64,000 nt of DNA, taken from positions 15,299-79,298 of the forward strand of contig JAFCFT010000002.1 of NCBI GenBank assembly GCA_017608505.1. The letters are read 5' to 3'. The notes below the pieces were generated by a model. That model ran no database searches, had not been told where the DNA came from, and was given only the letters and a program-made list of their open reading frames with translations. Made by a program: the position numbers and the translations under genes. Below, piece by piece: positions 1 to 64,000 of this stretch; the first letter of the stretch is position 1, and each line of letters begins with the position of its first letter. This DNA is from Candidatus Parvarchaeota archaeon (GTDB taxonomy: Archaea > Nanobdellota > Nanobdellia > WJKC01).

Positions 1-1
1 T

Positions 2-202
2 GCTTTAGGGATGCAAAAAGGGTTAAAAATTATAGAAAGCCTTTTAAAGGCAGAAACAGTCGATGATGAAATATTAAAATATGCTGTAAAGCATAAATGC
101 CTTGTATTGACCCTTGACAAAGAGCTTAAGAAAAAGCTTTTAAATGCCTCGTTGCGTGTTATTATCATGAGACAAAAACGGTACTTAAGGGTGATTGGTT
201 AA
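2..202 (+). CDS. C-terminal fragment of a PIN-domain protein (Fcf1/NOB1-like); the ORF is open to the window start
   Basis: Frame is open from position 2. The C-terminal 'LVLTLDKELKKKLLNASLRVIIMRQKRYL' resembles the Fcf1/Utp24-type PIN C-terminus. It lies upstream of rpoE'. Confidence 0.35.
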   Translation, partial: ALGMQKGLKIIESLLKAETVDDEILKYAVKHKCLVLTLDKELKKKLLNASLRVIIMRQKRYLRVIG

Positions 203-768
203 TGTATAAAATCCTGACAATGACAAGCAAAATCAGGGTGCCTCCAAAGTATTTTGGACTAGATGTTAAAGAAAGCATTGTTAAGGCCATAATGGAGGAC
301 TACGAGGGCTATTTGACGCCAAACCAAGAATTGCTTTTGTGTTTAATTGACATTAAAAGCATTGGAGACGGCATTATAATTCCTGGAGACGGCGCAATTT
401 ATTACAATTGCGAATTTGATATGCTTTCATACAAGCCAGTGCTTCATGAAGTTGTCGAAGGCACTATAACAGAGATAGCAGAATTCGGCGCTTTTGCAAA
501 AATAGGTCCCATAGAGGGCTTAATTCACCAAAGCCAAGTTATGGACGATTATGTCACTTATTCAAAATCAAAAACCCTTCAGGGCAAAAATACAAAAAGG
601 GTTTTAAAAGTCGGCGATAAAATCAGGGCAAGAGTTATTGCAGCAACTTTTAAAACACTTCAAACTGCAAAAATAGGTCTTACTATGAGGCAGCCTGGTC
701 TTGGCACTTTAAAATGGCTTGAAGAAGAAAGGCTTAAAGCGCAAAAGGTGGTGAAAAAAAGTGATTGA
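202..768 (+). CDS. rpoE1: DNA-directed RNA polymerase subunit E' (Rpo7), S1 domain
   Basis: 188 aa with an N-terminal Rpo7-like fold and a C-terminal S1/OB domain (GDKIRARVI). It is followed by spt4-S24e-S27ae, the conserved archaeal order. Confidence 0.8.
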   Translation: MYKILTMTSKIRVPPKYFGLDVKESIVKAIMEDYEGYLTPNQELLLCLIDIKSIGDGIIIPGDGAIYYNCEFDMLSYKPVLHEVVEGTITEIAEFGAFAKIGPIEGLIHQSQVMDDYVTYSKSKTLQGKNTKRVLKVGDKIRARVIAATFKTLQTAKIGLTMRQPGLGTLKWLEEERLKAQKVVKKSD

Positions 769-943
769 AAAGGCATGCTTAAAATGCAAGCGGATTGTCA
801 CTGGCAAGCAATGCCCAATTTGCAAGACAAGCAAGCTTAGCACAAAATGGAAAGGCTTGCTTATAATTCTTGATGCAAAAGAATCTAAAATTGCTGAAAA
901 AATGAATTTAACTGAGGGAAAATACGCATTAAAGGTGAAGTAA
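761..943 (+). CDS. spt4: Transcription elongation factor Spt4 / RNAP subunit E''
   Basis: 60 aa with a zinc ribbon CLKCK...CPICK. Its position after rpoE' is conserved in archaea. Confidence 0.7.
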   Translation: MIEKACLKCKRIVTGKQCPICKTSKLSTKWKGLLIILDAKESKIAEKMNLTEGKYALKVK

Positions 944-1324
944 ATGGAGCTTAAAATTTTGTCAGAAGAGGAAAACAAGTTGTTTAATAGGACTGAGATA
1001 AGATTTGAAGTAATACATGAAGGAGAGCCTACTCCAAGTCTTAATGACGTTAGGAGAAAGCTTGCTTTAACAACAGGAGGCATGTCAAGCCACATAGTTA
1101 TTGACAAATTTAAAACTCTTTTTGGCATTGGAAGAAGCATCGGCTTTGCGAGAATATATAAAAATAAAGATGATATGCTTGAATACGAGCCAGAATATTT
1201 ATTAAAGCGTAACGGCTTGCTCGAGGAAAAGAAAGAAGAAAAGGAGGGTGAAGTAAGTGGGGAAGAAAAGGAAGGAAGCAAAGAAGAAGGGGAAGAAGCA
1301 AAAAAAGAACAAGCTTCCGAGTAA
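944..1324 (+). CDS. rps24e: 30S ribosomal protein S24e
   Basis: S24e signature '[20 protein letters not shown]...[18 protein letters not shown]', plus a low-complexity E/K-rich tail. Confidence 0.85.
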
Positions 1325-1466
1325 AAAATGGGAAAAATATGAAGTCCAAGGGGACTCTTTAAAGAGAAAAAGGTACTGCCCTCGTTGCGGGCCAGGCGTA
1401 TTTTTGGCAGAGCACAAAGACCGCTACACTTGCGGCGCGTGCGGATACGTAGAAATAAAAGAATGA
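1257..1466 (+). CDS. rps27ae: 30S ribosomal protein S27ae (S31e) zinc-ribbon protein
   Basis: '[29 protein letters not shown]' is the S27ae C4 ribbon. The ORF-track start is GTG at 1257, overlapping the S24e tail in another frame; the true start is uncertain. Confidence 0.75.
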
Positions 1467-2060
1467 CTATTCGCAAAATTCTTTAAGTATGCTTGCAAGG
1501 TCTAACAGCGTTTCTTTTTCAGGCAAGTTTAATTCATTTATTTTGTCTGTTTTAATTGTGCATACGTAATAATCTGTAAGCGGCATTGGTATTTTGAAGA
1601 TGTTGCCTAGTTCTTCATATCCAAGCGCTATGCCAAGAATTATTTTGTTTTTATTAAACAAGTATCCTGCTGTAGCGCTAAAATTTTTTTTGTTAGGTTG
1701 CTCCAAATTTAATTCCATGATTGGACGCCTTTTAAAAAGAGAATTAAAAAAATCATTGTAGTCTGCAAAAAAAGTATAATATCCTGTTGATACGTTTGCT
1801 GGTTTTGGATAGTTTATTTGATTAAACATTATCCCTAGGTACTCGTTCTTTCTCATGCTATAAAGAGAAATTTGATAAATTGTTCCAGGGCCTATCTTGA
1901 CTTCAATTGTTTTAGAAGTATGGATTTTGTCTGGAAGAGTGTTAAGTGCTCTTGCATAAATTTCTTTTATTTCTTTTTTAACTTTTGCCTTTTTAGGCTT
2001 GCCTATTCTTTCTAAAAAGTTGCGCATCTTTTCGTACTCTTCTTTCCACATGAACTTCAA
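1467..2060 (-). CDS. hypothetical protein
   Basis: 197 aa ORF with codon usage like its neighbours. No motif recognised. Confidence 0.4.
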   Translation of the reverse strand: MKFMWKEEYEKMRNFLERIGKPKKAKVKKEIKEIYARALNTLPDKIHTSKTIEVKIGPGTIYQISLYSMRKNEYLGIMFNQINYPKPANVSTGYYTFFADYNDFFNSLFKRRPIMELNLEQPNKKNFSATAGYLFNKNKIILGIALGYEELGNIFKIPMPLTDYYVCTIKTDKINELNLPEKETLLDLASILKEFCE

Positions 2061-2105
2061 AAATTTAACACATTATTTATAAATTTTACTAAAATCTTAG
2101 TATAT

Positions 2106-3077
2106 ATGATATGTCTTGGAATTGAAAGCACAGCCCACACTTTTGGAATAGGCATTGTTACGCATGACAAAATTCTTGCAAATGTAAGAGACTCTTACGC
2201 GCCAAAAGAAGGAGGGATTCATCCAAGAGAAGCTTCAGAACATCATGCAAGCGTTTGTGACAGCGTTCTTAAGCAGGCATTAAAAAAAGCAAAAATAAGT
2301 CTTGAGCAAGTAGACCTTGTGGCGTTTTCTAATGCTCCTGGCATTGCGCACATGCTTCGCGTTGGCGCAGTGTTTGCAAGAACTCTTTCAAAAGTTTTGA
2401 AAGTTCCTCTAGTGCCTGTTAACCACTGCATTGCGCATGTGGAGATTGGCAGGAGAACTGTAGGATGCAAAGACCCAGTGACTTTGTATGTTTCAGGTGC
2501 AAATACGCAAATAATTGCCTATCAAGGAGGTCTTTACAGGATATTTGCAGAAACTTTGGACATGGGTGTTGGAAATTTTATTGACACGTTTGCGCGTTAT
2601 GCAGGCATCCCATTTCCCGGAGGCCCGGTGATTGAAAAATTAGCTAAAAAGGGCAAGTATGTTGAGTTGCCTTATAGTGTCAAAGGCATGGACGTATCTT
2701 TTACAGGCATTTTAACTAATTTGCGCAACAAGCTTAAAACTCACAGATTAGAGGACCTTTGCTACTCAATGCAGGAGCATGTGTTTGCAATGCTTGTAGA
2801 AGTTTCTGAGCGGGCTCTCGCTCACATGCAAAAAAACGAGCTTTTGCTTACAGGTGGCGTTGCAAGCAACTCGCGCTTAAGAGAAATGTGCAAAGTCATG
2901 TGCAAAGATAGGGGCGCCAAATTTTATGTGCCAAAAAAAGAGTATTGCGTTGACAATGGTGCAATGATTGCAGTTCTTGGACTGCTTATGCATGATTCTG
3001 GCGCAAAATTCAAGAAAAAAGATTATTGCATTAATCAGAGGCAGAGAACTGACGAGGTGAAAGTGTTATGGCGCTAG
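2106..3077 (+). CDS. kae1: tRNA N6-adenosine threonylcarbamoyltransferase Kae1 (KEOPS)
   Basis: ASKHA fold motifs 'LGIESTAHTFGIGIV' and 'HCIAHVEIG' (metal-binding His), and 'VDNGAMIA'. It overlaps bud32 by 10 nt. Confidence 0.85.
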   Translation: MICLGIESTAHTFGIGIVTHDKILANVRDSYAPKEGGIHPREASEHHASVCDSVLKQALKKAKISLEQVDLVAFSNAPGIAHMLRVGAVFARTLSKVLKVPLVPVNHCIAHVEIGRRTVGCKDPVTLYVSGANTQIIAYQGGLYRIFAETLDMGVGNFIDTFARYAGIPFPGGPVIEKLAKKGKYVELPYSVKGMDVSFTGILTNLRNKLKTHRLEDLCYSMQEHVFAMLVEVSERALAHMQKNELLLTGGVASNSRLREMCKVMCKDRGAKFYVPKKEYCVDNGAMIAVLGLLMHDSGAKFKKKDYCINQRQRTDEVKVLWR

Positions 3078-3673
3078 TGCTAATAGCGCAAGGTGCTGAA
3101 AGCAAATTATACAGAGATGGGGACAAACTGATTAAGGAAAGGGTAAAAAAGGCCTATAGAATTTCTGCTTTAGACAAACGGCTCAGGAAACACAGGAACA
3201 GGCGAGAAGCTAAAGCAATGCGTGAAGCTTCAAAGCTAATAAAAGTGCCAAAAATTCTTGAAGTTTCTGAATACAAGATAGTGATGAATTACATTGACGG
3301 AGACATTTTAAGGGATGTTTTCTCTGATTTAAGCAAAAAAGACTTTAAGCATGTCTGCAGAACTATTGGCGAATACATAAGAAAATTGCATTCTCGCAAC
3401 ATCATACACGGCGACCTTACTACAAGCAACATGATACTTAAAGGCAAGGATTTATATTTCATAGACTTTGGATTAAGCGAGATTTCAGGCAAAGCAGAGG
3501 CAAAAGCAGTTGATTTGCATGTCTTAAAAGAGGCATTAAACAGCAGGCACCACGACATTGCAAAAAAAGCTTGGAAGCTTATCAGCAAGTCATACGGCGA
3601 TAAGGAAGTTCTAGACCGCCTAAAAATTGTTGAGTCAAGGGGAAGGAAGAAGATAAAAACATGTCTTGATTAG
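3068..3673 (+). CDS. bud32: KEOPS kinase Bud32 (atypical small protein kinase)
   Basis: 'IIHGDLTTSNMIL' catalytic loop and 'FIDFGLS' DFG-like motif, about 200 aa. It directly follows kae1. Confidence 0.75.
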   Translation: MALVLIAQGAESKLYRDGDKLIKERVKKAYRISALDKRLRKHRNRREAKAMREASKLIKVPKILEVSEYKIVMNYIDGDILRDVFSDLSKKDFKHVCRTIGEYIRKLHSRNIIHGDLTTSNMILKGKDLYFIDFGLSEISGKAEAKAVDLHVLKEALNSRHHDIAKKAWKLISKSYGDKEVLDRLKIVESRGRKKIKTCLD

Positions 3674-3682
3674 TATTTTACA

Positions 3683-4837
3683 ATGAAGAATAGTGTTTTA
3701 AAAAACAAAAAGCTTTTGACATTCTCTCTTGCTTCATTTTTAAATGACTTAGGAAGCGACATAGTCTCATCCCTTTGGCCCATGTTTGTTGTTTCTGTTT
3801 TAGGCGCAAACCTTGCTTTTCTTGGCTTTATTGACGGCCTAGGCAAGGCAGTTGTATCAATTTCCAAAGGTTTTTCAGGCTATTTATCTGATAAAATTAG
3901 AAACAGAAAAATATTTGTATGGACCGGCTATTTAATGAGCGGCGCGTCAAGAATCGGCTATGCATTGTCCGCTAATGCTTTGCTTTTAGTCCCTTTTAAA
4001 ATACTTGATCGCTCTGGCAAAGTAAGGGGCGCCCCGCGTGATGCCATGGTTGCTTCTTTAACAGAAAAAAAACACAGAGGCACTGCCTTTGGATTTCTAA
4101 GAGCCATGGACACTTTAGGGGCTGTAGCAGGCACTATAATCGCCTTTTCATTGCTTGGCTTTTTAGGATATAGAAATCTATTTCTGCTTGCAGCAATTCC
4201 ATCACTTATTGGCGGACTCCTCATATTCTTTTTCATTAAAGAAAAGCGCAAAGGCAAGCTGTTTAAAGGTTTCTCATTTAGAAACTTAAACAGAAATCTT
4301 AAAGTTTTCTTTGTCGCGCACGTGCTTTTTTCGTTTGCATTCATGAGCTACTCATTTATAATGGTTCTTGCAAGAGTCTATGGCGTAAGCGAGCCTTTGC
4401 TCCCTCTTTTTTATCTTTTATTTAATGTGGTGTATTTTTCGTTTGCGTATCCTCTAGGCAGATATTCTGATAAAATTGGCAGAAAAAAGGTATTGCTGCT
4501 CTCATACTCAATATTTGCGTTGCTTTGCGTCATTGCTTTTGCAACAAACGTTTATTCTGTGTTCTTGCTTTTCATACTTTTTGGTTTTGTTAAAGCAGGG
4601 GTTGACCCAGTTACTACAAGCTTTATATCAGACCTTTCACCAGCGCAAGGGCGTGCTAGCGTGCTTGGCGCATTTCAAATGGCAGCAGGACTTTCTGCCC
4701 TCCCAGCAGGCTTGATACTTGGAATGCTTTGGGATTTTTACGGATTGGCAGCGCCATTTACATATTCGCTTGCGCTTACACTGCTTGCAATAGCAACATT
4801 AACAAGAATTAAAGGAGGCAGTCCAAATGATTTTTGA
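3683..4837 (+). CDS. MFS-type transporter
   Basis: 384 aa with about 12 predicted TM helices. It has an MFS motif-A-like 'GYLSDKIRNRK' and a second-half 'GRYSDKIGRKK'. Confidence 0.65.
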   Translation: MKNSVLKNKKLLTFSLASFLNDLGSDIVSSLWPMFVVSVLGANLAFLGFIDGLGKAVVSISKGFSGYLSDKIRNRKIFVWTGYLMSGASRIGYALSANALLLVPFKILDRSGKVRGAPRDAMVASLTEKKHRGTAFGFLRAMDTLGAVAGTIIAFSLLGFLGYRNLFLLAAIPSLIGGLLIFFFIKEKRKGKLFKGFSFRNLNRNLKVFFVAHVLFSFAFMSYSFIMVLARVYGVSEPLLPLFYLLFNVVYFSFAYPLGRYSDKIGRKKVLLLSYSIFALLCVIAFATNVYSVFLLFILFGFVKAGVDPVTTSFISDLSPAQGRASVLGAFQMAAGLSALPAGLILGMLWDFYGLAAPFTYSLALTLLAIATLTRIKGGSPNDF

Positions 4838-5762
4838 ATTTTTTTCAATGTTATTAAGCGCTTTTTTGCTTGCTTACTTAAGTCCAAAAGTTGTTAATTA
4901 TGCGTCAGCCATTGCCAAAGCCTCAAAAATATCTCCCCTAATAATTGGAATGCTTGTTATAGGGATTGGAACTTCTATTCCAGAAATAAGCAATTCTTTA
5001 ATATCTTCTGTATTAGGGCACGGAGACATAAATGTTGGCGACACTATTGGGTCTTCAATTTCGCAGATAACTCTTGTTTTAGGCATATGCGTGCTAATAG
5101 ACGGCTTTACAAATATAAAAAGAGATGACATATTGGTTCTTGGTTTAAGCACTGTACTTGCTTCCGTATTGTGCGCTGTAGTTGTAGCTAAAAATGCAAT
5201 AACTCGTCTTGACGGTTTTTTGCTTGTAATTTCTTATTTTGCTATAATCACTGTTCTTAGAAATTACATTAAAAAAGGATATTTCCCGTTAGAAACTGAA
5301 GAAAGGGTTTTTGAGGCGAAAAAGAAGCTTTACGCATTTAAACTTATAATTACCACTTTAGGCGTTGTTTTTGGTTCTTATGTGCTTGTAAGTTCTGTTA
5401 TTTCGCTTTCTAGAACTCTTAATATTCCAGAGTTCATTATAAGCTTTGTTGCTGTTGGCATCAGCACGTCGCTTCCAGAAATAGTGATAGGCGTTTCAGC
5501 AGTAAGACAAAAAGAGTACGAGTTAGTCTTTGGGGATATATTTGGCAGCAACATTGTTGACACTACGCTTTCGCTTGGCTTTGGTCCCATAATAGCTCCT
5601 AATTATCTCTATGATAATGCGATTAGAGCAACAAGCTGCTACTTAATTCTTGTGACATTCATTGTCACACTAATTTTTGCTACAAGGCAAAGAGTTAGCA
5701 AGAAATGGGGTTTTCTACTTTTAGGTCTGTACTTAGCATCAATGCCCCTTCTTATTCAGTAA
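4827..5762 (+). CDS. Na+/Ca2+ exchanger family (CaCA/YrbG-like) membrane protein
   Basis: Two alpha-repeat motifs 'GTSIPEI' and 'GISTSLPEIV', and the internal duplicated membrane topology typical of CaCA. Confidence 0.7.
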   Translation: MIFEFFSMLLSAFLLAYLSPKVVNYASAIAKASKISPLIIGMLVIGIGTSIPEISNSLISSVLGHGDINVGDTIGSSISQITLVLGICVLIDGFTNIKRDDILVLGLSTVLASVLCAVVVAKNAITRLDGFLLVISYFAIITVLRNYIKKGYFPLETEERVFEAKKKLYAFKLIITTLGVVFGSYVLVSSVISLSRTLNIPEFIISFVAVGISTSLPEIVIGVSAVRQKEYELVFGDIFGSNIVDTTLSLGFGPIIAPNYLYDNAIRATSCYLILVTFIVTLIFATRQRVSKKWGFLLLGLYLASMPLLIQ

Positions 5763-5770
5763 TTTCCATC

Positions 5771-5800
5771 GAAGGGGTTTTAACCCCTTTCGAAACCCCC
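5771..5800. terminator. GC-rich palindromic hairpin between convergent genes (bidirectional terminator candidate)
   Basis: 'AAGGGGTTTTAACCCCTT' is self-complementary, followed by 'TCGAAACCCCCTTT'. It lies between the stop codons of the CaCA gene (+) and rps10 (-). Confidence 0.4.
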
Positions 5801-5814
5801 TTTAAAAATATGCT

Positions 5815-6123
5815 TTATTCAGTAATTTCCATTTCCATGTTTATACTTTTTGGGATTTGAATTCTCATAATAAGTCTTAATGCCCGCTCGTCCACACCCA
5901 AGTCTATTATTCTTTTGTGAATTCGCATTTCCCAAGTTTCGAACGTTTCGCGCCCCTGACCGCAAGGACTTCTTCTTGTAGGCACTCTTAGCTTTTTAGT
6001 TGGCAATGGAATAGGTCCTCTCATGTCCACTCCTGTCTTTTCAGCAATCTCTTTAATTTGATTGCAGATACTCAAGAGTGCTTCAGGTTCTGTGCTTGAT
6101 AGCTTTATCCTTGCTCTAGGCAT
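5815..6123 (-). CDS. rps10: 30S ribosomal protein S10 (uS10)
   Basis: '[13 protein letters not shown]...[41 protein letters not shown]' is a classical S10 sequence. Confidence 0.9.
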
Positions 6124-6221
6124 AAGTACACAGGAATAATATTTGCTTTTTAAAAGTTTCGAAAAACAGTATTCAGTAGTAAATATATCTTTAAATTATT
6201 GAATATATTCTTTTTAAAGCA

Positions 6222-6830
6222 ATGAGCAAGGAAGTTGAATTACTAAAACAATTAGTGGAGTATGTTAAAGAAGTATATAATATCTCAATAACTGCTAATT
6301 ATATGTCTGAACAGCGCATAGACTTAGTGCGCATGTTAGGTTTGCAGGAAAAATTAAGAGATTCTAATCTTTTTTTTATCTATAAGGATGGAAATTATGA
6401 AATTGAAGGCAGTAAAGAGGATCTATACAAGTGTTGCGAATTATTTGCTGACAAAATAATCAAAAATTTTTTTGATAGAGAGGGATATACGCATGACTAC
6501 AGCTTAAATGTAGCCAGAAATCTTTATTCTTTAATAGGAAACGATCCTAAGAAGGTGGATGAAAAATTAAAATACTTAATAGATAGGGACTCAATGGTTG
6601 TCAAGTTATTAGAACAAGGCAGATTAGAGGATGCAACAAACATATACTATCATGAACTGGGCAAAATAATAGGGTCCAAGCCAATGAGTCTGCTAGAAAA
6701 ATGCTTTAAAACTGCGTTAAAGAATGATGATTATGATGTTGCTAAAAGAATTGCTGAAATGCTTAGATACAGAAACAGCAAGTTAATGAAAAAACTTAAG
6801 AAGAAAAGAAAAAAGAAGTTTACTTCTTAG
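6222..6830 (+). CDS. hypothetical protein inserted between tuf and rps10
   Basis: 202 aa ORF with a basic C-terminal tail. It overlaps the tuf stop region by 11 nt on the opposite strand. No motif recognised. Confidence 0.4.
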
Positions 6831-8112
6831 CTTCTCCCTTTGGAGTCCCTTTTTCAGTTACTTCTATGCACATTCCTGCGCCAATTGTCTTGCCCATGTC
6901 TCTGATAGCGAAGTTAGCTAGTTGAGGGATTTTTGACTTTTCTTCAATTACTAACGGCTTTGTAGGCCTTATCAAGACAATTGCTGCATCTCCTTTTCTC
7001 AGAACTTCTGGGTTCTCTTCTTTAGTTGCTCCTGTCATTGGGTCAAGCTTTTTAAGTAGCTTTTCAAAAGTGCATGCTACTTGCGCTGTGTGCGCGTGGA
7101 ACACAGGTGTGTATCCTGCAGTAATTACTGTAGGATGGTCAAGCACGATTATTTGCGCTTTGAATTGCTTTGCAATTGTCGGCGGGTTGTCTGGGTGTCC
7201 GCACACGTCTCCTCTCTTAATGTCATTTTTTCCGACGCCTCTGACGTTGAATCCAATGTTGTCTCCTGGTTCTGCCATAGGCACTGCTTCATGGTGCATT
7301 TCAATGCTCTTTACTTCTCCGCTAGCTCCTGATGGGTAGAACACCACTTTGTCATTTACTTTTAATACGCCTGTTTGGACCTTTCCAACTGGAACTGCCC
7401 CTATGCCTGTTATTGAGTAGACATCTTGTATTGGGATTCTTAATGGAAGGTCTACTGGTTTTTCAGGCATTACAATGTTGTCAAGAGCATCTACAAGCGT
7501 TGGGCCTTTGTACCATGGCGTGTTTTCGCTTTTCTTTGCTACATTATCCCCTTTAATAGCGCTTACTGCTAAAAACACTGTTTTAGATACGTCAAAGCCT
7601 GCCATTTTTAGCCTTGATGCTACGTCTTCTTTTACTTCATTCCATCTCTTTTCGTCGTAATTCACTACATCCATTTTGTTTATTGCTACAATCATTTGTT
7701 TTACTCCAAGGGTTCTGCACAAGAAGATGTGTTCTTTTGTTTGGTCCATGACGCCGTCCCTAGCATCAACTACTAGAACTGCAGCGTCAGCTTGAGACGC
7801 TCCGGTAATCATGTTCTTAACGAAGTCCCTGTGCCCAGGAGCGTCAATAATCGTGAACGTGTATTTTTGAGTGTCGAATTTTTTATGCGACAACTCTATT
7901 GTCAATCCCCTTTTTCTTTCCTGCTCTGTTGAGTCTGTCAAATAAGCATACTCCCATGTAGTCTTTCCAAGCTCTTCTGCCTTTTTCTTAAATTTTTCCA
8001 ACTCCTGCTGCGTTAAGGCCCCCGTTTCAAAGAACAATCTACCGATGAGCGTACTCTTTCCGTGATCAACGTGTCCTACGAAGATCAAGTTCAAGTGTGG
8101 TTTTTTTGCCAT
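6820..8112 (-). CDS. tuf: Translation elongation factor 1-alpha (aEF-1A)
   Basis: '[10 protein letters not shown]', 'DAPGHRDF' and 'NKMD' GTPase motifs, 430 aa. Confidence 0.95.
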
Positions 8113-8152
8113 AATTAAAACCTCCTTTTTTGTTTAAGAAATTGAGAAAAAG

Positions 8153-9016
8153 TCATCTATTTTTAAGTATTTCGGTTTGCATATATGATGTTATATCATT
8201 TATTTCCTGTTCCTTCAAAAGTTGTGCGCATATTATGTCTATATCAAATTTGTGCGTCTTGATTGCTTTATTGTATATTTCTTTTAATATGTTATATTCT
8301 TTATATTCATTCATTAATTCTTTGTATAATTTTATTGCTTTTTCTTTGTCATTAAGTAGTTTGCCGTATATCCTCACATGTAGCAGTCTTATTGCAATAT
8401 CGCATCTATCACAAGCACGAGCGCTTGGGAGACTCCAGTTCATTACGCAGTCCTTACTGTATTTACAATGAGTTTGGTACCCAAATAAGTGGAATGCCTC
8501 ATGTACGCCTAATTTTTCAAGCAGTTTTAATGAAGACTGATTATGCGGATAAACCAATATGGCGCCTGTAGCATATAAAGATTCACCCCAGTCATCTTGA
8601 CGTTTATAAAATGGTTTGTCTACAAATATTATGTCTCCATGAGGATTGTACTTTCTATAATTTTCATAAGCTAAATTTGCCATTGTTGTATCCACGTCAA
8701 CTAATTTTCCTTTGTATTCCAGCCCAGGAAAAGATTCATATTCTCCGCAATCGATTATTTTAAAATCAAGAGAATAATTCTTTAAAAATTTTTTAACACC
8801 ATTTATAAATGTCTTTTTAACTTGTGTTTTAATGCCTTTTTTGGAGAAGACTCTAATTTCTTTACCTTTAAGCCAATTTTCAGTATTATAATTGTTATGC
8901 AACAAATCAGGTCTTATTTTTTTAGTATCTTTTCTGAAACTACTGATATTCATTTTAAGGATATCTGAGCCACCGCCATAATTCATAATCCATCTATCAA
9001 GAGAGGACGCATTCAT
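8153..9016 (-). CDS. Archaemetzincin-like zinc metallopeptidase
   Basis: 'HEAFHLFGYQTHCKYSKDCVMN...CDRC' matches the archaemetzincin HExxHxxG...C...CxM...CxxC architecture with slightly different spacings. Confidence 0.5.
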   Translation of the reverse strand: MNASSLDRWIMNYGGGSDILKMNISSFRKDTKKIRPDLLHNNYNTENWLKGKEIRVFSKKGIKTQVKKTFINGVKKFLKNYSLDFKIIDCGEYESFPGLEYKGKLVDVDTTMANLAYENYRKYNPHGDIIFVDKPFYKRQDDWGESLYATGAILVYPHNQSSLKLLEKLGVHEAFHLFGYQTHCKYSKDCVMNWSLPSARACDRCDIAIRLLHVRIYGKLLNDKEKAIKLYKELMNEYKEYNILKEIYNKAIKTHKFDIDIICAQLLKEQEINDITSYMQTEILKNR

Positions 9017-9029
9017 TAGAATTTCCTCC

Positions 9030-11201
9030 TTATTGATTAGGACCTAGGCCTTTGCGTTCCCTAATTTTTCTGACAACTTCATCCTGCAGTTCTCTTGGCA
9101 CAGGCTCAAATTTGCTGTCAACCAAGAACCATACGCCACGCCCTTCAGTGGCACTGCGCAAATCGCTTGTGAATCCAAATGCGTTTGCTACAGGAATTTT
9201 AGCAATTACTGTGACGCTTTCCATTTCTTGATTCATTTCTATTAGCTGGCCCCTTCTTGATTGTATTAGTTTGCTTATGGCGCCAGTATATTCTATTGGA
9301 GCGTCAATGCGCCTTATTTGCACTGGCTCAAGCAAAGACGCGTCTGCTGACTTAAAGCATTCTCTTATTCCTTGACGCACTGCAGGAAGCACTTGCGCAG
9401 GACCTCTATGAATTGCATCTTCGTGCAACTTCATGTCTATTATCCTGACTATTATGCCTTCGCAAGGCTCTCTTGCAAGCATTCCAGCATCCATTACCTG
9501 CTTGAATCCTTGGATTAGCATGCCTATGACTTCGTTGATTTGAACAATACCTGTTGACATGTCAAACAGCATATTGCGCTTGTAAATGCTTCTAAGTCTC
9601 TTTGCTTCATCCCTTGGTATGCCTAGCTCTATTATGCGTTCAATTAGTTCTTTGTCTTTTTTCCTGATTTCACCATCTTTTATTTCGCCTTTAACAAGCA
9701 AGTCATACCATTCTTTTGGCATTGGCTCAACTTCAAAATAAAATTTGTTGTGCTTGTTTGGACTTTTTCCTTCGCAACGCAGAGAATGCTTGTTTACAGT
9801 TTCCCTGTAAACTACTATTGGCGGGCTTGTGACTATTGGTATGCCTCTGTCGCGCTCTATTTTGTGTTCAATTATTTCTAAGTGAAGCTCTCCAAGCCCT
9901 GATATTAAGTGTTCGCCTGTTTCTTCATTAATTTCAGTCTTCATTGTTGGGTCCTCTTTTTCAATTTCTTTAAGCACTTGTATTAATTTAACGAGGTCTT
10001 TTGGGTCTTTAGCTTCAATAGATTTTGTCACTACCGGCTCAAATATGTGTTTAATGGACTCAAACGGCGTTATTTTTTCGAGGCTTACAGTTTCCCCAGA
10101 TGTTGCGCCTTTAAGACCTATTACGCCAGCAGTGTTTCCTGCAGGCACTTCTTCAATATTATGCCTTTTGTCAAGAATCATTACAAACACTTGCTGGTTT
10201 CTTGCGCTTGTCTTTGCATTATTAAGCCATACTTGTTCGCCATGCTTTAATTTTCCTGAGAAAACCCTGCCAAAACTAATTTCCCCAGCTTGAGGGTCTA
10301 CAAATATTTTAGTGACGCAAAAAACCAAAGGGCCGTTTGGGTCGCAATTCATAAGCGCTTTGCCTATTTCAGAATTAATGTCTCCAGGCCATATTATGGG
10401 AATTCTTAATTTCTGCGCTTCTAGTGGGTTTGGCAAGTGCTTTGCAACCATGTCAAGCACAACTTCATGCACTGGTGCTTTTTTGCTAAGCTCTTTTACA
10501 GCTTCAGGGTCATCTTTTGAGTACGCGTCAAGTATGTCTTTAAATGTAAGATTTTTTTCTTTCATGACAGGGAAGCTTAGCGCCCACTTGTCAACTGCTG
10601 TGCCAAAAGCAACTGTCCCGTTTTGCACAGAAACTGTCCAGTCATCTTTTAGGTCTTTTGGAGCATTTGCCCTTATGATTTTATTAACTTGATTAATTAT
10701 TTTGATAAATCTCTCCTGCATTGATTCAGGAGTTAATTTTAATTCTTTAATGAGTCTGTCTACTTTGTTGATAAAGAGTATTGGCTTTACACGCTCTTTT
10801 AGGGCCTGCTTTAACACTGTTTCAGTTTGCGGCATTGCGCCTTCAACAGCGCATACAACTACAAGCGCGCCGTCAACTGCTCTCAGTGCTCTTGTGACTT
10901 CGCCTCCAAAGTCTACGTGTCCTGGGGTGTCAATTAAGTTTATTAAATAATCATTATCGCCTACTTTATGGACCATTGAAACGCCAGTTGACTGTATTGT
11001 AATTCCTCTTTGCTGTTCTTCTTCTAATGTGTCTGTTTTTCTTACAGTGCCTGCTTTTTCCATTGAAAGCATTCCAGCGCCAGCAAGCAAGCTGTCAGAA
11101 AGAGTGCTTTTTCCGTGGTCAATATGCGCAATGATGCCGATGTTCCTAATGAACTCTGGCTTGTGATGCAATTCCTTTATTCTCTCTTCAACTTTAGCCA
11201 T
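9030..11201 (-). CDS. fusA: Translation elongation factor 2 (aEF-2)
   Basis: 'AHIDHGKSTL' and 'DTPGHVDF' motifs, 723 aa, and a C-terminal 'DAIHRGPAQVLPA' diphthamide-loop region. Confidence 0.95.
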   Translation of the reverse strand: MAKVEERIKELHHKPEFIRNIGIIAHIDHGKSTLSDSLLAGAGMLSMEKAGTVRKTDTLEEEQQRGITIQSTGVSMVHKVGDNDYLINLIDTPGHVDFGGEVTRALRAVDGALVVVCAVEGAMPQTETVLKQALKERVKPILFINKVDRLIKELKLTPESMQERFIKIINQVNKIIRANAPKDLKDDWTVSVQNGTVAFGTAVDKWALSFPVMKEKNLTFKDILDAYSKDDPEAVKELSKKAPVHEVVLDMVAKHLPNPLEAQKLRIPIIWPGDINSEIGKALMNCDPNGPLVFCVTKIFVDPQAGEISFGRVFSGKLKHGEQVWLNNAKTSARNQQVFVMILDKRHNIEEVPAGNTAGVIGLKGATSGETVSLEKITPFESIKHIFEPVVTKSIEAKDPKDLVKLIQVLKEIEKEDPTMKTEINEETGEHLISGLGELHLEIIEHKIERDRGIPIVTSPPIVVYRETVNKHSLRCEGKSPNKHNKFYFEVEPMPKEWYDLLVKGEIKDGEIRKKDKELIERIIELGIPRDEAKRLRSIYKRNMLFDMSTGIVQINEVIGMLIQGFKQVMDAGMLAREPCEGIIVRIIDMKLHEDAIHRGPAQVLPAVRQGIRECFKSADASLLEPVQIRRIDAPIEYTGAISKLIQSRRGQLIEMNQEMESVTVIAKIPVANAFGFTSDLRSATEGRGVWFLVDSKFEPVPRELQDEVVRKIRERKGLGPNQ

Positions 11202-11236
11202 AGAAAAAACGAACTAAAAAGGCTTTTTAAAGTTTT

Positions 11237-11923
11237 CTACCTGCTTGCAGCTGCCTGCCTTTCAGCTTCTATTCTTTTTGCAACTGAGAAGCTTCTTGGG
11301 TCTTCTTTAGATGCAGCAATTATTTCTTCTGCAAGCGCGTCCCATATGTGTTTTTTGGACTTCTTAGACTGGTTTTTTGCCCCTTGACAAATCCAGCGCA
11401 GCGCTAAGTCAATTCTTCTTTGAGGGCTTGTTTCAATTGCTTTTGGATGCCTGATTCCTCCGTATTGCACTGTTGTGACTTCTTCGCAAGGAGCTGCATT
11501 TTCAACTGCGCGCACAACAACTTGGATAGGGTTTTGTTTAGTTTTTTCTTCTATTAATTCTAAAGTTTTTCTAACAATTTTTAAAAGGGTTATTCCTTGC
11601 CCTAGTTGCTTTCCTGTGCACCAGGTCTGCTTTTTTCCTTTGTGGCCAGAAACAGGGACGTGATTCATTAAGCGTTCAATAATATGATATTTTGACTTGT
11701 GGAATTTTTGAGTTGCATGACGGCCAAAAGTTTTAGGAATGTAAACCGGCTTTAAATTAATATAATCTTTTAGTCCTGGGTCGCGAAGTTCTATGTTTTT
11801 GCTTGACCATTTTCCAAACAAAAGAATGTCAGGCAGTTCAACAATTTCAGGCGCTTTTTCTCCTTTTTTAACTATTCTTTTTTCAATTTCTTTTGCTTTT
11901 TCCAGCAATTCTTTTTTTACCAT
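11237..11923 (-). CDS. rps7: 30S ribosomal protein S7 (uS7)
   Basis: 'LLFGKW', 'NPIQVVVRAVENAAPCEEVT' and 'AKRIEAERQAAA' fit the S7 family. It sits in the str-operon position. Confidence 0.9.
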   Translation of the reverse strand: MVKKELLEKAKEIEKRIVKKGEKAPEIVELPDILLFGKWSSKNIELRDPGLKDYINLKPVYIPKTFGRHATQKFHKSKYHIIERLMNHVPVSGHKGKKQTWCTGKQLGQGITLLKIVRKTLELIEEKTKQNPIQVVVRAVENAAPCEEVTTVQYGGIRHPKAIETSPQRRIDLALRWICQGAKNQSKKSKKHIWDALAEEIIAASKEDPRSFSVAKRIEAERQAAASR

Positions 11924-11928
11924 GTTAT

Positions 11929-12363
11929 TTACCTCTCAGGCTTTTCTTTTCTTCCGCGCACAATTTCTTTTAATGAGACTCCATTTACTTTAACTACTTT
12001 AAATTTGACGCCAGGAATGTCCCCTTTACTGCCTCCTCTTGGGCCCCCAAGCCTTTCAATTTCCACTGTGTTGTGCTCATCAATGTATTTAATTGCGCCT
12101 TCTCCAGGCACAAACGCAGTAACGCTTTTGCCGTTTTTAATTAATTGGACGACGCAACATTTTCTTAAAGCTGAGTGAGGCTGCTTGCAAGGAACATTTC
12201 TTTTTGACAAAACAATTCCTTTTGCCCTTGGACTTCCTTCTAAAGGGTCGTACTTGTGCTGTATTCCTAATTTTTTTGCTTTTCCGCCTTTGTATCTGTA
12301 CTTAAAAGTCTTGCGCCTTAAAAGCAACTTTCTGCCTGCAAACAAACCAGTTGGTTTCTTCAT
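11929..12363 (-). CDS. rps12: 30S ribosomal protein S12 (uS12)
   Basis: '[69 protein letters not shown]'. Confidence 0.9.
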
Positions 12364-12397
12364 GGATTATTGTGTATGAGAAATCCATTTTTAAAGC

Positions 12398-12829
12398 TTA
12401 CGATAAAATTATATCATCAATATCAAAGTATTTTCTAATTAAGTGCTTTGCCTTTTTCAGCTTAACTTTAATTGGGACTCCATTATTTTTCACTCTTTCA
12501 AAACTTATTCTAATAATTTTCTTGGAATTGCTTTTTTCGCTTATGTACGCATTGCTTATTTTAAGAGGCCTGAATACATTGTTTAAGAATGCTAAAGGGT
12601 CGGGATTAAATTCTACAATTTCCACTTTTTTATTAAGAATGTTTTGCAAGTTCTTGATATTCACTCCATTTTTGCCAATCGCCATAGCTGCTTGGCCTTC
12701 TTTTACAACAAATATGATCTTGTTGTCATTAATTATGACATCTTTTACTACAACACCTACTAATGACTCAAATAATCCTATGTATCTTATGCTGTCTGTA
12801 TCTAATTTGATTGACTTTGTTACAGTCAT
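12398..12829 (-). CDS. nusA: Archaeal NusA homolog (two KH domains)
   Basis: About 143 aa with KH motifs 'IGKNGVNIKNL'. It is in the conserved L30e-nusA-S12 position. Confidence 0.8.
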   Translation of the reverse strand: MTVTKSIKLDTDSIRYIGLFESLVGVVVKDVIINDNKIIFVVKEGQAAMAIGKNGVNIKNLQNILNKKVEIVEFNPDPLAFLNNVFRPLKISNAYISEKSNSKKIIRISFERVKNNGVPIKVKLKKAKHLIRKYFDIDDIILS

Positions 12830-13104
12830 CTTTTCTTAACCCCACTTTCAGATTCCTTTTTAATTCCTATTACACTGATTGCATACGGTTTTTTGCACAA
12901 TATGCCTTGCTCTTTTGACGTAAGTTCGCTTAATTCAACTGGCGTTTTAATGCTTAACAGTTTTAATTCTTCAAATGCTTTTTGATTATTTTTGCTTACA
13001 ATCACTTTTGCTAGCTCTCCTTTTAGCAAAGCCTTCTTAACGCTTTCTACGCCTTTTATTAAAATGCCTTTTTTCAATGCCTTTTCAATTTCACTTTTTG
13101 TCAT
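12826..13104 (-). CDS. rpl30e: 50S ribosomal protein L30e
   Basis: 92 aa, 'ALKKGILIKGVESVKKALLKGELAKVIVSKN'. It overlaps nusA by 4 nt. Confidence 0.85.
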   Translation of the reverse strand: MTKSEIEKALKKGILIKGVESVKKALLKGELAKVIVSKNNQKAFEELKLLSIKTPVELSELTSKEQGILCKKPYAISVIGIKKESESGVKKR

Positions 13105-14170
13105 GTTTTACCACTAATTTTAGCATTCCTGTGCCAATTGGTGCTGGCTGATTTATCATTACATTTTCAACAACGCTTGTTAAGTCATCAATTTCTCTGT
13201 GGGCTGCAGCATTAAATAAATGCTTTAGTGCAGTTTCAAAAGAAGCTCTTGCTAAAACTGACTTTTTGCCTTTTGTTATGCCGTATCTAGTGACTCCTTT
13301 AAGCGTGCCGTCAGCAGTCATTGCGTCAGCAACAAGCATTAGATGCCTTATGTCAACTGACAAGCCTTGCTCTCTAAGCGTCATTGATGCTTCTCTAATT
13401 ATTGCATTGCGGGCAGCTTCTATTCCAAATGTTTTCTGAATTTCATACAAGTCATTTGTAATTGTTCTTGTGGGGTCAACTTCTGGTATTTTAAGAACGT
13501 CTTTTAAGTTTGATCCAGCTGTTTTTATAATCCATTCATTGCCTTTTTTAACTGGAAGAACTTGTTCTATCTTAGGAACTCCTTGAATATAAATGTCTTT
13601 TACTTTGACTCTAAGTTTGTATAATTTTTTTATGTCAGCTTCAGGAGATTTTACATTAATTACATTTCCTTCATAAGTTACTTTTTCTTTTTTAATTTTC
13701 TTTTTAATCATTTCAGAAACTTCTTTTGTAGTTATCATGTATTTTTCCAATAACTTTTTATCAAGATATATTTTAACAGTTTTGTTAAGCAAGTCAATAT
13801 TAGTTCTATCTATTACGTCTTCTACAGTTAATTCAAGAATTTTTGTTGCAATTTCTCTTACTTTCTTTTCGTCGCCTGCGAACTTTTCTTTTAAATATAT
13901 TGTCATGCTTGGAGTGGAAGGGATTTTTCTTGCATCAAATATCTCAATAAGTCTTGGAAGACCTCTTGCAACATTAATTTCAGCAACGCCTGCAAATTTG
14001 TGGGTCCTAAGTATCATCTGCGTTCCTGGCTCTCCAAGGCTTTGTCCTGCAACCACTCCTACAGCTTCTCCTGGTTCTGCAAGAGAGTTTGCATAGGACT
14101 CTAAAAGCTTTTGTTTGCCTTTTTCATCAAGAGTATCATACTTTTCCTGAAGTTTTTTTGGCAGATTCAC
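13091..14170 (-). CDS. rpoA2: DNA-directed RNA polymerase subunit A'' (Rpo1C)
   Basis: 'AEPGEAVGVVAGQSLGEPGTQM' is the conserved region of the largest-subunit C-terminal part. 359 aa. Confidence 0.9.
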   Translation of the reverse strand: MNLPKKLQEKYDTLDEKGKQKLLESYANSLAEPGEAVGVVAGQSLGEPGTQMILRTHKFAGVAEINVARGLPRLIEIFDARKIPSTPSMTIYLKEKFAGDEKKVREIATKILELTVEDVIDRTNIDLLNKTVKIYLDKKLLEKYMITTKEVSEMIKKKIKKEKVTYEGNVINVKSPEADIKKLYKLRVKVKDIYIQGVPKIEQVLPVKKGNEWIIKTAGSNLKDVLKIPEVDPTRTITNDLYEIQKTFGIEAARNAIIREASMTLREQGLSVDIRHLMLVADAMTADGTLKGVTRYGITKGKKSVLARASFETALKHLFNAAAHREIDDLTSVVENVMINQPAPIGTGMLKLVVKHDKK

Positions 14171-16761
14171 ATTACTTCACCACCGCGCGTTTTTGAAACG
14201 TCCACGCCATCTTCTCCGTACTTGAACTGAATTATTATGTTGTTGCTGTCTCTTACAGTCCCGTCATATTCTACTTTTATGTCTTGAAGCGCATTAATAA
14301 GTCTTCTTTGCAAGTAACCGCTTTTTGGGGTTCTCATTGACGTGTCCATAAGAGAGTCTCTTCCTGCTATGGCATGGAAAAAGAATTCATGAGGCGTAAG
14401 GCCTGCTTTGTAGCCGTGTCTTATGAAACCGTGAGGTCCAGCGCTTAAGTCGTCTTTGTTAAAGTGAGGAAGGGTCCTTCTATTATATCCTTTAACAATT
14501 CTTGAGCCTCTAAGAGATGTTTGGCCTACAAGGGCTGAAATCATTGTAAGATTAAGCAATTTTCCCCTTGCTCCGCTTTCTGCCATGATTGTTGTTCCAG
14601 AAGGTTTTGACATTTCTTCAACAATATGGCTTGACTTGTTGCGCGCCTTGTTTAATGTGGCAAGTATTTTAAATTCAAGGGTTTCTCTTAATGTTTTTCC
14701 AGGATATGCTTCCATTTTACCCATCATGTAATCTTTTATTAATTCTTCTACTTTATCTTCTGCTTTATTAAGAAGTCTTTTTATTTTCTTTACTGCTTCT
14801 TCAGGCAGGTCGCTGTCAGTCGGCGAGACTGTGATGCCTCTGTCCTGCAAGAAATTTATGAACAGCAATGTTGCTTTGTTTAAAAATTCTATTGCCTTGT
14901 GTTTTCCATATTGCTTAATTATTTTATGAAGCAAGAGCCCCACTCCTGAACCAACGCTGTTTTTGTCTATGATGCCTGCTTTTAACTCTCCATTTTTCAC
15001 GTAAACATAAGCATCATACTCGCAATTTGCTTTCTTGCACTCTTTGCATTTCTTGCATGCTCCGCTTTTGCATTCAAAATTAAAGTCTTTTGGCAAAAGC
15101 AGGCTGAATATTTCTTTTCCAGTAAATTCTTTTTTATCAGGAAGCTCTGCCACTATATTTGATCTTGCGAGCAAATCCATAGTTTCATTTCTTGACAATT
15201 TCGTGCTTTTTTGCGTCAGGATGTATGCTCCTGCAATGTGATCATTAATGCATCCTATTATTGGAAGCCCGTATCTTGGAGTTATTATGTTATTTGCAAC
15301 TTCAACAAGTATTTTTGCTTCTGCGCGCGCTTCCTCTGTTTGAGGTATGTGAAGATTCATTTCGTCGCCGTCAAAGTCTGCATTGTACGGCGGGCACACG
15401 CACAAATTAAGCCTAAATGTTTTTCCAGGAAGTATTTTTACTTTGTGAACCATCATGCTCATTCTGTGAAGGCTTGGCTGCCTGTTAAACAAGGCAGGGT
15501 CTCCATTTAGGAGATGACGTTCAACAATGTAACCCTCTTGAAGCTCTTCTAATATTGCATCTTTTGTTTCGTCAGATATCTTTTTCCTTTTGCCTTCAGG
15601 AGTTATAATATAGTTTGCTCCAGGATACTTTTTAGGGCCGTTTTTTATTAATTTTTTAAGCCATTTGATGTTCCACTCAGTCACGCGTTCTGGCATAGTT
15701 AAATCCATTGCCATTACAAGAGGGACGCCGACTTCATCAACAGCAATATTTGGATCAGGGCTTATCACTGTACGCGCGCTAAAGTCTACTCTTTTTCCTG
15801 CCAAGTGCTTTCTAAATCTTCCTTCTTTGCCTTTAATTCTTTCTGCAAGGGTTTTTAAAGGCCTTCCACTCCTGTGCCTTGCAGGAGGAAGCTGGGATAT
15901 GTTGTTTACAAAAAGTGTTGTAACATGATATTGGAGCAAGTCCCACAAGTCTTCTATTATTAATTCTGGCGCTCCTGCATTTAAGTTTTCATACAGCCTC
16001 TGATTAGCTCTAATTATGTCTCCTAACTTGTGCGTTAAGTCATCCTCGCTTCTTGTTCCTGACTCAAGCGTAATAGAAGGCCTGACTGTTATTGGAGGCA
16101 CTGGAAGCAATGTCAATACAAGCCATTCCGGTCTTCCTGCCAGAGGGTCGAATCCAAGAAGTATTAAGTCCTCATCAATTACTCTTTCAAGCCTCTCGCG
16201 CACGTCCACTGGCGTCAACTTGGTCTTTCCTTGATAGAAAAAGTAGGGTTTTTTGAGTATTATTTTTTCTTGTTCTGCACCGCAATGAGGGCATTTTTTA
16301 ATGTTTTTTATGTTTTTCTCTATATCTGCAGCAATTTTCCACGCTTCAAGCCCTCCTTTTTGAGCCTTAATTGTTTTTATTTTCTCTTCGTAAGCCTTTA
16401 ATTTTTCAGGCGTGGCAAGTATTCTCGAACATTTGTTGCATGTGCTTCTTAATATCATGTATATCCAGTGAACATACTTTATGTGTATGACTGGCCTTGC
16501 AAGTTCTATGTATCCAAAGTGTCCTGGGCACTCTTTTACTCGCTCTCCGCAAGTTCTGCATCTCATTCCAGGATCAATGACTCCCATTCTTAGATCCATA
16601 AGCCCGTTGTCAACAGGGAATCCATCAGCATCATATAAATCCGGGTTAGTTATTTTAACTACGCTCATTTTCTTTATCATTTTAGGGCTCAGTATCCTAA
16701 ATTCAATCTTGCCTATTTTTTCGCTTATTACGTCCATTTTGACATCAACTCTTTGGTTCAA
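14167..16761 (-). CDS. rpoA1: DNA-directed RNA polymerase subunit A' (Rpo1N)
   Basis: 864 aa with zinc-binding N-terminus 'CRTCGERVKECPGHFGYIELA' and the 'NADFDGDEMNLH' catalytic motif. Confidence 0.95.
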   Translation of the reverse strand: MNQRVDVKMDVISEKIGKIEFRILSPKMIKKMSVVKITNPDLYDADGFPVDNGLMDLRMGVIDPGMRCRTCGERVKECPGHFGYIELARPVIHIKYVHWIYMILRSTCNKCSRILATPEKLKAYEEKIKTIKAQKGGLEAWKIAADIEKNIKNIKKCPHCGAEQEKIILKKPYFFYQGKTKLTPVDVRERLERVIDEDLILLGFDPLAGRPEWLVLTLLPVPPITVRPSITLESGTRSEDDLTHKLGDIIRANQRLYENLNAGAPELIIEDLWDLLQYHVTTLFVNNISQLPPARHRSGRPLKTLAERIKGKEGRFRKHLAGKRVDFSARTVISPDPNIAVDEVGVPLVMAMDLTMPERVTEWNIKWLKKLIKNGPKKYPGANYIITPEGKRKKISDETKDAILEELQEGYIVERHLLNGDPALFNRQPSLHRMSMMVHKVKILPGKTFRLNLCVCPPYNADFDGDEMNLHIPQTEEARAEAKILVEVANNIITPRYGLPIIGCINDHIAGAYILTQKSTKLSRNETMDLLARSNIVAELPDKKEFTGKEIFSLLLPKDFNFECKSGACKKCKECKKANCEYDAYVYVKNGELKAGIIDKNSVGSGVGLLLHKIIKQYGKHKAIEFLNKATLLFINFLQDRGITVSPTDSDLPEEAVKKIKRLLNKAEDKVEELIKDYMMGKMEAYPGKTLRETLEFKILATLNKARNKSSHIVEEMSKPSGTTIMAESGARGKLLNLTMISALVGQTSLRGSRIVKGYNRRTLPHFNKDDLSAGPHGFIRHGYKAGLTPHEFFFHAIAGRDSLMDTSMRTPKSGYLQRRLINALQDIKVEYDGTVRDSNNIIIQFKYGEDGVDVSKTRGGEVM

Positions 16762-18547
16762 TATGCAGTTTTGGATATATGACGAGTGACTTTAACTCGT
16801 CCAACAGCAATTTGAAAGCATAACTCATTTCAATAAGAGTTATCTCGCTTCCTTCGCCGCATACAGGGCAAAGCCCTTTGTTTTTAAATTTGTTAAATAT
16901 TGCAATCATTCCGCACTTCTTGCATACAGGCATTACTGACTTGTCGCTGTCAAATCTTTCTTTTAAAAACAATGTAGCGCCGTGGCCTATAAGGCAGTCG
17001 CGCTCCATTTCTCCAAGTCTCAATCCTCCTTCTTTTGCCCTTCCTTCTGTAGGCTGTCTTGTAAGAAGTGCGAGAGGGCCTCTTGACCTTGACTGGATTT
17101 TTGAAGCAACCATGTACTTTAATTTCATGTAAAACATGTCTCCAATCATTATCCTGACTTTGTATTGCCTGCCTGTTCTTCCGTCATACATAGTTTCAGT
17201 CCCATTATCTTTAAAGCCTAATTTTAACAATTCTTTTCTTAAGTCCATTTCATTTTCATTGTCAAAAGTAGTGCCGTCTATGCATGTGCCTCTAAGCGCT
17301 GCCACTTTGCCTGCAAGACATTCTATTATCTGCGAGAACGTCATTCTTGGCGGCACGCTAAAAGGACTAAATATTATGTCAGGTATTATTCCTGAGGCAG
17401 TAAAGGGCATTGACTCTTGAGGCACTATCATGCCTATAACGCCTTTTTGCCCATACCTTGATGAGAATTTGTCTCCTATCTCAGGTATTCTTTGGTCTCT
17501 TATTTTGACTTTTACCATTTTGTTGCCTTCCTGAGATTCTGTTATCATGACAGTGTCAACAATTCCTTTTTCTTGCAATTTAATTGTTGTTGAAGTTTCG
17601 CGTCTTGCTTCAATTCCAACTTTAAATTCTTCAAGACCTGCAAGGAATCTTGGAGGGCTTGTTTTTCCGACTAAAACGTCTCCTGACTCAACTTCAGCTT
17701 CTGGATAAATTATGCCGTCATCTTCTAAATGAACATAAGCATCTTCAGTCCTATATCCTTTGACTTCTTTTTCAGGGATGCATATTAAATCTTTTATTCC
17801 TCCTGCATACTTTAGCTCCTCGCTTTTGTAAGGCCTAAAGTATGTGCTTCTAAACAAGCCTCTTTCAATGCTTGACTTGTTTATCACAATCGCGTCTTCA
17901 ATATTGTATCCGTCCCAAGTCATAATAGCAACAACTACGTTTGTGCCTATTGGATGAATATCATAATTCATTAAATCCCACATTATTGTGCCAACAAGCG
18001 GTTTTTGAACATAATGAAGTATATTGCTGTCAGTGTCATCTCTAATTAAATAATTGCTTGCGTAAATTCCAAGACCTTGCTTTAAAAGCTTGGCGCCATA
18101 AATTACCCTTGGCGCAGTATTGTGTTCTGCGTAAGGGACCATTGCTGCTTGGTTCCCAAAAATGCACAAAGGGCTTATTTCCAAGTGCGTGTGCGCTTCT
18201 GTAAGTTCGCTTTCATTCATTGCTATTTTTGCATCCTCTTCCTCGCTTGCATCCAAGTATTCTATGACTCCTTCTTTGACTAAGTCATTCCAAGATATCT
18301 CCCCATTTTTTAATTTCTTTATGTGCTCTTTTGTTAATTTTGGAATTCCTTTTTCAACAATTATTAACGGCCTTCTTGCCCTTCCTTTTTCAGTTGTAAT
18401 CTCAATGTTGTCAAGCTCTTCATCATACATTATATTCATTAAGTTTGTAATTTTTCCTTCCCTTCTTTCTTTTTTAATGTGTTTTATGAACCTTGCAGGA
18501 TTCTTAACAGTCCCTATGAATGTGCCATTAAAAAACACATCAGTCAT
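16745..18547 (-). CDS. rpoB1: DNA-directed RNA polymerase subunit B' (Rpo2C, C-terminal half of B)
   Basis: 600 aa with 'GQKGV', 'GEMERDCLIGHGA' and a C-terminal zinc ribbon 'CKKCG...CPVCG'. Confidence 0.9.
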   Translation of the reverse strand: MTDVFFNGTFIGTVKNPARFIKHIKKERREGKITNLMNIMYDEELDNIEITTEKGRARRPLIIVEKGIPKLTKEHIKKLKNGEISWNDLVKEGVIEYLDASEEEDAKIAMNESELTEAHTHLEISPLCIFGNQAAMVPYAEHNTAPRVIYGAKLLKQGLGIYASNYLIRDDTDSNILHYVQKPLVGTIMWDLMNYDIHPIGTNVVVAIMTWDGYNIEDAIVINKSSIERGLFRSTYFRPYKSEELKYAGGIKDLICIPEKEVKGYRTEDAYVHLEDDGIIYPEAEVESGDVLVGKTSPPRFLAGLEEFKVGIEARRETSTTIKLQEKGIVDTVMITESQEGNKMVKVKIRDQRIPEIGDKFSSRYGQKGVIGMIVPQESMPFTASGIIPDIIFSPFSVPPRMTFSQIIECLAGKVAALRGTCIDGTTFDNENEMDLRKELLKLGFKDNGTETMYDGRTGRQYKVRIMIGDMFYMKLKYMVASKIQSRSRGPLALLTRQPTEGRAKEGGLRLGEMERDCLIGHGATLFLKERFDSDKSVMPVCKKCGMIAIFNKFKNKGLCPVCGEGSEITLIEMSYAFKLLLDELKSLVIYPKLHIEPKS

Positions 18548-20058
18548 TTTTTATCAACCCCTATTTGTTCTAGTCCGCTATTTTTAAGCGCTTCTACAAT
18601 CTTTTCATTTTCTTCTTTAGGCACATTAGTGCTTATTTCGCAAGTTATCCCTAAATACTTTCTAAGACCTACTGGAGGTCCTTCTGGAGTTTCGTAAGCG
18701 CACAATTTTCCCCAATGCGTAGGATGTATGTCGCGCGCTTCAAAGTTTTCTCTTGATGATGTTAAACTTGAGACAACTCTTTTTAAGTGGCTTACAGTGT
18801 CAACAAAATTGCATCTTGATAAGTGCTGGCTTACTCCGTGCCTTCCGCCGACCCATTCTCCTGTAGCCAAATTGCTTTTAATTCTTGATGACAATAATTG
18901 GCTTCTTGTTATTGCCTGAAGACTTGGAAGCTTTCCTCTTTTTACAAGCCTTTCAAAATTATATTTCATGTCACCAACAAGTATTCTAAATGAAAATCTG
19001 AATAAGCTTTCCATTAAATCTCCGCACAGCCTCAGCCTTTTATTCATGTAATGGTCTTTGTCATCCTCTTTTATTATATTGTATGACAACTGAAGCAGTT
19101 TCCTAATGCATTTTGCCAGATAATAAGCTTTCAGCATTCTTGAAGACTCGTCGTGCCCTATGTGAGGGAACAAGAACTTGTCAATCATTGTCAATGCTTT
19201 GTTAATCATCTTCTCTTCTGTCTGCGTTGCGCCTAATTTCTTTCCAAGCGCTATCAATGCCTGCTTTTGGTTTTTTATTTCGGCAACTTTGTACAAATTA
19301 ATGTATATGTCGCTCATCATTCTTTCATTTGGCTGTATTGCAGAAACTATTTCTTTGTCATTGTCAAGACCTAGCGCCTTAAGCAAGAGCATTGCAGGCG
19401 CTTTATTGACTCTTGTGAACGTGACATTTATTAATCCTGCCCTGCTTTTTTGTATCAAGTGGGGAATCCTTAATTGATCATCTTCTGAAAATATTTTTAC
19501 AATATAAGGGTAAGGTCCTATTTTTTGCTCTTCTACAAAAATCCTGTTTGGCGCCAAGTCCTCTATTATTACAACAACCCTTTCTGTTCCATTTATTATG
19601 AAGTAGCCTCCTGGGTCCATAGGGTCTTCTCCATTATTAATTAGCTCTTCCCTGCTTAAGCCCTTTAAGTAGCACGGATCTGACTTTACCATTATCGGCA
19701 TATTTCCTATATGTATTACTTTTTTCTCGCCTTCTACGCCGTCTTTCTTGTAAAACATTTCAAGCATTATTGGGGCTTCATACGTTAAATCTCTAAGTCT
19801 TGCTTCTATTGGCAATATTGGCCTTTTTGTGCCGTCTGCTTCTCTTATAAGCGGCTTTTCAACCCACACCTTTCCAAATACTATCTCAAAATCTGAAACA
19901 TTTGGAGGAAGGATGTCTGGCGTTAACTTTCCAACTTCATCAACCACGACCTGCATTCTTTCATTTATAAATTTATTAAAAGACTCTATATTAAATTCTA
20001 CAATACTCTTCTCCCTAAAGTACGCTCTTAACAAATCTTTATGATTAATCAACCACAA
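18544..20058 (-). CDS. rpoB2: DNA-directed RNA polymerase subunit B'' (Rpo2N, N-terminal half of B)
   Basis: 504 aa, 'PIEARLRDLTYEAPI'. The ORF-track start is TTG at 20058; a start at the next TTG (20052) with the upstream 'GGAGGTG' Shine-Dalgarno-like run is equally possible. Confidence 0.9.
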   Translation of the reverse strand: MWLINHKDLLRAYFREKSIVEFNIESFNKFINERMQVVVDEVGKLTPDILPPNVSDFEIVFGKVWVEKPLIREADGTKRPILPIEARLRDLTYEAPIMLEMFYKKDGVEGEKKVIHIGNMPIMVKSDPCYLKGLSREELINNGEDPMDPGGYFIINGTERVVVIIEDLAPNRIFVEEQKIGPYPYIVKIFSEDDQLRIPHLIQKSRAGLINVTFTRVNKAPAMLLLKALGLDNDKEIVSAIQPNERMMSDIYINLYKVAEIKNQKQALIALGKKLGATQTEEKMINKALTMIDKFLFPHIGHDESSRMLKAYYLAKCIRKLLQLSYNIIKEDDKDHYMNKRLRLCGDLMESLFRFSFRILVGDMKYNFERLVKRGKLPSLQAITRSQLLSSRIKSNLATGEWVGGRHGVSQHLSRCNFVDTVSHLKRVVSSLTSSRENFEARDIHPTHWGKLCAYETPEGPPVGLRKYLGITCEISTNVPKEENEKIVEALKNSGLEQIGVDKK

Positions 20059-20160
20059 CCACCTCCAAGGAGGGGGACTTTCCCTCCCCCTCCTCTAGGC
20101 TACTTCTCCCCCTCCCTCGCATTACTATGTAGGTTTTATGATTAATCAACCACAACCACC
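20038..20160. repeat. 26-bp perfect direct repeat (20038-20063 and 20135-20160) flanking a 71-bp GC-rich hairpin-containing insert between rpoH and rpoB''
   Basis: 'TTTATGATTAATCAACCACAACCACC' occurs twice. One copy encodes the RpoH C-terminus and stop, the other the RpoB'' N-terminus. The insert contains 'GGAGGGGGACTTTCCCTCCCCCTCC'. Confidence 0.7.
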
Positions 20161-20432
20161 CTGTAATACTTTGCTTCGCCAGCAGTTGGGCTCTTTCTTG
20201 TGATTTCTATCACATCTCCGGGCTTTGCCTTAAGCAATTTGGCGCACGGGTCTTTTTTTGAAATTTTTGGCAACGATGCTTTTGTTATATTGTACTTTGA
20301 AAGCAAGTTTATTGTCTCCTCTTCATTAAGTATTCTATGATCAGGGACTATCTCATGGTCAAAAAGTATAAACTTCTTTTTTACTTCTTTAGCCCCTTCT
20401 TCCCCTTTTGATTGGTTTTTTTCCCCAGTCAT
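20142..20432 (-). CDS. rpoH: DNA-directed RNA polymerase subunit H (Rpo5)
   Basis: 96 aa, '[15 protein letters not shown]...[39 protein letters not shown]'. Confidence 0.8.
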
Positions 20433-20549
20433 GAATTAATTACCAACCGCGCGCGAATTATAATTAATTTCCTGATAATCTTAAATAAAACGCATTTTAT
20501 TTACTCAAGAAACTGTCTTCTCTTTTTAAATGTTTCGTTTTTTGCCCTT

Positions 20550-21020
20550 TTACCAAGGATTTTTCTGCAGTTTCAGCATAAATCCCAGCACATTAAACGC
20601 TTTGTAAATAAATGGTGCTGCCAGCATGATGCCTAAAACTTCAAAGGCATTGAATAAATCCCATGTTGCAATAATCACGCAAGCCACAAGAATTTCAGAA
20701 TCCCAAGGCTCAAATGATGCCCCTGGCTTTAAATTAATTTTTCTTTTAATAAAACTTGTCAGTAAGTCCCCTGCAACTACTCCAACTCCAGTTAAAAGCC
20801 CGTACTTAATGCTTCCAAGCACAAGATACCCTGATAGCAAACCAACACACATCATTGTTGCAACGCCTCTCCAAGTTTTATGAGAACCAAACACGCGTTT
20901 CCCTTTCCACTTTTTATTAAAATCCACAGGAGCATTCATTTTTGGAAAAAGCTTTGCACTAAGAACAGGGCTTAAGTTTGCAAGTATTAATGGAACTGCT
21001 TTTACAAACACGTCAATCAT
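20550..21020 (-). CDS. Small CTP-transferase-like membrane protein (CDP-archaeol synthase-like)
   Basis: 156 aa with 4-5 TM helices and 'HKTWRG', similar to the KTWEG motif of CdsA/CarS-type cytidylyltransferases. Confidence 0.4.
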   Translation of the reverse strand: MIDVFVKAVPLILANLSPVLSAKLFPKMNAPVDFNKKWKGKRVFGSHKTWRGVATMMCVGLLSGYLVLGSIKYGLLTGVGVVAGDLLTSFIKRKINLKPGASFEPWDSEILVACVIIATWDLFNAFEVLGIMLAAPFIYKAFNVLGFMLKLQKNPW

Positions 21021-21072
21021 ATAAATTCTTAATTCACTAAGCTTATATATTATTGCCTTATATCTTTAAGTA

Positions 21073-22071
21073 ATGTATGGTCCTTTTCCTGTCATTATAA
21101 TATTGTTTTCAGTTGGCTTTTTAATCATTCTTCATGCCTTAAAAACTAAAAAACATAAAAAGCATGCGAGAACTTTTGATGAATTGCTCCTTGGCGCGTT
21201 TCACATAATATTGTGTTTCATATACCCTTTGTATTATTTGCGTTTTCCTTCTCTTTCTAGCACTTTGTATCTTTTAACAAATATTTTAGCAGTGGCAACA
21301 ATATGTTTTTTACTTTTAATCCTTGCTTTTGAAAAATTCAATGTTTCAAAACATCCTTATCTTAAAAAGAAAAGATCCTACGCGTCTTTTAAAAAAAATT
21401 TCCTTTCAAATTACAATAAACAAAACAGATACAAAAGAAGGATAACACACATAATACCTGCGTTAGTGATACTTCCCATTTATTTAATTGGCAAGTCATT
21501 TGCTCCCTTGCTTCCAGATTGGGAAGCATGGTGCGTTGGATTAATAACAAGTGCTGGCGTATGTTTTGTTCTTGTTTTCTCAATTGCAGACCTCGTGCGG
21601 GTTTCTAAACCAGAATTGCTGCCTGAATGGGCAAGCAAACTTTTTTCAAAAGGATTAAACAAAGAAGAAGTCTTAGACAACACATTTACAACATCCTCTG
21701 CAATGATTCTTGGATTTGCTCCTTGGCTCCTTGCAGGCCTTCTTGTTTTTACAATTGTTTCTCTTGTTGCCTCTGTCTCTGACGCAATGGCGGCAATTAC
21801 GGGATTTAGATTTGGAAGGCACAGATTTCCAAAAAAAGGAAGAAAAACAGTGGAGGGCTACATAGCAGGCATACTTACCACATTTAGTTTAGTCATTGCC
21901 TCATTTTTCATACTTTCAACAATCAATCCTTTGTTAATAATCTTGTTTGGTCTGTTTCTTGCAGGAGCTTTCTTTTTAGTTGATGTTTTAAATCTTCCAA
22001 TAGATGACAATAAAATTAATCCTCAAGTAATAGGCTTTGTCCTACTAATCTTATTGGCAAGTTTTAGATAA
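21073..22071 (+). CDS. Polyprenol (dolichol) kinase / CdsA-family membrane protein
   Basis: A multi-TM protein with 'SDAMAAITGFRFGRHRFPKKGRKTVEGYIAG', matching the dolichol kinase/CdsA C-terminal motif. Confidence 0.5.
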   Translation: MYGPFPVIIILFSVGFLIILHALKTKKHKKHARTFDELLLGAFHIILCFIYPLYYLRFPSLSSTLYLLTNILAVATICFLLLILAFEKFNVSKHPYLKKKRSYASFKKNFLSNYNKQNRYKRRITHIIPALVILPIYLIGKSFAPLLPDWEAWCVGLITSAGVCFVLVFSIADLVRVSKPELLPEWASKLFSKGLNKEEVLDNTFTTSSAMILGFAPWLLAGLLVFTIVSLVASVSDAMAAITGFRFGRHRFPKKGRKTVEGYIAGILTTFSLVIASFFILSTINPLLIILFGLFLAGAFFLVDVLNLPIDDNKINPQVIGFVLLILLASFR

Positions 22072-22529
22072 CAGCAAACTTGCAAGCGTTGCCATTGATG
22101 CCAACAGCCCTATTGCTCCAGGCTCATAATTGTTGATTACGTATCCCCCTATTATAGGAGCAATTACATAGCTTGCACTTGTAAGGGAATTAATTGCCCC
22201 CATTGTTTTTCCAATCTCACCTTTTACCCTTTTGCTTATCTCGCTAATTATTATCGGCTTTGCAATAATAAGCATAAATACTATGTATAGCATGATCCAC
22301 GTATTTGTATAATAAATCCTGCAAAAGCAAACGTTTGTGATACTATTAATATGGTCCTTCTTCCATACTTGTCGCTTAGTTTTCCTGCAAAAGGCGCAGT
22401 TGCAAACTGGCTTGCGAAATACACAGTTATTATTTGTCCAACAAGAAAAGGCGTTGCGCCTAATGTAGCTCCTAATCCAAGAGACTCAGCAAATATTATG
22501 TATGCTGCTAGCGCATGCTTGTTATTCAT
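22051..22529 (-). pseudogene. Frameshifted, truncated remnant of an MFS transporter (two ORF fragments, 22281-22529 and 22051-22293)
   Basis: The upstream fragment carries the MFS motif 'GKLSDKYGRRT'. The downstream fragment continues the TM helices in a different frame. Combined length is only about 160 aa. Confidence 0.45.
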
Positions 22530-22987
22530 ACTGTTTCCTTTAATTTTTCTTTAATTCCTTCTTGTATTTTTTTCATTTGTTCTTCTTCTATTTTTTTCGT
22601 CCCCCATATGAATGCAAATCTTGTTTTATCTTCATGGAATCTTGGTATGACATGCATGTGAAAATGAGGTATTAACTGTCCTGCTTCTTTTCCATTGTTG
22701 CTTATTATATTAAATCCTAAAGGGTCTATTTCTTTTTTTATTGCAAGCACGATTTTCCACGCAACTTTCATCATGTGCTCTGCCATTTCTATTGGCATGT
22801 CATTAAGCTGTTCATAATGATTTTTAGGGACTATTAGCGTATGGCCTGGATTTACTGGATTAATATCTAAGAATGCTATTGCGTATTCATCTTCATAGAC
22901 TTTCATTGAAGGTATTTCTCCTTTAACAATTCTGCAGAACACGCAAGGCTCATCGCTTGGGTTGCTGATTTCTTGCCTATTAGTCAT
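22526..22987 (-). CDS. HIT-family (histidine triad) nucleotide hydrolase
   Basis: Zn-binding 'CVFCRI' and histidine triad 'HFHMHVIP'. Confidence 0.8.
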   Translation of the reverse strand: MTNRQEISNPSDEPCVFCRIVKGEIPSMKVYEDEYAIAFLDINPVNPGHTLIVPKNHYEQLNDMPIEMAEHMMKVAWKIVLAIKKEIDPLGFNIISNNGKEAGQLIPHFHMHVIPRFHEDKTRFAFIWGTKKIEEEQMKKIQEGIKEKLKETV

Positions 22988-23026
22988 AGAATTCTAGACT
23001 GCGCTATTACTTTTAAATTTTATTAG

Positions 23027-23231
23027 TGAGCCCGGAGGGATTTCCAATCCAAAAATTCTTCTCTGGCTTTTGAACCCCCGACACCCTGGTATCCTCCAGG
23101 GAGAGCCTGGTAAAAGCTTCACCTCCGTACCATCAAGCTGTTGCTTGATCCTGCAATCAAAAAGACTGCAGGCGCTTCGTAATCAAAGCGGGTTGGTGGT
23201 CAGGTGCTCTACCAAGCTGAGCTACGGGCCC
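23027..23231 (-). tRNA. Intron-containing tRNA gene (~205 nt primary transcript; putative introns near the anticodon loop and at T-loop 59/60); anticodon not resolved
   Basis: Minus-strand 5' part 'GGGCCCG TA GCTC AGCTTGGTA GAGC A CCTGA' is a perfect acceptor/D-arm/anticodon-stem start. The 3' end 'CGGGCTC A' pairs with it. 'A CCAGG GTGTC GGGGG TTCAAA' then about 28 nt then 'T CCCTC' completes the anticodon 3' stem, variable loop and T-arm. Confidence 0.6.
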
Positions 23232-23841
23232 ACTTATTGAAAATTAATTTTATTTCCTTTTTAAGGCTTTTCATTTCTTTGTCATTTATCAACAGCCCAT
23301 AAACAACGGCAGTGCGCCCTGGCGCTTTCCCATTTTTGTACCATAGCAGTTCTTTATTAAACATTTTTTTTGTCAAGTAATTGCAGTCAACTCCAGTTGC
23401 CTCAAGACTGTATCTTTTTAAATCAGGGTGTTTGCAAGGCAATCCCTTCGTAAGATTGCACGGCCTGCATTTTTTGCATGCTCCGCTTCCAAGCAAAATT
23501 CCCCCTGCTTTGTCTTTAAGCATTCTCATTACCTTTTCACAGCGCGATTTAAGACACGAATTAGCAAGCATGACTTTAAGATAATCTTTATATCCGTATC
23601 CTTCTAATTGGTCAAGGTTTGCATACATATGCACAACAAGCATTGCATCATAACCCTTCGCCAGCCTTTTAAATGACGGAGCTATTGGAGGACAACAATA
23701 TTTTTTGCCGTAATTCCTGCACCCTTCTTTGCACATTTTGTCAAACAAGACTTTATTCACTTTTACTTCACTGCATTTTATAAATCCGTATTCGCACTTT
23801 GCTTTTAATTCATGTTTTGGCGTCTTGATTATTAAAAACAT
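23209..23841 (-). CDS. Cysteine-rich predicted metal-binding protein (DUF2284-like)
   Basis: 210 aa with many Cys (CEYGFIKC, CKEGCRNYGKKYCCPP, CKKCRPC). The C-terminal 23 nt overlap the tRNA 5' end, so the stop may be misassigned. Confidence 0.4.
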   Translation of the reverse strand: MFLIIKTPKHELKAKCEYGFIKCSEVKVNKVLFDKMCKEGCRNYGKKYCCPPIAPSFKRLAKGYDAMLVVHMYANLDQLEGYGYKDYLKVMLANSCLKSRCEKVMRMLKDKAGGILLGSGACKKCRPCNLTKGLPCKHPDLKRYSLEATGVDCNYLTKKMFNKELLWYKNGKAPGRTAVVYGLLINDKEMKSLKKEIKLIFNKWARSSAW

Positions 23842-23875
23842 CTTTTTGTTTTAAGCAGTAAAACTTAAAAATCGT

Positions 23876-24625
23876 TTGCTAATATCAAACTTTATGAATG
23901 ACGAAGCACTTTTAAAAAAACTCGAAGACATAAAAATTCCTGCGCACGTTGGAATAATAATTGACGGAAACAGACGCTGGGCAAAAAAACACGGCTATTT
24001 AAAATACAGAGGTCACACTGCTGGCTTTAAACTCTTAAAAAAAATTATTAAATTCGCATTTAAGACAGGCATTAAGCACTTAAGCATTTATGCGCTTTCA
24101 ATTGAAAATCTAAAGCGCGAAGAGCGCGAATTAAAGCATTTATTTAGCCTTTTAAAAAAAGGGCTTGCAGAAATTAGGCAAGACAAAGATATAATGAAGG
24201 AAAGCGTAAAAATAAACATCCTGGGCAGGACATATCTTCTTCCAAAAGACCTTCAGGAAGAAATTAAAAAAACCCATGAATTTACAAGAAACAACAATAA
24301 ACTTACGCTTAATTTCTGCATTGCATACAATGGCCAAGATGAAATTGTTGATGCAGTTAAAGAAATAATCAACAAAAACATGCCTTCTGAAGAAATTGAC
24401 AGAAACATCATTAAGTCGCACTTATATACGCGCAATTCCCCTGAAGCTGACTTGATCATCAGGACAGGCATGGAAGACGGCAAGCGGATTTCAGGTTTTC
24501 TATTATGGGACGCAAGCTACGCAGAATTCATTTTTAGGGACGACTACTGGCCAGACTACACAAAAGATATGTTTGTAGAAGATTTAATTGAGTATTCAAG
24601 AAGAAACAGAAGGCGCGGCAAGTGA
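23876..24625 (+). CDS. uppS: cis-Prenyltransferase (undecaprenyl diphosphate synthase family, UppS)
   Basis: 'HVGIIIDGNRRWA', 'GHTAGF' and 'LSIYALSIEN' are UPP-synthase signatures. Confidence 0.85.
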   Translation: MLISNFMNDEALLKKLEDIKIPAHVGIIIDGNRRWAKKHGYLKYRGHTAGFKLLKKIIKFAFKTGIKHLSIYALSIENLKREERELKHLFSLLKKGLAEIRQDKDIMKESVKINILGRTYLLPKDLQEEIKKTHEFTRNNNKLTLNFCIAYNGQDEIVDAVKEIINKNMPSEEIDRNIIKSHLYTRNSPEADLIIRTGMEDGKRISGFLLWDASYAEFIFRDDYWPDYTKDMFVEDLIEYSRRNRRRGK

Positions 24626-24942
24626 ATCTTATATAAATATGTAATCTTCCTTTTAATGTGTTTACAATTGGAATTTTTTTAGCTTTGTAGGTTCTGCTTT
24701 GCTTATTGCAACTGGCATTTATCTTATTTTTAAAAAGGCGCTTGCTATATGCAATCTTTAAAAGCCTCTGGCTAATCTCTGATACAGTAATCATTTTTAT
24801 CTTAACCAGTATGAGAGACGAGTATAAAAAAGCACGTTTAAGACTTGTGTTGCTTGGTGCGTTTTAAATAGCAACTTTTTTCTGGGGCTTTATAAACACA
24901 GTGTTGATTGCTTAACCTCATATGAATGTTTTATTCGAAGGC

Positions 24943-26304
24943 TTAGTTTCTCCTATTCTTATGGGCCTTTTGCCTATCTAATGTTAAAAAAAGGAACTCT
25001 CTATAAGCAGGCGTGTATATTACAGGGCCTTGCTTTCCTTTGTTGCACTTATAAATTAACTCCAATTTAGTCCCTGCCTGCAATTCATCGCACCCAATTA
25101 CTTCTGCCGTGCATTCCTTATCTCCAATCCTTATTCTTGAGGTTTTGCCATTATATTCTATTAAATGCGCATGCGCATAATTTGTCTTGACAACTGATTT
25201 GCCTGCGCATTCCACGCCCTTTGAAATCGCATTTATCCTTTTATTCATGAATTTGTCATGCATATATTCATTTAACTCGAATCTCTTGTCATGCATTTTA
25301 ATTGCGTCTTCAAGTTTTGCGCCTTTTGCAAATTTTTTAATTCTTTTAGCAGGCCTTATGCTTATTGTGCTCGCGCTTGCGCCAGAACCATATACATATC
25401 CAAGCACTTTGTCGCCATGTTTTGCATTATCCAAATAATTGCACAATATTAATCCAAAGTTTGCTGCAAAAGCATTTCCTATGCGCCTGTTAATAAAATT
25501 GTATTTAAATACTTCTTTAACATCTCTTTTCAAATCTTTAAAAGGATTTAATTCATACAAATCTTCGTGTTTTCTTTTTTCTCTTTCAAAATTAGTCATC
25601 CAGTATGGCATGTTTGGAACCGGCGTGTGGCCTATTACGTATTCAAAATCATTAATGTCTTTTCCAGCATTTTCTAAAAATCTGTTTATGCTTTCATACA
25701 CTAATTTTTTATAATAATACATGCTCTGCCTTCCATTGCATATTGGGTTTGCTGGGTCGTCATGTCTTATAAAAAAGTCGTTTACATCTTCAAAAACAGT
25801 ATTAACCCCTCCTCTTTTAATTATTGCTATTGGGTTGTCGCCTACTATGAATGCTGCAGCGCCATGTCCAACTTTATCATAAAATATATTCTCCTTTTTT
25901 ATTGGCGCGCAGTCTGCGAACACCACCAACGCGTATTTTCCATTAAAATCCTTGCTTTCAGTTTCCCTTAAAGCTGTTATCAGTGCATTTAGTCCAGATG
26001 CGCACGCATTTTGCACATCTTTTGTTTCAAGCAACTTATTAAGGCCTAACATTTCTGCCACAATTATTGCTGATGATTTCACTTTATATGCAGGCGTTTC
26101 AGAACAAAAATACACTGAAGCAATGTCATTTTTGTCTATATCCGCCTTTTTAATTGCCTCTTTTGCTGCATACCATCCTGCGCTGACAGAGTCAATATAA
26201 GGATGCGCTATTCTTTGTTCTAACAACCCTATGTTGTTCTCCTCAAGTTTTCTATAATATCTTCCAACAAACCATCCGTAACTTACTATCCCACTTTTTT
26301 CCAT
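24943..26304 (-). CDS. Thiolase-fold condensing enzyme, HMG-CoA synthase/FabH-like, with an extra ~100 aa C-terminal extension
   Basis: Active-site Cys region 'DVQNACASGLNAL' and a Gly-rich 'GYVYGSGASAS'. Lipid/isoprenoid neighbours are UppS and polyprenol kinase. Confidence 0.5.
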   Translation of the reverse strand: MEKSGIVSYGWFVGRYYRKLEENNIGLLEQRIAHPYIDSVSAGWYAAKEAIKKADIDKNDIASVYFCSETPAYKVKSSAIIVAEMLGLNKLLETKDVQNACASGLNALITALRETESKDFNGKYALVVFADCAPIKKENIFYDKVGHGAAAFIVGDNPIAIIKRGGVNTVFEDVNDFFIRHDDPANPICNGRQSMYYYKKLVYESINRFLENAGKDINDFEYVIGHTPVPNMPYWMTNFEREKRKHEDLYELNPFKDLKRDVKEVFKYNFINRRIGNAFAANFGLILCNYLDNAKHGDKVLGYVYGSGASASTISIRPAKRIKKFAKGAKLEDAIKMHDKRFELNEYMHDKFMNKRINAISKGVECAGKSVVKTNYAHAHLIEYNGKTSRIRIGDKECTAEVIGCDELQAGTKLELIYKCNKGKQGPVIYTPAYREFLFLTLDRQKAHKNRRN

Positions 26305-26385
26305 TTTGAATTAGTATCATTTGCTTCCCTTATAAATTTTTTTAGTTTTTACTTGCTCTTGCTGGTATTATAACTGCATAAGTGG

Positions 26386-26397
26386 ACGCCCGGGCCG
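26386..26397. repeat. att-like core, distal copy (duplicate of the tRNA-Asp 3' end)
   Basis: A 12-nt GC-rich match to 51867-51878 in an AT-rich intergenic region. Confidence 0.5.
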
Positions 26398-26677
26398 CGC
26401 GTTAGTACAGTTGGTCATACCGCCCGGTCGTTACTTCAACTGGATAATGAATAATACGCAGTACTGATTTATAAATTCCTTTAAAACTTTTTTAGGGATA
26501 GACGCCCTAACTTTTCTCAAGCTCTTCAATGCACTTTTTCAAGTAATTAATTATTGCCTGTTTTTCTGGGCTGACTTTTTTAGGCTTTATGTTTTTGGTC
26601 AGTTCTCGGTACCAATCAGGCAGTTGTGATAAAGTTTCATTCATTAGAGTAATTATTTTGAGAAGTTGTATTTAAAG

Positions 26678-29536
26678 TTAGGATAGCTTTATACCCATAT
26701 TTCTTGCTGTTAAATCAACTGCCATTCTATTGATATCTTCATTCATCGCCATGAATTTGCTGATTAAATTTGGGTTTTTGTCTAATAAGAAATCCATAAA
26801 TTTTTCTGTTAATCTTTTTAGAAGCCCTTTTTTAAATACCATTCCTAAATCTTTATCTTTGTTACCTTTAATCATTGTTGTAACAAATTCATCATGGGTT
26901 ACATTTTCAATATATTCTTCTATTAATCCTTTTTCATCATCAGATAATGATGATTCAAATCTTAAGTTAATTGCTTCAACAACTTCTTTAACAGTTACAT
27001 ATTCTATTTCTCTTTTTTTACCCGCACTAATTATTTCTTTTTCTTTTGGTTTTTCCTTTTTAACTTCTTTTATTTTATATTTAGTTACATAAATTTTTTC
27101 TAGTTCTTTATCAAGCATTCTAAGTTTACCAAAAGGGCTTAAATAATTAGCCATATAATACGAAAACCTAGCAAAGTTTCTTAAGTCTTTATCTCTGATT
27201 ACGAATAAATTGTTTAAGAAGTTAAATGTATTATTATACTTCACTAATAAGCCTCTGAATTCTCTTCTTTTCTTAACTTCATATTTATGCAATCTCTTTT
27301 CTATATTTTGCGCAATTTTTTCAAAATAGAGATTAGTTTCATTATTAAGTATCCCTATATTAAAATCGTCTACGTCTTTTTTAGTAAAAACATTCCAATT
27401 AATTAAATCAATATATATTTTACTTAGTTCTTTAGTGTCTAATCCTGTTCTATCAATAACTGTTTTTTTGTATCTTCTGAATGCTTTTATAATTTCTTTG
27501 TACGAGTTCGTGAAATCAATTGTTAATGTGTCCCTTTTGTTTGGGAATACTCTGTTTAATCTGCTTATAGTTTGCACAGCATTAATTCCTGAAACACTTT
27601 TATCAAGAAACATTGTGTGTAATAATGGTTGATTAAATCCATATTGAAACTTGTTGGCCACTATTAAAAATCTGTAATTTTTTTTCTTAAATTCATCCTC
27701 AATTTTTCCTTTTATTTTATTTAAGTTTGCTTCAGTATATACTTTATCATCACCTTTTTTTAATTTAATACTACCTGTAAACGCCACTAAAGTTTTGTAC
27801 TCTAATCCTTGGTCTTGTAATTCTTTGTCTAATATTAGTTTATACTTAACTGCTGCTTTGCGACTGCTAGTTACTATCATTGCTTTGGCATAATTATCTT
27901 TTATTGCATTCTTAGTATGTTCTTCAAATATTTTGATTATGATTTTCACTTTAGCCTTTATTATATTTTCATCCTCGTAAGCTTTGGCTTTAATTTTTTT
28001 AATAACTGGCAATGGAGGGTATTCTTTACCTTCTCCTATTTTTTCTGATAACTTGTATAGTGTTTCGTAAGGAATAATATTATCAGATACATTGAGTATT
28101 TTACCCTCTTTTTCTGCTTGATCCATACTATAAACATCAAAGGGTTTACCAAACATTTGTATTGTTTTATCACTTGGGGTTGCAGTTAATGCAATAAAAA
28201 CCAAGTTTGGAAATTTTCTCTTAACTAATTCTGCACTTAACTCGTCTTGGAAGTTTTCTTCATAAGGTTCAAAATAACCTAACATGTTTTTGTGTAGTTT
28301 ACCTGTTTGTGATCTGTGCGCTTCATCAATTATTATACAAATCTTTTTACCTTTCTGTTCTGTTAGTAATTCTTTTAACTTTGTGACTGAGAATTTGTGT
28401 ATGGTGCTTACCACTACTTTTTTATTTTTGTTTAATGCTGTTGCTAATTCTTTCGTTGTTTCAACATAGGCTACTAAACCTTTTTGTGTTTCAACGTTTC
28501 TTATTTCATTTCCTAATTGTGTGTTAAGATTAATCCTATCTGTCAGTATTACTATTGAATCAAACAAAGGTTTATTATCGTAATGTATGTGTCTTAGGAA
28601 TCTTTGGAGTATTGCTATTGTGTAACTTTTACCGCTTCCTGCACTATGTTGTATTAAGTATCTTAAATCTAGTTTCTTAGTTTTCGAATAATTCTTTAAT
28701 ATATCTTCTCTAATTTTATTTACTGTTCTTCTCTGATGATATCGTGGGAAGAAAAAAGTAGTAACTTCTCTTCCATCTGGAAGTTTTACTTTTATGGTAT
28801 GCAAGTAATGTTCTATTATTTCTATTAATGATTCTGGTGTTAGTATTTCATTATACAAATATTCTATATTATACTCATTCTCTACTTGCGGGTTAATTAA
28901 GTCTTTGTTAAACCATACGAAGTCTTCAACACTATTACTAATGAATTCAGTGGCTATCTTAACATTTTTAGTGTCTGCTGCGATATGTAGTATTGGTTTC
29001 TTAAATATGTTCAAGCTTTTATCCCTGTCATCAATGTATTGTATTACTGCGTCATCAACTACTTGACCAGTTAATGGATTCTTTAATTCTATTGTGATTA
29101 AGGCAAAACCATTTAGGAATAAAACAATGTCTATTGATTCCATTGTTTTTCTGAAACAGAATTGTCTAACGTAACTGAAAATGTTTGATTCATAACGTTT
29201 TAATGTTTCAGGATTATAACTCGTCTCGGGTTTAAAATAAATTAACCTAATTTTAATATCATTGATTGTTATTCCATCTCTTAAGACCTCAAATAATTTC
29301 TTTTTATCTAATTCTTTACTAATCACTTTCTTAACTTCTTTAAGCCACTTATTGCCAAAAAATGATTTTAATTCTTTAACTTCTTCTGGTTGGGTTCTGG
29401 TTAAGAACTCCATTAATATATTATCGTCGATGTTAATACTTAAATCGATGTCATCAGTAACCCGCTTGCGATAACCATGGGCTTCTAATCTTTCACAAAA
29501 ATGAGTCTCAAACTTCTCTTCTTTCGGACCAGTCAC
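26678..29536 (-). CDS. hsdR: Type I restriction enzyme R subunit (HsdR)
   Basis: 952 aa with SF2 motifs 'HSAGSGKS' and 'IIDEAHRSQ', and an N-terminal nuclease region. It overlaps hsdS by 4 nt. Confidence 0.85.
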   Translation of the reverse strand: MTGPKEEKFETHFCERLEAHGYRKRVTDDIDLSINIDDNILMEFLTRTQPEEVKELKSFFGNKWLKEVKKVISKELDKKKLFEVLRDGITINDIKIRLIYFKPETSYNPETLKRYESNIFSYVRQFCFRKTMESIDIVLFLNGFALITIELKNPLTGQVVDDAVIQYIDDRDKSLNIFKKPILHIAADTKNVKIATEFISNSVEDFVWFNKDLINPQVENEYNIEYLYNEILTPESLIEIIEHYLHTIKVKLPDGREVTTFFFPRYHQRRTVNKIREDILKNYSKTKKLDLRYLIQHSAGSGKSYTIAILQRFLRHIHYDNKPLFDSIVILTDRINLNTQLGNEIRNVETQKGLVAYVETTKELATALNKNKKVVVSTIHKFSVTKLKELLTEQKGKKICIIIDEAHRSQTGKLHKNMLGYFEPYEENFQDELSAELVKRKFPNLVFIALTATPSDKTIQMFGKPFDVYSMDQAEKEGKILNVSDNIIPYETLYKLSEKIGEGKEYPPLPVIKKIKAKAYEDENIIKAKVKIIIKIFEEHTKNAIKDNYAKAMIVTSSRKAAVKYKLILDKELQDQGLEYKTLVAFTGSIKLKKGDDKVYTEANLNKIKGKIEDEFKKKNYRFLIVANKFQYGFNQPLLHTMFLDKSVSGINAVQTISRLNRVFPNKRDTLTIDFTNSYKEIIKAFRRYKKTVIDRTGLDTKELSKIYIDLINWNVFTKKDVDDFNIGILNNETNLYFEKIAQNIEKRLHKYEVKKRREFRGLLVKYNNTFNFLNNLFVIRDKDLRNFARFSYYMANYLSPFGKLRMLDKELEKIYVTKYKIKEVKKEKPKEKEIISAGKKREIEYVTVKEVVEAINLRFESSLSDDEKGLIEEYIENVTHDEFVTTMIKGNKDKDLGMVFKKGLLKRLTEKFMDFLLDKNPNLISKFMAMNEDINRMAVDLTARNMGIKLS

Positions 29537-30843
29537 GCTACCACCTTCATTTTACCAGTAACACAATCATTAATTAAAACCCTCTTATATTCTTCTAACC
29601 TTTTGATTTCATCCTCAATGATATCTATAGCACTCTTTATTTTCTCAGTAAAAGAATCCAAAAAAGCAACAATAGCTTCTTGTTCTTCTTTGTCCGGTAA
29701 TGGAAAATAAAAATTAACAAACGTTTTTTGGTACAAATGAGAAATTGTTGAACCTGTCTTAATATATTCAATAAAATTATTAAAAAGTTCTGAATTAAGA
29801 ACCCAGAACATAAACTTTGGCACGTAAATATTATTTTCAGGTCTTATAACAAAAACACCACTATTAAGAGTGGCTTTTCCGTAAAAACCTTCAATAAATG
29901 CTACTTTTCCAATACTACCATCTTTTGTAACTAAAACATCTTCATTTTGAATTTGTATATATGGATCCTGTAAATATCTTTCTTCATCAACGTGATGACA
30001 GGTTTCCCAATTTATTTTACCATTTTCAAAATTGGTTCCAGTTATTAAATAAGGCCCTTCATCTCTATATTCCTTAGATGTTAATCCTTGCCAACCTATT
30101 CTTGATTTAACATAAGATGTTGTTTTTATTCTTTTAATTTTAAACCTTTTAGCAATATGATTTAGCCATTTTATTCCACTGTCTTTCATTTCAACATTAG
30201 GGTTTAATCCTTTAGTGACTGCTTGATTAATAACTATTTTCTCATACTCTTTCAGTAATTCAACTTGTTTACGCTTATTATTAATCACTTTATCTAACTT
30301 ACTGGTCTTATCATCCAAAAAAGAAGCAATAGCCTCTTGCTCGTCTTTTGGTGGGAAAGGTATTTTAAAATTCTTAACAATATTTTCATTAATATGTCCC
30401 TGGGCCCCTCCAATTGTTTTTTTTAAAAAATAATCTTTTGAATTTAGCAATATGTAAAATAAGAATCTTGGAATAAAAGAATTATTAGGATAAAGTGCTG
30501 TAACTGATTGGTTAGCTGCAGAATCAAATTTTAAATAAGCAACATTGGCTCTAGTGGCGCCAGTTAGAGCAATTAATACAGAATTCCTTGGAAATAATTT
30601 AGCTGAACTTTCACTTAAACCTAACTCAGTAATAAAAATATCTGCTTCATATAAATCACAATTTTGAATTTTACCTGATGGTAACCAAGGAATGTTTCCA
30701 CCCCAATATTCTGATTTGGCTGTTGATGGAGTCCCCCCACTCGAAGTATTTGCAAAATTTTTAATTTTTCTTAATCTCCAATGTTTTGGTAAAGACTCGA
30801 CATATTCATAATCCACACATTTATACTCCTGATAAGTTCTCAT
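29533..30843 (-). CDS. hsdS: Type I RM specificity subunit (HsdS), two TRDs
   Basis: Duplicated conserved spacers 'PFPPKDEQEAIASFLD' and 'FPLPDKEEQEAIVAFLD'. Confidence 0.85.
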   Translation of the reverse strand: MRTYQEYKCVDYEYVESLPKHWRLRKIKNFANTSSGGTPSTAKSEYWGGNIPWLPSGKIQNCDLYEADIFITELGLSESSAKLFPRNSVLIALTGATRANVAYLKFDSAANQSVTALYPNNSFIPRFLFYILLNSKDYFLKKTIGGAQGHINENIVKNFKIPFPPKDEQEAIASFLDDKTSKLDKVINNKRKQVELLKEYEKIVINQAVTKGLNPNVEMKDSGIKWLNHIAKRFKIKRIKTTSYVKSRIGWQGLTSKEYRDEGPYLITGTNFENGKINWETCHHVDEERYLQDPYIQIQNEDVLVTKDGSIGKVAFIEGFYGKATLNSGVFVIRPENNIYVPKFMFWVLNSELFNNFIEYIKTGSTISHLYQKTFVNFYFPLPDKEEQEAIVAFLDSFTEKIKSAIDIIEDEIKRLEEYKRVLINDCVTGKMKVVA

Positions 30844-31805
30844 GTTTCTTCACTCCTTGTTAATTCGAAGTCAAATTCTTGTAATTTTAAAGCACATTCA
30901 ATAATATAATTGATACAAAAATCTAAATCTTCCTTATTAAAGGTTATTTCTGTTGATGGCATATGAAAAATTGGCTCAGGAGAACCAATAGCCCATACTG
31001 GTTTAGGGATAATTAATGAAAACTTAATGAATTTTCTATAATCTAAGCCAAAAGCAAGAATCTTAACGGCTTTTTGCATAGACTCAATAGATTCCTTTAC
31101 TTTATCAATAAACTCAGATAATCTATCAACATCAAATACTTGATTTTCATTGTTTAGATTAGGAATAAAATTATTTCTTATATTAAAACTATTCAACCAA
31201 GTCATATCTTTTCCAAAGAAAAAAGGTGACTCTCCAAACCTTGTTCTTTTTGATGACTCATAATCCTTTAATAAAAACTCAAAAGCCAAGGAAAGAGCTT
31301 TAATAGATTCATTCTTATTTGAAGAGAATTCACTTTTAGCTTTCTCTAAATAACTTCTAACTTTACTATTAAAAACCAAATTTATAAGAGAGATATCCTT
31401 AACATCAAGGTTATAAACATTTTTACATAATTCTTCAAAAATATTATTTGCAATAATTCTAGATTCTTGAACATCTGTTTTACTTGAAAATATTCCATGA
31501 TGCTTTAAATTAACTCTTTTTCTTTTTAATTTATCTAAACTTGGTCTTGAACTAATTTCAACTTTTGGAGGATTATCATTTATCCAATCATTTATTTTAT
31601 CAAAATATTGCATAAAACTAAGATTATTTGAGTTTATGTCCTTATCTTCTAAGACTAATAAAAATGCTAGTTCAAGAGCATCATGATAATGTAAAAGTGC
31701 CACTGAAGATAACGGTTCTGGTTTTTTGGATTCTTCATTTCCTTTTTCAATTAAGAATTTAGCAAAAGCCAATCTTTTAAGTATAATTTCTCGAGTTAAT
31801 GACAT
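30840..31805 (-). CDS. Unknown protein embedded in the Type I RM operon between hsdM and hsdS (possible HEPN-like toxin/abortive-infection component)
   Basis: 321 aa, all-alpha in appearance, translationally coupled (4-nt overlaps) with hsdS. It has an Rx4H-like 'RVNLKHH' segment. No ATPase motifs. Confidence 0.35.
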   Translation of the reverse strand: MSLTREIILKRLAFAKFLIEKGNEESKKPEPLSSVALLHYHDALELAFLLVLEDKDINSNNLSFMQYFDKINDWINDNPPKVEISSRPSLDKLKRKRVNLKHHGIFSSKTDVQESRIIANNIFEELCKNVYNLDVKDISLINLVFNSKVRSYLEKAKSEFSSNKNESIKALSLAFEFLLKDYESSKRTRFGESPFFFGKDMTWLNSFNIRNNFIPNLNNENQVFDVDRLSEFIDKVKESIESMQKAVKILAFGLDYRKFIKFSLIIPKPVWAIGSPEPIFHMPSTEITFNKEDLDFCINYIIECALKLQEFDFELTRSEET

Positions 31806-31821
31806 TTTTAATCCTCCATAA

Positions 31822-33582
31822 TCATTTTATTAGCCCTAATTCTTTTAGCAGTTTTTTATTTTCTTCTTCTAAGTCTCTAAATTCTTTGATTACTTCTTCT
31901 TGCGACCTTAAAGGTTTATACTTATAAAAGTATTGAGTGAAATTAATCTCGTAACCAACAACCTGTTTCTTAATCTTATATGGTTTTTCAACTTCACGCT
32001 TTAAATATTCGTTAATATCTTCTTTTAGTGGGACATACTCAGCGTCATTAATCTTAACAATTTGAGTGACCTCCTTTCGTTCACCATTAACTTTTTTCAC
32101 AACAGTTTCTTTCTTAGGATTGCCGTTTTCATCAACATCAGTAAGTTCAAGAAATACCTTAGTATAACCAAAATCCTCATTATCAAAAATCTTGGAATTA
32201 TCAGACTCCTTAAATTCCTTATAAATCTCAAAAATCTTAACAATTTGGTCATCAGAGATATACTTACGCTTATTACCAAGACTCTTCTTCATAGGCTCAT
32301 AAAAATTAACAGCATTAATGAGTTGTACCTTACCCCTCCTTCTAGGTTCTTTCCTATTACGGATTATCCATCTGTACGTGGCTATACCTGTGTTATAAAA
32401 TAAATCAGTAGGTAAAGCAATAATTGCATCAATCAGATCATTCTCCAATAAATACTTCCTAAAATTACTTTCACCACTACCAGCATCCCCAGTGAATAAA
32501 GGACTGCCATTAAAAACAATAGCAATACCACTGTCCCCATCACTAGGATTCTTAAGTTTAGATAACATGTGCATTAAGAACAAAGTAGCCCCATCAGACA
32601 CGCGAGGAAGCATGTCCTTAGGGAAACGACCACTAGCATCATCAAGAATAGCTTTTTTATCCTTCTTCCAAGTAACACCGAAAGGAGGATTAGACAACAT
32701 GAAATCAAACTTAGCATTAGGAAACTTATCATTAGTTAATGTATTGCCAAATTTAATATTATCAGACTCTTCACCCTTAATTAACATATCAGAAGCGCCT
32801 ATCGCCCAAGTCTCAGGTTGCTTTTCCTGACCATAAACAATCACTTTAGCCTTAGGATTAACTTCTTTAAGAATAAATTCTTTAGCAATCACTAGCATAC
32901 CCCCAGTACCACATGCAGGGTCATAAATCTCTTTAATCTCACCATCCTTAATCTTAGAATCATTAATCAAAAGTTTAACCATTAATTTAATAACTTCACG
33001 AGGAGTAAAATGTTGTCCTGCTTCCTCACCAGTCTGCTCTGAAAAACGCCTAATTAACTCCTCAAAGATGTAACCCATCTTCTCGTTACTAATAACTTGG
33101 GGAGACAAGTTTAACTCAGAATACTGCTTTAATAATGGATACAACAATTTATCCTTCTCTAACTTATTTAACTCTTTGAAAAGACCAAAGTATTCAATAA
33201 TCATTTTAATATTATCTGTAAAACCATTCAAGTAACTCTTAAAATTCTCTTTAATCTCACTAGTTTTTTCAGCGCAAAGTTTTTCGAAAGTAAACTTAGA
33301 TTTATTATCAAATCCGAGAGAGGTAATTAATTTGTTATGAATAAACTTCCTCTTTTCCGCGTCATCCATTTTAATATTTTTAAGTTTTTTTTCAATTTCT
33401 TTCCTTTTTTCTTCTAAAACACACTCAATCCTTCTAAGAACAACAAAAGGCAATATAATGTCTTGATACTGATGTTGCTTATAAGTATCTCTTAATATTT
33501 CAGCAGATTGCCAGATAAAATTTACTTCAGCACTTATATTAATATGGTCTGCTTTCATATTATAAAACATAACATACACCAT
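31822..33582 (-). CDS. hsdM: Type I RM N6-adenine DNA methyltransferase (HsdM)
   Basis: 'DPACGTGGML' (motif I) and 'LSNPPFG' (motif IV), 586 aa. Confidence 0.9.
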   Translation of the reverse strand: MVYVMFYNMKADHINISAEVNFIWQSAEILRDTYKQHQYQDIILPFVVLRRIECVLEEKRKEIEKKLKNIKMDDAEKRKFIHNKLITSLGFDNKSKFTFEKLCAEKTSEIKENFKSYLNGFTDNIKMIIEYFGLFKELNKLEKDKLLYPLLKQYSELNLSPQVISNEKMGYIFEELIRRFSEQTGEEAGQHFTPREVIKLMVKLLINDSKIKDGEIKEIYDPACGTGGMLVIAKEFILKEVNPKAKVIVYGQEKQPETWAIGASDMLIKGEESDNIKFGNTLTNDKFPNAKFDFMLSNPPFGVTWKKDKKAILDDASGRFPKDMLPRVSDGATLFLMHMLSKLKNPSDGDSGIAIVFNGSPLFTGDAGSGESNFRKYLLENDLIDAIIALPTDLFYNTGIATYRWIIRNRKEPRRRGKVQLINAVNFYEPMKKSLGNKRKYISDDQIVKIFEIYKEFKESDNSKIFDNEDFGYTKVFLELTDVDENGNPKKETVVKKVNGERKEVTQIVKINDAEYVPLKEDINEYLKREVEKPYKIKKQVVGYEINFTQYFYKYKPLRSQEEVIKEFRDLEEENKKLLKELGLIK

Positions 33583-33602
33583 TAATATTTATTTTTATAT
33601 AA

Positions 33603-33821
33603 TTAACCATAAATAGTCCATGCTTCCTTTTTGAAACTTTTTTCAAACTCTTTAGTTCGAATTTCTTCAAATAGCATGTAAGACTCTAAAAAGACTTTCA
33701 TACATTTCTCACAAACAGGTATTCTACCATTTTTATTTTTTTTGTTACCTAAGAACTTATCTGTTTTAGACTTACAAAAGTGGCAATTGTACTTCTTTAT
33801 TCTTAACAAGTTCTTAATCAT
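33603..33821 (-). CDS. Small zinc-finger protein
   Basis: 72 aa, 'CHFCKS...CEKC'. Confidence 0.35.
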   Translation of the reverse strand: MIKNLLRIKKYNCHFCKSKTDKFLGNKKNKNGRIPVCEKCMKVFLESYMLFEEIRTKEFEKSFKKEAWTIYG

Positions 33822-33894
33822 TATATCACCTCCATTTTTCCTAAATAATAATGGACAATTAAAGTATTAAAATATTATATTAGAAATTACAAAA

Positions 33895-34602
33895 TTATTC
33901 TGTAATATTGAGTGCTACAAGTAATTTACCTGCTGGTTTTAAGATTACCCTGGTGTTCCTTCCTTCTCTTTCCATTTCAATTAAACCACGCCGCTTTAAA
34001 GATTTAAGACTAGCATTAATTTTTTGTGGTTTATGAATAAAAGGCAACTCACCATATCTATCCTTAAAATTTTCACAATATACCCTTCTAAAATAAGTAC
34101 AATTTTCTACTTCACCATTAAATGAATTAAGAATCTTAAGAATATTCCATTGTACATTAGTTAAATCTGTTGCTTTAGGAATTTTAAACATTGGCAATTC
34201 ATTTACCAAATCCTTAGTTTTAGCATCCTTTAATATACGTTTATCAAGAACATAATAACCTGTTGCATTAATTAAAATTATAGCAATACTAGCTGCGGCA
34301 GCCATAATATTGGTGCCCATGGTTATATTAAAATAAAAATTAATATTGGAATTGTTTTTTAATTCAATATCTGCAGTTTTTTTTACTTTTATAATTAAAT
34401 CAGTTAATTCAAATGGATTAATAGTAATTGTAGAAACAGAATCACAAATAGCTAATTTAATAATCTTTTCTGCTTCTTTAGAAACATTCTTAGTGCCTTC
34501 AGAATCAATAAGGTAAACTTTATCTATATCCTCGTAGTGCTTTAAACCAGTAATAATTGGTTCAATTCCGCTTTTTCCAACATTAATAAAATGGATATTC
34601 AT
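33895..34602 (-). CDS. CARF-domain plus winged-helix transcriptional regulator (Csa3-like)
   Basis: The N-terminal Rossmann-like 'IHFINVG...VYLIDSEG...NITMGTN' parallels the Csa3 CARF 'DLTMGMR' ligand loop. The C-terminal wHTH is 'LKSLKRRGLIEMEREGRNTRVILKPAG'. Confidence 0.5.
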   Translation of the reverse strand: MNIHFINVGKSGIEPIITGLKHYEDIDKVYLIDSEGTKNVSKEAEKIIKLAICDSVSTITINPFELTDLIIKVKKTADIELKNNSNINFYFNITMGTNIMAAAASIAIILINATGYYVLDKRILKDAKTKDLVNELPMFKIPKATDLTNVQWNILKILNSFNGEVENCTYFRRVYCENFKDRYGELPFIHKPQKINASLKSLKRRGLIEMEREGRNTRVILKPAGKLLVALNITE

Positions 34603-34647
34603 AATGTTAAAATTAAAAGTTGTAATATCTTAAAAAATATTGCTATA

Positions 34648-35334
34648 CTATAAATATTTAATCATTAAATCCAATAATTCATCGAAAGCGTATAAAGATA
34701 ACAAAAAAATATTAAAGATTACTAAAAACCCTCCAGGACTTTTTTTATTAGTTATAAGATCAGTACTTGAATATCGTTTTTTTATTGGATCGTGATGTTT
34801 ATCTCTTTCATCAGATAAAAAATCAAAAATAAAAAAAAATCTTGGATTTACTGCATCGTATTTTTTTAAAGTAGAAAATAAATTCTTATCCAATTTTACC
34901 CCACTCATTATTATTCCAGGATTCTGTAATCGCCCAACAGTCTCCTTATACATATCTTTGTATTTACAAAAAATAGTAAAATTCTTCGCATAAATAGACA
35001 TTCTGTCACCCTTTTCTTTAGGATCTATATCTATATTTAACTTGTTCAATATTACTTTGAAAACTCTTTTAAAAACAGCATCATTCAATGCACTGACAAT
35101 ATCAACAAAATAAGCAGAATTATCACTACTAATAATCCTTTTTATATCATTCTTTTGATCAATTAAATATTCTATCGCTGCTTCTAATTCTTTTTTTTGA
35201 ATAGAAGTTAACCAAGAAATTTTTTCAAGTTTTTTAATAATGTCCTCTTTAACAAAGTCAATATTATCCAATACACCTTTTATTGATTTTTTTATTTCTT
35301 TAAGACTACAGTCACGACTACTCATTAAAATCAC
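34648..35334 (-). CDS. hypothetical protein with a C-terminal transmembrane helix
   Basis: 228 aa with a hydrophobic C-terminal 'GGFLVIFNIFLLSLYAF'. It overlaps the downstream Type IIG gene by 4 nt. Confidence 0.35.
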   Translation of the reverse strand: MILMSSRDCSLKEIKKSIKGVLDNIDFVKEDIIKKLEKISWLTSIQKKELEAAIEYLIDQKNDIKRIISSDNSAYFVDIVSALNDAVFKRVFKVILNKLNIDIDPKEKGDRMSIYAKNFTIFCKYKDMYKETVGRLQNPGIIMSGVKLDKNLFSTLKKYDAVNPRFFFIFDFLSDERDKHHDPIKKRYSSTDLITNKKSPGGFLVIFNIFLLSLYAFDELLDLMIKYL

Positions 35335-37397
35335 TTATATAAATTATCTAATTCTTTTTTTAGTAAAACTATTTGTGATTCTAACAAATCAATTTTATTT
35401 TGCAATTCTTTTGCCTTTAACATTTTTTCTTTTTGTTTATCAAAGCGTAGTAATGGAATCCTCAAATTTTTTAGTGTATCTATTGGTAAGTGCTTTATCA
35501 CTCCATAACTAAAATTCTCGATTTGTTTTTTAACATAATCGGTTTTTAATAATGAATGTAAATAATAAGGATTAATATCTTTTTTTGGTCTTAAAGCAAC
35601 AAGAGAACTCGAGTGAACTCCTCTATAATCTTCATTAAATATAGCGGTTTTACCTATAGTACCAGTAATTGAAAATAGTATGTCGCCTTTATTTAAATTA
35701 AATTTAAATTTTGAAGAATCGATATTGACTAAATCTTTATTAACAATCGTTCCTGCATATAAATTTAATATTCTAATATACTTTATTTTGCCCTTCCCAT
35801 AATCTTTTTTTGGAACGTGGATCCCAGGGTAGATTTCACATAATTCTTGCAATCTTACAATTTTAATATTATTCTTGCGATACGTTTCTTCAATTTTCTT
35901 TATATCATTCAAATAAGGACCAAATGACAATATATAATTATAACTTTTGATTTCGTTTATACATACTAATTTTCGTAACTTTCCTAAAATCAAAGGTTTA
36001 TCTTCTTCGAATTTTTTAATATACTCTACAATCCCTTCAAATTCCATTTTTAATTTTTCATTAGCAACATCTTTATTTGAGTAATCTTCTTTACAATCAA
36101 TCATCAAAATATCGTTTTTGGTCCTACAATTATCAATAATCATTATTGATGATTGAATATGCATTAATGGGGCCCAAATATTTATAGGCAAGTTTATAAT
36201 CGCTTTAATTGAGTATTCTTCTAATAAATATTTTCTGAAATGCTTATTTGTATTGTCAAATAAAAAACCATTGGGAACTATTACTATTAATCTACCTTTT
36301 GGATTTAATGATTTAAGTGCAACATAAATAAAAGCAGCTTCAACACTTTTAAATTTGGTTAAATCATTTAATTTATCCTTATTTGGCCTTAATCCAAATG
36401 GAGGATTCAAAAATATTACATCAAATTTTTCATGAATCTGGTCATTAAGAACATTTTTAATTTGTAACTCAACATCAATATTTAAGAGGTACTTTATTAA
36501 TTTTATAAAATAAATATTATTCGAATTTTTTTCAAAACCAGTTAATTTAAAATTGTTCAATAAAGCATTTTTTACTAAAACTTGACCTTTTTTGCAATTA
36601 AAATCTGCAAATGATCTAGAATCCTCTTTTATTAATCCCAAAATAAAGTCAACCAATATATTTGGAATATAAGATTCGTCAAATTTACTATTTATTAATT
36701 TGTAATCATATACTATATTTATTATTTTTTCCAATGTTTTTTTATCCAAACTAAGTATATTTAAACTTTTCATTAATAATTCCAAATCGTTTTCTTTGTT
36801 AGTAAAAAGTTTATTAATATTCAAATATTCGGGATCAATATTAAGTTCTCTTGATAACTTTTTTGATAACTCATTTATTTTATCTTTAAATTCATTTAAA
36901 TTTTTGTATTCAAATAAATTTTTAGACCTACCATATTTAATTAACGCCAATAATTTTATAATTATAACTGTACCATTTTCTCTATAATTCCTTAGGTAAT
37001 TAAATATTCTCCAAATTTTACTCGTAACATCAGTATCAAAAGACTCAAGTAATGGAATTTCAGGTACTTCACTAATTTTCTTATTTTTTTTCCTAAAATA
37101 GATAAAATTATCTCCGTTAGTTAATATTCCATAAGGAAAATTAGAATTTAACAACAATTCATTCAATTGAATTTTTGATAAACTACTATCAATCAACTTT
37201 TTAATTTCAATTAAAATATAAGGTTTTGAATCAACATAACAAACTAAATCAGCAATATATTTTACACCATTTTTAATAAAACAACAATTTTTCTCAAATA
37301 ACACATTAACGTCTTTATTAAATCCTGCTCTCAATTTTTCAATAACTTTATTAACAGTTTTTAATCTCCAATTTGGGCGATACTGATTTTCACTCAT
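35331..37397 (-). CDS. Single-chain Type IIG-like restriction-modification enzyme (PD-(D/E)xK nuclease + N6-adenine MTase + HsdS-like TRD)
   Basis: N-terminal 'DLVCYVDSKPYILIEIKK' (D...EIK), 'FLNPPFG' methyltransferase motif IV, and a C-terminal TRD with an HsdS-like conserved tail. 688 aa. Confidence 0.6.
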   Translation of the reverse strand: MSENQYRPNWRLKTVNKVIEKLRAGFNKDVNVLFEKNCCFIKNGVKYIADLVCYVDSKPYILIEIKKLIDSSLSKIQLNELLLNSNFPYGILTNGDNFIYFRKKNKKISEVPEIPLLESFDTDVTSKIWRIFNYLRNYRENGTVIIIKLLALIKYGRSKNLFEYKNLNEFKDKINELSKKLSRELNIDPEYLNINKLFTNKENDLELLMKSLNILSLDKKTLEKIINIVYDYKLINSKFDESYIPNILVDFILGLIKEDSRSFADFNCKKGQVLVKNALLNNFKLTGFEKNSNNIYFIKLIKYLLNIDVELQIKNVLNDQIHEKFDVIFLNPPFGLRPNKDKLNDLTKFKSVEAAFIYVALKSLNPKGRLIVIVPNGFLFDNTNKHFRKYLLEEYSIKAIINLPINIWAPLMHIQSSIMIIDNCRTKNDILMIDCKEDYSNKDVANEKLKMEFEGIVEYIKKFEEDKPLILGKLRKLVCINEIKSYNYILSFGPYLNDIKKIEETYRKNNIKIVRLQELCEIYPGIHVPKKDYGKGKIKYIRILNLYAGTIVNKDLVNIDSSKFKFNLNKGDILFSITGTIGKTAIFNEDYRGVHSSSLVALRPKKDINPYYLHSLLKTDYVKKQIENFSYGVIKHLPIDTLKNLRIPLLRFDKQKEKMLKAKELQNKIDLLESQIVLLKKELDNLYK

Positions 37398-37478
37398 AAT
37401 TAAACATTAGTTAGCAGTATTTATATAGTTTAATATTGAATTTACAATTTATTATTGTAATAAAAATATTTAAATAAT

Positions 37479-38051
37479 TTAAAATAATAGCTTACTCACT
37501 TTCCTCTTCACAGCAATCAACGAAGACTCGCATATCCCGAACTCCTTCGTCACTTTTGACATGCTTATTTTCTCTTTGTTCTTCTTGGCAGTGTCGTATA
37601 GGACCACTGCAGCTAAAACCATTGGGTCGTTGTTTAAGCCCATTTTTTCGATTAATTCGATTTTCCTAATTGCCTCGCTTATAGTTTTGCCACTCAAGCC
37701 CAGATTGTTGCTGTAGCGGGTTATCAAACCAGACATCTGCAGCGCCACAACACTAAGTCTTAAGCTCTTAGTGACTGTCTTGTAAGTCCTGAACAAAGAG
37801 TACTTGTCCGTGTCCAGGGCGCGCGCAATCTCCTTCATACTCACAGTATACCCGTCGCGCTTGCACACGTAATAAGTCAGTGCTCCTATTGCCCTGTCAG
37901 TGAATATTCCCTGGCTCTTGCCAAAATTAATTAGTTCCCAGTATAATCGCATAACTTCGCGCTTAACGCTCCTTGGCAGGCATAGTATGTTGTTCAGCAT
38001 GTCAAACTCCCTGCCAGCAGTAAGCACGCGGTTGATTTTTGGAGTGCCCAT
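37479..38051 (-). CDS. TFB-like protein, cyclin-fold core only (no N-terminal Zn-ribbon or B-reader)
   Basis: Two cyclin repeats align to the TFB core ('LCLPRSVKREVMRLYWE', 'RAIGALTYYVCKRDGYTVSMKEIA', 'ITRYSNNLGLSGKTISEAIRKIE'). The likely start is at Met15 (MGTPKINR) with 'CCTTTATATA' about 25 nt upstream. Confidence 0.65.
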   Translation of the reverse strand: MGTPKINRVLTAGREFDMLNNILCLPRSVKREVMRLYWELINFGKSQGIFTDRAIGALTYYVCKRDGYTVSMKEIARALDTDKYSLFRTYKTVTKSLRLSVVALQMSGLITRYSNNLGLSGKTISEAIRKIELIEKMGLNNDPMVLAAVVLYDTAKKNKEKISMSKVTKEFGICESSLIAVKRKVSKLLF

Positions 38052-38234
38052 CGTAGAATTATTGTGAATAAGTAGTATATAAAGGAAAAACAACCGAAGT
38101 AGTTAAAAATTAACAATACAATATATTTTATAAAGATAGTACTGAAATCTAGTCTTTCAAAAATCTATAAGCCAAAATTTAAGTCTAGGTACGCTAAGGA
38201 GAAGTCCTCCAAATAGGTCGCTCAAGTTTCTAAA

Positions 38235-38579
38235 TTACTTTTTATGAATACTCCAACTGAATTTTAATAGGCCTAAATTAACCTCAAAACCAAATGTATG
38301 TTTAAATTTTGGTTGATTTTCTACGATGTTAATACCTTTAGGTAAAATTCGTGTCACAAAAAATATTTGAGCTCCATTTATATTACCTATTGCTCCATAA
38401 CTCTTAAGAATGCCTAAATCATTAAGATAATTATATGCTAAATTAATTCTCTTTCCATTCCATTTTGTTTCATTAATCACATCTCGTGTTCCAACACTAC
38501 TTTTGCCTTTATTCACTAACTCGTTATAAAAGAAAAGTAACAATTCACCCGCATCTTTTTGAACTCCCATTTTCATCAC
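38235..38579 (-). CDS. hypothetical protein
   Basis: 114 aa ORF overlapping the next gene by 4 nt. Confidence 0.3.
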   Translation of the reverse strand: MMKMGVQKDAGELLLFFYNELVNKGKSSVGTRDVINETKWNGKRINLAYNYLNDLGILKSYGAIGNINGAQIFFVTRILPKGINIVENQPKFKHTFGFEVNLGLLKFSWSIHKK

Positions 38580-40051
38580 TTCAAATTTATATTATACACA
38601 AAGAGGTATGGATTAAAATATGCATCATAGCCTAATTCGAATACTAATTTTACAGACGTAACTGACATTGGAACATCTTTAAATAATACATAACCTTTCT
38701 TTGTAACACCAGGATAAATTTTAGAAAATATTGTATCTAATGTTCCACCGAAAGTACTTTCATACTGGTTTCTTTGGTTGTCTATAATTACCATGCCAGA
38801 TGGTGAAAAATAATCACTTTCACTCCCAATATTTTTAACTTCCATATCTACTCTAAAGTATTGTTTTTTATTACTCCATTTGTTATATAGATTAAAGAAA
38901 CCAGCTTTTGTTACAGTTACTTCAAAATTATCATTACTTATTTTTTTATTAACTATTATTGCATTTTTATTATATTCTTCCTCAGCCAATTGCTCATATG
39001 TGTATGTTTTTTTGTTTTTCAAATCGAAAATATAATCTCCAATAATTATTTTTGAGATATCTACATTTTTAGGAACGTTTTTAAAAGCCATATAACCAGT
39101 TTTTTTAGCTCCACTTTCAATCTCTCCTCCTTCAAACTTTGACCTATATGACCTTTCATATTGATTACTACTAGAATCAATCAATTTTGTATTATAAATA
39201 TAGAAAGAATTTGTTTGTTTTGCCTCAACTTCTAAATCGACTCTTAAAAGGTTTTCTGCAGATATAGAACTATAATCTGTAAAGAATCCATATTTAGTAA
39301 TTCTTATTTTAAAATTATCATCTTCTAATTCCAGTAATGTTTGTTTTGCATTTTTATTATATTCTTCCTCAGCCATTTGCGTAAGTTCTTCTTTTGTGTA
39401 AGTTGGTATCTGTACTACCGTATCTTCTATATGTAATTCTTTTCCATCTGAAGTTACAAAGGTAAGAACTGCCCTACCAAAAGAAGAAATGCCTTTTTGG
39501 ATCTCAGATATTGGTACCCTCCATTCATACGCTTTTCCAATATCTTGACCTGTAAACATAAATTGATAATCAACAAATTCCGATGCCTTTACATCAAATT
39601 CTTTATAATACAGGGAATTATTTAAATTATCAAATATTTCTACCTTCACATGTCCATCTCCAGGTGTGTTTTTCCCATATACATCTTCAAGTAAAAAATA
39701 AAATCTAATTATTTCTCCTTCTTTAACTGTTGCAAAGTAATTTATATTAACAGGCGAATATTTAGAAGCGGTTGTTTGGGATGTATGGGATATTTGTATG
39801 TTTTGTAGAATGTTGGTAGGCGAATATTTAGAAGCGGTTGTTTGGGATGTTTGTGTTTTTTCAGCTGGAATTCCAGTTTGACCTTGCTCTTGAACACAAC
39901 CACATATAAAAACAATTCCAACAATCAAAATTACAATTAATCTTGAATTCATGAATATTTGTTTTTCTATTTTGTTTACCATTTCATAAATTTTATAAAA
40001 TCTTTTTCTTTTAAAGCTTTTTATAATAACAACCCCAAAGGCGGATTGCAA
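38576..40051 (-). CDS. Secreted/surface protein with internal repeats (DUF4352-like Ig-fold repeats)
   Basis: N-terminal TM/signal 'LIVILIVGIVFICGC' with lipobox-like Cys. A duplicated 'SQTTASKYSP.NI' segment is encoded by a 34-bp DNA repeat at 39757/39820. A duplicated 'AEEEYNKNA...NDNF..T.TK.GFF' domain is also present. Confidence 0.45.
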   Translation of the reverse strand: MQSAFGVVIIKSFKRKRFYKIYEMVNKIEKQIFMNSRLIVILIVGIVFICGCVQEQGQTGIPAEKTQTSQTTASKYSPTNILQNIQISHTSQTTASKYSPVNINYFATVKEGEIIRFYFLLEDVYGKNTPGDGHVKVEIFDNLNNSLYYKEFDVKASEFVDYQFMFTGQDIGKAYEWRVPISEIQKGISSFGRAVLTFVTSDGKELHIEDTVVQIPTYTKEELTQMAEEEYNKNAKQTLLELEDDNFKIRITKYGFFTDYSSISAENLLRVDLEVEAKQTNSFYIYNTKLIDSSSNQYERSYRSKFEGGEIESGAKKTGYMAFKNVPKNVDISKIIIGDYIFDLKNKKTYTYEQLAEEEYNKNAIIVNKKISNDNFEVTVTKAGFFNLYNKWSNKKQYFRVDMEVKNIGSESDYFSPSGMVIIDNQRNQYESTFGGTLDTIFSKIYPGVTKKGYVLFKDVPMSVTSVKLVFELGYDAYFNPYLFVYNINLK

Positions 40052-40081
40052 CTAACAATTCAAGATATACGACATTGGTCA

Positions 40082-40552
40082 CTACGCCTTACCCGCTTTC
40101 CTGAAGGAAAACACTTCGCAGCAGCTCCTGAGAGTGCATAGTCTTTTCACTTCCTCATTGTCCTCGTTCAAGTGGTAGTACACTCTTCCCTTGTTCGACT
40201 TGCTCCTTGAGGTCTTCTTGAGAACCCCCTTGTGCTCCAAGAGCCACAGCCTGTGGTTGGCGTAGGCGTAGCCCACCCCCAAAGCCTGGCTTACTTCAAG
40301 CGTGCTTAACGGCCTGCCCTTGATCTTGAACAACTCAACGATCCGCATCTCAGCAGGGCTTAAAATCATGCCATTAGTATGCCTGCAAGTTATATTTAAA
40401 GATGAAGCTATAAGAAGAATAAGACGATTAATAATTGCTAATATATTAATTGTTAAAAAAGAATTGTAACATAAGACTCTTCTCTTCTCAAGACTAGACA
40501 AATCTAATACAAGTCGCTCATTTAGTGGACATAAGAAGTATTTAAGGCGCAA
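40082..40552 (-). CDS. Membrane-anchored winged-helix DNA-binding protein
   Basis: N-terminal hydrophobic segment, then wHTH 'LSTLEVSQALGVGYAYANHRLWLLEHKGVLKK'. Confidence 0.45.
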   Translation of the reverse strand: MRLKYFLCPLNERLVLDLSSLEKRRVLCYNSFLTINILAIINRLILLIASSLNITCRHTNGMILSPAEMRIVELFKIKGRPLSTLEVSQALGVGYAYANHRLWLLEHKGVLKKTSRSKSNKGRVYYHLNEDNEEVKRLCTLRSCCEVFSFRKAGKA

Positions 40553-40604
40553 GCAAAATCACAAAAAATTGATGCATTAAGAACAGTTAGAAGTTTTAAT
40601 CTTC

Positions 40605-41168
40605 TTATTCGTCTTGGCACTCTTTCACGCTCTTCCACACATGGCTTATGCTCATGCCAGAGACTCTTGCCAGGTCCCTAATGCTCACTCCTTGGTCACT
40701 ACACGCTAGATAAATGCACACGAGCGCCTTGGTCTTGTTCGTCTTGTTCACTAATTTTTTCTCAACTTCTTTTATCTTCTTTATTGCTTTTGACGCCTCG
40801 CTCTCCGCAAGCCCTAATTCGTAGCACAGCCTCGTGATGTAGAAGCTGGTGTCAACTTGTTTTCTGGGAAGGTCCACGTTCTGCTTGATAAAAGACTTGC
40901 ACCTAAGCAGGCGCTTCTTCTCAACGCCAGAAGCCTTAATGACTTCCTTTAATAGCAAAGGGTAGTTCAGGAGTTCGCTTACGACCAGCAGGCAGGCGTT
41001 CACAAGCTCTTTCCTGCTCCTGCCTTGTGTTAATTGTTTAAGCATCAACTGCTTGTACAACTTGATAGTGTTCTGGAATAGTCTTTCAGGCAGTCCTAAC
41101 TCATTGCACGTGCTGCGCAATTCCTCATAGGCAGGCATCAAGGACTTAATGAATTGCGAATACTCCAC
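40605..41168 (-). CDS. TFB-like protein, cyclin-fold core only (second paralog; GTG start)
   Basis: It aligns along the whole TFB core ('GRSRKELVNACLLVVSELLNYPLLLKEVIKASGVEKKRLLRCKSFI', 'RLCYELGLAESEASKAIKKIKE', 'GVSIRDLARVSGMSISHVWKSVKE'). 'CCTTTATATATTA' TATA-like box lies about 30 nt upstream. There is no room for a Zn-ribbon. Confidence 0.7.
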   Translation of the reverse strand: MEYSQFIKSLMPAYEELRSTCNELGLPERLFQNTIKLYKQLMLKQLTQGRSRKELVNACLLVVSELLNYPLLLKEVIKASGVEKKRLLRCKSFIKQNVDLPRKQVDTSFYITRLCYELGLAESEASKAIKKIKEVEKKLVNKTNKTKALVCIYLACSDQGVSIRDLARVSGMSISHVWKSVKECQDE

Positions 41169-41221
41169 AAATAATAACGAGAAATACTAATATATAAAGG
41201 TAACACAAATATTTAGTGTTT

Positions 41222-42361
41222 TCAATCCATCACAGCCTTTATCCTCTTCGCTATCTTTGGCGCTATAAATTTTAGTGCTTTCTTGCCGTACTTTAGTGCT
41301 TTTTGTGCTTTCACGTTTCCTGGCTTTATTGTTTCTGGTTCTGTCCTGCTCTCAATTAAATATTTATGACCTTCTATCTTAACTTTGCCATAAAGCGACA
41401 GTATCAATTTTGTAGGCTCTGCTGGTGACTTTAATTCAAGGTTTATGGTTGCCTTCTCGCCTGGCCACACTACATAATCTTTTAGTAATTCTTCTTCGTT
41501 ATTAATTGTGGCGTTAACATATTCAATTGTGCTTTTCAATTCTTTTATCTTGAACTCGTTATTAATTGCTTGTATTATTATCTCTGCATCGAATGTCTTG
41601 CCTTTATTAACTATGTAGGCGTCACCCTTCACAAGCCCCCTATTCAAGTACGACTCCAATAGCACTTCATCATTGTATGTCTTTAGTATTATTGCCTTTG
41701 TGGCGTCGTCTATCTTTTTTGTCCTCTTATCAATTTTCTTTAGCTTCTTCTCTAAGCTACTGACGCCATCTCCTACAGCCTCTTTTATAACTTCATTTAT
41801 GTTTGTAATGCTTATGCCTGTATCCGCTTTTGAAGCCTTAACACTTCTTAATTTCTCGTCCACTGGAAGTATGCTTTCCTCTGCCAAGCGCTTTATATCA
41901 TACATGGCGTGCTCCAAGTAAGGCTTTCCTATCTTGCTAGCTCCGTAAACGTTTAACAAATTAGGCTCAGCCACTGCTTTTAATGCAAACCTTTCTTCGT
42001 TACCGTTTTCATCCTGAATAATAGAGAAGTACCTACGCTCATTATTAGGGATAGAATCAACCTCTAAGTATATTAAGTCCAAACCATATTCAGCCTTAAT
42101 ACCAGAATGAAACAACTCCAACGCTTTTTCTGGAGCCAATTCGTAAAACACAACATCAAAAGACTTAACGCAATAATTAGCAAGCATAAACTCAAGAGAC
42201 TCATTAAGGACAAAATCAACAGCTTTATTAATATTTTTATATTCTTCATATTTTTTTCTTAATAGATCAGCATCTTCTTTTTTTAATAATCCTGAGGGTT
42301 TTTTATGTACAAATTTATATTTTGCTATTCCATCATCATAAATATTATGAATTTCAACCAT
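41222..42361 (-). CDS. hypothetical protein
   Basis: 379 aa. No motif recognised. Confidence 0.35.
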   Translation of the reverse strand: MVEIHNIYDDGIAKYKFVHKKPSGLLKKEDADLLRKKYEEYKNINKAVDFVLNESLEFMLANYCVKSFDVVFYELAPEKALELFHSGIKAEYGLDLIYLEVDSIPNNERRYFSIIQDENGNEERFALKAVAEPNLLNVYGASKIGKPYLEHAMYDIKRLAEESILPVDEKLRSVKASKADTGISITNINEVIKEAVGDGVSSLEKKLKKIDKRTKKIDDATKAIILKTYNDEVLLESYLNRGLVKGDAYIVNKGKTFDAEIIIQAINNEFKIKELKSTIEYVNATINNEEELLKDYVVWPGEKATINLELKSPAEPTKLILSLYGKVKIEGHKYLIESRTEPETIKPGNVKAQKALKYGKKALKFIAPKIAKRIKAVMD

Positions 42362-42417
42362 ATAACATCAACCTCAAAAATAAGTCAGTTTCTTAAATTT
42401 ATAAAAGTTACGATAAC

Positions 42418-42801
42418 TTATTTTTCATAATTTTTATCTGCAAACGTCAAAATGTCCTCTGTTTCACTTGTCTGAATCTTTTCTTTTTCTTTCTTTCCTT
42501 TTTTTAGCTTCTTTTTTAACCAGTCCTCAGGTGTTATTACTATTTTATTATCTTTTATTTCAAAATTTAGGCCGTGCAGTTCTATTATATCTTCATTATC
42601 GTTTAAAAACGTTTTAAAATCTTCGCCTCCCTATGCTCTAAAATCTAATTTAATTTCATTATTTGCTTCTAACCTTTTATACATCACTTGTATGAATGTA
42701 TATACACTTATTTCCTTATCATTCACTTTTAACTTCTTCTTTTGTTTGCCATTATAAGCTTCAACTAACACTTCTGCTGCCTGCTCAGCACTCATCGCCA
42801 T
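42418..42801 (-). pseudogene. Small ORF (~125 codons) interrupted by an in-frame TAG (nonsense-mutated gene or stop-codon readthrough candidate)
   Basis: Minus-strand frame 'MAMSAEQAAEVLVEAYNGKQ...KLDFRA' then TAG (at + 42631-42633) then 'GGEDFKTFLNDNEDIIELHGLNFEIKDNKIV...' continuing to the stop at 42418. About 700 bp here have no ORF over 60 aa. Confidence 0.35.
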
Positions 42802-43067
42802 TAGTATAAATAAAACATTTCTTAACTTAATAAATCCTTTGCCTGCACTTAAGAAGTGACTCAGGAATCGTCTTCCCCAAGTACTTGATTATCACCTGCC
42901 TCGGCTCGCCGTTAATCCTGACTGATTTGGCTAAGTAATAATACTTTTGGACTCTACCACACTTTAACTTTACCAGCTTGACTTTGATGAACACCACGCC
43001 TTATTGGTCACTACAAGAAGTATAAAAAGATAGAATTTATATCATAGTTCAAATTATTTTTCTATTA

Positions 43068-44288
43068 ATGGTTTTGTATTCGCATTCAAGGCTTAGCGCT
43101 TTCGAGAACTGCCCTTTAAAGTACAAGTTTCGGTACATTGACAAATTGAGGACTGATGTTTCCCAAAGTATAGAAGCGTTCATGGGCGACATGGTTCATC
43201 AAACGCTTGAGAAAGTGTACACTGACGCCAAGTTCCAAAAATTCATGACTGCAAAAGAGGCAAAAGAATATCTAAAGCAGTTATGGAAGAAAAACTGGAA
43301 TGACAGTATAGTCATTGTGCGCAAAGAGTACGGCCCAAGTAATTATTTGAAAATGGCTTTAAAATTTATTGAGGACTACTTCAAGAAGTACGACGTAGCA
43401 AACGACGGCATCACAATAGGATTAGAAGAAAGAGTTGTAATAAACCTTGACAAGCAGGGAAGATTCAAGCTCCAAGGATACATTGACCGCCTGGCCTGCC
43501 ACAACGACACAGAATACCACATTATTGACTACAAGACTAACAGTCACTTAAAAATCCAAGACCAATTAGACAACGATAGACAACTAGCTTTATATCAACT
43601 GGCAGTGCAACACAATTACAGAGATGCCAAGAAGATATTGCTGAAGTGGCGCTTTTTGGCATTCAACAAGGAGCTGACAAGCATAAGGACGCGCGAGGAA
43701 TTAAAAGCCTTAAAGAAAGACACAATACAGTTGATAAAACAGATAGAGAAAACAAAGGAGTTCAAGCCAAAGGTGAGCAGGCTATGCGACTGGTGTGAGT
43801 ACAGGCAAATCTGTCCTGAATGGGCGCACATGTATGAATTGGAAACTAAAAGCGCTAATGAGTACTTGAAAGATGACGGCGTGACGCTGGTAAACAAATA
43901 TATAGAATTAAGCGAGCAGAAAAGAAAGCTTGTAAGCGAGATAGATGAAAAGCTAGACAAGCTTAAAGAAGCGCTTGTTAAGTTTGCAAAGAAAAGGGGC
44001 GTGAACGTGGTGTTCGGTTCAAATAACAAGATAAGAGTAAGCATCACAGACCATTACAAGTTCCCAGGCAAAGGCACAAAAGAAAGAGAAAAACTAATAG
44101 AAGTGTTGAAGAAATTAAGAAAATGGGAAGAAATAGCAGATATAGACACTTACGGGCTTAACAGGATAATGAAAGAAAAACTGTGGAGCCCGCAGGAATT
44201 AAGGTTGATAAGGAGATTCGCGACAAAAGAGGAAACACACAGACTTTATCCAAGCAGGATAAATAAGGAAGAAGATACGCAGAAGTAG
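43068..44288 (+). CDS. Cas4-like / RecB-family PD-(D/E)xK nuclease with Fe-S cluster cysteines (solo, no cas1/cas2)
   Basis: N-terminal 'SHSRLSAFENCPLKYKFRY', motifs 'GYIDRL', 'IIDYKT' and 'QLALYQ', and C-terminal 'CDWCEYRQIC'. 406 aa with a long coiled C-terminal extension. Confidence 0.65.
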   Translation: MVLYSHSRLSAFENCPLKYKFRYIDKLRTDVSQSIEAFMGDMVHQTLEKVYTDAKFQKFMTAKEAKEYLKQLWKKNWNDSIVIVRKEYGPSNYLKMALKFIEDYFKKYDVANDGITIGLEERVVINLDKQGRFKLQGYIDRLACHNDTEYHIIDYKTNSHLKIQDQLDNDRQLALYQLAVQHNYRDAKKILLKWRFLAFNKELTSIRTREELKALKKDTIQLIKQIEKTKEFKPKVSRLCDWCEYRQICPEWAHMYELETKSANEYLKDDGVTLVNKYIELSEQKRKLVSEIDEKLDKLKEALVKFAKKRGVNVVFGSNNKIRVSITDHYKFPGKGTKEREKLIEVLKKLRKWEEIADIDTYGLNRIMKEKLWSPQELRLIRRFATKEETHRLYPSRINKEEDTQK

Positions 44289-44362
44289 CCTATAATCACT
44301 CTTTTATTAACTACAATATTTGTAGGCGCCCTAAAGCGTCAAGTAAGTCATGCCATCCTTTA

Positions 44363-45217
44363 CTAATCTTTATAGTGTTTTCTTATTTCTTCAAATTTAG
44401 CTAAAAGCGCATCCGCAAGCTCTTGTTTTTTAATTAAATATTTTGCCCATTTTCCTTTATAACTATCATTTATTCCGGATATAATTCTGTACATATTTCT
44501 ACTTTCATGCTTGACAATCGAGCCTTTTTTTGCAACTATCTTAGAAGGCACAAGAATGAGATAATCGTGAAGTTCTAATGTCTTAGGGTTAAAGAAAGCC
44601 CCGACAACATAATAATTATTGTGCGGGGTAAATGTTTTTTTATTAACCTGCATTATTAATAACTTTCCATGAAATAATTTAAAATTTCCTTTAACTTGCA
44701 AGAATATTGGATGAAACTCGCCGTTCTTAACGACAATTAAATCAATTCCTTCGATATCGCTAACAGGCTTGTACACATTCAGAAGCCCTTGCCCATGAAG
44801 CAGCAATAATTCCTTTATTCTATCTTCAACAATGTTCCCTTTAGCTAAAGAGCTTAATCCAGAAAGATCAAGCAGTTTTTCAGCAGCTTTTAATTCTTGT
44901 TCTTCAGTAATTATTTCTCTTTGCCTGAACTCGATTTTATACTTTCCATTGACTTTATAAAATATTATCTCATCTTTAGGTTTCATATTATGTTTCCTGT
45001 AAAATTTAGTAAGCCCATATATTCTGCGACGAACTGGATTATATAACAATTCTTCTTCTTTTCCATCGATAACAATCTTAATTCTTTGTTTCTCGCTAGG
45101 CATTAACTCTAAACCTCTGACAGGGATATTTAGAAAACCTAATCTTATCTCAACTTCTATAAGCTTCCTCACAAATTTATCCATAGAGTAAGATAATGTG
45201 TTATAGGCTATAAACAT
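44363..45217 (-). CDS. hypothetical protein (possible restriction-endonuclease-like fold)
   Basis: 284 aa. 'DIEGIDLIVVKNGEFHPIFLQVKG' resembles a D...(E/Q)xK core. Weak. Confidence 0.3.
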   Translation of the reverse strand: MFIAYNTLSYSMDKFVRKLIEVEIRLGFLNIPVRGLELMPSEKQRIKIVIDGKEEELLYNPVRRRIYGLTKFYRKHNMKPKDEIIFYKVNGKYKIEFRQREIITEEQELKAAEKLLDLSGLSSLAKGNIVEDRIKELLLLHGQGLLNVYKPVSDIEGIDLIVVKNGEFHPIFLQVKGNFKLFHGKLLIMQVNKKTFTPHNNYYVVGAFFNPKTLELHDYLILVPSKIVAKKGSIVKHESRNMYRIISGINDSYKGKWAKYLIKKQELADALLAKFEEIRKHYKD

Positions 45218-45425
45218 TGCTTTTTAGAAATTAATTGAATTCTGAAGGGTTTATAAAGACCTTCGCGCGAAAGGTGACGCTCAGGTCTCATTATAAACCC
45301 TTCCCCCTTACGGGGACGAATTGCTGTGTATACTTCGGCTCATCTGGCTGCGCCTTTTTGGGACTGCCCCATTAAAATATGGTCAAGGGCAGTCCCGCCC
45401 GAATAAAGTAAAAAATTTTTAGGAG

Positions 45426-45686
45426 GTGGTGTCAGACATGGCTGACAACCACTTATTAAGCATTTTATCTAAGAAAGTTGAACTATTTAAGGCTTTGCGA
45501 AGCCGAATCTGGAACGAAATGGAGGAGTACATCAAGAAAGTCCTGGAGAACGATGGAGAACTAGGCAACGACAATTACTATGAAAGCATAAGCAGTTTAT
45601 TAACACTGGAGTGGAAAGTGAACAAACAGATAGCGCAACTGAAGAGGATAGCAGAGAGGTACGCAGTGCAGGGGGCGAGGGCATGA
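45426..45686 (+). CDS. hypothetical small protein
   Basis: 86 aa ORF downstream of a palindrome-rich region. It overlaps the next ORF. Confidence 0.3.
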   Translation: MVSDMADNHLLSILSKKVELFKALRSRIWNEMEEYIKKVLENDGELGNDNYYESISSLLTLEWKVNKQIAQLKRIAERYAVQGARA

Positions 45687-45967
45687 AAGCCCTCATCAAA
45701 GACGGCAAAGTAAATGGTAAGAAGATAATACGCGCCTGGGAGTCATTCTCAGGTATCTACTGGCTGGCAGTAGAGGAAGCATACAAGCAGGACAGCGTCA
45801 TCGACGGCAGAGTATACAAAGACGACAGGATATACTTCGGCCTCGTGACAGGACCAATTCCTGAGTGGGGTTACTTTTCAGAAAAGGAATTAGAGCTGAA
45901 CAAACCGCTAGTGTGGGAGATTCCAAAAAGAGCAGTGCGGTGGCTGAGCAAGGAAGTTACAGCGTAG
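45611..45967 (+). CDS. hypothetical protein
   Basis: 118 aa ORF, GC-richer than its surroundings. Confidence 0.3.
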   Translation: MESEQTDSATEEDSREVRSAGGEGMKALIKDGKVNGKKIIRAWESFSGIYWLAVEEAYKQDSVIDGRVYKDDRIYFGLVTGPIPEWGYFSEKELELNKPLVWEIPKRAVRWLSKEVTA

Positions 45968-46007
45968 TGACCAAAAATCATTTTATTTTTTTGTCATACT
46001 AATTCTA

Positions 46008-46085
46008 AGGCTTTGGTATTGGTAAAGCACACCCCCGCTCGCTTCGCTCGCTGCCCCCTCAAGGGGGCTTTGTGCTCGCTAGCGC
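46008..46085. terminator. Complex GC-rich stem-loop between convergent genes
   Basis: 'AAAGCACACCCCCGCTCGC...GCCCCCTCAAGGGGGCTTTGTGCTCGC' has nested inverted repeats (GCCCCCT/AGGGGGC; AAAGCACA/TGTGCTTT). Confidence 0.35.
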
Positions 46086-46093
46086 TCGCCACT

Positions 46094-46330
46094 TTATGAA
46101 ATGTTTGAAATGACAAGTTCAATAATTCCTACTATAATGAGTAAAGGACCAACAAAGTCAAAAGAGTTTTTTATATTACTTAGTGGTTCTTTGCCTGACT
46201 CTGGAACTATTTTTTCTAATTGACTAAAGAATAAACCAGTGACCATATTGTCAACAGCATCTTGTATGAAAAGGGTTGTGATGCCTATGACTATAGTTAT
46301 TATGCCTGCTGTAGTTAAGACTAGTCGCAT
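46094..46330 (-). CDS. small membrane protein
   Basis: 78 aa with two hydrophobic helices. Confidence 0.3.
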   Translation of the reverse strand: MRLVLTTAGIITIVIGITTLFIQDAVDNMVTGLFFSQLEKIVPESGKEPLSNIKNSFDFVGPLLIIVGIIELVISNIS

Positions 46331-46353
46331 AATATTATCATAAAATTTATTGT

Positions 46354-47433
46354 TTATTTCTTTTTCCTTTTCCTCCTGAAGAGGAAAAACATCATGTATG
46401 CTACTGTACTTAGCAGATATCCTATGCTATACATTTTTTGCCCGTAGAAGACATACCTCAGCGTTATCAGCAAGTAGCCGAGGCTGACTAAGTCGTACGT
46501 GCTGACAAGATTTATTTTCTTTAACTGCCTGCTCTTCAGCTCACTCTTGTACTCAGCCTTGTCTTTTAAGTCTCCCATCTTATGCGCGATTAACAAGTCC
46601 TCGCATGCATTCTTCAACTCTTCAGGGTTGCCGATTTTAGCCAGCTCATTCTCGTATTCAACCAGTCCAGAATTCTTAATGAGCTTGTGTATTAACTCGC
46701 TGGCTTCCTCATTAGTGAATCCCCTAAGCCTTACTTCAGCAGAAAAATTAATGCCTTGACTGCTTGTCCCTGCGCCAAGAATTGTAAGCCCGCTACGTTG
46801 CAGCAACTTGATTATCTTCTTGGTCTGCTTGGTGGCTTCTTCAACTTCGTCAATAATGACTATCAAGTCCTCGCTGGCCTTCCTTACTATGTCGTCAAGC
46901 AGCTCGAACATCCGCTTCCTCCTGCCCCTTGTAGTGACCAATGGAATACTCAAGTGCTGCGCCAGCTTCTCAGTGATGTTGCTTGCAGGCCTGGCGTTAA
47001 CAAGCACGGAGTTTTTTAGGTAGTCTTGTTGCAAGTGCTTTAATAGTGTTGTCTTGCCCATGCCAGACTCGCCAAGTATGAGAGTGCTTCTCTTTCTCTC
47101 CAAGTTATAGAGTACTTCCTCCACTATGTCCTTGCGCTGGATGTAGACCTCATCTTTATCAAGTATGAACTCTGTCTTAATCTCAGGCTTCAAGTCATTA
47201 AACTTTCCTAATAAGAAGCAGGCAATTAGTCTGCCCTTGTTGCTTAACGAGTAATAATCCCTATTCTTGACGACCAATCCATGCCTTGTGAACTGCTTGA
47301 TTATCCTGGCAGTCGTTTTGTAATTAACGCTTTTAATCTTCTTCATCTTTGCAGGCCTGTCATAAAGAGCTTCAAGGACAAGCAAGTGATTCTTGCTGTT
47401 ACAAGCTTTAAGCATTAAACTCTTCCAATCCAA
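46354..47433 (-). CDS. wHTH plus P-loop (AAA+-like) ATPase with a C-terminal membrane anchor
   Basis: Walker A 'GESGMGKTTL', Walker B 'LIVIIDEVEE', an N-terminal wHTH-like region and a C-terminal TM segment plus 'RRKRKKK'. Confidence 0.5.
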   Translation of the reverse strand: MDWKSLMLKACNSKNHLLVLEALYDRPAKMKKIKSVNYKTTARIIKQFTRHGLVVKNRDYYSLSNKGRLIACFLLGKFNDLKPEIKTEFILDKDEVYIQRKDIVEEVLYNLERKRSTLILGESGMGKTTLLKHLQQDYLKNSVLVNARPASNITEKLAQHLSIPLVTTRGRRKRMFELLDDIVRKASEDLIVIIDEVEEATKQTKKIIKLLQRSGLTILGAGTSSQGINFSAEVRLRGFTNEEASELIHKLIKNSGLVEYENELAKIGNPEELKNACEDLLIAHKMGDLKDKAEYKSELKSRQLKKINLVSTYDLVSLGYLLITLRYVFYGQKMYSIGYLLSTVAYMMFFLFRRKRKKK

Positions 47434-47483
47434 TTGAAATCACTTCTTATTTTTTTATAAATTACATCTAAATCAGGTCAGTC

Positions 47484-47963
47484 TCACGGAATGAGACTGT
47501 AAAGCAGTCCTCTGAAGAACAGAAGCAGTATAAAACCTGCAATGAAAATTACTGCCAACAATTTCTCTTTCTTGCTGCCTGTCTCTACCCCGCCCTCAAA
47601 AATGGTAAATGCATAGCCTGCGGGCGGGGCTAATTGAACACCTGAAGGCGTACCCATGTCTAAAATCAAGTGGCTTATGTAGCCAAGTGTTAAGCCGAAC
47701 AACAAGGGATTGTCGCTGAATATGAATCCGCTAATCACAAGGGCTAGCGCGACATACACGCTGTGAGTTACTGACCTGTGGCCAACAGTATTGTATAACT
47801 GCCTGCTGATACGAGGGAACAACCTGCCAATGAAGCTGAACGGATAGTCAATGTCAGGCAGAACGGAACCCAAAATTACAAATAAAAGAGGCAAAAATTC
47901 GAAAGGCACGCCCAGCAATCCTGAGAAAAACAAGCCGAAAGCAATATGAGTGTAAAATCGCAT
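47484..47963 (-). CDS. Membrane-bound metal-dependent hydrolase (DUF457/YdjM-like)
   Basis: 159 aa, multi-TM, with conserved His/Asp positions ('LPDIDYP', 'GHRSVTHS', 'SHLILD'). Confidence 0.45.
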   Translation of the reverse strand: MRFYTHIAFGLFFSGLLGVPFEFLPLLFVILGSVLPDIDYPFSFIGRLFPRISRQLYNTVGHRSVTHSVYVALALVISGFIFSDNPLLFGLTLGYISHLILDMGTPSGVQLAPPAGYAFTIFEGGVETGSKKEKLLAVIFIAGFILLLFFRGLLYSLIP

Positions 47964-48030
47964 GCCTTACTATTGAATAGAAGAAGTATTTAAAGTTGGA
48001 GTTGGATATAAATATATAGGGGATGTATAA

Positions 48031-48219
48031 TTATCCCCTAACTAAAACGAATACAATTGAAGACAATGTTGTTCCTGCTATGCTTCCTAAAATCAATGAA
48101 GGCCATGAAGCAAAACCCACTTTTTTGAAGAATACTGCACTTCCTAATGTAAATAATCCAAACTTTATCCCTAAAGATCCTACTTGATTTATTAAACCAC
48201 TCAATAATTCCTGATACAT
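48031..48219 (-). CDS. small membrane protein
   Basis: 62 aa hydrophobic ORF. Confidence 0.25.
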   Translation of the reverse strand: MYQELLSGLINQVGSLGIKFGLFTLGSAVFFKKVGFASWPSLILGSIAGTTLSSIVFVLVRG

Positions 48220-48325
48220 TTTAAAATCACCTCCTTTATATTTTTAAATATCTAATTCTATTTCTACAAATTTATATTTTAGCAAAGAATCATTTTAAAA
48301 AAAGAACTGTATGTATATACATTAA

Positions 48326-49207
48326 ATGAAAAAATATGTACCTAAATGGGAACCCCTTACTAAAAATTCGATGGAATCATTAGTTTATTTAGTATTTTTT
48401 AAACCAAGAATGCAAATTGAAGGTGTTAGGTTGATTTATGGCAAACCAAAACCTAACATTCAACCAATAATTAGAGCAAGAAAATATTTATACAATGCAG
48501 GATACATCGAGATTAGTAATGATCCACAGGATTTAAGAAATATTGTACTGAAGTCTAAGCCAGAACCTTTTATTAATTATGTTATTGATAAACTTAAGAA
48601 AAGGAGTGTTAGTGCTAAGCGAAAATTAGAAAAATATTATTTAACTGAGGATGAAAAAAGAATTTTATTTTTAATACTCGATTCAAATTGGTTTAGAAAT
48701 ACATTTTTTTCTAAAAGTTATATATTATCACATTACAACCGAGAATTTAATAAAGATAAAAATGGAAAACTATTTGTAACCAGCGCGTTTGTATATTTGG
48801 CGTACACTATTGAAAGAATATGTGTTTTAAGTTATATATTCAAATCCTTTTTTAAAGACCTCGTCCCAAATAATGACGATATAATTTCTTTTAATTCGTT
48901 TGATACATTTATAAAATATTGGGCTAGATTAAAATTTAATAAAAAGCTTAGATCTTTTTTGGATAAAATATTGCCAGAAGCAGAATTAAGACTGGGTTAT
49001 TCAATAAATCCTTTTTCAAGAAAACTTCCTCCAAAAAAAATTCGTAAGGAATTACTATATGAAAAAGTACTCAGGCATGATAATGTTGCATTATGTTTTC
49101 CTTTTGAATTGTCTAAAAAACTAATGTCAATAGGCAGAGTTCCAATGACCGAACATATTGTTTTTTCACAAATATTAGAGGAATATAGTAAGAATTACAA
49201 CATATAA
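48326..49207 (+). CDS. hypothetical protein
   Basis: 293 aa. No motif recognised. Confidence 0.3.
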   Translation: MKKYVPKWEPLTKNSMESLVYLVFFKPRMQIEGVRLIYGKPKPNIQPIIRARKYLYNAGYIEISNDPQDLRNIVLKSKPEPFINYVIDKLKKRSVSAKRKLEKYYLTEDEKRILFLILDSNWFRNTFFSKSYILSHYNREFNKDKNGKLFVTSAFVYLAYTIERICVLSYIFKSFFKDLVPNNDDIISFNSFDTFIKYWARLKFNKKLRSFLDKILPEAELRLGYSINPFSRKLPPKKIRKELLYEKVLRHDNVALCFPFELSKKLMSIGRVPMTEHIVFSQILEEYSKNYNI

Positions 49208-49283
49208 AATCTTGATCATCTCGAAATAACTTATAATCTTTGTATTTCTTTTATATAATTCTTCTTCATATTATTAAGTTGAA

Positions 49284-49535
49284 ATGGTATTCTGCGAGTT
49301 CTGCAATATGAGGATGATAAGGTGCAGGCACGAGTACTATTGCCCCAAGTGCGGTTTGGTGAAGGAAGACTTCTTTGATACTAAAACAAGTTATGACGGC
49401 CGCACTTACCCGTACGGCGCTATGCCATTGTGGATGAGCAACTTGCCGCAAACAAAGCCGGCGCATGTCTGGCATAATGGCCGTCCAAGACCAATCTGGA
49501 AGATAAAGGAAATAGGGGTGGTGACATTTGAGTAA
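49284..49535 (+). CDS. small zinc-ribbon protein
   Basis: 'CEFCNMRMIRCRHEYYCPKCG' (CxxC...CxxC). Confidence 0.35.
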   Translation: MVFCEFCNMRMIRCRHEYYCPKCGLVKEDFFDTKTSYDGRTYPYGAMPLWMSNLPQTKPAHVWHNGRPRPIWKIKEIGVVTFE

Positions 49536-49674
49536 AATCAACTTAAAGGCATTCAACAATTGCAAGGACTGTTTTCCATGCCCTAAGTGCCAGGCGCTGG
49601 AGTTAGAATTTAAAAGTGGGAAAATTGTATGTAAAAACTGTGATTATGACGCGACTGAGGTTTTTATTTTTTAA
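49528..49674 (+). CDS. second small zinc-ribbon protein (48 aa, TTG start, overlapping the previous stop)
   Basis: 'NNCKDCFPCPKCQALELEFKSGKIVCKNCDY'. It is below the 60-aa ORF-track cutoff and was found by manual translation. Confidence 0.25.
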   Translation: MSKINLKAFNNCKDCFPCPKCQALELEFKSGKIVCKNCDYDATEVFIF

Positions 49675-50437
49675 AAATTTTAATTCTATCAATTTTTTGT
49701 TCTATAAATGTTTTTAAGTTAGGTTTTTTATCAATTAATTTTATAATTTTTATCTCTGAAGTAGGAATTACAATAACATCCTTTGTTTTCTTTTCTTGAA
49801 CTTTTAAAAAAGAACCTCTCTCTAAAAATTCTATGAATCTTACTTCTAGATTTTTTTTGCTGCTGGTTTTTATGTATCCAGTAGCTGTTTGATAGTGCAA
49901 CGTGCTTAAATGAGCCCATAAGCATACTATCAATAAATTAAATATCAATAAGAAAATGATATTAATTGGCTGATAATTAATAACCAAACCATAATTTGCT
50001 AATATGAATAAATACCTAAGATCTCCAAATCTTGTTATGATTAACGATTTGATTGAATGGGTGCTTTCAAAATTTGTTATTCTTTTAGACATGGCCCGAG
50101 ATTCCTTTTCAATTAAAAAAAAGTATACAAATAAACCTATTAGATAAACAAATGATGGAATTAATGATAAATAACTTTCAACGTTTATCCATATAGATAT
50201 TAAATTTAAAAATAACCATAATAAAAATGATGGGATAAAAATCAATTCAGATATAAACATAAATCCTAAAAATATTTTAGATTCTTTTGAAGAGTTTTTA
50301 TATTGCCAATTATTTGACCCAATTATTGATCCAATAAAATAAAAAACACCTATAAATAGACTAATTGTCACTGTTAAAATAGCTGGCTGACTAATCAAAT
50401 AAGAAACTAACCCACTAATTAATTCTTCCAAAAACAC
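49664..50437 (-). CDS. multi-pass membrane protein
   Basis: 257 aa with 6-7 hydrophobic helices. Confidence 0.35.
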   Translation of the reverse strand: MFLEELISGLVSYLISQPAILTVTISLFIGVFYFIGSIIGSNNWQYKNSSKESKIFLGFMFISELIFIPSFLLWLFLNLISIWINVESYLSLIPSFVYLIGLFVYFFLIEKESRAMSKRITNFESTHSIKSLIITRFGDLRYLFILANYGLVINYQPINIIFLLIFNLLIVCLWAHLSTLHYQTATGYIKTSSKKNLEVRFIEFLERGSFLKVQEKKTKDVIVIPTSEIKIIKLIDKKPNLKTFIEQKIDRIKIFKK

Positions 50438-50454
50438 ATTAAAATAAATTTATC

Positions 50455-50614
50455 ATTTAAATAATAACTTTTCTAAAACATCACACCAATATTGTATTAA
50501 TATCCCAAGCGCCTGAATGCCGAAGGCATCCATAGGATTCTGCGTCACTGAATAAGCCCACAATCCAAGAACAAAGAATACGTTGCCTACGAAGGCAACG
50601 AATACAGAACTCAT
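50455..50614 (-). CDS. small membrane protein (52 aa) immediately downstream of the integrase gene
   Basis: Its ATG directly abuts the integrase stop ('TAAATG'). 'MSSVFVAFVGNVFFVLGLWAYS...'. Confidence 0.3.
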
Positions 50615-51784
50615 TTAGCGCCTCCTGAGTATTGCCTGGGCTTTTTGTTGCAACAGCTTCTTGACTTCAGGGTCCTTGATCAACTCGTTCAATAAGTAGT
50701 CTTTGTTGCGCTCTTCCTCGTCAATCTGCATTAATGTCTTGCGGTCAAGTATTAACCCGCAGTTATCGCAGTACTTGCTGGTTGGTTCATTGCTGTTCTT
50801 GCAGCGGGGGCAGGTCATCACTTTTAATGATTCATTGTCATCCTCTTCTCCAATCTGCACGCCATTAACTTTCAACAAGGCTTTGTCAACATCCCTGCCT
50901 GACAAGTGGATGTAAACGCTTGCCATCTTCGAACCCTGCACCCAGCCGAAGTACTCCTTCATCTGCGCCTCAGTCAAGTGATTACACAAGTGAGTAGCCC
51001 TAGCATGCCTAAAAGAATGCGGATTCACTCGCTTACTAATATTAGCTCTCCTAGCAATCCTAATAAGTTTAACCCTAATCATGCTGTAACTTAATTGCTT
51101 AGGCTCGTAACAAAGATTAACCCATAAAGGAGCATCAGGGTCATTCTTCAGTGGATGCTCATTCAACCAACGAGCCAAATAAGAAACGCTGGCTATAATC
51201 CTAACCCTTCGCTGACCAGTCTTCCCGCTAACTAATAACTTGGCCCCGTACTTATCAAACGCTACATGCTTCAATTTTAAGTTGCCAATCTCTCCAATCC
51301 TGCAACCACTCTCATACAAACAACTAACTAGCGCCTTATCCCTACTATTCTTAGCAGCTTCAATCATTTGCTTGACCTCTTCTTGTGTTAGTATCTCCTC
51401 TGGCATTCGCTTAGCATTCTTATAATTAAACTTAATCCACTTAACACAATCAGGCACCTCCTCACTCTCATGTAACCAAGTCACGAACTTCCTCAAAATA
51501 CGCTTATAAGTAATCTTAGTCCAACCAGTATAATCACGAGACTCAATCTCACCAACCAACTTAATATAATCCTCTTTTACTAACTCCTTGAAGTCACGAT
51601 CAACCATCTCACCCCACAACTTCAAGACTTGCAAGTAACGATCAATACGCGCCTTGCTCAAGCCATTAGCCTTCAAGTAATCAACAAACTTAACAAAGTA
51701 ACCCTTGTTAACTTCCAGGATGTCCGCTGCCATCAAGCGATTAAAACTGCCTTCGACTCGTTTATCATAATCATGGATGCCCAC
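50615..51784 (-). CDS. int: Tyrosine recombinase/integrase with a C-terminal zinc ribbon
   Basis: 'NPHSFRHARATHL', downstream 'MASVYIHL' (catalytic Tyr), 'CPRCKN...CDNCG'. It is adjacent to tRNA-Asp. Confidence 0.85.
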   Translation of the reverse strand: MGIHDYDKRVEGSFNRLMAADILEVNKGYFVKFVDYLKANGLSKARIDRYLQVLKLWGEMVDRDFKELVKEDYIKLVGEIESRDYTGWTKITYKRILRKFVTWLHESEEVPDCVKWIKFNYKNAKRMPEEILTQEEVKQMIEAAKNSRDKALVSCLYESGCRIGEIGNLKLKHVAFDKYGAKLLVSGKTGQRRVRIIASVSYLARWLNEHPLKNDPDAPLWVNLCYEPKQLSYSMIRVKLIRIARRANISKRVNPHSFRHARATHLCNHLTEAQMKEYFGWVQGSKMASVYIHLSGRDVDKALLKVNGVQIGEEDDNESLKVMTCPRCKNSNEPTSKYCDNCGLILDRKTLMQIDEEERNKDYLLNELIKDPEVKKLLQQKAQAILRRR

Positions 51785-51866
51785 AACCTATCACCATTAC
51801 ACTTCATGTATTATCCTGAAGAAGTATTTAAGGTTGGGGTGGTGGGCGTTGCCACCAACCCTCCCT

Positions 51867-51878
51867 ACGCCCGGGCCG
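51867..51878. repeat. att-like core, proximal copy (3' end of tRNA-Asp)
   Basis: Identical to 26386-26397. Confidence 0.5.
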
Positions 51879-51942
51879 GGATTTGAACCCGGGTCCTCGG
51901 ATCGACAGTCCGAGATCCTAGGCCAGACTAGACTACCCGGGC
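51868..51942 (-). tRNA. tRNA-Asp (GUC), intron-less
   Basis: Minus strand 'GCCCGGG TA GTCT AGTCTGGCCTA GGAT C TCGGA CTGTCGA TCCGA GGAC CCGGG TTCAAAT CCCGG CCCGGGC G'. The 7-bp acceptor, anticodon loop CUGUCGA and T-loop TTCAAAT are all present. Confidence 0.85.
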
Positions 51943-52027
51943 ATTTTGGTTTCATTATATGCTTAGGATTTTTAAACTTTATCTTGCTGATGGAAAAACA
52001 AAAGTTTTTAAAACAAGTTTTTAAAAT

Positions 52028-52993
52028 ATGAAACTTATGAAATCAATGTACAATGTTTTAGGATCAAAAGAGCTTGGCGAATACACTAGTGAAAATTTAA
52101 TTCAGGATTTAAAAAGCACAGATTTATGGGGCGAGTACCAAACCAATCAAGCTGTGCCGACCCCTGCTAAAATAATGAGTTTTTCAAGAAGTAAATTATT
52201 TAAAGCATCGCCAATAATGAGCTTGTTTACTATAGCATTCTACGAAAGCAAGGGTGTGGCAATGAGTTATAAAAGCAACCTTGCTGTTAAATTAATACAT
52301 GGACGCTTAAGAAAATGCTACATTCCTTACGACACAATATTTATTCCAGGCAATAACTTTGCAGGCAAACACGTTTTAGAACACGAAAAAATACATCATA
52401 TACATAAGAATTTAATACAATCATTCTTGTCAAGTCAGGATGACGACTTAGTAAAGAATACTTTGGATTACTTATTAACACACAAAATTAAAGAGACTGA
52501 ATTAAAGAACTGTGTGAGCGCAACAAAACTTGCATTTCCAGAAATAGAATCATTGCTCGATGCAAAAGATAACATTGAAACTATCAGAGAGTATTCAAAT
52601 TATTTATCAGGACTTGTAATGAGCAAAACGCCATTTTGGGCAAAAGAGTGCTTTGCAGAACACTACGCGAGTTCTAAATTTATCAGCAACACAAACAAAA
52701 TATATATTGCTGCAATGTTATTATCTGAAGCTTGCATGCTAGTAAATGTATTAAATACTTTATTAAATGATGCCAACATGCATAGCATGTTAAACTTTTG
52801 CAAAATAATGTACATTACTGGATTAACATTGTACCTTGCCAAATCCTTTAGCCCTTATATGACTGGGAAGAGTCAATGGAGCAAATTTACTAAAGGGCTA
52901 AACAGCCATGAAAAATTTTTAATATCAGCATTCCCGCCTAAGAAAAAGAAAGATTTAGACCAACAGTTAAAAACTCTTAATGAATATTTCTAA
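52028..52993 (+). CDS. hypothetical protein
   Basis: 321 aa. No motif recognised. Confidence 0.35.
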   Translation: MKLMKSMYNVLGSKELGEYTSENLIQDLKSTDLWGEYQTNQAVPTPAKIMSFSRSKLFKASPIMSLFTIAFYESKGVAMSYKSNLAVKLIHGRLRKCYIPYDTIFIPGNNFAGKHVLEHEKIHHIHKNLIQSFLSSQDDDLVKNTLDYLLTHKIKETELKNCVSATKLAFPEIESLLDAKDNIETIREYSNYLSGLVMSKTPFWAKECFAEHYASSKFISNTNKIYIAAMLLSEACMLVNVLNTLLNDANMHSMLNFCKIMYITGLTLYLAKSFSPYMTGKSQWSKFTKGLNSHEKFLISAFPPKKKKDLDQQLKTLNEYF

Positions 52994-52995
52994 AA

Positions 52996-53220
52996 CTATT
53001 CACGAGCATTTCTTTTCCAAAAACACCACCTAATGTAATTAAAAATAAGCAGGAATACAAACAACAAAATCCATGTATGGGCGCTCTCCCACGGGACTAG
53101 CCCTAATATTTTAATTGTAAACACCGCAACCCAGTATAAAACAAACAAAACAATAGTCTCAATAAAGCTTACTACGAGTGGTCCTAAGTACTTTTTCCTT
53201 AAATTTCTGCGCGCTTTCAT
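52996..53220 (-). CDS. small membrane protein
   Basis: 74 aa with two TM helices. Confidence 0.3.
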   Translation of the reverse strand: MKARRNLRKKYLGPLVVSFIETIVLFVLYWVAVFTIKILGLVPWESAHTWILLFVFLLIFNYIRWCFWKRNARE

Positions 53221-53231
53221 ATTAAAATATC

Positions 53232-53453
53232 TCCCGCCGCCCGGATTTTCACCCTAAGACCTTACCTCCCTTAAGAGGGGGTGGGTAGGCCCTAGGGAGG
53301 GGGAAGCTTCCCCCTCTCTGGGGCTTGAACCGGGAACCTCACGGTTGCTGCTCAACTGCTGTTGGTCCAATACTAATTTGTATTGAACTACAGCCGTGCG
53401 TTGTAGGTAAATTATTCAAATAATTTACTCTCTACCAGTTGAGCTACGGCGGG
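53232..53453 (-). tRNA. tRNA-Tyr (GUA) gene with three putative introns (~24/25, 37/38 and 59/60), ~222 nt
   Basis: Proposed exons: 'CCCGCCG TA GCTC AACTGGTA GAG' | 'C G CACGG CTGTAG' | 'A CCGTG AGGTT CCCGG TTCAAG' | 'T CCGGG CGGCGGG A'. They assemble into a 73-nt cloverleaf with perfect D, anticodon, T and acceptor stems. Inserted segments have strong hairpins (GTAAATTATT/AATAATTTAC; GGGGGAAGCTTCCCCC). Confidence 0.6.
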
Positions 53454-53495
53454 ACGAAATTTAAAAAATTCTTTTAACATTTAAATGTTTTGGAG

Positions 53496-53978
53496 TCAAA
53501 GAAAATCTTTGATGCGTGAATAAAAACTCGAGCCCTTTTTTTCGATAGTTAATCTTTCTTCTTCAGTCATTGTGTATTCTCTAACTATTAAAAAACTTTC
53601 TTTGTATATTGTGTCTATCTCTATGCAAAGCAGGCCGTAATCATAGTTGTCGCACATTTCTTCTGCAAGAGCATATTTAACAGCATTATTTAGACTGTCT
53701 ATGTATTCATTTATTAGACAGTAATCTTCTTCGTCTGCTTTTCTTCTTGCTTCTGCAAAAGTCTGCATAACTGCATCGTATAGCTCTATGAATGCTCTTT
53801 TGTTGTCTATAGCATTTACTATGCCAACAGGATCCATATATTTCTCCAAATCAATTTCTTCGTAGTCAATGTTGTATTTTTCTGAAATCAACTTTTTTAG
53901 AATATTTTCATAATAATTCAAACTTTCTGGAAACCATATGTCTACTATTTCTGTAAATTCAGAATACATGTCATTCAA
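53496..53978 (-). CDS. hypothetical acidic protein
   Basis: 160 aa, D/E/Y-rich. Confidence 0.35.
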   Translation of the reverse strand: MNDMYSEFTEIVDIWFPESLNYYENILKKLISEKYNIDYEEIDLEKYMDPVGIVNAIDNKRAFIELYDAVMQTFAEARRKADEEDYCLINEYIDSLNNAVKYALAEEMCDNYDYGLLCIEIDTIYKESFLIVREYTMTEEERLTIEKKGSSFYSRIKDFL

Positions 53979-55408
53979 GGTTCGCCACCCTTTATTATCT
54001 CTATTATTGGTGTGTTGCTTTTAACTTCTTTAATTTTTCCTTTGTACTTGAATTTCACAAGCGCTGGAGGCAATGAGACCCTTCCGACTAACTCAACATC
54101 TGTTTTAAATTTGTATGATATAAGCACTTCTTCTCTTGGCCTTAATGTGCCGCAATTAAATTTAAGCCATCTTTTGACTTTATCAACTTCGCCTTTAATG
54201 CTTCCAAAGCCCCCTAGTTTTTTGACATATAGCGGGATGTCTTCAATAATTAACACTTCATTAACAGGCTTAAATCCTATGTTCTTGACTCTAATTGCAA
54301 TTTTTATTAAAAGTTCTTTGCCTTCTCTTTTTGAAAGAATTATTTCTTTTGCAACTTTAATTTTCCTGTTAAACACTACAATTGCAAAAATTGCAAGCAA
54401 GACAAAAAATGGCAAAAGCGTTAATGGCAAGTACGAAATGTTTATTGTTAAAAGCGCGCTTTGACCTCTTTTTAAAGTGACATTGCGCGCAAACATGTTA
54501 TTAACCATGTCGCTGGAAGAAAACTTGCGCTCTTCAATTAATTTGTTTCCTTCATAAATCTTGTATTCTATGCTTGTGATTAAAAAAGACTCAAGAGGAT
54601 TGGATGTGTGATTTATATTAACTACGATATCTTCATTTCCAGTGTTATTAATTGTTTTTAAAATGCGTTTGCCAAAAAGATCTTCTGTTGCGCTTACAGA
54701 AATTGAGGAGTTCTTGTAACTTGAGATTCTTAATGTTTTTGCAGACTGCGTAATAACTTTGCCGCCAACAATTGCTTCAACAAGCAAAGTGTACTCTCCA
54801 GGCTCTAATTTTGGGTCAAGAACAATTTCTTTTGTAAATTCATTAAGGCCTTTTGTAAATTTGACGATGCTTGAAGAATTATAGATTATTCTATTTTCAT
54901 TTGAAATCACTACATTGAATCTAGGATAGACTTCGTCTACGTTGCTTACTATTGTTCCTGTTATGTTAAAAGGATTTCTTGGGTCTGCTGTGTATGTTCC
55001 TACAAGCGTCAAATTTTGAAGTTTAACAGGTTCAACAGACTTGTACAATATTGTTGATAAAATATTGATTTTTTCAGTTGTGCTGTTGTAAGTGACTATT
55101 AGAGGGGTTATATATTCTCCAGGAATCATGTCTGCTCTTACTGTAATTGTTAAGTTTACAGCAATGCTCTCATTAGGGTCTAAGTACAGATTGACAGAAG
55201 GTTTGACGCTTACAGTTCCAAAATTAATGAAATTTATAGTGTTTATGTAAACATGAATATTTTCTGAAGCATCGTTTGTAAAATTTATTGTGTATTGCAA
55301 GCTCTCCTCAGGAAACACTCTTGTTTTTACGTTCTTAACTTCATATGTTAATGCAAATGCCTGCGAAATTACTAGCAAGGAAATAACAGTTAATAATATT
55401 TTTTTCAT
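53975..55408 (-). CDS. Secreted/membrane-anchored surface protein (signal peptide, beta-rich, internal TM near the C-terminal third)
   Basis: N-terminal 'MKKILLTVISLLVISQAFA' signal, T/N/V-rich beta-like body, hydrophobic 'LPLTLLPFFVLLAIFAIVVF'. Confidence 0.4.
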   Translation of the reverse strand: MKKILLTVISLLVISQAFALTYEVKNVKTRVFPEESLQYTINFTNDASENIHVYINTINFINFGTVSVKPSVNLYLDPNESIAVNLTITVRADMIPGEYITPLIVTYNSTTEKINILSTILYKSVEPVKLQNLTLVGTYTADPRNPFNITGTIVSNVDEVYPRFNVVISNENRIIYNSSSIVKFTKGLNEFTKEIVLDPKLEPGEYTLLVEAIVGGKVITQSAKTLRISSYKNSSISVSATEDLFGKRILKTINNTGNEDIVVNINHTSNPLESFLITSIEYKIYEGNKLIEERKFSSSDMVNNMFARNVTLKRGQSALLTINISYLPLTLLPFFVLLAIFAIVVFNRKIKVAKEIILSKREGKELLIKIAIRVKNIGFKPVNEVLIIEDIPLYVKKLGGFGSIKGEVDKVKRWLKFNCGTLRPREEVLISYKFKTDVELVGRVSLPPALVKFKYKGKIKEVKSNTPIIEIIKGGEP

Positions 55409-55477
55409 TATTTTTTGAAATTAATGCTTAAATAATAAAGTTTTCTATAAATAACGCAAAGTATTTTAGTTACTCTG

Positions 55478-56140
55478 TTGTCTAATAATATAATGAAACG
55501 CCCTAAAAGAGTTAGATTTTCATTCATTAAATTATTTTTCAAAAGAATCTTTAGAAGAAAAAAATCTTTTAAGCTTGGAATTTACGGTCCCCCAAATGTA
55601 GGCAAAACAAGCATTGCAAACAAAATCAGCGTGGATTGGATTGGCGAGGAAGTTGGGGTTGTAAGCAATGTGCCTCATGAAACCCGCGAAATACAAATTA
55701 AAGAGCATGTCATTATGGAAAAAGACGGCAAAAAACTAGAGATTAATTTAATAGACACGCCAGGAATCAGCACAAAAGTTGATTATGAAGAATTCTTAAA
55801 ATACAAAATCAAGGCAAAGGAAGCAAAGAAAAGGGCAATGGAAGCTACAAAAGGCATTATTGAAGCTATTAAATGGCTTGATGACATGGACGTTGTTTTA
55901 GCAGTTATGGATTCAACAAAAGACCCTTATACTCAAGTTAATATAACTATTTTAGGCAATCTTGAAGTAAGAAAAATACCTGTCATAATAGTTGCAAACA
56001 AAACAGACCTTAAAAGAAGCAAAGTCAAAAGAGTTGAGGCAGCATTTCCTCAATACAAAGTGGTGGGCGTTTCAGCCAAAAAAGGCAAAGGCTTTGATGA
56101 ATTATATGATGCAATATTTGAAATAAGCAAAAAGGTGTAA
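55478..56140 (+). CDS. Small P-loop GTPase
   Basis: G1 'GPPNVGKTS', G3 'DTPG', G4 'NKTD', G5 'SAKKG'. Confidence 0.7.
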   Translation: MSNNIMKRPKRVRFSFIKLFFKRIFRRKKSFKLGIYGPPNVGKTSIANKISVDWIGEEVGVVSNVPHETREIQIKEHVIMEKDGKKLEINLIDTPGISTKVDYEEFLKYKIKAKEAKKRAMEATKGIIEAIKWLDDMDVVLAVMDSTKDPYTQVNITILGNLEVRKIPVIIVANKTDLKRSKVKRVEAAFPQYKVVGVSAKKGKGFDELYDAIFEISKKV

Positions 56141-56142
56141 AA

Positions 56143-56514
56143 ATGAAGCTATCAATAGATTTCATGACTATAGAATCCTTAATGCAGGCATCCCAAGAGG
56201 AACGCATAAATTTAATTATAAAGAAAATGAAAGACAAAAAAATCATTGTATTTAACGGGCAATTTGACCCCAGAGATGAAGCTGCTTTAATTGAGGGCAC
56301 AATGAAACATGTAAACAAGCAGTTTCCAGGCATTGAAATCTGCTCTTTAAGTTATGAAGAACTTAATCCAAATATGAGCTGGCCTTTGAAATTAAAGCAC
56401 CGTCTTATTAAGCTTTTAACTGGCGGAAGAAGCGGCATAACAGTCATAGGCCCTGCAAAAATCATAAAAGAGATAAAACGCGAGCCAGACCGGATATCAT
56501 TGCTCACCAAATAA
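56143..56514 (+). CDS. hypothetical protein co-transcribed with the GTPase
   Basis: 123 aa, 3 nt after the GTPase stop. Confidence 0.3.
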   Translation: MKLSIDFMTIESLMQASQEERINLIIKKMKDKKIIVFNGQFDPRDEAALIEGTMKHVNKQFPGIEICSLSYEELNPNMSWPLKLKHRLIKLLTGGRSGITVIGPAKIIKEIKREPDRISLLTK

Positions 56515-56546
56515 ATTTATAAGTCACTAATTTCAAAAAATAATCA

Positions 56547-56957
56547 ATGCCTCATCAATGCGTTCGTTGCGGGAAACTAATACCTTCGGGCTCAAAAGAG
56601 TTGCTTGAAGGGTGCAACACTTGCGGAGGAAAATTCTTTTTCTTTATAAAAGAGGAAAAGCTACTAAAAGAGAGTGATTTTATAAGACGCAATTTAAGCA
56701 GAAATGAAATTAAAGATTTAGAATTTGAAGTTAGAAACATAATAGGGTCTGGCCATTCTGAAGAAGCAGTTATTCTTGACTTGGAGACTATTAAAGCATT
56801 GGGTCCTGGAAAATTTAGAATTGACGTTTCTGCCTTAATGAGGGGTGCGCCAATAGTTATTAACATAAGCCCTGGAAAATATTATATAGACCTGCCTTCT
56901 GCTTTTGGAGAAGCAAGCAAAGACAATCCAATTAAAAAAGCACTAAGAAAAAGGTAA
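56547..56957 (+). CDS. zinc-ribbon protein
   Basis: 'CVRCGK...CNTCGG' N-terminal C4 ribbon, 136 aa. Confidence 0.35.
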   Translation: MPHQCVRCGKLIPSGSKELLEGCNTCGGKFFFFIKEEKLLKESDFIRRNLSRNEIKDLEFEVRNIIGSGHSEEAVILDLETIKALGPGKFRIDVSALMRGAPIVINISPGKYYIDLPSAFGEASKDNPIKKALRKR

Positions 56958-57668
56958 TATCCAAGTTCCTTTAAGCCAATTGTCGAGTCCGCAGACGTGT
57001 GCCGGAATTTTATTTTCATAATGCACTTTTGCTGCACCTTTGCTTATAACTTTTTTAATTACGCCTTTAGTAACTTCATTGTACAAGTCCTTGCATGATA
57101 TGCATTCTAATAACCTGCCGTTCGCCTTGCCATTTATGCTCTTTGAGTAAATTCCGCCGCTATCTTTTAAATATATGTTTAGGGAATTGCAGATATTTTT
57201 TCCAAGAAGCGCTGCAACATCATCACTGCCATTTGAAACAAGACTTGGGTGCCCATTTTTTCCTAAAATGCCGTAACCTACAACTAAACAAGGGTTGTTG
57301 TTATTAAACATCCCATTTGGCGCAAATTCAACATTTTCATGGTTTTTAATGTCTCCTATGAGCGGATGCTCTTCATTTTCCATTAAATATGTGTTGCATT
57401 TTATTCCAATGTTTTTAAGTGCATGATCTAAATATCTTACAGCTATGCGTTCGCCTTCTATTAAGTCATATGGATCTTTTGAGAAAGTCTTTATCATTTG
57501 CGTTAAATTTTCCCATGCAGAGACTACTGCAATTACTTTTATTTTATTTTTGTATAAATTTTTAATTAATGCTGCATTTTTTGCGATATCTTTTTTTGTC
57601 TTTTGCTGACTGCCCCCTATTTTTAAAATATACACAGGTTTTGCAAAGGATTTTGGACTCATGCTCAA
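56943..57668 (-). CDS. Amino-acid-kinase-fold protein (isopentenyl phosphate kinase/FomA-like), divergent
   Basis: 'VYILKIGGS' N-terminal motif and 'SNGSDDVAALLG...IYLKDSGGIYS' nucleotide-binding region. The IPK-type 'HGGG' His motif was not seen. Confidence 0.4.
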   Translation of the reverse strand: MSMSPKSFAKPVYILKIGGSQQKTKKDIAKNAALIKNLYKNKIKVIAVVSAWENLTQMIKTFSKDPYDLIEGERIAVRYLDHALKNIGIKCNTYLMENEEHPLIGDIKNHENVEFAPNGMFNNNNPCLVVGYGILGKNGHPSLVSNGSDDVAALLGKNICNSLNIYLKDSGGIYSKSINGKANGRLLECISCKDLYNEVTKGVIKKVISKGAAKVHYENKIPAHVCGLDNWLKGTWILPFS

Positions 57669-57770
57669 ACACCAGAAGAATTATGAGCAAGGCTATTAAA
57701 ATTTATACATTGTGGTTGTGTAGCTGCCTTGCATTAATTTAAAAATAACTTCTTTTACTTAAAAAATTTT

Positions 57771-58325
57771 CTATATCCATCCAAAGTCTTCCAGCATTTC
57801 AATTACTTGGGTTTTTAAGTCTGATATCGAACCGTCATTATTTATCACTCTTGAAGCATAGCTCCAAACTTTATCCAAATTAAACTTTTCAATTTCTAAC
57901 TTCTCATGTTTTAAGAACTCTTCAAATGTTTTTGGGAAGCCTGGCCTGCCTCTTAATTTCATTCTTTCAAATCTTTTTTTAGGGTCTGTCTCTACTAACA
58001 CAAATATGATTTCTGGAAACGCTTTTTTAAGATGCTCCACATCAACTAAAAGTCTAATGCCGTCAATTACAACCTTGTCCCAACCTTTTTCTTTAATTCT
58101 TTCAATCACTTTTTTAATAAAATATGCAGGGTCTTTGCTGCGCAATTCTTCACTTATTTTAGTTGTGATTTCCCTTGTAGGCTTAAGCCCTCTTTTTGCA
58201 ACTTCTTCCCTTACCAAATCTCCTATTGTTATTGTATGAAATCCGTATTCTTTTTCAAGTATGTTTGCGACAGTTCCTTTGCCGCAGCCTATTGCTCCCA
58301 TTAATCCCAGCACTTTCAAAGCCAC
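57771..58325 (-). CDS. P-loop nucleoside/nucleotide kinase (archaeal adenylate/dephospho-CoA kinase-like small kinase)
   Basis: 'GLMGAIGCGKGTVA' Walker A, about 184 aa, lid-like 'RGRPG'. Confidence 0.5.
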   Translation of the reverse strand: MALKVLGLMGAIGCGKGTVANILEKEYGFHTITIGDLVREEVAKRGLKPTREITTKISEELRSKDPAYFIKKVIERIKEKGWDKVVIDGIRLLVDVEHLKKAFPEIIFVLVETDPKKRFERMKLRGRPGFPKTFEEFLKHEKLEIEKFNLDKVWSYASRVINNDGSISDLKTQVIEMLEDFGWI

Positions 58326-58597
58326 GCACCTCTTAAACTTTTATGCATTAGTGAGTACCCGCTAATTAATATTTCTGTTGCTAAAAATCCTAACAAGAAA
58401 TTAATATGTTGGGGTTGCGTCATGTTATACACTACTCCCGCGAGTATTAATCCGCACGAAATTAAAAGCACGCCAACCACTAGAAAAACCCCTCCTGCTT
58501 TGTCTTCGCTTGTAAGCATCTCAATTTTCTTTTCAATACGCTTAACTTCTTTTTTTACAGAATTTATAGCATGTTCTTCTTGAACGCTCAAAGCCAA
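58316..58597 (-). CDS. small membrane protein, paralog 1 of a tandem pair
   Basis: 93 aa with an N-terminal coiled region, two TM helices and the ending '...HKSLRGAWL'. Confidence 0.4.
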   Translation of the reverse strand: MALSVQEEHAINSVKKEVKRIEKKIEMLTSEDKAGGVFLVVGVLLISCGLILAGVVYNMTQPQHINFLLGFLATEILISGYSLMHKSLRGAWL

Positions 58598-58908
58598 TCC
58601 CCTGTAAGCCCTTTATGCGAAAGCATGAATCCTGCAATCATTATTATTATGAGGAGCGAAGATGCAAAAAAAAGCGCAAGGTATGTCATAGGATCATTGC
58701 TGCCTTTATACGCAATTGCCATTGTAAGCATGCCTCCTCCTCCCATTCCCATTAATAACCATCCAAGTACTGCAAAAACCTTGCTTCCTTTGTCAAGCTC
58801 CCTTAGCTCTTCAAGTTTGTCATTAATATCATTTAAAGTCTCTTCAATGCTCGCAAGCGCTTTATTTAATTGCGGGTTTTTAGTCTTTCTTAGAACTATG
58901 CGTTTCAT
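58588..58908 (-). CDS. small membrane protein, paralog 2 of a tandem pair
   Basis: 106 aa with the same architecture and an ending '...HKGLTGDWL' similar to its neighbour's. Confidence 0.4.
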   Translation of the reverse strand: MKRIVLRKTKNPQLNKALASIEETLNDINDKLEELRELDKGSKVFAVLGWLLMGMGGGGMLTMAIAYKGSNDPMTYLALFFASSLLIIIMIAGFMLSHKGLTGDWL

Positions 58909-58947
58909 AGAAAATAATTAAATGAGTCGCGCTTTAAAAATTTATCA

Positions 58948-59493
58948 ATGAGCCCTGTATTCAGAAACTGGCTAATTATAATGAACGTGATTGCCATATT
59001 CTACGGCTTTGCCATGTATGCGCCTCAATTAGCAAACACAAACCCTTTGTTTTGGATATTTGTCCCAGACTGTCCTCTTGCAACTGTCTTTTTTACAGCA
59101 TCACTCATGCTTTTAGCTCTTAACAAAAAAAGCAACATTCTTTTTTTGCTTTCAATGATTTCTGGCTTTAAATATGGCGTCTGGACTTGCTTTGCTATTG
59201 TTTCATACTGGAACTTTTATGTCGCTCCTAGCAATTTCATAGATTATGTAATTGACTTTTCTGCCCATGTCGGCTTATTCTTAGAACAATTTTTATTAAT
59301 AAAATACGCAACATTTAACGTTCGCAAATTAATAGCTCCTCTTGCTTTCCTCTTCTTTAATGATTTAAGCGACTATTTGCTTGCAACGCATCCGCTCCTC
59401 CCAGAATACTCTCTTTCTTTTATGTTCCCTTTTACAGTATCACTTACTGTCGCCTCAGCAGCGTTTACTTACGCAATCTTGACTCGAGCTTGA
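58948..59493 (+). CDS. multi-pass membrane protein
   Basis: 181 aa with about 5 TM helices. Confidence 0.35.
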   Translation: MSPVFRNWLIIMNVIAIFYGFAMYAPQLANTNPLFWIFVPDCPLATVFFTASLMLLALNKKSNILFLLSMISGFKYGVWTCFAIVSYWNFYVAPSNFIDYVIDFSAHVGLFLEQFLLIKYATFNVRKLIAPLAFLFFNDLSDYLLATHPLLPEYSLSFMFPFTVSLTVASAAFTYAILTRA

Positions 59494-60217
59494 CAACTGA
59501 CGCGCCTCTTTTTTCAAGCAAATAATTTTTTCTAATTAATAATCCTAATATTGCTTCTGGCGCATATTGCCACTGCGTTTTTGAAAAATTAGTTAACTTA
59601 TTAATAGCAGACTTGCATGCGCTCTTAATAAATGACTTATTTTTTTCTTTTTTCTTTGGGATTAAAATCAAATAATCATCTTTAATTTTCAAACCATACA
59701 TTTTCTTTTTTACAGGCTCAACAATATTTGAATATTCGCATGCCAGCATATTAAAGAATTCGTTATTCATCTTTCTTTTGCAAATCTTGTAAATGCCTCC
59801 TATTTCTTCATTAAATTTCACTTTAAGATAATAATACACAAGCAAAGCCTTTAAGTCAAGCATCACTTTCTTAGGATAGTACGCATTGCAGATGCGTCTG
59901 CATGTTTCATTCACAATGTCTTTTTTTATGAGCATTTCAAGATTTCTTAAAAGCTTCTCATTTTTCAATGGAATTATTTTTTCGCCAAAAAGCTTTCTTA
60001 ATTGAAGCTTGTCTGCATATTTCCCAAACACATTCAAGTCTATGTGGCTGTTGCCCATTGGGATTTTGTATTTAATCTGCGAGATATTTTTAGGAAAATA
60101 CATTCCAACATCTAAATCTGACTTTTTATTTGCATTTCCATTTGCATGAGAACCATATATAAACGCTGCAAGGCAGCCCTTTTTCTTTGCTATCTTGCTA
60201 ATAATGTTTGCATACAT
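59465..60217 (-). CDS. Nucleotidyltransferase-domain protein (Pol-beta superfamily)
   Basis: 'GSHANGNANKKSDLDVG' (GS...D.D motif). Confidence 0.5.
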   Translation of the reverse strand: MYANIISKIAKKKGCLAAFIYGSHANGNANKKSDLDVGMYFPKNISQIKYKIPMGNSHIDLNVFGKYADKLQLRKLFGEKIIPLKNEKLLRNLEMLIKKDIVNETCRRICNAYYPKKVMLDLKALLVYYYLKVKFNEEIGGIYKICKRKMNNEFFNMLACEYSNIVEPVKKKMYGLKIKDDYLILIPKKKEKNKSFIKSACKSAINKLTNFSKTQWQYAPEAILGLLIRKNYLLEKRGASVVKLESRLRK

Positions 60218-60304
60218 GTTGCTTAAACTTATAAAATGTCTTTAAAAACTTTTTGAAAGTCAACTTAAAAACATTTATAAATACTTTTTGAATAATTATT
60301 CAAA

Positions 60305-60673
60305 ATGAAAGTTGCTGTAAGTTCTAGTGGCAAAGACTTAGAAAGCCATGTAGACTTTAGGTTTGGCAGGTGCCCATATTTTATTATTGCAGATATTGAA
60401 GACAACAAAATTATAAGTTTCAAAGCAATTGAAAATATTGGGATGTCTGGAGGAGGCGCAGGAATCACTGCAGCCCAGCTTGTTGGCAATGAAGGCGTTA
60501 AAGCAGTAATTACGTTTCATATGGGTCCAAGGGCTTTTGACGTATTAAGCAGATTAGGCATTGAAGTCTACATAGGCAACGGCCTTGTTAAAGATGCTTT
60601 AAGCAAATTCATTAACAAAGAACTTGAAAAAATGACTGCGCCAATGCCTGGAAGGAGGCACGGATGGCAGTAA
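60305..60673 (+). CDS. NifX/NafY-like dinitrogenase FeMo-cofactor-binding domain protein (MTH1175-like)
   Basis: 'FGRCPYFIIAD' and 'GVKAVITFHMGPRAFDVL' are typical of this family. Confidence 0.55.
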   Translation: MKVAVSSSGKDLESHVDFRFGRCPYFIIADIEDNKIISFKAIENIGMSGGGAGITAAQLVGNEGVKAVITFHMGPRAFDVLSRLGIEVYIGNGLVKDALSKFINKELEKMTAPMPGRRHGWQ

Positions 60674-61905
60674 GCACTTTAAAAAAAGGCGAACTTGTAG
60701 TAAGGAATTCTGGAATTGTCTCTCTTTTTTTATTAGTTATCAAAATCGTTGCAGGTCTAATCACTGGAAGCATTGTGCTATTAAGCGACAGTTTGGATAG
60801 CGCTTCTGATCTTGTTGGCATGATTGCTGCATGGTTTGGCCTAAAAATTGCGCAGCGCAAGCCTACTAAGAAATTTCCATATGGTTATTATAAAGCAGAG
60901 TCCTTAGCTTCGCTTTTTGTGTCATTCTTAATATTGTACGCTTCAATCGAATTAATAATAAGCGGCGTTTCAAAAATATTTGTTAAGCCTGCGATTACTA
61001 TTCCTTTGTTTGCAATTCTTACTGCTTTTGCATCCTTAATTACTTCTTACGTCCTTTCAAGATATTTGAAGGCTAAGGGAACAGAAATTAATTCTTCGTT
61101 ATTAATCAACAGCTCAAAAGAGCGCTTAATTGATGCTGTTAAGTCAAGCATTGTGTTAGTTTCCATTATAGCAAGTTATTATGGAGTGTTTTATGTTGAA
61201 AGCATTGTCACCATCTTTATATCACTGCTAGTGCTTAGGGTTGGCCTCTTTTCAATTAAAGATTCTGTTGTCGCACTAATGGACGTAAGTCCAAGCAAAG
61301 AGGTTGAAAATAAAATCATCAATATAATTAAAGAAATAAAAGGCATTGAAGGGTACAGCGGCTTGAAATTAAGGACTTCTGGCCCATTTATTTTTGGACA
61401 TGTTAAAATCAAAGTTAAGAAGTACATCAATGTTAAAAAGGCACACGAAATTGCAGATGAACTTGAAGCCAAAGTTAAACATGCAGTCAAACAAATTGAC
61501 ACGTTTCTTGTGCATGTTGAGCCTTATAAAAGCACAAAGCAAAAAATTGTTATTCCAATAAAAGAGAACAAAGGCCTTGACTCAAAAGTAACAAGCCAAT
61601 TTGGAAGGGCTGACAACTTTATTTTCATTACATTAAAAAAAGGCAAAATAAAGTCCTTTTATGCAAAGAAAAATATCTTTAAAGGCAAAAAAATAAGGGC
61701 TGGCTTAAGCGCTGTCAAGTATGTTCTTAAAGAAAACATAGACGCTTTAGTGACTGCAAGCATTGGGGAGATTTCTTTTCATACATTAAGAGACAACTTA
61801 GTCGATGTTTACAAAACAAACGGCCTTTCTGTTAAAGACGTCGTTAGGAACTATCTAAACAACAAATTAACATTGCTAAAAAGTCCTACTAAGGGATTAA
61901 AATGA
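60664..61905 (+). CDS. Cation diffusion facilitator (CDF) transporter fused to a C-terminal NifX-like domain
   Basis: Six TM helices with 'LLSDSLDSASDL' and 'HVEP'. The C-terminal about 110 aa, 'FGRADNFIFITL...IDALVTASIGEISFHTL', is NifX-like. Confidence 0.6.
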   Translation: MAVSTLKKGELVVRNSGIVSLFLLVIKIVAGLITGSIVLLSDSLDSASDLVGMIAAWFGLKIAQRKPTKKFPYGYYKAESLASLFVSFLILYASIELIISGVSKIFVKPAITIPLFAILTAFASLITSYVLSRYLKAKGTEINSSLLINSSKERLIDAVKSSIVLVSIIASYYGVFYVESIVTIFISLLVLRVGLFSIKDSVVALMDVSPSKEVENKIINIIKEIKGIEGYSGLKLRTSGPFIFGHVKIKVKKYINVKKAHEIADELEAKVKHAVKQIDTFLVHVEPYKSTKQKIVIPIKENKGLDSKVTSQFGRADNFIFITLKKGKIKSFYAKKNIFKGKKIRAGLSAVKYVLKENIDALVTASIGEISFHTLRDNLVDVYKTNGLSVKDVVRNYLNNKLTLLKSPTKGLK

Positions 61906-62513
61906 AATTAGTAATCCTTTATGATAATGGAGGATTTTCATGCTTTGTTAAGACTGATGCAGAAACCTTGCTTTTTGACACAGGATGCGACGGCAAAAAA
62001 CTTCTAAGCAACATGGAGTTTTTGAATCTTATGCCAGAAGATGTGGATGCAATTTTTATTTCGCATGCTCACTTTGACCACACTGGTGGATTATTTGATT
62101 TCATAGAGCGCAATCCTAATGTGCGCGTTTATGTTCTAAAATCCTTTCCCAGCGCTTTTAAGACTAAAATCAAGGAATCTGGCGCCGACTTAATCGAAGT
62201 GGAAAAGCCCGTAAAATTAAATAAAAATCTTTATTCTACAGGCGAATTAGGCGCCCGCATTAAAGAGCAATCCTTAATAATAGACACGCCTAAAGGATTA
62301 GTCATCTTAACAGGATGCTCCCATCCAGGTGTTGTTACTATTGCAAAAAAAGCAATTGAACTGCACAACAAGCAAATTTATCTTCTAATTGGAGGCTTTC
62401 ATATATTTAATAATACTATCGCAAACGAACTTAAACTGCTTGGTGTCAAAAATATCATTCCATGCCATTGCTCTGGCATGGGCCACCATTTTGGAGAGAC
62501 TTTTGAAATATGA
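61902..62513 (+). CDS. Metallo-beta-lactamase-fold hydrolase
   Basis: 'ISHAHFDHTGG' and a later 'GCSHPG'. Confidence 0.7.
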   Translation: MKLVILYDNGGFSCFVKTDAETLLFDTGCDGKKLLSNMEFLNLMPEDVDAIFISHAHFDHTGGLFDFIERNPNVRVYVLKSFPSAFKTKIKESGADLIEVEKPVKLNKNLYSTGELGARIKEQSLIIDTPKGLVILTGCSHPGVVTIAKKAIELHNKQIYLLIGGFHIFNNTIANELKLLGVKNIIPCHCSGMGHHFGETFEI

Positions 62514-63328
62514 TTGTTGGCATTACTGGCGGGAAGGGAGGAACTGGCAAGTCAGTTATTGCAACCTCTCTTGCTTACGAGCTTTCAAAAAAATACAAAG
62601 TCATGCTAATAGATGCTGACGTTGACTGTCCAAACGACCATCTTATTCTTTCAATTAAAAGAATTAAAGAAAAAACTGTATTTCAAACAATTCCTAAATG
62701 GAATTATAAAAAATGCATCAAATGCGGCGCTTGCTCTAAAGCGTGCAAAGAGCATGCAATAGTTTTTGTCAAAAATAAGTTTCCAATATTTATTCCTGAA
62801 CAGTGCATTGGGTGCAAGGCTTGCATTGTTTCTTGCCCTGTCAATGCCATTGGCGAGCACAGAAAAAAAATTGGCACAATATATTCTGGCGCAAGAGAAA
62901 AGCTCAAATTTTTTTCAGGCGAATCTGTTGTAGGCTATAAAGAATCATCGCGTGTTGTCAGTTCTCTTTTAAACTTTGTTAACCCCTTAATAAAGGACTA
63001 TGACTATGTAATCATTGACACTGCTGCTGGCACGCACTGCAATGTAATAACTGCACTAATGAAATGCGATTTTGCTCTTGCTGTTACTGAACCAACTCCT
63101 TTTGGAATCCACGACCTTAGGCTAATTATCAAGTTGCTAAAAATCCTTGGCTTGCCTTACAAGACAGTTCTTAACAAGTCAACTATCAACAAAAAATTAA
63201 AACTTAAAGGTCTGATTGCAAAAATTCCATATAAAGAGTCAATACTTAAAGCGTATTGCAAAGGGATTCCAATTGAAGATGAGTCAATAAAAAATCTTGC
63301 CAAAGCATTTGAGGAGGTGCTGATTTGA
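62510..63328 (+). CDS. MinD/ParA-superfamily P-loop ATPase with an inserted 2x[4Fe-4S] ferredoxin domain
   Basis: 'GGKGGTGKS' deviant Walker A, 'CIKCGACSKAC' and 'CIGCKACIVSCP' clusters. Confidence 0.7.
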   Translation: MIVGITGGKGGTGKSVIATSLAYELSKKYKVMLIDADVDCPNDHLILSIKRIKEKTVFQTIPKWNYKKCIKCGACSKACKEHAIVFVKNKFPIFIPEQCIGCKACIVSCPVNAIGEHRKKIGTIYSGAREKLKFFSGESVVGYKESSRVVSSLLNFVNPLIKDYDYVIIDTAAGTHCNVITALMKCDFALAVTEPTPFGIHDLRLIIKLLKILGLPYKTVLNKSTINKKLKLKGLIAKIPYKESILKAYCKGIPIEDESIKNLAKAFEEVLI

Positions 63329-63714
63329 AAGGCTCTTATTGTCTTATTCTTAATATTAAAAAAGATTTTGTTGCTAAGATAGGCGCCTTAGGCAACATGT
63401 CATTTAAAAAAGGCAAGTATATCTATGTTGGTTCGGCATTAAACAATATTGACGCCCGCGTTAAGAGGCACTTAAGACGCGATAAAAAGCTCCACTGGCA
63501 CATTGACTATTTGACAATTAACCCTTTTGTTAGCATTGAAAAAGTCTTTTACAAACCTTCAGATAAAAAAGAGGAGTGCGAGATTGCACGCATTGTCAGC
63601 GCTTACGGCGCGCCAATTAAGAACTTTGGCTCAACTGACTGTTCTTGCAAAAGCCACTTATTTAAAATCAATGATTACTCGTTTCTCAACAATTTTATGA
63701 AGGTGTTAATTTGA
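63325..63714 (+). CDS. DUF123/GIY-YIG-superfamily-like small protein
   Basis: 'YIYVGSA...ARVKRHL...HWHIDYL'. Confidence 0.4.
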   Translation: MKGSYCLILNIKKDFVAKIGALGNMSFKKGKYIYVGSALNNIDARVKRHLRRDKKLHWHIDYLTINPFVSIEKVFYKPSDKKEECEIARIVSAYGAPIKNFGSTDCSCKSHLFKINDYSFLNNFMKVLI

Positions 63715-64000
63715 AAATCTTAACTATTGTGTCTGGCAAAGGAGGGACTGGCAAGACAAGCATAGCATCATCTCTTGCAATCCTCTTATCAAAGAAACAC
63801 AAAATAATGTGCGCTGACTGCGATGTTGACACGCCAAATCTGGGCTTGCTTTTAGGACTTAATGAAAAAAATTATTCTTGGAAGCGCCTTTACACTTCTG
63901 AAAAGCCTGCACTAATCAGCAACAAGTGCATTGGCTGCCGCGCGTGCCTTAACACTTGCGTCTTTAATGCAATTTCATGGAAAAATGAAAAGCCTGTCTT
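63711..64000 (+). CDS. Second MinD-like 4Fe-4S ATPase (N-terminal fragment, runs off the window)
   Basis: 'SGKGGTGKTS' and 'CIGCRACLNTC'. TTG start overlapping the previous stop. Confidence 0.6.
   Translation, partial: MKILTIVSGKGGTGKTSIASSLAILLSKKHKIMCADCDVDTPNLGLLLGLNEKNYSWKRLYTSEKPALISNKCIGCRACLNTCVFNAISWKNEKPV

Follow-up and report, generated by a model that had tools for sequence, protein, structure and literature searches.

The window analysed here, a stretch of 64,000 nucleotides, carries on its minus strand the adjoining genes rpoH (20142..20432), coding for a 96-aa protein of the Rpb5 C-terminal domain family, and rpoB'' (18544..20052), coding for the N-terminal half of a split RNA polymerase subunit B. 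At their junction we recovered the perfect 26-bp direct repeat described in an earlier note on this DNA: TTTATGATTAATCAACCACAACCACC is found at 20038-20063 and 20135-20160, identical at 26/26 positions and 97 bp apart from start to start. Copy 1 (20135..20160, minus strand), the upstream one in mRNA sense, comprises the last 16 coding nucleotides of rpoH, the TAA stop and 7 nt beyond it, with the encoded protein ending in ...YYRVVVVD* inside the copy. Copy 2 (20038..20063, minus strand), downstream, comprises the ribosome-binding region and first five codons of rpoB'', whose start lies inside it. No third copy of TTTATGATTAATCAACCACAACCACC occurs in the 64-kb window, even allowing 3 mismatches; none is expected in shuffles (0), and shuffled windows contain almost no closely spaced perfect repeats of 14 nt or more. 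A CRISPR-like repeat-spacer-repeat arrangement was considered and ruled out, as the "repeat" is rpoH coding sequence present in two copies only.

Between the copies lies a 71-bp insert, E1 (20064..20134, minus strand), which is indeed the GC-rich hairpin sequence that had been claimed, with 58% GC against about 36% around it. In mRNA sense it is composed of an AT-rich leader, ACCTACATAGTAATGCG, a first G-run (GAGGGAGGGGGAG), a spacer, the hairpin AGGAGGGGGA-GGGAAAG-TCCCCCTCCT and a terminal TGGA. The G/C stem-loop (20068..20094, minus strand) has 10 Watson-Crick pairs and one G.U pair in mRNA sense around a 7-nt loop; its core, GGAGGGGGACTTTCCCTCCCCCTCC, lies at 20069-20093, and the arms 20068-20077 and 20085-20094 are 100% complementary. 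Folded alone as RNA, E1 yields -26.9 kcal/mol with an 11-bp stem, and its two G-runs are alternatives that can each pair with the single C-run. An inverted-repeat scan of the locus found only this internal stem and a perfect 10-bp palindrome within the direct repeat.

The RpoB'' N-terminus MWLINH proposed previously is unlikely. The start is almost certainly the second TTG (20050..20052, minus strand; read 20052..20050), giving (M)INHKDLL, because this choice matches the relatives, agrees with a 502-aa database protein (P0001) identical to the window RpoB'', and places the codon 7 nt from a Shine-Dalgarno-like GGAGGTG (20060..20066, minus strand). That run spans the insert/repeat boundary, so the idea that the element supplies it is only half right: the GGA is derived from the insert, but the GGTG from the repeat. 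The Shine-Dalgarno complementarity before rpoB'' is nonetheless lengthened at the junction from GGTG to GGAGGTG, joint longest in the window, whose organism has Shine-Dalgarno sequences in use. Both reading frames are complete without any excision. The duplication rebuilds the 3' end of rpoH upstream and the ribosome-binding region and start of rpoB'' downstream, and therefore neither essential gene is damaged. Translational bypassing of the T4 gene 60 or byp type was also rejected: a ribosome landing in repeat copy 2 would, in the rpoH frame, run into the same stop codon again, with no fusion or altered product.

Comparison of the junction in relatives bears directly on how this arrangement arose. 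Five of them (L014, L011, L012, L262 and L263) keep an uninterrupted 8-nt overlap of the rpoH stop and the rpoB'' start, NTGNNTAA. In L014 the junction reads TTGATTAA, exactly the predicted empty site (...GTCATTGATTAATCACAAG, with the 8-nt overlap); it reads ATGAGTAA in both L011 and L262, ATGCGTAA in L012 and ATGGTTAA in L263. These uninterrupted junctions, and above all the exact empty site of L014, uphold the suggestion that the repeat copies are a duplicated ancestral stop/start overlap, and no relative showed the same spacer while lacking the duplication. Because five relatives are uninterrupted and TTGATTAA of L014 is the exact empty site, the 71-bp sequence is, on the comparative sequence evidence, an insertion with target duplication that preserves both reading frames. 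The RpoB'' N-terminus of L014, with its empty site, is 80.1% identical to that of the window, as against 78.7% for a sister MAG whose site is occupied. L014 is thus no more distant from the window than the sister with the occupied site, and gain/loss dynamics are therefore required. A protein scan of metagenomes returned no match to close relatives, and an RpoB'' profile scan of viral contigs returned none either.

The arrangement recurs at a second gene end. At the 3' end of the ribosomal protein S10 gene in the window, a perfect 18-bp repeat (18/18) flanks a 45-bp insert, E3 (5770..5814, minus strand), which carries a G4/C4 hairpin and, in addition, a G5 run. Copy 1 of this repeat (5815..5832, minus strand) is the last 15 nt plus stop of S10 (ATGGAAATTACTGAATAA in S10 sense), and the plus strand of copy 2 (5752..5769, minus strand) is the stop and last codons of a convergent Na/Ca-exchanger gene; without the E3 insertion the two convergent genes would overlap by 11 nt. 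In the sister MAG, the rpoH/rpoB'' junction holds a 32/32 repeat around a 53-bp insert with a G5/C5 hairpin, and its S10 end is likewise occupied, by a 50-bp hairpin insert within a 20/22 repeat. The rpoH-site insert of the sister MAG differs from E1 in its boundaries on both sides and is unrelated in sequence. All four inserts are short, non-coding and placed at or just after a stop codon, and they have a common architecture: each has an AT-rich leader, a pair of alternative 5' arms with a single 3' arm, and a hairpin adjoining the downstream repeat. E6, one of the sister MAG's inserts, is AT-rich. The folding stability of the isolated inserts is modest relative to dinucleotide shuffles (z-scores of -0.1 to -2.4). 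The duplications measure 18, 26, 32 and about 22 bp. In the 64-kb window and about 36 kb of loci, only four ORF ends have their last 18 nt repeated downstream, namely those of rpoH and S10 in the window and the sister MAG, against a null rate of 0.3% per position; 1.9 Mb of unrelated loci, with 3938 ORF ends, yielded only two such cases, both incidental tandem repeats. Of just 4 G4-loop-C4 hairpin sites in the window, three are E1, E3 and a tRNA intron.

The window derives from a metagenome assembly, as would be needed for the repeat to be an assembly artefact, if not a chance repeat. We nevertheless regard either origin as exceedingly improbable, given that 26-mer repeats are not expected by chance, that the orthologous junction of an independently assembled MAG repeats the architecture in a sequence of its own, and that both reading frames are kept exact. 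The recurrence of the signature at S10 here and at both sites in the sister genome instead points to an undescribed site-preferring insertion process.

The proposal of a miniature mobile element with target-site duplication gains from the like repeat-flanked hairpins at the window S10 end and at rpoH and S10 in the sister, but the usual hallmarks of such an element were not found in the sequence covered. E1 has no terminal inverted repeats (its termini, ACCTACAT... and ...CCTTGGA, are not complementary), and the four inserts have no conserved termini. Searches with the 25-nt core of its hairpin, tolerating 3 mismatches, with a 12-nt piece of the C-run, tolerating 1, and with the whole insert by blastn-short recovered no second copy of the 71-bp sequence from the window or from 1.9 Mb of additional loci; and none of the inserts occurs twice across the window plus about 27 kb of the sister MAG. 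A scan of 30 window ORFs revealed no transposase, reverse transcriptase or Cas1. Classical transposases leave fixed, short duplications. The lack of terminal inverted repeats and conserved termini, of second copies in the sequence covered and of a mobilising enzyme among the ORFs scanned, duplications of 18-32 bp in place of fixed short ones, and the modest z-scores all speak against an insertion element. So does the occupation of the same two sites in two species with an identical right boundary at S10, where gene-converted ancestral inserts are possible. On balance, we think it somewhat probable that the ancestral 8-nt overlap (TTGATTAA) was secondarily invaded by the 71-bp sequence, with a 26-bp target-site duplication, the inserted material being a GC-cluster- or REP-like hairpin whose target duplications are unusually long and variable.

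The occupation of the same two gene ends, and no others, in both species might also be explained if the rpoH and S10 inserts were ancestral hairpin modules, each gained a single time before the window organism and the sister MAG diverged and then kept by selection for RNA 3'-end stabilisation, processing or translation uncoupling. The repeats, 45-71 bp apart, would then have stayed identical through gene conversion or slipped-strand correction, and L014 would have lost its insert by precise repeat-mediated deletion. This is consistent with the single architecture of leader, two alternative 5' arms and one 3' arm in all four inserts, with the S10 right boundary, which falls at the end of the stop codon in both species, the left one differing by one ATGGAA unit only, and with species-specific synonymous differences present in both copies of each genome, a concerted pattern. 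However, the rpoH-site repeat boundaries relative to the stop differ on both sides (-16..+9 versus -31..+0/2), and conversion can shrink a repeat but cannot lengthen it into non-homologous sequence. Moreover, the inserts are not alignable between the species, the rpoH insert is missing in two lineages as close as the sister MAG, and about 50 unconstrained repeat positions are without any difference. We therefore consider retention from an ancestor unlikely.

The varying lengths of the duplications (18, 26, 32 and about 22 bp) and the lack of defined ends or inverted repeats in the inserts would also suit a by-product of repair or replication. A fork or break at the palindromic, stop-codon-rich junction (TGATTAATCA) would be followed by a template switch to an ectopic GC-rich hairpin donor and by resumption of synthesis upstream of the point of exit, giving a templated insertion with a duplication of arbitrary length. 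The perfect 10-bp palindrome in the rpoH/rpoB'' target fits this scheme, as does a candidate source of the inserted sequence 33 kb away. There, an unannotated tRNA-Tyr(GUA) gene with three introns (53232..53453, minus strand) carries in its intron 3, located in the T-loop (53246-53323, minus strand), the only other copy in the window of the E1 motif AGGGGG-N14-GGAGGGGGA-loop-TCCCCCTC (2 matches versus 0 expected), on the opposite strand relative to transcription. The alignment of E1 with this intron scores 29, compared with 12.3 +/- 2.2 in mononucleotide shuffles. Homology of the two was nevertheless dropped in favor of a shared architecture, because the similarity ranks only 33/127 when set against 126 pattern-matched metagenome sequences and is undetected by blastn-short. 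Among the matches listed in hairpin-motif scans of metagenome collections, some motifs fall within tRNA genes that have several introns and lie on AT-rich contigs; the matches listed are mostly unrelated GC-rich hairpins, including terminator-like sites of phages and a family of repeats from two contigs of 1 Mb. For a repair by-product no high-identity donor was found, the intron being no better a likeness (rank 33/127) than unrelated sequences of the same architecture. Such an origin would further demand that exactly two sites be strongly fragile in both species, and nothing comparable to the palindrome is present in the S10 targets. We consider it rather improbable.

The multi-intron tRNA gene raises another reading, in which the insert and one repeat copy (97 nt) would be a BHB intron-like element that the tRNA splicing endonuclease and ligase remove from the rpo mRNA, restoring the ancestral overlap; identical repeats would automatically form a two-fold symmetric BHB. 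With the hBHBh' motif defined as two 3-nt bulges with a 4-bp helix between them, a strict search that recovered introns 2 and 3 of the window tRNA-Tyr as a positive control found exactly one motif on the E1 mRNA strand, of intron length 97, and one at E3, of length 63, each equal to the repeat period. The lineage, moreover, clearly splices non-canonical introns, as seen in the three-intron tRNA-Tyr. Yet the E1 motif (GGTT against GGTT) consists of G.U pairs throughout, no motif is in phase in E4 or E6, the inserts of the sister MAG, and duplications simulated at random window sites produce an in-phase BHB motif in 6-11% of cases per strand; on these grounds BHB splicing was rejected as a general explanation. 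Splicing is also superfluous, because the rpoH and rpoB'' frames are already intact, and such an intron-like element appears very unlikely.

As to the attenuator or processing hairpin also suggested in the earlier note, no intrinsic terminator-like site was found in 19800-20600 and no T-run follows the E1 stem 3' on the mRNA strand; archaeal termination rules differ from those of the bacterial type, so E1 may yet have such a function. No sensor linked to the alternative stems of E1 is evident. Rfam matches in the window at the gathering threshold comprise tRNA-Asp only, with nothing at E<=1 in 19850-20350.

Returning to the favored reading of a hairpin insertion with target duplication, several known systems offer partial parallels. 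The GC clusters of yeast mitochondria (e.g. GC42) are mobile, have 2-3 nt flanking repeats (AG, ACT) and exist in many near-identical copies (PMC4478555); similar hairpin elements occur in other AT-rich genomes of organelles. Like these, the inserts described here are short (the clusters being about 40-70 nt), non-coding, GC-rich hairpins that lie between direct repeats in a genome otherwise strongly AT-rich, encode no enzyme, and are present in some close relatives but absent from others; E1 in particular combines a 58% GC hairpin in a context of about 36% GC with direct repeats and empty sites in relatives. They differ in their 18-32 bp duplications, the lack of identical copies in 64 kb, the AT-rich E6 and the archaeal host. 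Prokaryotic MITEs and REP/BIME-type palindromes, such as Correia elements and Rickettsia palindromic elements, are small, non-autonomous, structured intergenic inserts (PMC10969869); they resemble the present inserts in their gene-end or intergenic position and in being tolerated near essential genes, where they can alter transcript stability or translation signals. However, MITEs have terminal inverted repeats, a cognate IS and a short target duplication of fixed length, none of which was found here (26, 18, 32 and about 22 bp), and REPs depend on a RAYT transposase and make no target duplication, unlike the long ones seen here. Among the systems compared, the sole prokaryotic transposition with long duplications of variable length is that of IS1549/IS1634, with direct repeats of 8-514 bp in a family reported to occur preferentially in Euryarchaeota (PMC2266710); the long duplication fits, but those elements are 1.5-2 kb long with inverted repeats and a DDE transposase, whereas the inserts here are 45-71 bp with no such gene or ends, E1 being 71 bp and non-coding, with no transposase seen nearby among the 30 ORFs scanned. 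Finally, intron gain by integration of mobile elements is on record (PMC3293823), and archaeal tRNA intron "transposition" places short structured sequences at new gene sites (Fujishima et al. 2010, as summarised in PMC4090602). The present case would be analogous in bringing a short structured sequence to a new site in archaeal genes, possibly by a DNA-level route. E1 and the T-loop BHB intron of the window tRNA-Tyr have the G-run/hairpin architecture in common, with homology not demonstrated; unlike tRNA introns, E1 separates two protein-coding genes, is oriented oppositely with respect to transcription and has no convincing BHB motif, and its flanks are a long duplication of a kind not known to have been reported for tRNA introns.

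We posit that the agent is a hairpin insertion element without terminal inverted repeats, of the same kind as REP elements and, in AT-rich genomes, the GC clusters of mitochondria, which would prefer stop regions of the YTGAWTAA type and whose inserts probably turn over through precise repeat-mediated deletion. At the rpo locus, independent Shine-Dalgarno-led initiation of rpoB'' from GGAGGTG would have replaced termination-coupled reinitiation at the overlap, and the rpoH-rpoB'' intercistronic RNA would carry a stable stem-loop, possibly acting as a 3' stabiliser or processing barrier. More tentatively, and with considerable doubt, the inserts might represent an undescribed class of archaeal mini-insertion elements: GC-cluster-like hairpins of 45-80 nt that enter at the DNA level into stop-codon regions and tRNA loops with 18-32 bp duplications, becoming non-canonical BHB introns in tRNA genes, and in overlapping gene ends resolving the overlap and rewiring translational coupling.

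Overlapping stop/start junctions of essential operons are usually held to be frozen. Here an insertion has cleanly opened up such an overlap, that of rpoH and rpoB'', its long duplication restoring the ends of both genes; initiation of the RNA polymerase B subunit would thereby have passed from termination-coupled reinitiation to a Shine-Dalgarno-led mode behind a stable hairpin. The signature is found at two gene ends in two species, with each repeat pair identical or nearly so within its genome, and therefore implies either site-preferring insertion with long, variable target duplication, which to our knowledge is not known for such tiny archaeal elements, or an unusually efficient concerted evolution of close repeats. 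If the architectural link between E1 and the tRNA-Tyr intron is true, it would offer a testable DNA-level route for the spread of non-canonical archaeal tRNA introns; and if the class of mini-insertion elements is real, archaeal "tRNA intron transposition" would gain the DNA-level mechanism that it has so far lacked.

The plus-strand 26-mer TTTATGATTAATCAACCACAACCACC occurs as two perfect copies (20038-20063 and 20135-20160) flanking a 71-bp insert (E1; 20064-20134), whose GC content is 58% against approximately 36% in the surrounding region. Together with the fully complementary 10-bp stem of E1 (AGGAGGGGGA/TCCCCCTCCT; arms 20068-20077 and 20085-20094), these copies bear out the earlier note, which had described a perfect direct repeat around a GC-rich hairpin between rpoH and rpoB''. 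No further copies of the 26-mer were found in the 64-kb window with up to three mismatches allowed, none being expected by chance, and close repeats of at least 14 nt are almost absent from shuffled windows. Folded alone as RNA, E1 yields -26.9 kcal/mol, and the whole repeat-E1-repeat segment -52.3 kcal/mol (z = -5.8), the latter partly because the G/U-rich repeat pairs with its own second copy. On the minus strand, the C-terminus of rpoH (20142..20432; its homologues carry the Rpb5 C-terminal domain, Pfam PF01191) falls within the upstream repeat copy and the start of rpoB'' within the downstream one. This start is likely to be the second TTG (20052..20050), since orthologues open with (M)INHKDLL or (M)INYKDLL, the database protein P0001 (502 aa, identical to the window RpoB'') begins there, and outgroups starting with ATG align at the same point. 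Seven nt 5' of it lies the Shine-Dalgarno (SD)-like run GGAGGTG (20066..20060), the joint longest match in the window of an organism with such sequences at many genes. The suggestion that the element supplies this run stands as to its presence before rpoB'' but only partly as to its source, with three of the seven bases coming from E1 and four from the repeat.

An uninterrupted 8-nt overlap of the rpoH stop and the rpoB'' start was observed in five relatives: L011 and L262 (ATGAGTAA in both), L012 (ATGCGTAA), L263 (ATGGTTAA) and L014 (TTGATTAA). Their RpoB'' is 66-69% identical to that of the window, or, for L014, approximately 80% over the N-terminal 141 residues. In a further relative (P0123), a gap of only 14 nt separates the two genes. 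The L014 junction, which reads ...GTTGTTGTCATTGATTAATCACAAGGAC, is the window repeat unit in single copy and thus the predicted empty site; deleting one repeat copy and E1 from the window produces exactly this state. The comparison upholds the earlier proposal of a duplicated ancestral overlap: the conserved, ancestral 8-nt overlap was opened by an insertion that duplicated 26 bp of its target and left both genes undamaged.

We show that like events occurred at the end of the S10 gene in the window and at both sites in the closest genome, the 'Ca. Parvarchaeota' MAG JAUWZX01 (RpoB'' 84% and RpoH 67% identical to those of the window). In the window, a perfect 18-bp repeat (5752-5769 and 5815-5832) surrounds a G4/C4 hairpin insert of 45 bp (E3) between the minus-strand S10 gene and a convergent Na/Ca-exchanger gene; without E3 the two genes would overlap by 11 nt (TTATTCAGTAA). 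The sister MAG contig JAUWZX010000002.1 carries a perfect 32-bp repeat AGCAAAATATTACAGAGTGGTGGTCACTGATT around a G5/C5 hairpin insert of 53 bp (E4) at the rpoH/rpoB'' junction (L001 3234-3350), where a 4-nt GATT duplication makes the TTG start, and a 20/22 repeat around a 50-bp insert with an AT-rich hairpin (E6) at the S10/Na/Ca-exchanger junction (L255 2798-2891). The S10 junctions of more distant relatives, upon inspection, are devoid of an insert. We scanned every ORF end for a second occurrence of its final 18 nt (stop included) in the 170 nt downstream, allowing up to three mismatches. Across the 64-kb window and approximately 36 kb of related loci (approximately 27 kb of these from the sister MAG), the scan returned only these four cases (null rate 0.3% per position), and 3938 ORF ends in 1.9 Mb of unrelated loci gave only two incidental tandem-repeat cases. 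All four inserts start 0-7 nt past the stop codon of the co-oriented gene, have an AT-rich leader, one 3' arm and a choice of two 5' arms, and place the hairpin next to the downstream repeat. A loose YTGAWTAA motif is common to the stop regions. We regard it as scarcely credible that the repeat-insert-repeat arrangement is an artefact.

Within genomes, the repeat copies are identical at 26/26, 18/18, 32/32 and 20/22 positions, and between species many positions differ; for instance, GTT GTG GTT GAT in the window corresponds to GTG GTC ACT GAT in the sister MAG, and both copies within a genome carry that genome's form. At around 50 repeat positions free of coding constraint in one copy, the three perfect pairs show no differences; the copies were thus last duplicated or homogenised long after the two species separated. 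By N-terminal identity of RpoB'' (window-L014 80.1%, window-sister 78.7%, sister-L014 76.6%), the empty-site L014 is no more distant from the window than the occupied sister is, implying at least two events at the rpoH site. The inserts could instead be ancestral, with gene conversion keeping the repeats identical, a scenario that is possible but doubtful. The S10 repeat boundaries nearly coincide between species, which would fit a single ancestral gain followed by conversion, whereas those at the rpoH site differ on both sides (-31 to about +1 relative to the rpoH stop in the sister MAG, -16 to +9 in the window) and would favour independent gains there. The rpoH-junction inserts of the window and the sister MAG do not align with each other.

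Excision of the insert and one repeat copy as a bulge-helix-bulge (BHB) intron, the archaeal intron motif, is very unlikely, even though the mRNA strand of E1 bears exactly one strict motif, whose length of 97 equals the repeat period, and E3 likewise bears one matching its period of 63. Identical repeats can give a symmetric BHB when the repeat holds a 4-nt palindrome between complementary triplets, and simulated duplications at random sites yield such motifs in 6-11% of cases per strand. Further, the E1 motif is made up of G.U pairs only, and E4 and E6 have no in-phase motif. Splicing is also unnecessary because the rpoH and rpoB'' reading frames are both intact.

As regards the insertion, we infer that the agent is a small hairpin element whose target duplication would be unusually long and variable. 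Its nearest analogues are the mitochondrial GC clusters (PMC4478555) and REP-like palindromes; among the prokaryotic systems cited, IS1549/IS1634 alone are otherwise known for long variable target duplication (PMC2266710). The notion of a miniature mobile element with target-site duplication gains from the repeat-flanked analogues at three further sites, but terminal inverted repeats and conserved termini were not found in the inserts, nor was a transposase, reverse transcriptase or Cas1 among the 30 window ORFs scanned. Rfam returned no family for the insert, and no bacterial-type terminator was found at it; an origin through template-switch repair we consider unlikely. At rpoH/rpoB'', insertion would abolish termination-coupled reinitiation, provide rpoB'' with a stronger predicted SD and leave a stable predicted stem-loop between the cistrons, and the element may be lost again through precise repeat-mediated deletion, resulting in turnover.

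Other features of the window include a GC-rich nested palindrome of approximately 70 bp between convergent ORFs (46020-46090; ...CACCCCCGCTCGCTTCGCTCGCTGCCCCCTCAAGGGGGCTTTGTGCTCGCTAGCGCTCGC...), whose two C-runs and one G-run mirror the E1 architecture without a flanking repeat. At 50615-51943, a tyrosine integrase gene (PF00589) directly adjoins tRNA-Asp (51867-51943), with genes for a PD-(D/E)XK nuclease and a STAND/AAA ATPase, and TFIIB-repeat fragments, upstream; this region is probably an integrated element. A low-GC island (26678-37397; 25-31% GC) codes for HsdR, HsdS and HsdM of a type I restriction-modification system, plus a second methylase/specificity fusion. The 44-nt near-perfect tandem-like repeat at 39752-39861 (spacing 66), within the ORF of a DUF4352 protein (38576..40051), is probably a coding repeat. 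At L013 2581-2671, the sister MAG has an intergenic tandem repeat of 43 nt (93% identity, at a spacing of 48), located upstream of a radical-SAM/SPASM gene. A different repeat family, ...GCGACTTATCGCGATC-AGGGGGAGGGTAATAGGGAGGGGGA-loop-TCCCCCTCCCT preceded by a GGGGATGCTCGTCCATCCCC hairpin, is present in at least 15 copies on the contigs Ga0272442_10000001 and _10000002 (L140-L199; approximately 1 Mb each).

Of only four G4-loop-C4 hairpin sites in the 64 kb, three are E1, E3 and 53299-53314. The last of these falls within a three-intron tRNA-Tyr(GUA) gene (53453..53232, minus strand) that is unannotated and missed by both ARAGORN and Rfam. Its intron 1 (29 nt) is at about 24/25, intron 2 (42 nt) at 37/38 and intron 3 (78 nt; 53246-53323) at 59/60, in the T-loop; a strict hBHBh' search recovers introns 2 and 3. 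With all three removed in silico, the remaining 73 nt form a perfect cloverleaf that has C1-G72 and A73. The pattern AGGGGG-N14-GGAGGGGGA-N4/7-TCCCCCTC has only two matches in the window, E1 and intron 3, with none expected, the two being oppositely oriented relative to transcription. As their overall similarity ranks 33 of 127 against 126 unrelated metagenome sequences chosen by the same pattern, and blastn-short finds no link between them, we regard the two as alike in architecture and do not claim homology, the similarity being no better than that of pattern-matched unrelated sequences. Among the matches listed, several AT-rich metagenome contigs also carry the motif inside tRNA genes with multiple introns; on L212, L156, L254, L203, L222 and L146, ...CCACCGCACG-AGGGGGTGGGGCAGAACACACGGGGAGGGGGA-loop-TCCCCCTC-CGCAGTG... 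is conserved and antisense in such genes. In L182 a similar hairpin lies directly past a tRNA 3' end. The spread of archaeal tRNA introns is thought to be a DNA-level process (PMC4090602); were the link to the T-loop intron true, the copies flanked by repeats would be the first traces of this process.

Follow-up and report, generated by a model that had tools for sequence, protein, structure and literature searches.

A probable lysine tRNA gene in four exons, interrupted by three introns compatible with bulge–helix–bulge splicing, in a low-G+C archaeal contig

Between positions 23,027 and 23,231 of the window, the whole 64,000-nucleotide stretch of DNA analysed here, lies a 205-nt segment whose two ends read as parts of a tRNA and are held apart by a long insert. 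The locus raises the question of which tRNA it encodes, how its transcript would be spliced and whether the gene works. A sequence-only reading had recognized a tRNA here, left its anticodon unresolved and suspected non-canonical boundaries on the anticodon side together with a further small intron. We found the tRNA in that place on the minus strand (23231→23027, 205 nt) and identified a lysine tRNA gene with anticodon UUU, four exons and three introns; the suspicion proved right, as an intron at 30/31 is accompanied by a 20-nt intron at 37/38. We observed this gene structure, the compatibility of its introns with bulge–helix–bulge (BHB) motifs and its conservation among orthologues. From the sequence, we put the probability that the locus is a functional tRNA-Lys(UUU) gene with introns at 30/31, 37/38 and 59/60 at about 0.9.

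In the local numbering used below, position 1 is 23231 and the count runs along the minus strand. The parts of the gene, and the basis on which each exon was placed, are as follows.

Exon 1, 23201..23231, minus strand: 31 nt, local 1-31; placed by direct reading
Intron 1, 23118..23200, minus strand: 83 nt, between positions 30 and 31; cuts after local 31 and 114
Exon 2 (micro-exon GCUUUUA), 23111..23117, minus strand: 7 nt, local 115-121; placed by enumeration of anticodon arms and by orthologues
Intron 2, 23091..23110, minus strand: 20 nt, at the canonical 37/38 position; cuts after local 121 and 141
Exon 3, 23069..23090, minus strand: 22 nt, local 142-163; an exact 22-mer in three DPANN tRNA-Lys genes, L010 (Ca. 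Iainarchaeum), L016 (a MAG labelled Ca. Parvarchaeota) and L017 (Woesearchaeota)
Intron 3, 23041..23068, minus strand: 28 nt, in the T-loop at 59/60; cuts after local 163 and 191
Exon 4, 23027..23040, minus strand: 14 nt, local 192-205; placed by direct reading and cloverleaf pair counts

Exon 1 (GGGCCCG UA GCUC AGCUUGGUA GAGC A CCUG) holds the 5' strand of the acceptor, the D-arm, nucleotide 26 and anticodon-stem positions 27-30 (…GAGC A CCUG). It had been read as also containing the whole 5' strand of the anticodon stem. The acceptor GGGCCCG, UA, the D-arm GCUC/GAGC, A26 and CCUG were all in place, but that strand is incomplete in exon 1: it consists of CCUG plus a G that opens the micro-exon, and does not read CCUGA, since the A in question already belongs to intron 1 as its first base. 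The micro-exon carries nucleotide 31, loop positions 32-33, the anticodon UUU (34-36) and A37. Exon 3 provides A38, the 3' strand of the anticodon stem (CCAGG), the variable loop GUGUC, the T-stem strand GGGGG and T-loop positions 54-59 (UUCAAA), and exon 4 provides U60, the 3' strands of the T-stem (CCCUC) and acceptor (CGGGCUC) and the discriminator A73, with no CCA encoded at its 3' end. Every element previously described for the 3' part was thus seen, from CCAGG, GUGUC, GGGGG and UUCAAA through the 28-nt insert to U, CCCUC, CGGGCUC and the discriminator A. The separating stretch with its CCAGG/CCTGG repeats was also seen, at about 111 nt, and resolves into the 83-nt intron at 30/31, the 7-nt micro-exon and the 20-nt intron at 37/38.

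Joining the four exons gives GGGCCCGUAGCUCAGCUUGGUAGAGCACCUGGCUUUUAACCAGGGUGUCGGGGGUUCAAAUCCCUCCGGGCUCA, a 74-nt sequence that has CCUGG-CUUUUAA-CCAGG as its anticodon arm and that ARAGORN calls as tRNA-Lys(ttt). All 21 stem pairs of its cloverleaf are intact, U33 and A37 are present, and the invariant bases U8, A14, G18, G19, U33, U54, U55, C56 and A58 are kept. Its G+C content is 61%, against about 35% for the window. In the unspliced window, ARAGORN made no call at this locus, Rfam gave no tRNA match there at the gathering threshold or at E≤10, and the plus strand over the locus has no ORF of at least 80 aa. The whole 205-nt RNA is predicted to fold at -93.3 kcal/mol and is far more structured than its shuffles (z = -6.1).

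We searched the 205 nt for BHB motifs, defined as 4 bp with a 3-nt bulge on either side, one in each strand, cut behind the second base of the bulge. More than 100 BHB-like geometries were listed, three of which together restore the tRNA. Because such geometries are common by chance, the motif alone proves nothing, and the argument therefore rests on its combination with the cloverleaf and the orthologues. We also enumerated every anticodon arm with a 5-bp stem and a 7-nt loop containing U33 and R37 that one or two deletions between nucleotide 26 and the T-stem can create. There are 130 such arms, and two of them have a 4/4 central helix and correctly spaced bulges at every junction. Both solutions have the same intron 1 and the anticodon UUU, the second differing by a +1 shift of intron 2, and the mature sequence of the better one matches independently found orthologues. 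Other hairpins of the insert, read as anticodon arms, gave loops of 4, 5 or 6 nt or loops without R37. In the solution adopted, all three introns have a 4/4 central helix, with the 5' side of intron 1 relaxed; BHB-compatible structures were thus found at every boundary, and the spliced product has a sound anticodon arm, where the absence of either had been named as an outcome that would speak against the tRNA. We conclude that the fit of the locus to a spliced tRNA is more than chance.

The orthologues allowed the junctions to be read directly. L016 is interrupted at 37/38 only, and there the join of window exons 1 and 2 (GAGCACCUG|GCUUUUA) is contiguous DNA (GAGCACCUGGCUUUUA); likewise, contiguous UUCAAAUCCC spans the join of exons 3 and 4. 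Exon 1 differs from L016 by one base, and the mature tRNAs differ at 3 of 74 positions. In L016 and in the window alike, a HIT-family gene follows immediately downstream of the tRNA, and the two HIT proteins are 68% identical. A further HIT-adjacent gene, L139 (HIT 60% identical), has introns at 37/38 and 59/60 and none at 30/31. In L113, a metagenome contig, the gene precedes an RNA-polymerase operon whose RpoB/RpoA are 47-58% identical to those of the window, and it carries three introns at the same positions, with lengths of 30, 12 and 18 nt and sequences unrelated to those of the window; the first 31 nt are identical to exon 1, and the micro-exon is CCUUUUA, with a compensatory C31-G39 pair. 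L010, a tRNA-Lys(CUU) gene, is interrupted at 30/31 and 37/38 and has GCUCUUA as its micro-exon, and L017 has the 37/38 intron only. The anticodon loop is CUUUUAA or CUCUUAA in all orthologues, with a 5-bp stem. An identical copy of the window locus is present in JGI metagenome 3300033150. A truncated orthologue, L141, was set aside, as its insert of about 50 nt in the T-arm could be placed on no BHB. In a metagenome scan with the 5' exon, about 90% of the matches listed were bacterial tRNA-Pro, and the useful ones among them were L113 and a few Lys(CUU) genes.

When nine relatives, either spliced or free of introns, were compared, 98.9% of cells agreed with cloverleaf pairing, and in seven of the pairs both partners vary. 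The 31:39 pair spans the join to the micro-exon and is G-C, C-G or A-U among relatives. The L113, L139 and L010 rows of this comparison are not independent, because their splice sites were picked to restore a tRNA; the independent rows are L016 and four intron-less genes.

Intron 1 is, in the predicted fold, a relaxed form of the BHB motif. In its central helix (CACC/GGUG), the 3' end of the intron contributes GGUG, which pairs with C25-A26-C27-C28. AA|G forms the 3' bulge, and the 5' site, UG|A, is situated in a 3x1 internal loop opposite one unpaired A. A 4-bp outer helix joins A21-G22-A23-G24, which in tRNA numbering are the final base of the D-loop and the three that begin the 3' strand of the D-stem, to C32-U33-U34-U35. 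This arrangement recurs in L113 and L010; in L010 it is fully Watson-Crick, including G23-C34, in step with the CUU anticodon, and in the window and L113, bases of the D-loop can lengthen it by pairing with the beginning of intron 2. The inner helix h' is irregular in the window and regular in L113 (6 bp) and L010 (5 bp).

The motif of intron 2 consists of the central helix CUUU (nt 32-35)/GAGG, bulges UA|C and AU|A, and a 4-bp inner helix CAGG/CCUG. In the full precursor its outer helix amounts to a single pair, which excision of intron 1 would turn into the 5-bp anticodon stem. The intron resembles the single intron of L016 (ACCAGGC…UGGAAGAU). At 59/60, where an intron had been proposed, we found the 28-nt intron 3 to be BHB-compatible and also present in L113 and L139, both with perfect central helices. 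In the window its central helix UUCA/UGGA comprises U54-A, U55-G, C56-G and A57-U, and its bulges are AA|A and AA|U. The 5-bp T-stem serves as the outer helix, and a 7-bp hairpin displaced by one base, which is seen in the minimum free energy (MFE) structure, serves as the inner one. The cut is formally ambiguous because it falls in a run of A's, and the BHB register fixes it at 59/60.

Predicted energies bear on the order of splicing. With ViennaRNA, the full precursor has an unconstrained MFE of -93.3 kcal/mol; forcing the motif of intron 3 gives -92.3 kcal/mol, that of intron 1 gives -90.1 kcal/mol (3.2 above the MFE) and that of intron 2 gives -74.0 kcal/mol (19 worse than the MFE). L010 shows the same ranking, with -50.1 against -40.3 kcal/mol and an MFE of -53.3. 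The outer helix of intron 1 and the central helix of intron 2 both use nt 32-35, and the intron-1 motif also unwinds the D-stem. Since nt 32-35 are shared, the two motifs would be mutually exclusive, the precursor would have to refold between cuts and splicing would be sequential. The energies suggest that introns 1 and 3 are removed first and intron 2 last, an order that we propose with low confidence, since the values apply to naked RNA at 37 °C.

The pathway that we propose begins with one precursor of about 205 nt, probably transcribed from its own TATA-box promoter, in which each exon–intron pair would fold into a bulge–helix–bulge motif. Archaeal tRNA splicing endonuclease EndA cleaves BHB motifs in their two 3-nt bulges. 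Here the cutting enzyme would presumably be an EndA of relaxed specificity, and an RtcB-type ligase would join the exons. The intron-1 motif would form before a refolding step that builds the intron-2 motif on the same nt 32-35, and the product would be the 74-nt cloverleaf, to which CCA would be added afterwards. Neither EndA nor RtcB was among the 40 window ORFs scanned with Pfam; a tRNA_int_endo gene is present in L140, a less close relative.

The surroundings of the gene include a candidate promoter, an overlapping ORF and two other tRNA genes.

TATA-like TTAAAAA, 23258..23264, minus strand: 27-33 nt upstream of the mature 5' end; assigned by position only
DUF2284 ORF, 23841-23209, minus strand: upstream on the same strand, with its stop codon inside the tRNA D-loop
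tRNA-Tyr(GUA), 53453→53232, minus strand: three introns, at 24/25, 37/38 and 59/60, with clean BHBs
tRNA-Asp, 51867-51943 by ARAGORN and 51868-51942 by Rfam: intron-less, the only tRNA that either program finds in the window

The TTAAAAA element falls in the last codons of the DUF2284 ORF. Similar elements (TTTAAA/TTAAAAA) precede the orthologues, as well as the tRNA-Tyr and tRNA-Asp genes of the window, by about 20-40 nt, and this one is probably the archaeal promoter of the tRNA-Lys gene. Downstream lie the HIT gene, two small MFS fragments, rpoH and a split rpoB/rpoA operon. A GC-rich island at 26373-26435 has no Rfam match, no stable fold (z = +0.9) and no homologue among the comparison loci. 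The tRNA-Tyr gene is the other multi-intron tRNA that had been reported to share the 59/60 position, as it does, and of the three tRNA genes found in these 64 kb, two therefore carry three introns each. With blastn-short, the six introns of the Lys and Tyr genes matched, in the window and all loci, themselves and chance stretches of at most 13 nt, with no similarity between Lys and Tyr introns.

Three other accounts of the locus would change or deny its product. Were it a decaying tRNA pseudogene with unspliceable junk as inserts, the silence of standard finders and the irregular BHB of intron 1 would be natural. We consider this very unlikely: splicing leaves all 21 cloverleaf pairs and the invariant bases intact, the exons are near-identical to those of the orthologues, and the inserts sit exactly at known intron positions that are BHB-competent. 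Decay would also sit badly with the interrupted form being conserved in L113, L139 and L010, with a three-intron layout that persists in a relative whose RNA polymerase subunits are only about 47-58% identical, and with the conserved TATA-like element upstream. A simpler splicing, in which one long 37/38 intron accompanies the T-loop intron, produces the odd loop CCACCAA that had already been pointed out; we reproduced it, together with its C33 and A31·C39 mismatch. ARAGORN formally accepts that product as tRNA-Gly(acc), yet it has C33 in place of the near-universal U33, the A31·C39 mismatch and an A34 anticodon (ACC). It also lacks a 4-bp central helix (CCAC would need GUGG), is absent from the enumerated solutions and is found in no orthologue, and we give it next to no credence.

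The gene could also be real and spliced in another register, with a different anticodon loop as the result. Shifting intron 1 by one base (cuts after local 32 and 113) is predicted to yield a fold of -92.6 kcal/mol, 2.5 kcal/mol more stable than that of the adopted register, and the +1 register of intron 2 retains a 4/4 central helix. The shifted intron 1, however, leaves a non-functional 9-nt loop, and the +1 intron 2 gives CUUUUAC, lacks flanking helices, outer and inner alike, and is not adjacent to the anticodon stem. Neither agrees with the orthologues, all of which have the 7-nt loops and 5-bp stem given above, so that a different register is about as improbable as decay, if anything slightly more so. 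The shifted register of intron 1 nonetheless leaves a real uncertainty about the fidelity of cleavage, and the orthologues argue for the productive register. A tRNA-Lys(UUU) gene with introns at 30/31, 37/38 and 59/60 is hence the reading that we retain.

Compatible with that reading is a further one, in which the 83-nt intron 1 is also a functional stable RNA, either a circularized structured RNA or a guide RNA, modelled on the C/D-box RNA in the tRNA-Trp intron of Haloferax. In its favour, intron 1 alone is predicted to form a closing stem and three abutting hairpins at -37.1 kcal/mol, a closed core that stands out against shuffles (z = -6.45), and its length far exceeds that of the introns at the same site in L113 (30 nt) and L010 (45 nt). 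C/D-box guide RNAs are marked by a C box (RUGAUGA), a D box (CUGA) and a k-turn. Direct reading of intron 1 found no CUGA and merely a degenerate UGAUGG, Rfam gave no match at E≤10, nothing similar was found elsewhere in the window or among 140 comparison loci, and the sequence is not conserved in relatives with an intron at 30/31. A guide-bearing intron of the Haloferax tRNA-Trp type was rejected on the missing boxes and the empty Rfam search, and we regard a separate function for intron 1 as doubtful. Its structure, in our view, probably serves as scaffolding through which the two splice sites come close to each other.

A broader interpretation would join three ideas: that this DPANN lineage underwent an independent intron expansion comparable to that of Thermoproteales, that the 30/31 intron is old, and that the 83-nt intron persists as a stable RNA. 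Taken together these are unlikely, although not far-fetched. On the second, the 30/31 tRNA-Lys intron seen here, in L113 and in Iainarchaeum may be an old, DPANN-wide, cis-spliced ancestor of the split tRNA-Lys of Nanoarchaeum equitans; if it is ancient, intron gain and loss would be naturally documented by the series of syntenic orthologues, whose members have one, two or three introns. On the third, the predicted fold suggests as a possibility that the structured intron builds up as a stable RNA, probably a circular one, and serves some function in its own right.

Independently of these ideas, the locus has practical consequences. Both three-intron genes are invisible to ARAGORN and the Rfam tRNA model, and genomes of this lineage will for that reason seem to lack tRNA-Lys(UUU) and tRNA-Tyr. 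Missed tRNAs distort completeness estimates and codon-usage inferences for DPANN MAGs, a gap noted before (PMC5829648), where incomplete predicted tRNA sets are taken as a hint of undetected disrupted genes. Because the motifs of introns 1 and 2 are mutually exclusive in the predicted folds, the precursor would be a simple substrate for studying ordered splicing and the range of DPANN endonucleases. The orthologues with one, two and three introns in conserved neighbourhoods are useful for questions of gain versus loss and of how split genes arise from introns. We regard two three-intron tRNAs within 64 kb of a DPANN-like low-G+C lineage and a 7-nt micro-exon as mildly noteworthy, as we do the coincidence of the 30/31 site with the split tRNA-Lys in a gene whose orthologues have one to three introns.

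Positions 30/31, 37/38 and 59/60 are all listed archaeal intron positions, and non-canonical introns often occur alongside a canonical one (PMC4090602). A close counterpart is the class of multiple-intron tRNAs of Thermoproteales (Sugahara et al. 2007, 2008, reviewed in PMC4033280 and PMC4090602), for which a maximum of three introns per gene is recorded (PMC4033280). The gene shares with them up to three BHB introns, canonical and non-canonical, at recurrent positions, relaxed BHB forms and short anticodon-bearing internal exons; unlike theirs, its host is a low-GC (about 35%) DPANN-type archaeon and not a crenarchaeon. There is no sign of intron transposition of the Thermoproteales type, because introns of different tRNAs show no similarity. 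Such transposition marks the expansion in Thermoproteales and does not define the class of multiple-intron tRNAs.

Nanoarchaeum equitans and Staphylothermus encode tRNA-Lys(CUU) in two separate genes, divided exactly at 30/31 (PMC3218864). The amino-acid family, the junction and BHB processing are the same here, whereas the window gene has a collinear cis intron within 205 nt, the anticodon UUU and two extra introns; the locus thus adds a cis-intron at the exact 30/31 site of the split genes. The tri-split tRNA-Gly of Caldivirga maquilingensis (Fujishima et al. 2009, cited in PMC4033280) similarly has a short anticodon-bearing middle piece joined by BHBs on both sides, but there the pieces are separate genes, and here they would lie on one transcript. 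A split or tri-split, trans-spliced tRNA was rejected for this locus, as a single strand carries the four exons in collinear order within 205 nt. The permuted tRNA-Tyr(GUA) and tRNA-iMet of Thermofilum pendens, joined at 59/60, and those of Cyanidioschyzon merolae share the T-loop processing site (PMC3218864), and the window tRNA-Tyr(GUA) is interrupted at the same 59/60 junction. Unlike permuted genes, the tRNA-Lys gene has its exons in normal order, with the 3' part not upstream of the 5' part, and a permuted tRNA was likewise rejected.

Among DPANN archaea, those with loop-bearing α4 or ε2 endonucleases show raised tRNA disruption, multiple introns included (PMC5829648, PMC3239211); the ε2 type of EndA occurs in ARMAN-1/2 (PMC3239211), and the α4 type has an L3 loop (PMC5829648). 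The window gene resembles these disrupted genes in its multiple introns and probably belongs to the same superphylum. PMC3239211 and PMC5829648, which give counts and cover few genomes, do not describe this gene, its micro-exon layout or the series of intron presence and absence. Introns at 30/31 and 59/60, three-intron tRNAs and DPANN tRNA disruption are all published; the gene is a new example and not a new phenomenon, and it fits the published picture in every respect that was tested.

The window holds a second three-intron tRNA gene, a tRNA-Tyr(GUA) at 53232-53453 on the minus strand, with C1-G72 as its first acceptor pair. Its parts, all on the minus strand, are as follows.

53453-53430: first exon
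intron at position 24/25, 29 nt
53400-53388: second exon
intron at position 37/38, 42 nt
53345-53324: third exon
intron at position 59/60, 78 nt, GC-rich
53245-53232: fourth exon

[quoted passage not shown] ARAGORN identified the spliced 73-mer as tRNA-Tyr(gta), and neither ARAGORN nor Rfam detected the gene in its unspliced genomic form.

On the 5′ side of the three-intron tRNA-Lys(UUU) gene, a DUF2284 ORF (23841-23209, minus strand) overlaps the tRNA by its last 23 nt (23209-23231) and ends at a UAG within the D-loop (GGUAG). Because the ORF reaches into the tRNA, the probable TATA box of the tRNA-Lys gene falls within DUF2284 coding sequence. On the 3′ side, beyond the adjoining HIT-family gene and before the next gene, lie two tiny overlapping ORFs of 82 and 80 aa (22051-22529, minus strand), an arrangement that recurs in the independent contig L001. 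The 82-aa ORF matches Pfam MFS_1 and, weakly, Sugar_tr, and the 80-aa ORF has no Pfam match; the pair looks like the remains of a broken transporter gene.

A tRNA-Asp gene without an intron (51867-51943, ARAGORN) has a phage-integrase-family gene directly downstream (50615-51784, minus strand), with a GC-rich inverted repeat between the two at about 51831-51867. Together, this region (50615-51943) resembles one end of an element that has integrated here. A block at approximately 26678-40051 has a G+C content of 28-29%, compared with about 37% elsewhere. It probably represents a foreign or defence island and may belong to this integrase-bounded element. The following features lie in or near it.

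26678-29536: 952-aa ORF, in the block
29533-30843: type I restriction-modification specificity subunit, in the block
37479-38093: TFIIB-repeat fragment, in the block
40605-41168: TFIIB-repeat fragment, just outside the block

Within an AT-rich intergenic region, a GC-rich island of 60 nt (26373-26435) contains the D-arm-like string UAGUACAGUUGGUCAUAC and could be a piece of another disrupted RNA gene. The island matched no Rfam family, showed no stable fold (z = +0.9) and had no homologue among the fetched loci; a weak C/D-box-like match (E = 1.2) adjoins it at 26439-26545. Elsewhere, between rpoH and rpoB′, we observed a palindrome-like GC-rich stretch at 20065-20096, which reads CCAAGGAGGGGGACUUUCCCUCCCCCUCCUCU on the plus strand.

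Putatively interrupted or unusual tRNA genes were also found among the comparison loci. L141, a contig that begins within the gene, carries a truncated tRNA-Lys orthologue (1-74) adjacent to a HIT gene 56% identical to that of the window. This tRNA ends …CUCCGGGCUCA, and its T-arm contains an insert of about 50 nt, at a position other than 59/60, to which, because of the truncation, no BHB could be fitted. On the metagenome contig L113, about 700 nt from its own three-intron tRNA-Lys, ARAGORN labelled 98 nt (4768-4865, minus strand) as ‘tRNA-???’ and assigned them a 4-base anticodon; this may be a further intron-containing tRNA misread by the program. Finally, four metagenomic tRNA-Lys(CUU) genes (L039, L109, L125 and L138) share the 5′ exon of the window gene through CACCUG, followed by A31. 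Immediately 3′ of the anticodon loop they carry inserts that range from about 60 nt to far more than 100 nt and appear to be long 37/38 introns; the insert of L109 runs past the stretch shown.

Follow-up and report, generated by a model that had tools for sequence, protein, structure and literature searches.

A probable tRNA-Asp-integrated mobile element with defence cargo in a DPANN archaeal chromosome

The window, a 64-kb stretch of archaeal DNA, contains a single tRNA gene according to ARAGORN, namely, tRNA-Asp(GTC) at 51867-51943 on the minus strand. The 12-mer ACGCCCGGGCCG was present in exactly two copies (26386-26397 and 51867-51878) when both strands were searched with up to one mismatch, and both copies are on the plus strand and therefore form direct repeats. 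The features at the two ends of the interval are as follows, with the att and arm assignments being predictions.

26386..26397, plus strand: putative distal att core (attL), a displaced copy of the tRNA-Asp 3′ end, ACGCCCGGGCCG (one of the two window matches)
26432..26448, plus strand: candidate distal inner arm motif TACTTCAACTGGATAAT, 34 nt inside the core (inverted-repeat alignment)
50615..51784, minus strand: intact tyrosine integrase of 389 aa (PF00589 E 5.6e-22 and zinc-ribbon matches)
51810..51826, plus strand: candidate inner arm motif ATTATCCTGAAGAAGTA, the inverted partner of 26432-26448, overlapping the integrase promoter and leader
51867..51878, plus strand: putative proximal att core (attR), the last 11 nt of tRNA-Asp and 1 nt more (tRNA calls and repeat search)
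51868..51942, minus strand: intact tRNA-Asp(GTC), the predicted integration target (Rfam RF00005, 59.6 bits, model positions 1-71 of 71)

Read in the direction of the tRNA, the 12-mer consists of CGG (the closing 3 nt of the T-stem), CCCGGGC (the 3′ acceptor half), G (the discriminator) and T (the next nucleotide), and this register places 11 of the 12 nucleotides within tRNA-Asp. The repeat could not be extended, and a longer repeat of the tRNA-Asp region was absent from the whole window. The far copy is located in the 373-nt intergenic gap between an HMGS-like gene (24943-26304, minus strand) and hsdR (26678-29536), where it precedes the HMGS-like start codon by 82 nt. The sequence-only reading had described a tRNA-Asp 3′ end that recurs once, 25.5 kb away by the HMGS-like gene, and a tyrosine integrase directly beside an intact tRNA; the two window copies, the full-length tRNA in ARAGORN and Rfam, and the PF00589 ORF, which shares the strand of the tRNA and whose start lies 83 nt from the tRNA 3′ end, bear this out. 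The 12-mer is also not a common motif, which that reading had named as an objection: shuffled sequences gave an expectation of 0.04 matches, and two matches were obtained in 0 of 100 shuffles. Twelve base pairs is short for a repeat. Archaeal att cores can be short (8-14 bp; PMC8371274), and the cryptic integrated elements of Thaumarchaeota, with sizes of 2.6 to 98 kb, have att direct repeats of 8-26 bp with a median of 17 bp (Krupovic et al. 2019, PMC6563490).

The integrase falls within an archaeal protein family of very large size that has a zinc ribbon at the C terminus, and more than 3300 homologues were found. The protein is composed of a SAM-like N-terminal domain, a catalytic domain and a C-terminal CxxC...CxxC zinc ribbon, and the catalytic R-K-H-R-W-Y set is kept, with R148, K188, H256, R259, W281 and Y291 invariant in the family alignment. 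A same-strand T-loop motif occurs within 330 nt upstream of the integrase in 59 of 145 family loci, against 3-6 of 145-156 at control positions; the tRNA lies upstream on the same strand, at a median distance of approximately 70-75 nt. Ten independent loci carry an exact 11-14-nt repeat of the tRNA 3′ end 2-8 kb downstream, and in all ten the repeat begins at the second or third nucleotide of the T-stem 3′ half, the same register as in the window. Matches to such repeats numbered 14 in 392 kb downstream, versus 2 in 407 kb upstream and 2 in 798 kb of reverse strands. These ten loci use different tRNAs, and the targets differ among integrase relatives. The closest one (locus L085, 73% identity) adjoins tRNA-Asp(GTC), and that of L086 (56% identity) likewise adjoins a tRNA.

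The inverted 17-nt motifs are situated 35-40 nt inside each element end and are probably binding sites for the integrase or an accessory protein. Their inverted-repeat alignment matches at 14 of 17 positions (z = 3.5 versus shuffles, the score being reached in 2 of 300 shuffles), and taken alone it is only moderately significant. L085 and L086 also have the motif, conserved between the tRNA and the integrase.

Nucleotide composition delimits the same interval. Tetranucleotide deviation over 26.4-51.9 kb, a check proposed by the earlier reading, was atypical inside, with distances from the flanks of z 2.6 to 21 in every 3-kb window of 26-52 kb, whereas all flank windows remained at baseline (z -1.8 to +2.2). 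The GC content is 0.326 inside the element versus 0.367 outside, and the boundary in GC and tetranucleotides matches both repeats within the 1-kb scan resolution. Outside the interval, core chromosome lies on either side, with RNA polymerase, EF-2 and EF-1α to the left and a GTPase plus OapB/OapC to the right, and these flanks are syntenic with one relative genome. Alternatively, the 12-mer could recur by chance, and the region would then be a variable island next to a tRNA that is fixed and does not move, its integrase resident or in decay and its true boundaries elsewhere. A repeat of just 12 bp that is GC-rich and includes the palindrome CCCGGG would suit this reading, and so would the lack of an empty attB in the searches of the metagenome and IMG/VR collections. 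These searches did not reveal a circular attP junction either, and therefore we infer the insertion and did not observe it. However, the expectation is 0.04 even with one mismatch on either strand, the repeat is direct and shares its register with the ten independent family loci, the composition boundary falls at the repeat, the far end bears an arm motif and the integrase is intact. Coincidence is already disfavoured and is very improbable.

The genes annotated between the repeats are listed below.

26678..33582, minus strand: type I RM operon (Pfam HSDR_N/ResIII/SWI2_SNF2, Methylase_S, N6_Mtase and HsdM_N), with hsdR 26678-29536, hsdS 29533-30843, a 321-aa ORF 30840-31805 (phrog_37995, E 4e-60) and hsdM 31822-33582
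33895..34602, minus strand: CARF-wHTH (Csa3-like) regulator (PADLOC CARF3 E 2.5e-37; Pfam HFX_2341_N, DUF6293_C, CARF_Card1)
35331..37397, minus strand: nuclease-like N terminus, N6-methylase and specificity domain fused in a single chain (HSDR_N_2, N6_Mtase, Eco57I, Methylase_S; PADLOC MTase_I, Specificity_I)
37479..38093, minus strand: TFB/TFIIB-like protein 1, cyclin repeat only (PF00382 E 3.4e-6)
38576..40051, minus strand: secreted or lipoprotein-like protein with internal repeats of approximately 129 aa and DUF4352 domains (PF11611 E 4e-12)
40082..40552, minus strand: small wHTH protein, weak Sta1-family match (NCBIfam Sta1 E 4.5e-4)
40605..41168, minus strand: TFB/TFIIB-like protein 2 with a C-terminal HTH (PF00382 E 4.8e-18 over two repeats)
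43068..44288, plus strand: Cas4-like PD-(D/E)XK nuclease (PF12705 E 9.8e-39; PADLOC Cas4 E 1.4e-11)
44363..45217, minus strand: 284-aa protein (weak match to a Cas4-family PDB chain, E 0.035; D...QVK motif)
45611..45967, plus strand: small conserved element protein (homologues near family integrases)
46354..47963, minus strand: linked pair of a wHTH-AAA/STAND-like ATPase (46354-47433) and a YdjM-family membrane hydrolase (47484-47963) (Pfam AAA_22, AAA_16, nSTAND, YdjM)
49664..50437, minus strand: 257-aa membrane protein adjoining the integrase, with four hydrophobic segments (hydropathy)

All the genes named by the sequence-only reading (two RM systems, Cas4-like, CARF-wHTH, TFB-like, wHTH-AAA+ and a secreted repeat protein) were recovered with Pfam and PADLOC. 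Judged from its domains, the fusion enzyme at 35331..37397 is a second RM system of type IIG-like organisation, and the 284-aa protein is possibly a second PD-(D/E)XK nuclease. The gene at 38576..40051 contains 387-nt direct repeats, and in its product a Cys comes directly after a hydrophobic segment at the N terminus. Integrases of the family are accompanied by RM systems, Cas4-like nucleases and the AAA-YdjM pair at other loci too: homologues of the Cas4-like nuclease adjoin the integrase in L018, L028 and L036, and the AAA-YdjM pair is also found in the L087 element beside a 52%-identical integrase. In L008 and L134, homologues of the 45611..45967 protein (46-55% identical) are encoded 3-4 kb downstream of a family integrase, and the small wHTH protein has a homologue in the L086 element (35% identity, tblastn). 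Family searches with the 257-aa membrane protein returned no match.

An alternative that has to be weighed against this gene content is a provirus. The virus would be an archaeal one not yet described, such as a distantly pleolipovirus-like or some other membrane virus, and its structural genes would be among the orphan ORFs. The deposited virus genomes with the best integrase matches are those of GacPV1 and ThalV2, pleomorphic viruses of Geoglobus/Archaeoglobus (40% and 35% identical over 89-100% of the protein; PMC10919331; BK065156, BK065158), followed by a Methanomicrobiales tailed virus; in the GacPV1 and ThalV2 records, the integrase is the first gene and the start is the tRNA-3′-end-like TAGCCCCGCGGG. 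Family integrases occur in 20 IMG/VR predicted viral contigs, some at the contig edge, and the products of the element include a secreted 491-aa protein, small membrane proteins and an NTPase. By contrast, GacPV1 and ThalV2 are pleolipoviruses of 13-16 kb with VP3, VP4 and Rep, and no homologue of these three was detectable in the window. The element proteins gave no capsid, portal, terminase, VP3 or VP4 match in Pfam and PHROG, and tblastn of all of them against GacPV1, ThalV2 and the IMG/VR loci returned the integrase only; three element proteins searched in IMG/VR had no close relatives. The 491-aa protein differs from VP4 fusogens in its DUF4352 repeats and its lack of a C-terminal anchor, and over half of the coding capacity is given to defence or regulation. 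Neither virion nor conjugation genes were detected among the element ORFs, and 11 ORFs without function assignment could hide replication or virion genes. We consider a provirus improbable, and the assignment leans towards a plasmid/defence island only because no virion genes were detected.

The interior is mosaic: 26.4-40 kb is very AT-rich, and 40-52 kb has a host-like GC content, yet atypical tetranucleotides. The GC content changes sharply at approximately 40 kb, from 0.22-0.33 (27-40 kb) to 0.31-0.43 (40-48 kb), and two or more elements may therefore have accreted here, as in relatives L034, L052 and L057, in which 2-6 core copies indicate tandem arrays or remnants. Under such a composite, which partly overlaps with our main interpretation, at least two elements of this or other families would have integrated successively at tRNA-Asp; the current element would be the integrase-proximal part of approximately 40-52 kb only, and the AT-rich 26.4-40 kb, with the RM systems, CARF and TFB-like genes and lipoprotein, would be an older remnant with a decayed inner junction. 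A promoter-like motif common to the integrase promoter is confined to the proximal part (40532, 47980 and 51818), in agreement with such a history. However, no internal core copy at up to two mismatches was found in 26.4-51.9 kb, the nearest having three mismatches on the opposite strand, and the inverted partner of the proximal arm motif at 26432-26448 ties the far end to the present integrase. Successive integration is a possible but rather unlikely account.

The proposal of a tRNA-targeting integrative element, made previously from the letters of the stretch, is supported by composition, core flanks, the intact integrase, the anatomy of relatives and the arm motifs. In our assessment, 26386-51878 is most probably a mobile element of the cryptic integrated kind, amounting to a defence island mobilised by an integrase, in a DPANN (Nanoarchaeia-like) chromosome, and its type is best read as non-partitioning ("pNOB8-type") with a mosaic interior. 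A circular form would carry an attP whose 12-bp core matches the extreme 3′ end of tRNA-Asp exactly, and the element's own tyrosine integrase, a zinc-ribbon-bearing XerA relative, would exchange strands inside this core, its gene staying unsplit on integration. As a result of the exchange, tRNA-Asp would be regenerated at the integrase end (attR), and its original 3′ end would be displaced 25.5 kb, to the site upstream of the HMGS-like gene (attL). The repeat, the tRNA, the intact integrase, the composition boundaries, the architecture common to the family and the annotated cargo are direct results; we likewise infer the recombination event and the position of strand exchange, and the element may or may not still be mobile.

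The tRNA-Asp-integrated element with defence cargo is well supported, and it is of an ordinary kind among archaeal mobile elements. Cryptic integrated elements with type I RM and TFIIB genes are on record (PMC8371274, PMC6563490, PMC5861418), and genes for type I RM subunits and TFIIB homologues rank with the most frequent cargo of the Thaumarchaeota elements (PMC6563490). The latter share with the window element a XerC/XerD-type integrase, short att direct repeats, a tRNA target and the lack of virion, conjugation or casposon hallmark genes (PMC6563490), whereas the window element has a DPANN/Nanoarchaeia-like host, a C-terminal zinc ribbon on its integrase, and additionally the CARF-wHTH protein, Cas4-like nucleases and AAA-YdjM pair.

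The SNJ2-type module of haloarchaeal pleolipoviruses has a 14-bp core identical to the 3′-distal part of a tRNA (Wang et al. 2018, PMC5861418). As in the window, int is unsplit by integration, the tRNA-3′ core is very short and surrounded by conserved arm sequences, and one integrase type serves different kinds of mobile element (PMC5861418). The SNJ2 att site lies approximately 48 bp downstream of the int 3′ end, whereas in the window the tRNA and att precede the int start by approximately 70-80 nt. The SNJ2 family is confined to Halobacteria and needs Orf2 and Orf3 (PMC5861418), equivalents of which were not identified in the window element, and the matching haloarchaeal viral integrases (BJ1, Humcor1 and HRTV-27) are only approximately 30% identical to the window integrase. 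P. abyssi XerA, a chromosome-dimer resolvase, was the best solved-structure match (PDB 4a8e; alignment E 2.9e-15), and XerA was also the best NCBIfam model, at 114 bits against an equivalog cutoff of 220. The two proteins share the fold family and catalytic residues, whereas the window integrase is approximately 100 aa longer, bears the zinc ribbon, is tRNA-adjacent and belongs to a type of which some genomes hold several copies.

The single tRNA gene in the window, tRNA-Asp(GTC), was located using ARAGORN and recovered at full length in Rfam (51868-51942, 59.6 bits). The 12-mer ACGCCCGGGCCG was searched on both strands with up to one mismatch, and only two matches were found in the window, one at the tRNA gene's 3' end and one 25.5 kb away. 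The expected number of matches is 0.04, and two copies occurred in 0 of 100 dinucleotide-preserving shuffles. Read on the tRNA strand (CGG-CCCGGGC-G-T), the 12-mer comprises the last three T-stem bases, the acceptor 3' half, the discriminator and one further base. The repeat cannot be extended, and a longer repeat of the tRNA region is absent within the window. The distal copy lies in an AT-rich spacer, 82 nt upstream of the HMGS-like gene, and the integrase ORF, which shares the strand of the tRNA, starts 83 nt from its 3' end. The sequence-only reading had noted the recurring 12-mer, tRNA-Asp and the adjacent tyrosine integrase, and the tRNA predictions, repeat scan and ORFs bore out every particular. 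The features that define the element are as follows.

24943-26304, minus strand, HMGS-like gene (453-aa protein), chromosome-side neighbour of the distal core
26386-26397, plus strand, distal copy of the 12-mer (attL)
26432-26448, distal arm motif
50615-51784, minus strand, integrase ORF (389 aa)
51810-51826, tRNA-proximal arm motif
51867-51878, plus strand, proximal copy of the 12-mer (attR)
51867-51943, minus strand, tRNA-Asp(GTC)

The GC content of the interior is 0.326, compared with 0.367 outside. Tetranucleotide distance was calculated strand-symmetrically against the flank background in 3-kb windows at 1-kb resolution; z ranged from 2.6 to 21 in every window within 26-52 kb and from − 1.8 to + 2.2 in all flank windows. 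The tetranucleotide deviation proposed as a check over 26.4-51.9 kb is atypical throughout and at baseline in the flanks; to the 1-kb resolution used, it sets in at one 12-mer and ends at the other. Direct repeats, one of which is the tRNA 3' end, bracket atypical DNA that contains an integrase, which is the anatomy of a genomic island in the strict sense. Repeats, integrase and composition together support the earlier proposal of an integrated element, and 26386-51878 is very probably an integrase-delimited element of this kind.

The interior is a mosaic. The part at 26.4-40 kb is very AT-rich (GC 0.22-0.33), and the part at 40-48 kb has a GC content near or above that of the host, yet is still atypical. 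A degenerate core between the two 12-mer copies was sought at up to two mismatches, and none was found. An origin of the interior by accretion of more than one unit is a real but less likely possibility, and a single integrase-delimited element is preferred.

The integrase comprises a SAM-like N-terminal region, a PF00589 catalytic domain (E 5.6e-22) and a C-terminal CxxC...CxxC zinc ribbon, which places it in the tyrosine recombinase superfamily (PF00589/DNA_BRE_C; R-K-H-x-x-R-[H/W]-Y). Across 32 aligned family members, no variation is seen at residues R148, K188, H256, R259, W281 and Y291 or at the four cysteines of the zinc ribbon, and the catalytic residues align with the catalytic motifs of XerA, with Pyrococcus abyssi XerA being the best solved relative. 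The complete 389-aa ORF, with the core outside it, corresponds to the non-partitioning (pNOB8-type, type II) arrangement. An SSV-type integrase ("suicidal", type I), in which attP lies within the gene, was rejected on the basis of the unsplit ORF and the Pfam match to PF00589 rather than PF16795 (Phage_integr_3), and no integrase fragment was found at the distal end of the element. Archaeal XerA, the single-copy chromosomal dif resolvase, was also rejected: the score was 114.1 bits against an NCBIfam equivalog cutoff of 220 (NF040815), and members of the integrase family are multi-copy and tRNA-adjacent.

More than 3300 homologues of the integrase were retrieved, most of them about 390-400 aa long and approximately 50% identical even between archaeal phyla. 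The zinc-ribbon integrases occur in DPANN, Methanosarcinales, Methanoperedens, Thermoplasmatota, Nitrososphaeria, Bathyarchaeia and Asgard-related MAGs. A subset of loci, comprising 80 from GTDB genomes, 80 from metagenomes and 20 from IMG/VR, was compared. In 59 of 145 loci, a same-strand T-loop motif was present no more than 330 nt upstream of the integrase, against 3-6 of 145-156 at control positions. ARAGORN detected a same-strand upstream tRNA in 31 loci, representing at least 15 different tRNA species; this count is an underestimate because intron-bearing tRNAs are missed. Measured from the tRNA 3' end, the integrase starts at a median distance of 70-75 nt. The closest relatives are loci L085 and L086: in L085, whose integrase is 73% identical, tRNA-Asp(GTC) lies 71 nt away, and a tRNA also lies alongside the 56% identical integrase of L086. 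One such missed tRNA may be seen in locus L087: upstream of its 52% identical integrase, the region at about 9690-9935 has no ARAGORN tRNA, starts with GCCAGGG and ends with a T-arm followed by CCCTGGCG, and by eye it resembles a tRNA gene, about 240 nt in length, interrupted by long introns.

Exact repeats of 11-14 nt of the tRNA 3' end were found 2.4-7.8 kb downstream in ten loci (L032, L034, L047, L049, L052, L057, L061, L073, L086 and L107). All ten start at base 2 or 3 of the T-stem 3' half and end at the discriminator or one to two bases beyond it, which is the register of the 12-mer in the window. Downstream sequence (392 kb) contained 14 repeat matches, compared with 2 in upstream sequence (407 kb) and 2 on the reverse strand (798 kb), and matches in a 10-mer scan were concentrated at offsets 1-3. 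For the zinc-ribbon integrase family, a core of 12 bp is thus usual rather than an oddity. Extra core copies were observed in L034 (6506, 9113, 9845, 16056, 16222 and 16404), L052 (9771, 15767 and 16705) and L057 (9864, 14732 and 16074), giving 3-6 copies per relative with similar flanking arms. This multiplicity points to tandem arrays, or to decayed remnants left by elements with a common integrase family and a common tRNA.

These integrases may constitute a pan-archaeal zinc-ribbon tyrosine integrase family that has not been explicitly described before; no literature describing the family as such was found, which is weak evidence of absence. The family may follow a simple rule, with a tRNA about 70 nt upstream of the integrase gene and strand exchange in an 11-14-bp core, and this core may always run from the last 3-4 T-stem nucleotides through the discriminator, whichever tRNA is used. 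In practice, a tRNA would be sought about 70 nt upstream of the integrase gene, followed by an 11-14-nt repeat of the extreme 3' end of that tRNA; this search could set the limits of numerous integrated elements in archaea with att sites too short to be picked up by standard repeat finders. If the proposal is true, pleolipoviruses, tailed viruses and defence islands would have the zinc-ribbon integrases in common as an integration module.

Both ends of the element carry arm motifs. The tRNA-proximal arm, 40-57 nt inside the core, reads TACTTCTTCAGGATAAT on the tRNA strand, and its inverted partner, TACTTCAACTGGATAAT, forms the distal arm 34 nt inside the core. The inverted match extends over 14 of 17 positions (z = 3.5), a score reached in 2 of 300 shuffles. 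The presence of arm motifs at both ends ties the distal 12-mer to the integrase end. A CTTCAGGATA-type motif is conserved in the spacers between tRNA and integrase of L085 and L086, and is inverted again at the distal end of L086. Inverted repeats also surround the cores in L052, L057, L061 and L107, and that of L061 is an imperfect palindrome of about 50 aligned positions. Judged from sequence, the arms are likely binding sites for the integrase or accessory proteins.

From the observed anatomy, we infer the recombination event, its cleavage positions and any present-day mobility of the element. The attP site on the circular element would recombine conservatively and site-specifically with attB at the extreme 3' end of tRNA-Asp, and the integrase gene would stay whole through integration. 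Strand exchange would fall within the 12-bp identity block, whereby element-borne sequence would restore the tRNA and the displaced 3' end would remain at the far junction. The predicted attB junction is ...TATAACTGCATAAGTGG-ACGCCCGGGCCG-GGATTTGAACCCGGGTCC... and the predicted attP junction is ...GCCACCAACCCTCCCT-ACGCCCGGGCCG-CGCGTTAGTACAGTTGG....

Metagenome contigs contained zero matches to the exact attB junction CATAAGTGGACGCCCGGGCCGG, and IMG/VR contained zero matches to the exact attP junction CCTCCCTACGCCCGGGCCGC. The left flank is core chromosome (Kae1, EF-1α, EF-2, RpoA', RpoA'', split RpoB, HIT, DUF2284, UPP synthase and HMGS-like genes), and the right flank contains unknown genes, a GTPase and OapB/OapC. 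The named best matches of EF-2 are Nanoarchaeia, Nanoarchaeota and Woesearchaeota (59-71% identity), and EF-2 places the host among DPANN/Nanoarchaeia-like archaea. Genome GCA_030615175.1 (L191) has an 85% identical EF-2 and keeps the HIT-RpoH-RpoB-RpoA-EF-2 synteny, which was followed as far as the HIT gene in a 10-kb flank that ends before the HMGS-like/tRNA site. A variant strain (contigs L001 and L190, JGI sample 3300033150) shows 99.6% DNA identity, with 10 mismatches and one 20-nt indel over 7.1 kb, and both contigs end short of the element junctions; a contig break 74 nt from the tRNA is uninformative because this assembly is fragmented everywhere. Two short ORFs of 80 and 82 aa at 22051-22529, also present in L190, have similarity to the N-terminus of MFS transporters and look like pieces of a broken transporter gene.

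A scan of genome contigs with the HMGS-like protein recovered no relative. Only three homologues of at least 39% identity were found in 5.8 billion proteins, all on contigs shorter than 3 kb, and the nearest is 46% identical. In one of these contigs (L083, 507-2631), the HMGS-like gene again stands beside a UPP synthase gene, with tRNA-Ala 52 nt upstream; in another (L082), a truncated, divergent tRNA lies directly upstream of the homologue. Neither is tRNA-Asp, and a tRNA at this position fits the inferred ancestral arrangement without proving it. The host lineage is sampled too sparsely for synteny tests. The HMGS-like protein itself may be a lineage-specific thiolase-fold enzyme tied to isoprenoid metabolism.

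The cargo of the element comprises the following genes.

Type I RM operon: hsdR, hsdS, a 321-aa ORF and hsdM
30840-31805, the 321-aa ORF between hsdS and hsdM (PHROG 37995, function unassigned, E 4e-60)
CARF-wHTH protein
Fused nuclease-like/N6-methylase/specificity enzyme
Two TFIIB-repeat proteins
Secreted DUF4352 repeat protein
Small wHTH protein
Cas4-like PD-(D/E)XK nuclease
Second nuclease, possible only
46354-47963, wHTH-AAA/STAND-like ATPase and YdjM hydrolase
About eleven orphan ORFs

The 321-aa ORF may encode an RM accessory protein. With Pfam, PHROGs and tblastn, no genes for capsid, portal, terminase, VP3/VP4, conjugation or Cas1 were detected, and virus hallmarks were likewise not found by tblastn against IMG/VR loci or when three element proteins were used to scan IMG/VR. 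The sequence-only reading had left the choice between a provirus and an integrative plasmid or defence island; the latter side is favoured, and the provirus is disfavoured because virus hallmarks were not detected. We therefore lean towards a cryptic element or defence island. Among deposited virus genomes, the nearest integrases are those of the pleolipoviruses GacPV1 and ThalV2 (40% and 35% identity; PMC10919331), whereas the structural and Rep genes of these viruses have no homologue in the element. VP3-like and VP4-like proteins were not detected with PHROGs or Pfam, and tblastn of all element proteins against both genomes matched the integrase only, so that by sequence comparison a Pleolipoviridae provirus was rejected. 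Among ORFs of at least 70 aa, Pfam detected neither the VirB4/VirD4-type ATPases and pilus module of an integrative-conjugative element nor the domains of a casposon (Cas1 and PolB with terminal inverted repeats), and both assignments were rejected.

Short att cores are known in archaea, with lengths of 8 bp (Thaumarchaeota), 11 bp (Msmi-Pro1) and 13-14 bp (SNJ2) given in PMC8371274. SNJ2-type integrases, which are employed by various kinds of mobile element, act on a 14-bp core at the tRNA 3' end; their att site lies downstream of the integrase gene, Orf2 and Orf3 are needed, and they occur in haloarchaea only (PMC5861418). The element resembles them in its 12-bp core at the tRNA-Asp 3' end (11-14 bp in relatives, compared with about 14 bp in SNJ2). 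However, its att site lies upstream of the integrase 5' end, whereas that of SNJ2 is just downstream of the 3' end. No accessory ORFs are conserved beside the integrase gene across relatives, in contrast to Orf2/Orf3 in the SNJ2-type operon. SNJ2-type membership was rejected; in sequence, the integrase was compared with the matched haloviral integrases and is only about 30% identical to them. The closest match in overall kind is the thaumarchaeal cryptic integrated elements, which possess XerC/D-type integrases, short att sites, type I RM genes and TFIIB homologues (PMC6563490). The rest of the biology is as expected for textbook-type tRNA-targeting integrative elements. The element is a clean, bounded case of a defence island of 25 kb, mobilised by an integrase, in an archaeon of DPANN type with a small genome, a group in which few integrated elements have been delimited.

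A promoter-like motif, CCTTAAATACTTCTTC, occurs with up to one mismatch only at 40532-40547, 47980-47995 and 51818-51833 on the minus strand, in each case directly upstream of a minus-strand element gene (a Sta1-like wHTH gene, ydjM and the integrase gene, respectively). With up to three mismatches, 8 matches were found against 1.57 expected. These sites and the two truncated TFB-like genes hint at element-specific transcription control. That the zinc-ribbon integrases form an undescribed pan-archaeal family, and that the element has its own transcription programme with a private CCTTAAATACTTCTTC promoter and truncated TFBs, is jointly a tentative proposal that falls somewhat short of probable.

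Searches of PDB sequences with four orphan ORFs gave no significant match, and a search for origin-like iterons in the gap at 42.4-43.1 kb gave nothing convincing. The wHTH-AAA/STAND-like ATPase and the YdjM-family membrane hydrolase occur as a linked pair in two elements unrelated to each other, that of the window and that of L087 (16350-18502), and could be a two-gene defence or maintenance module.
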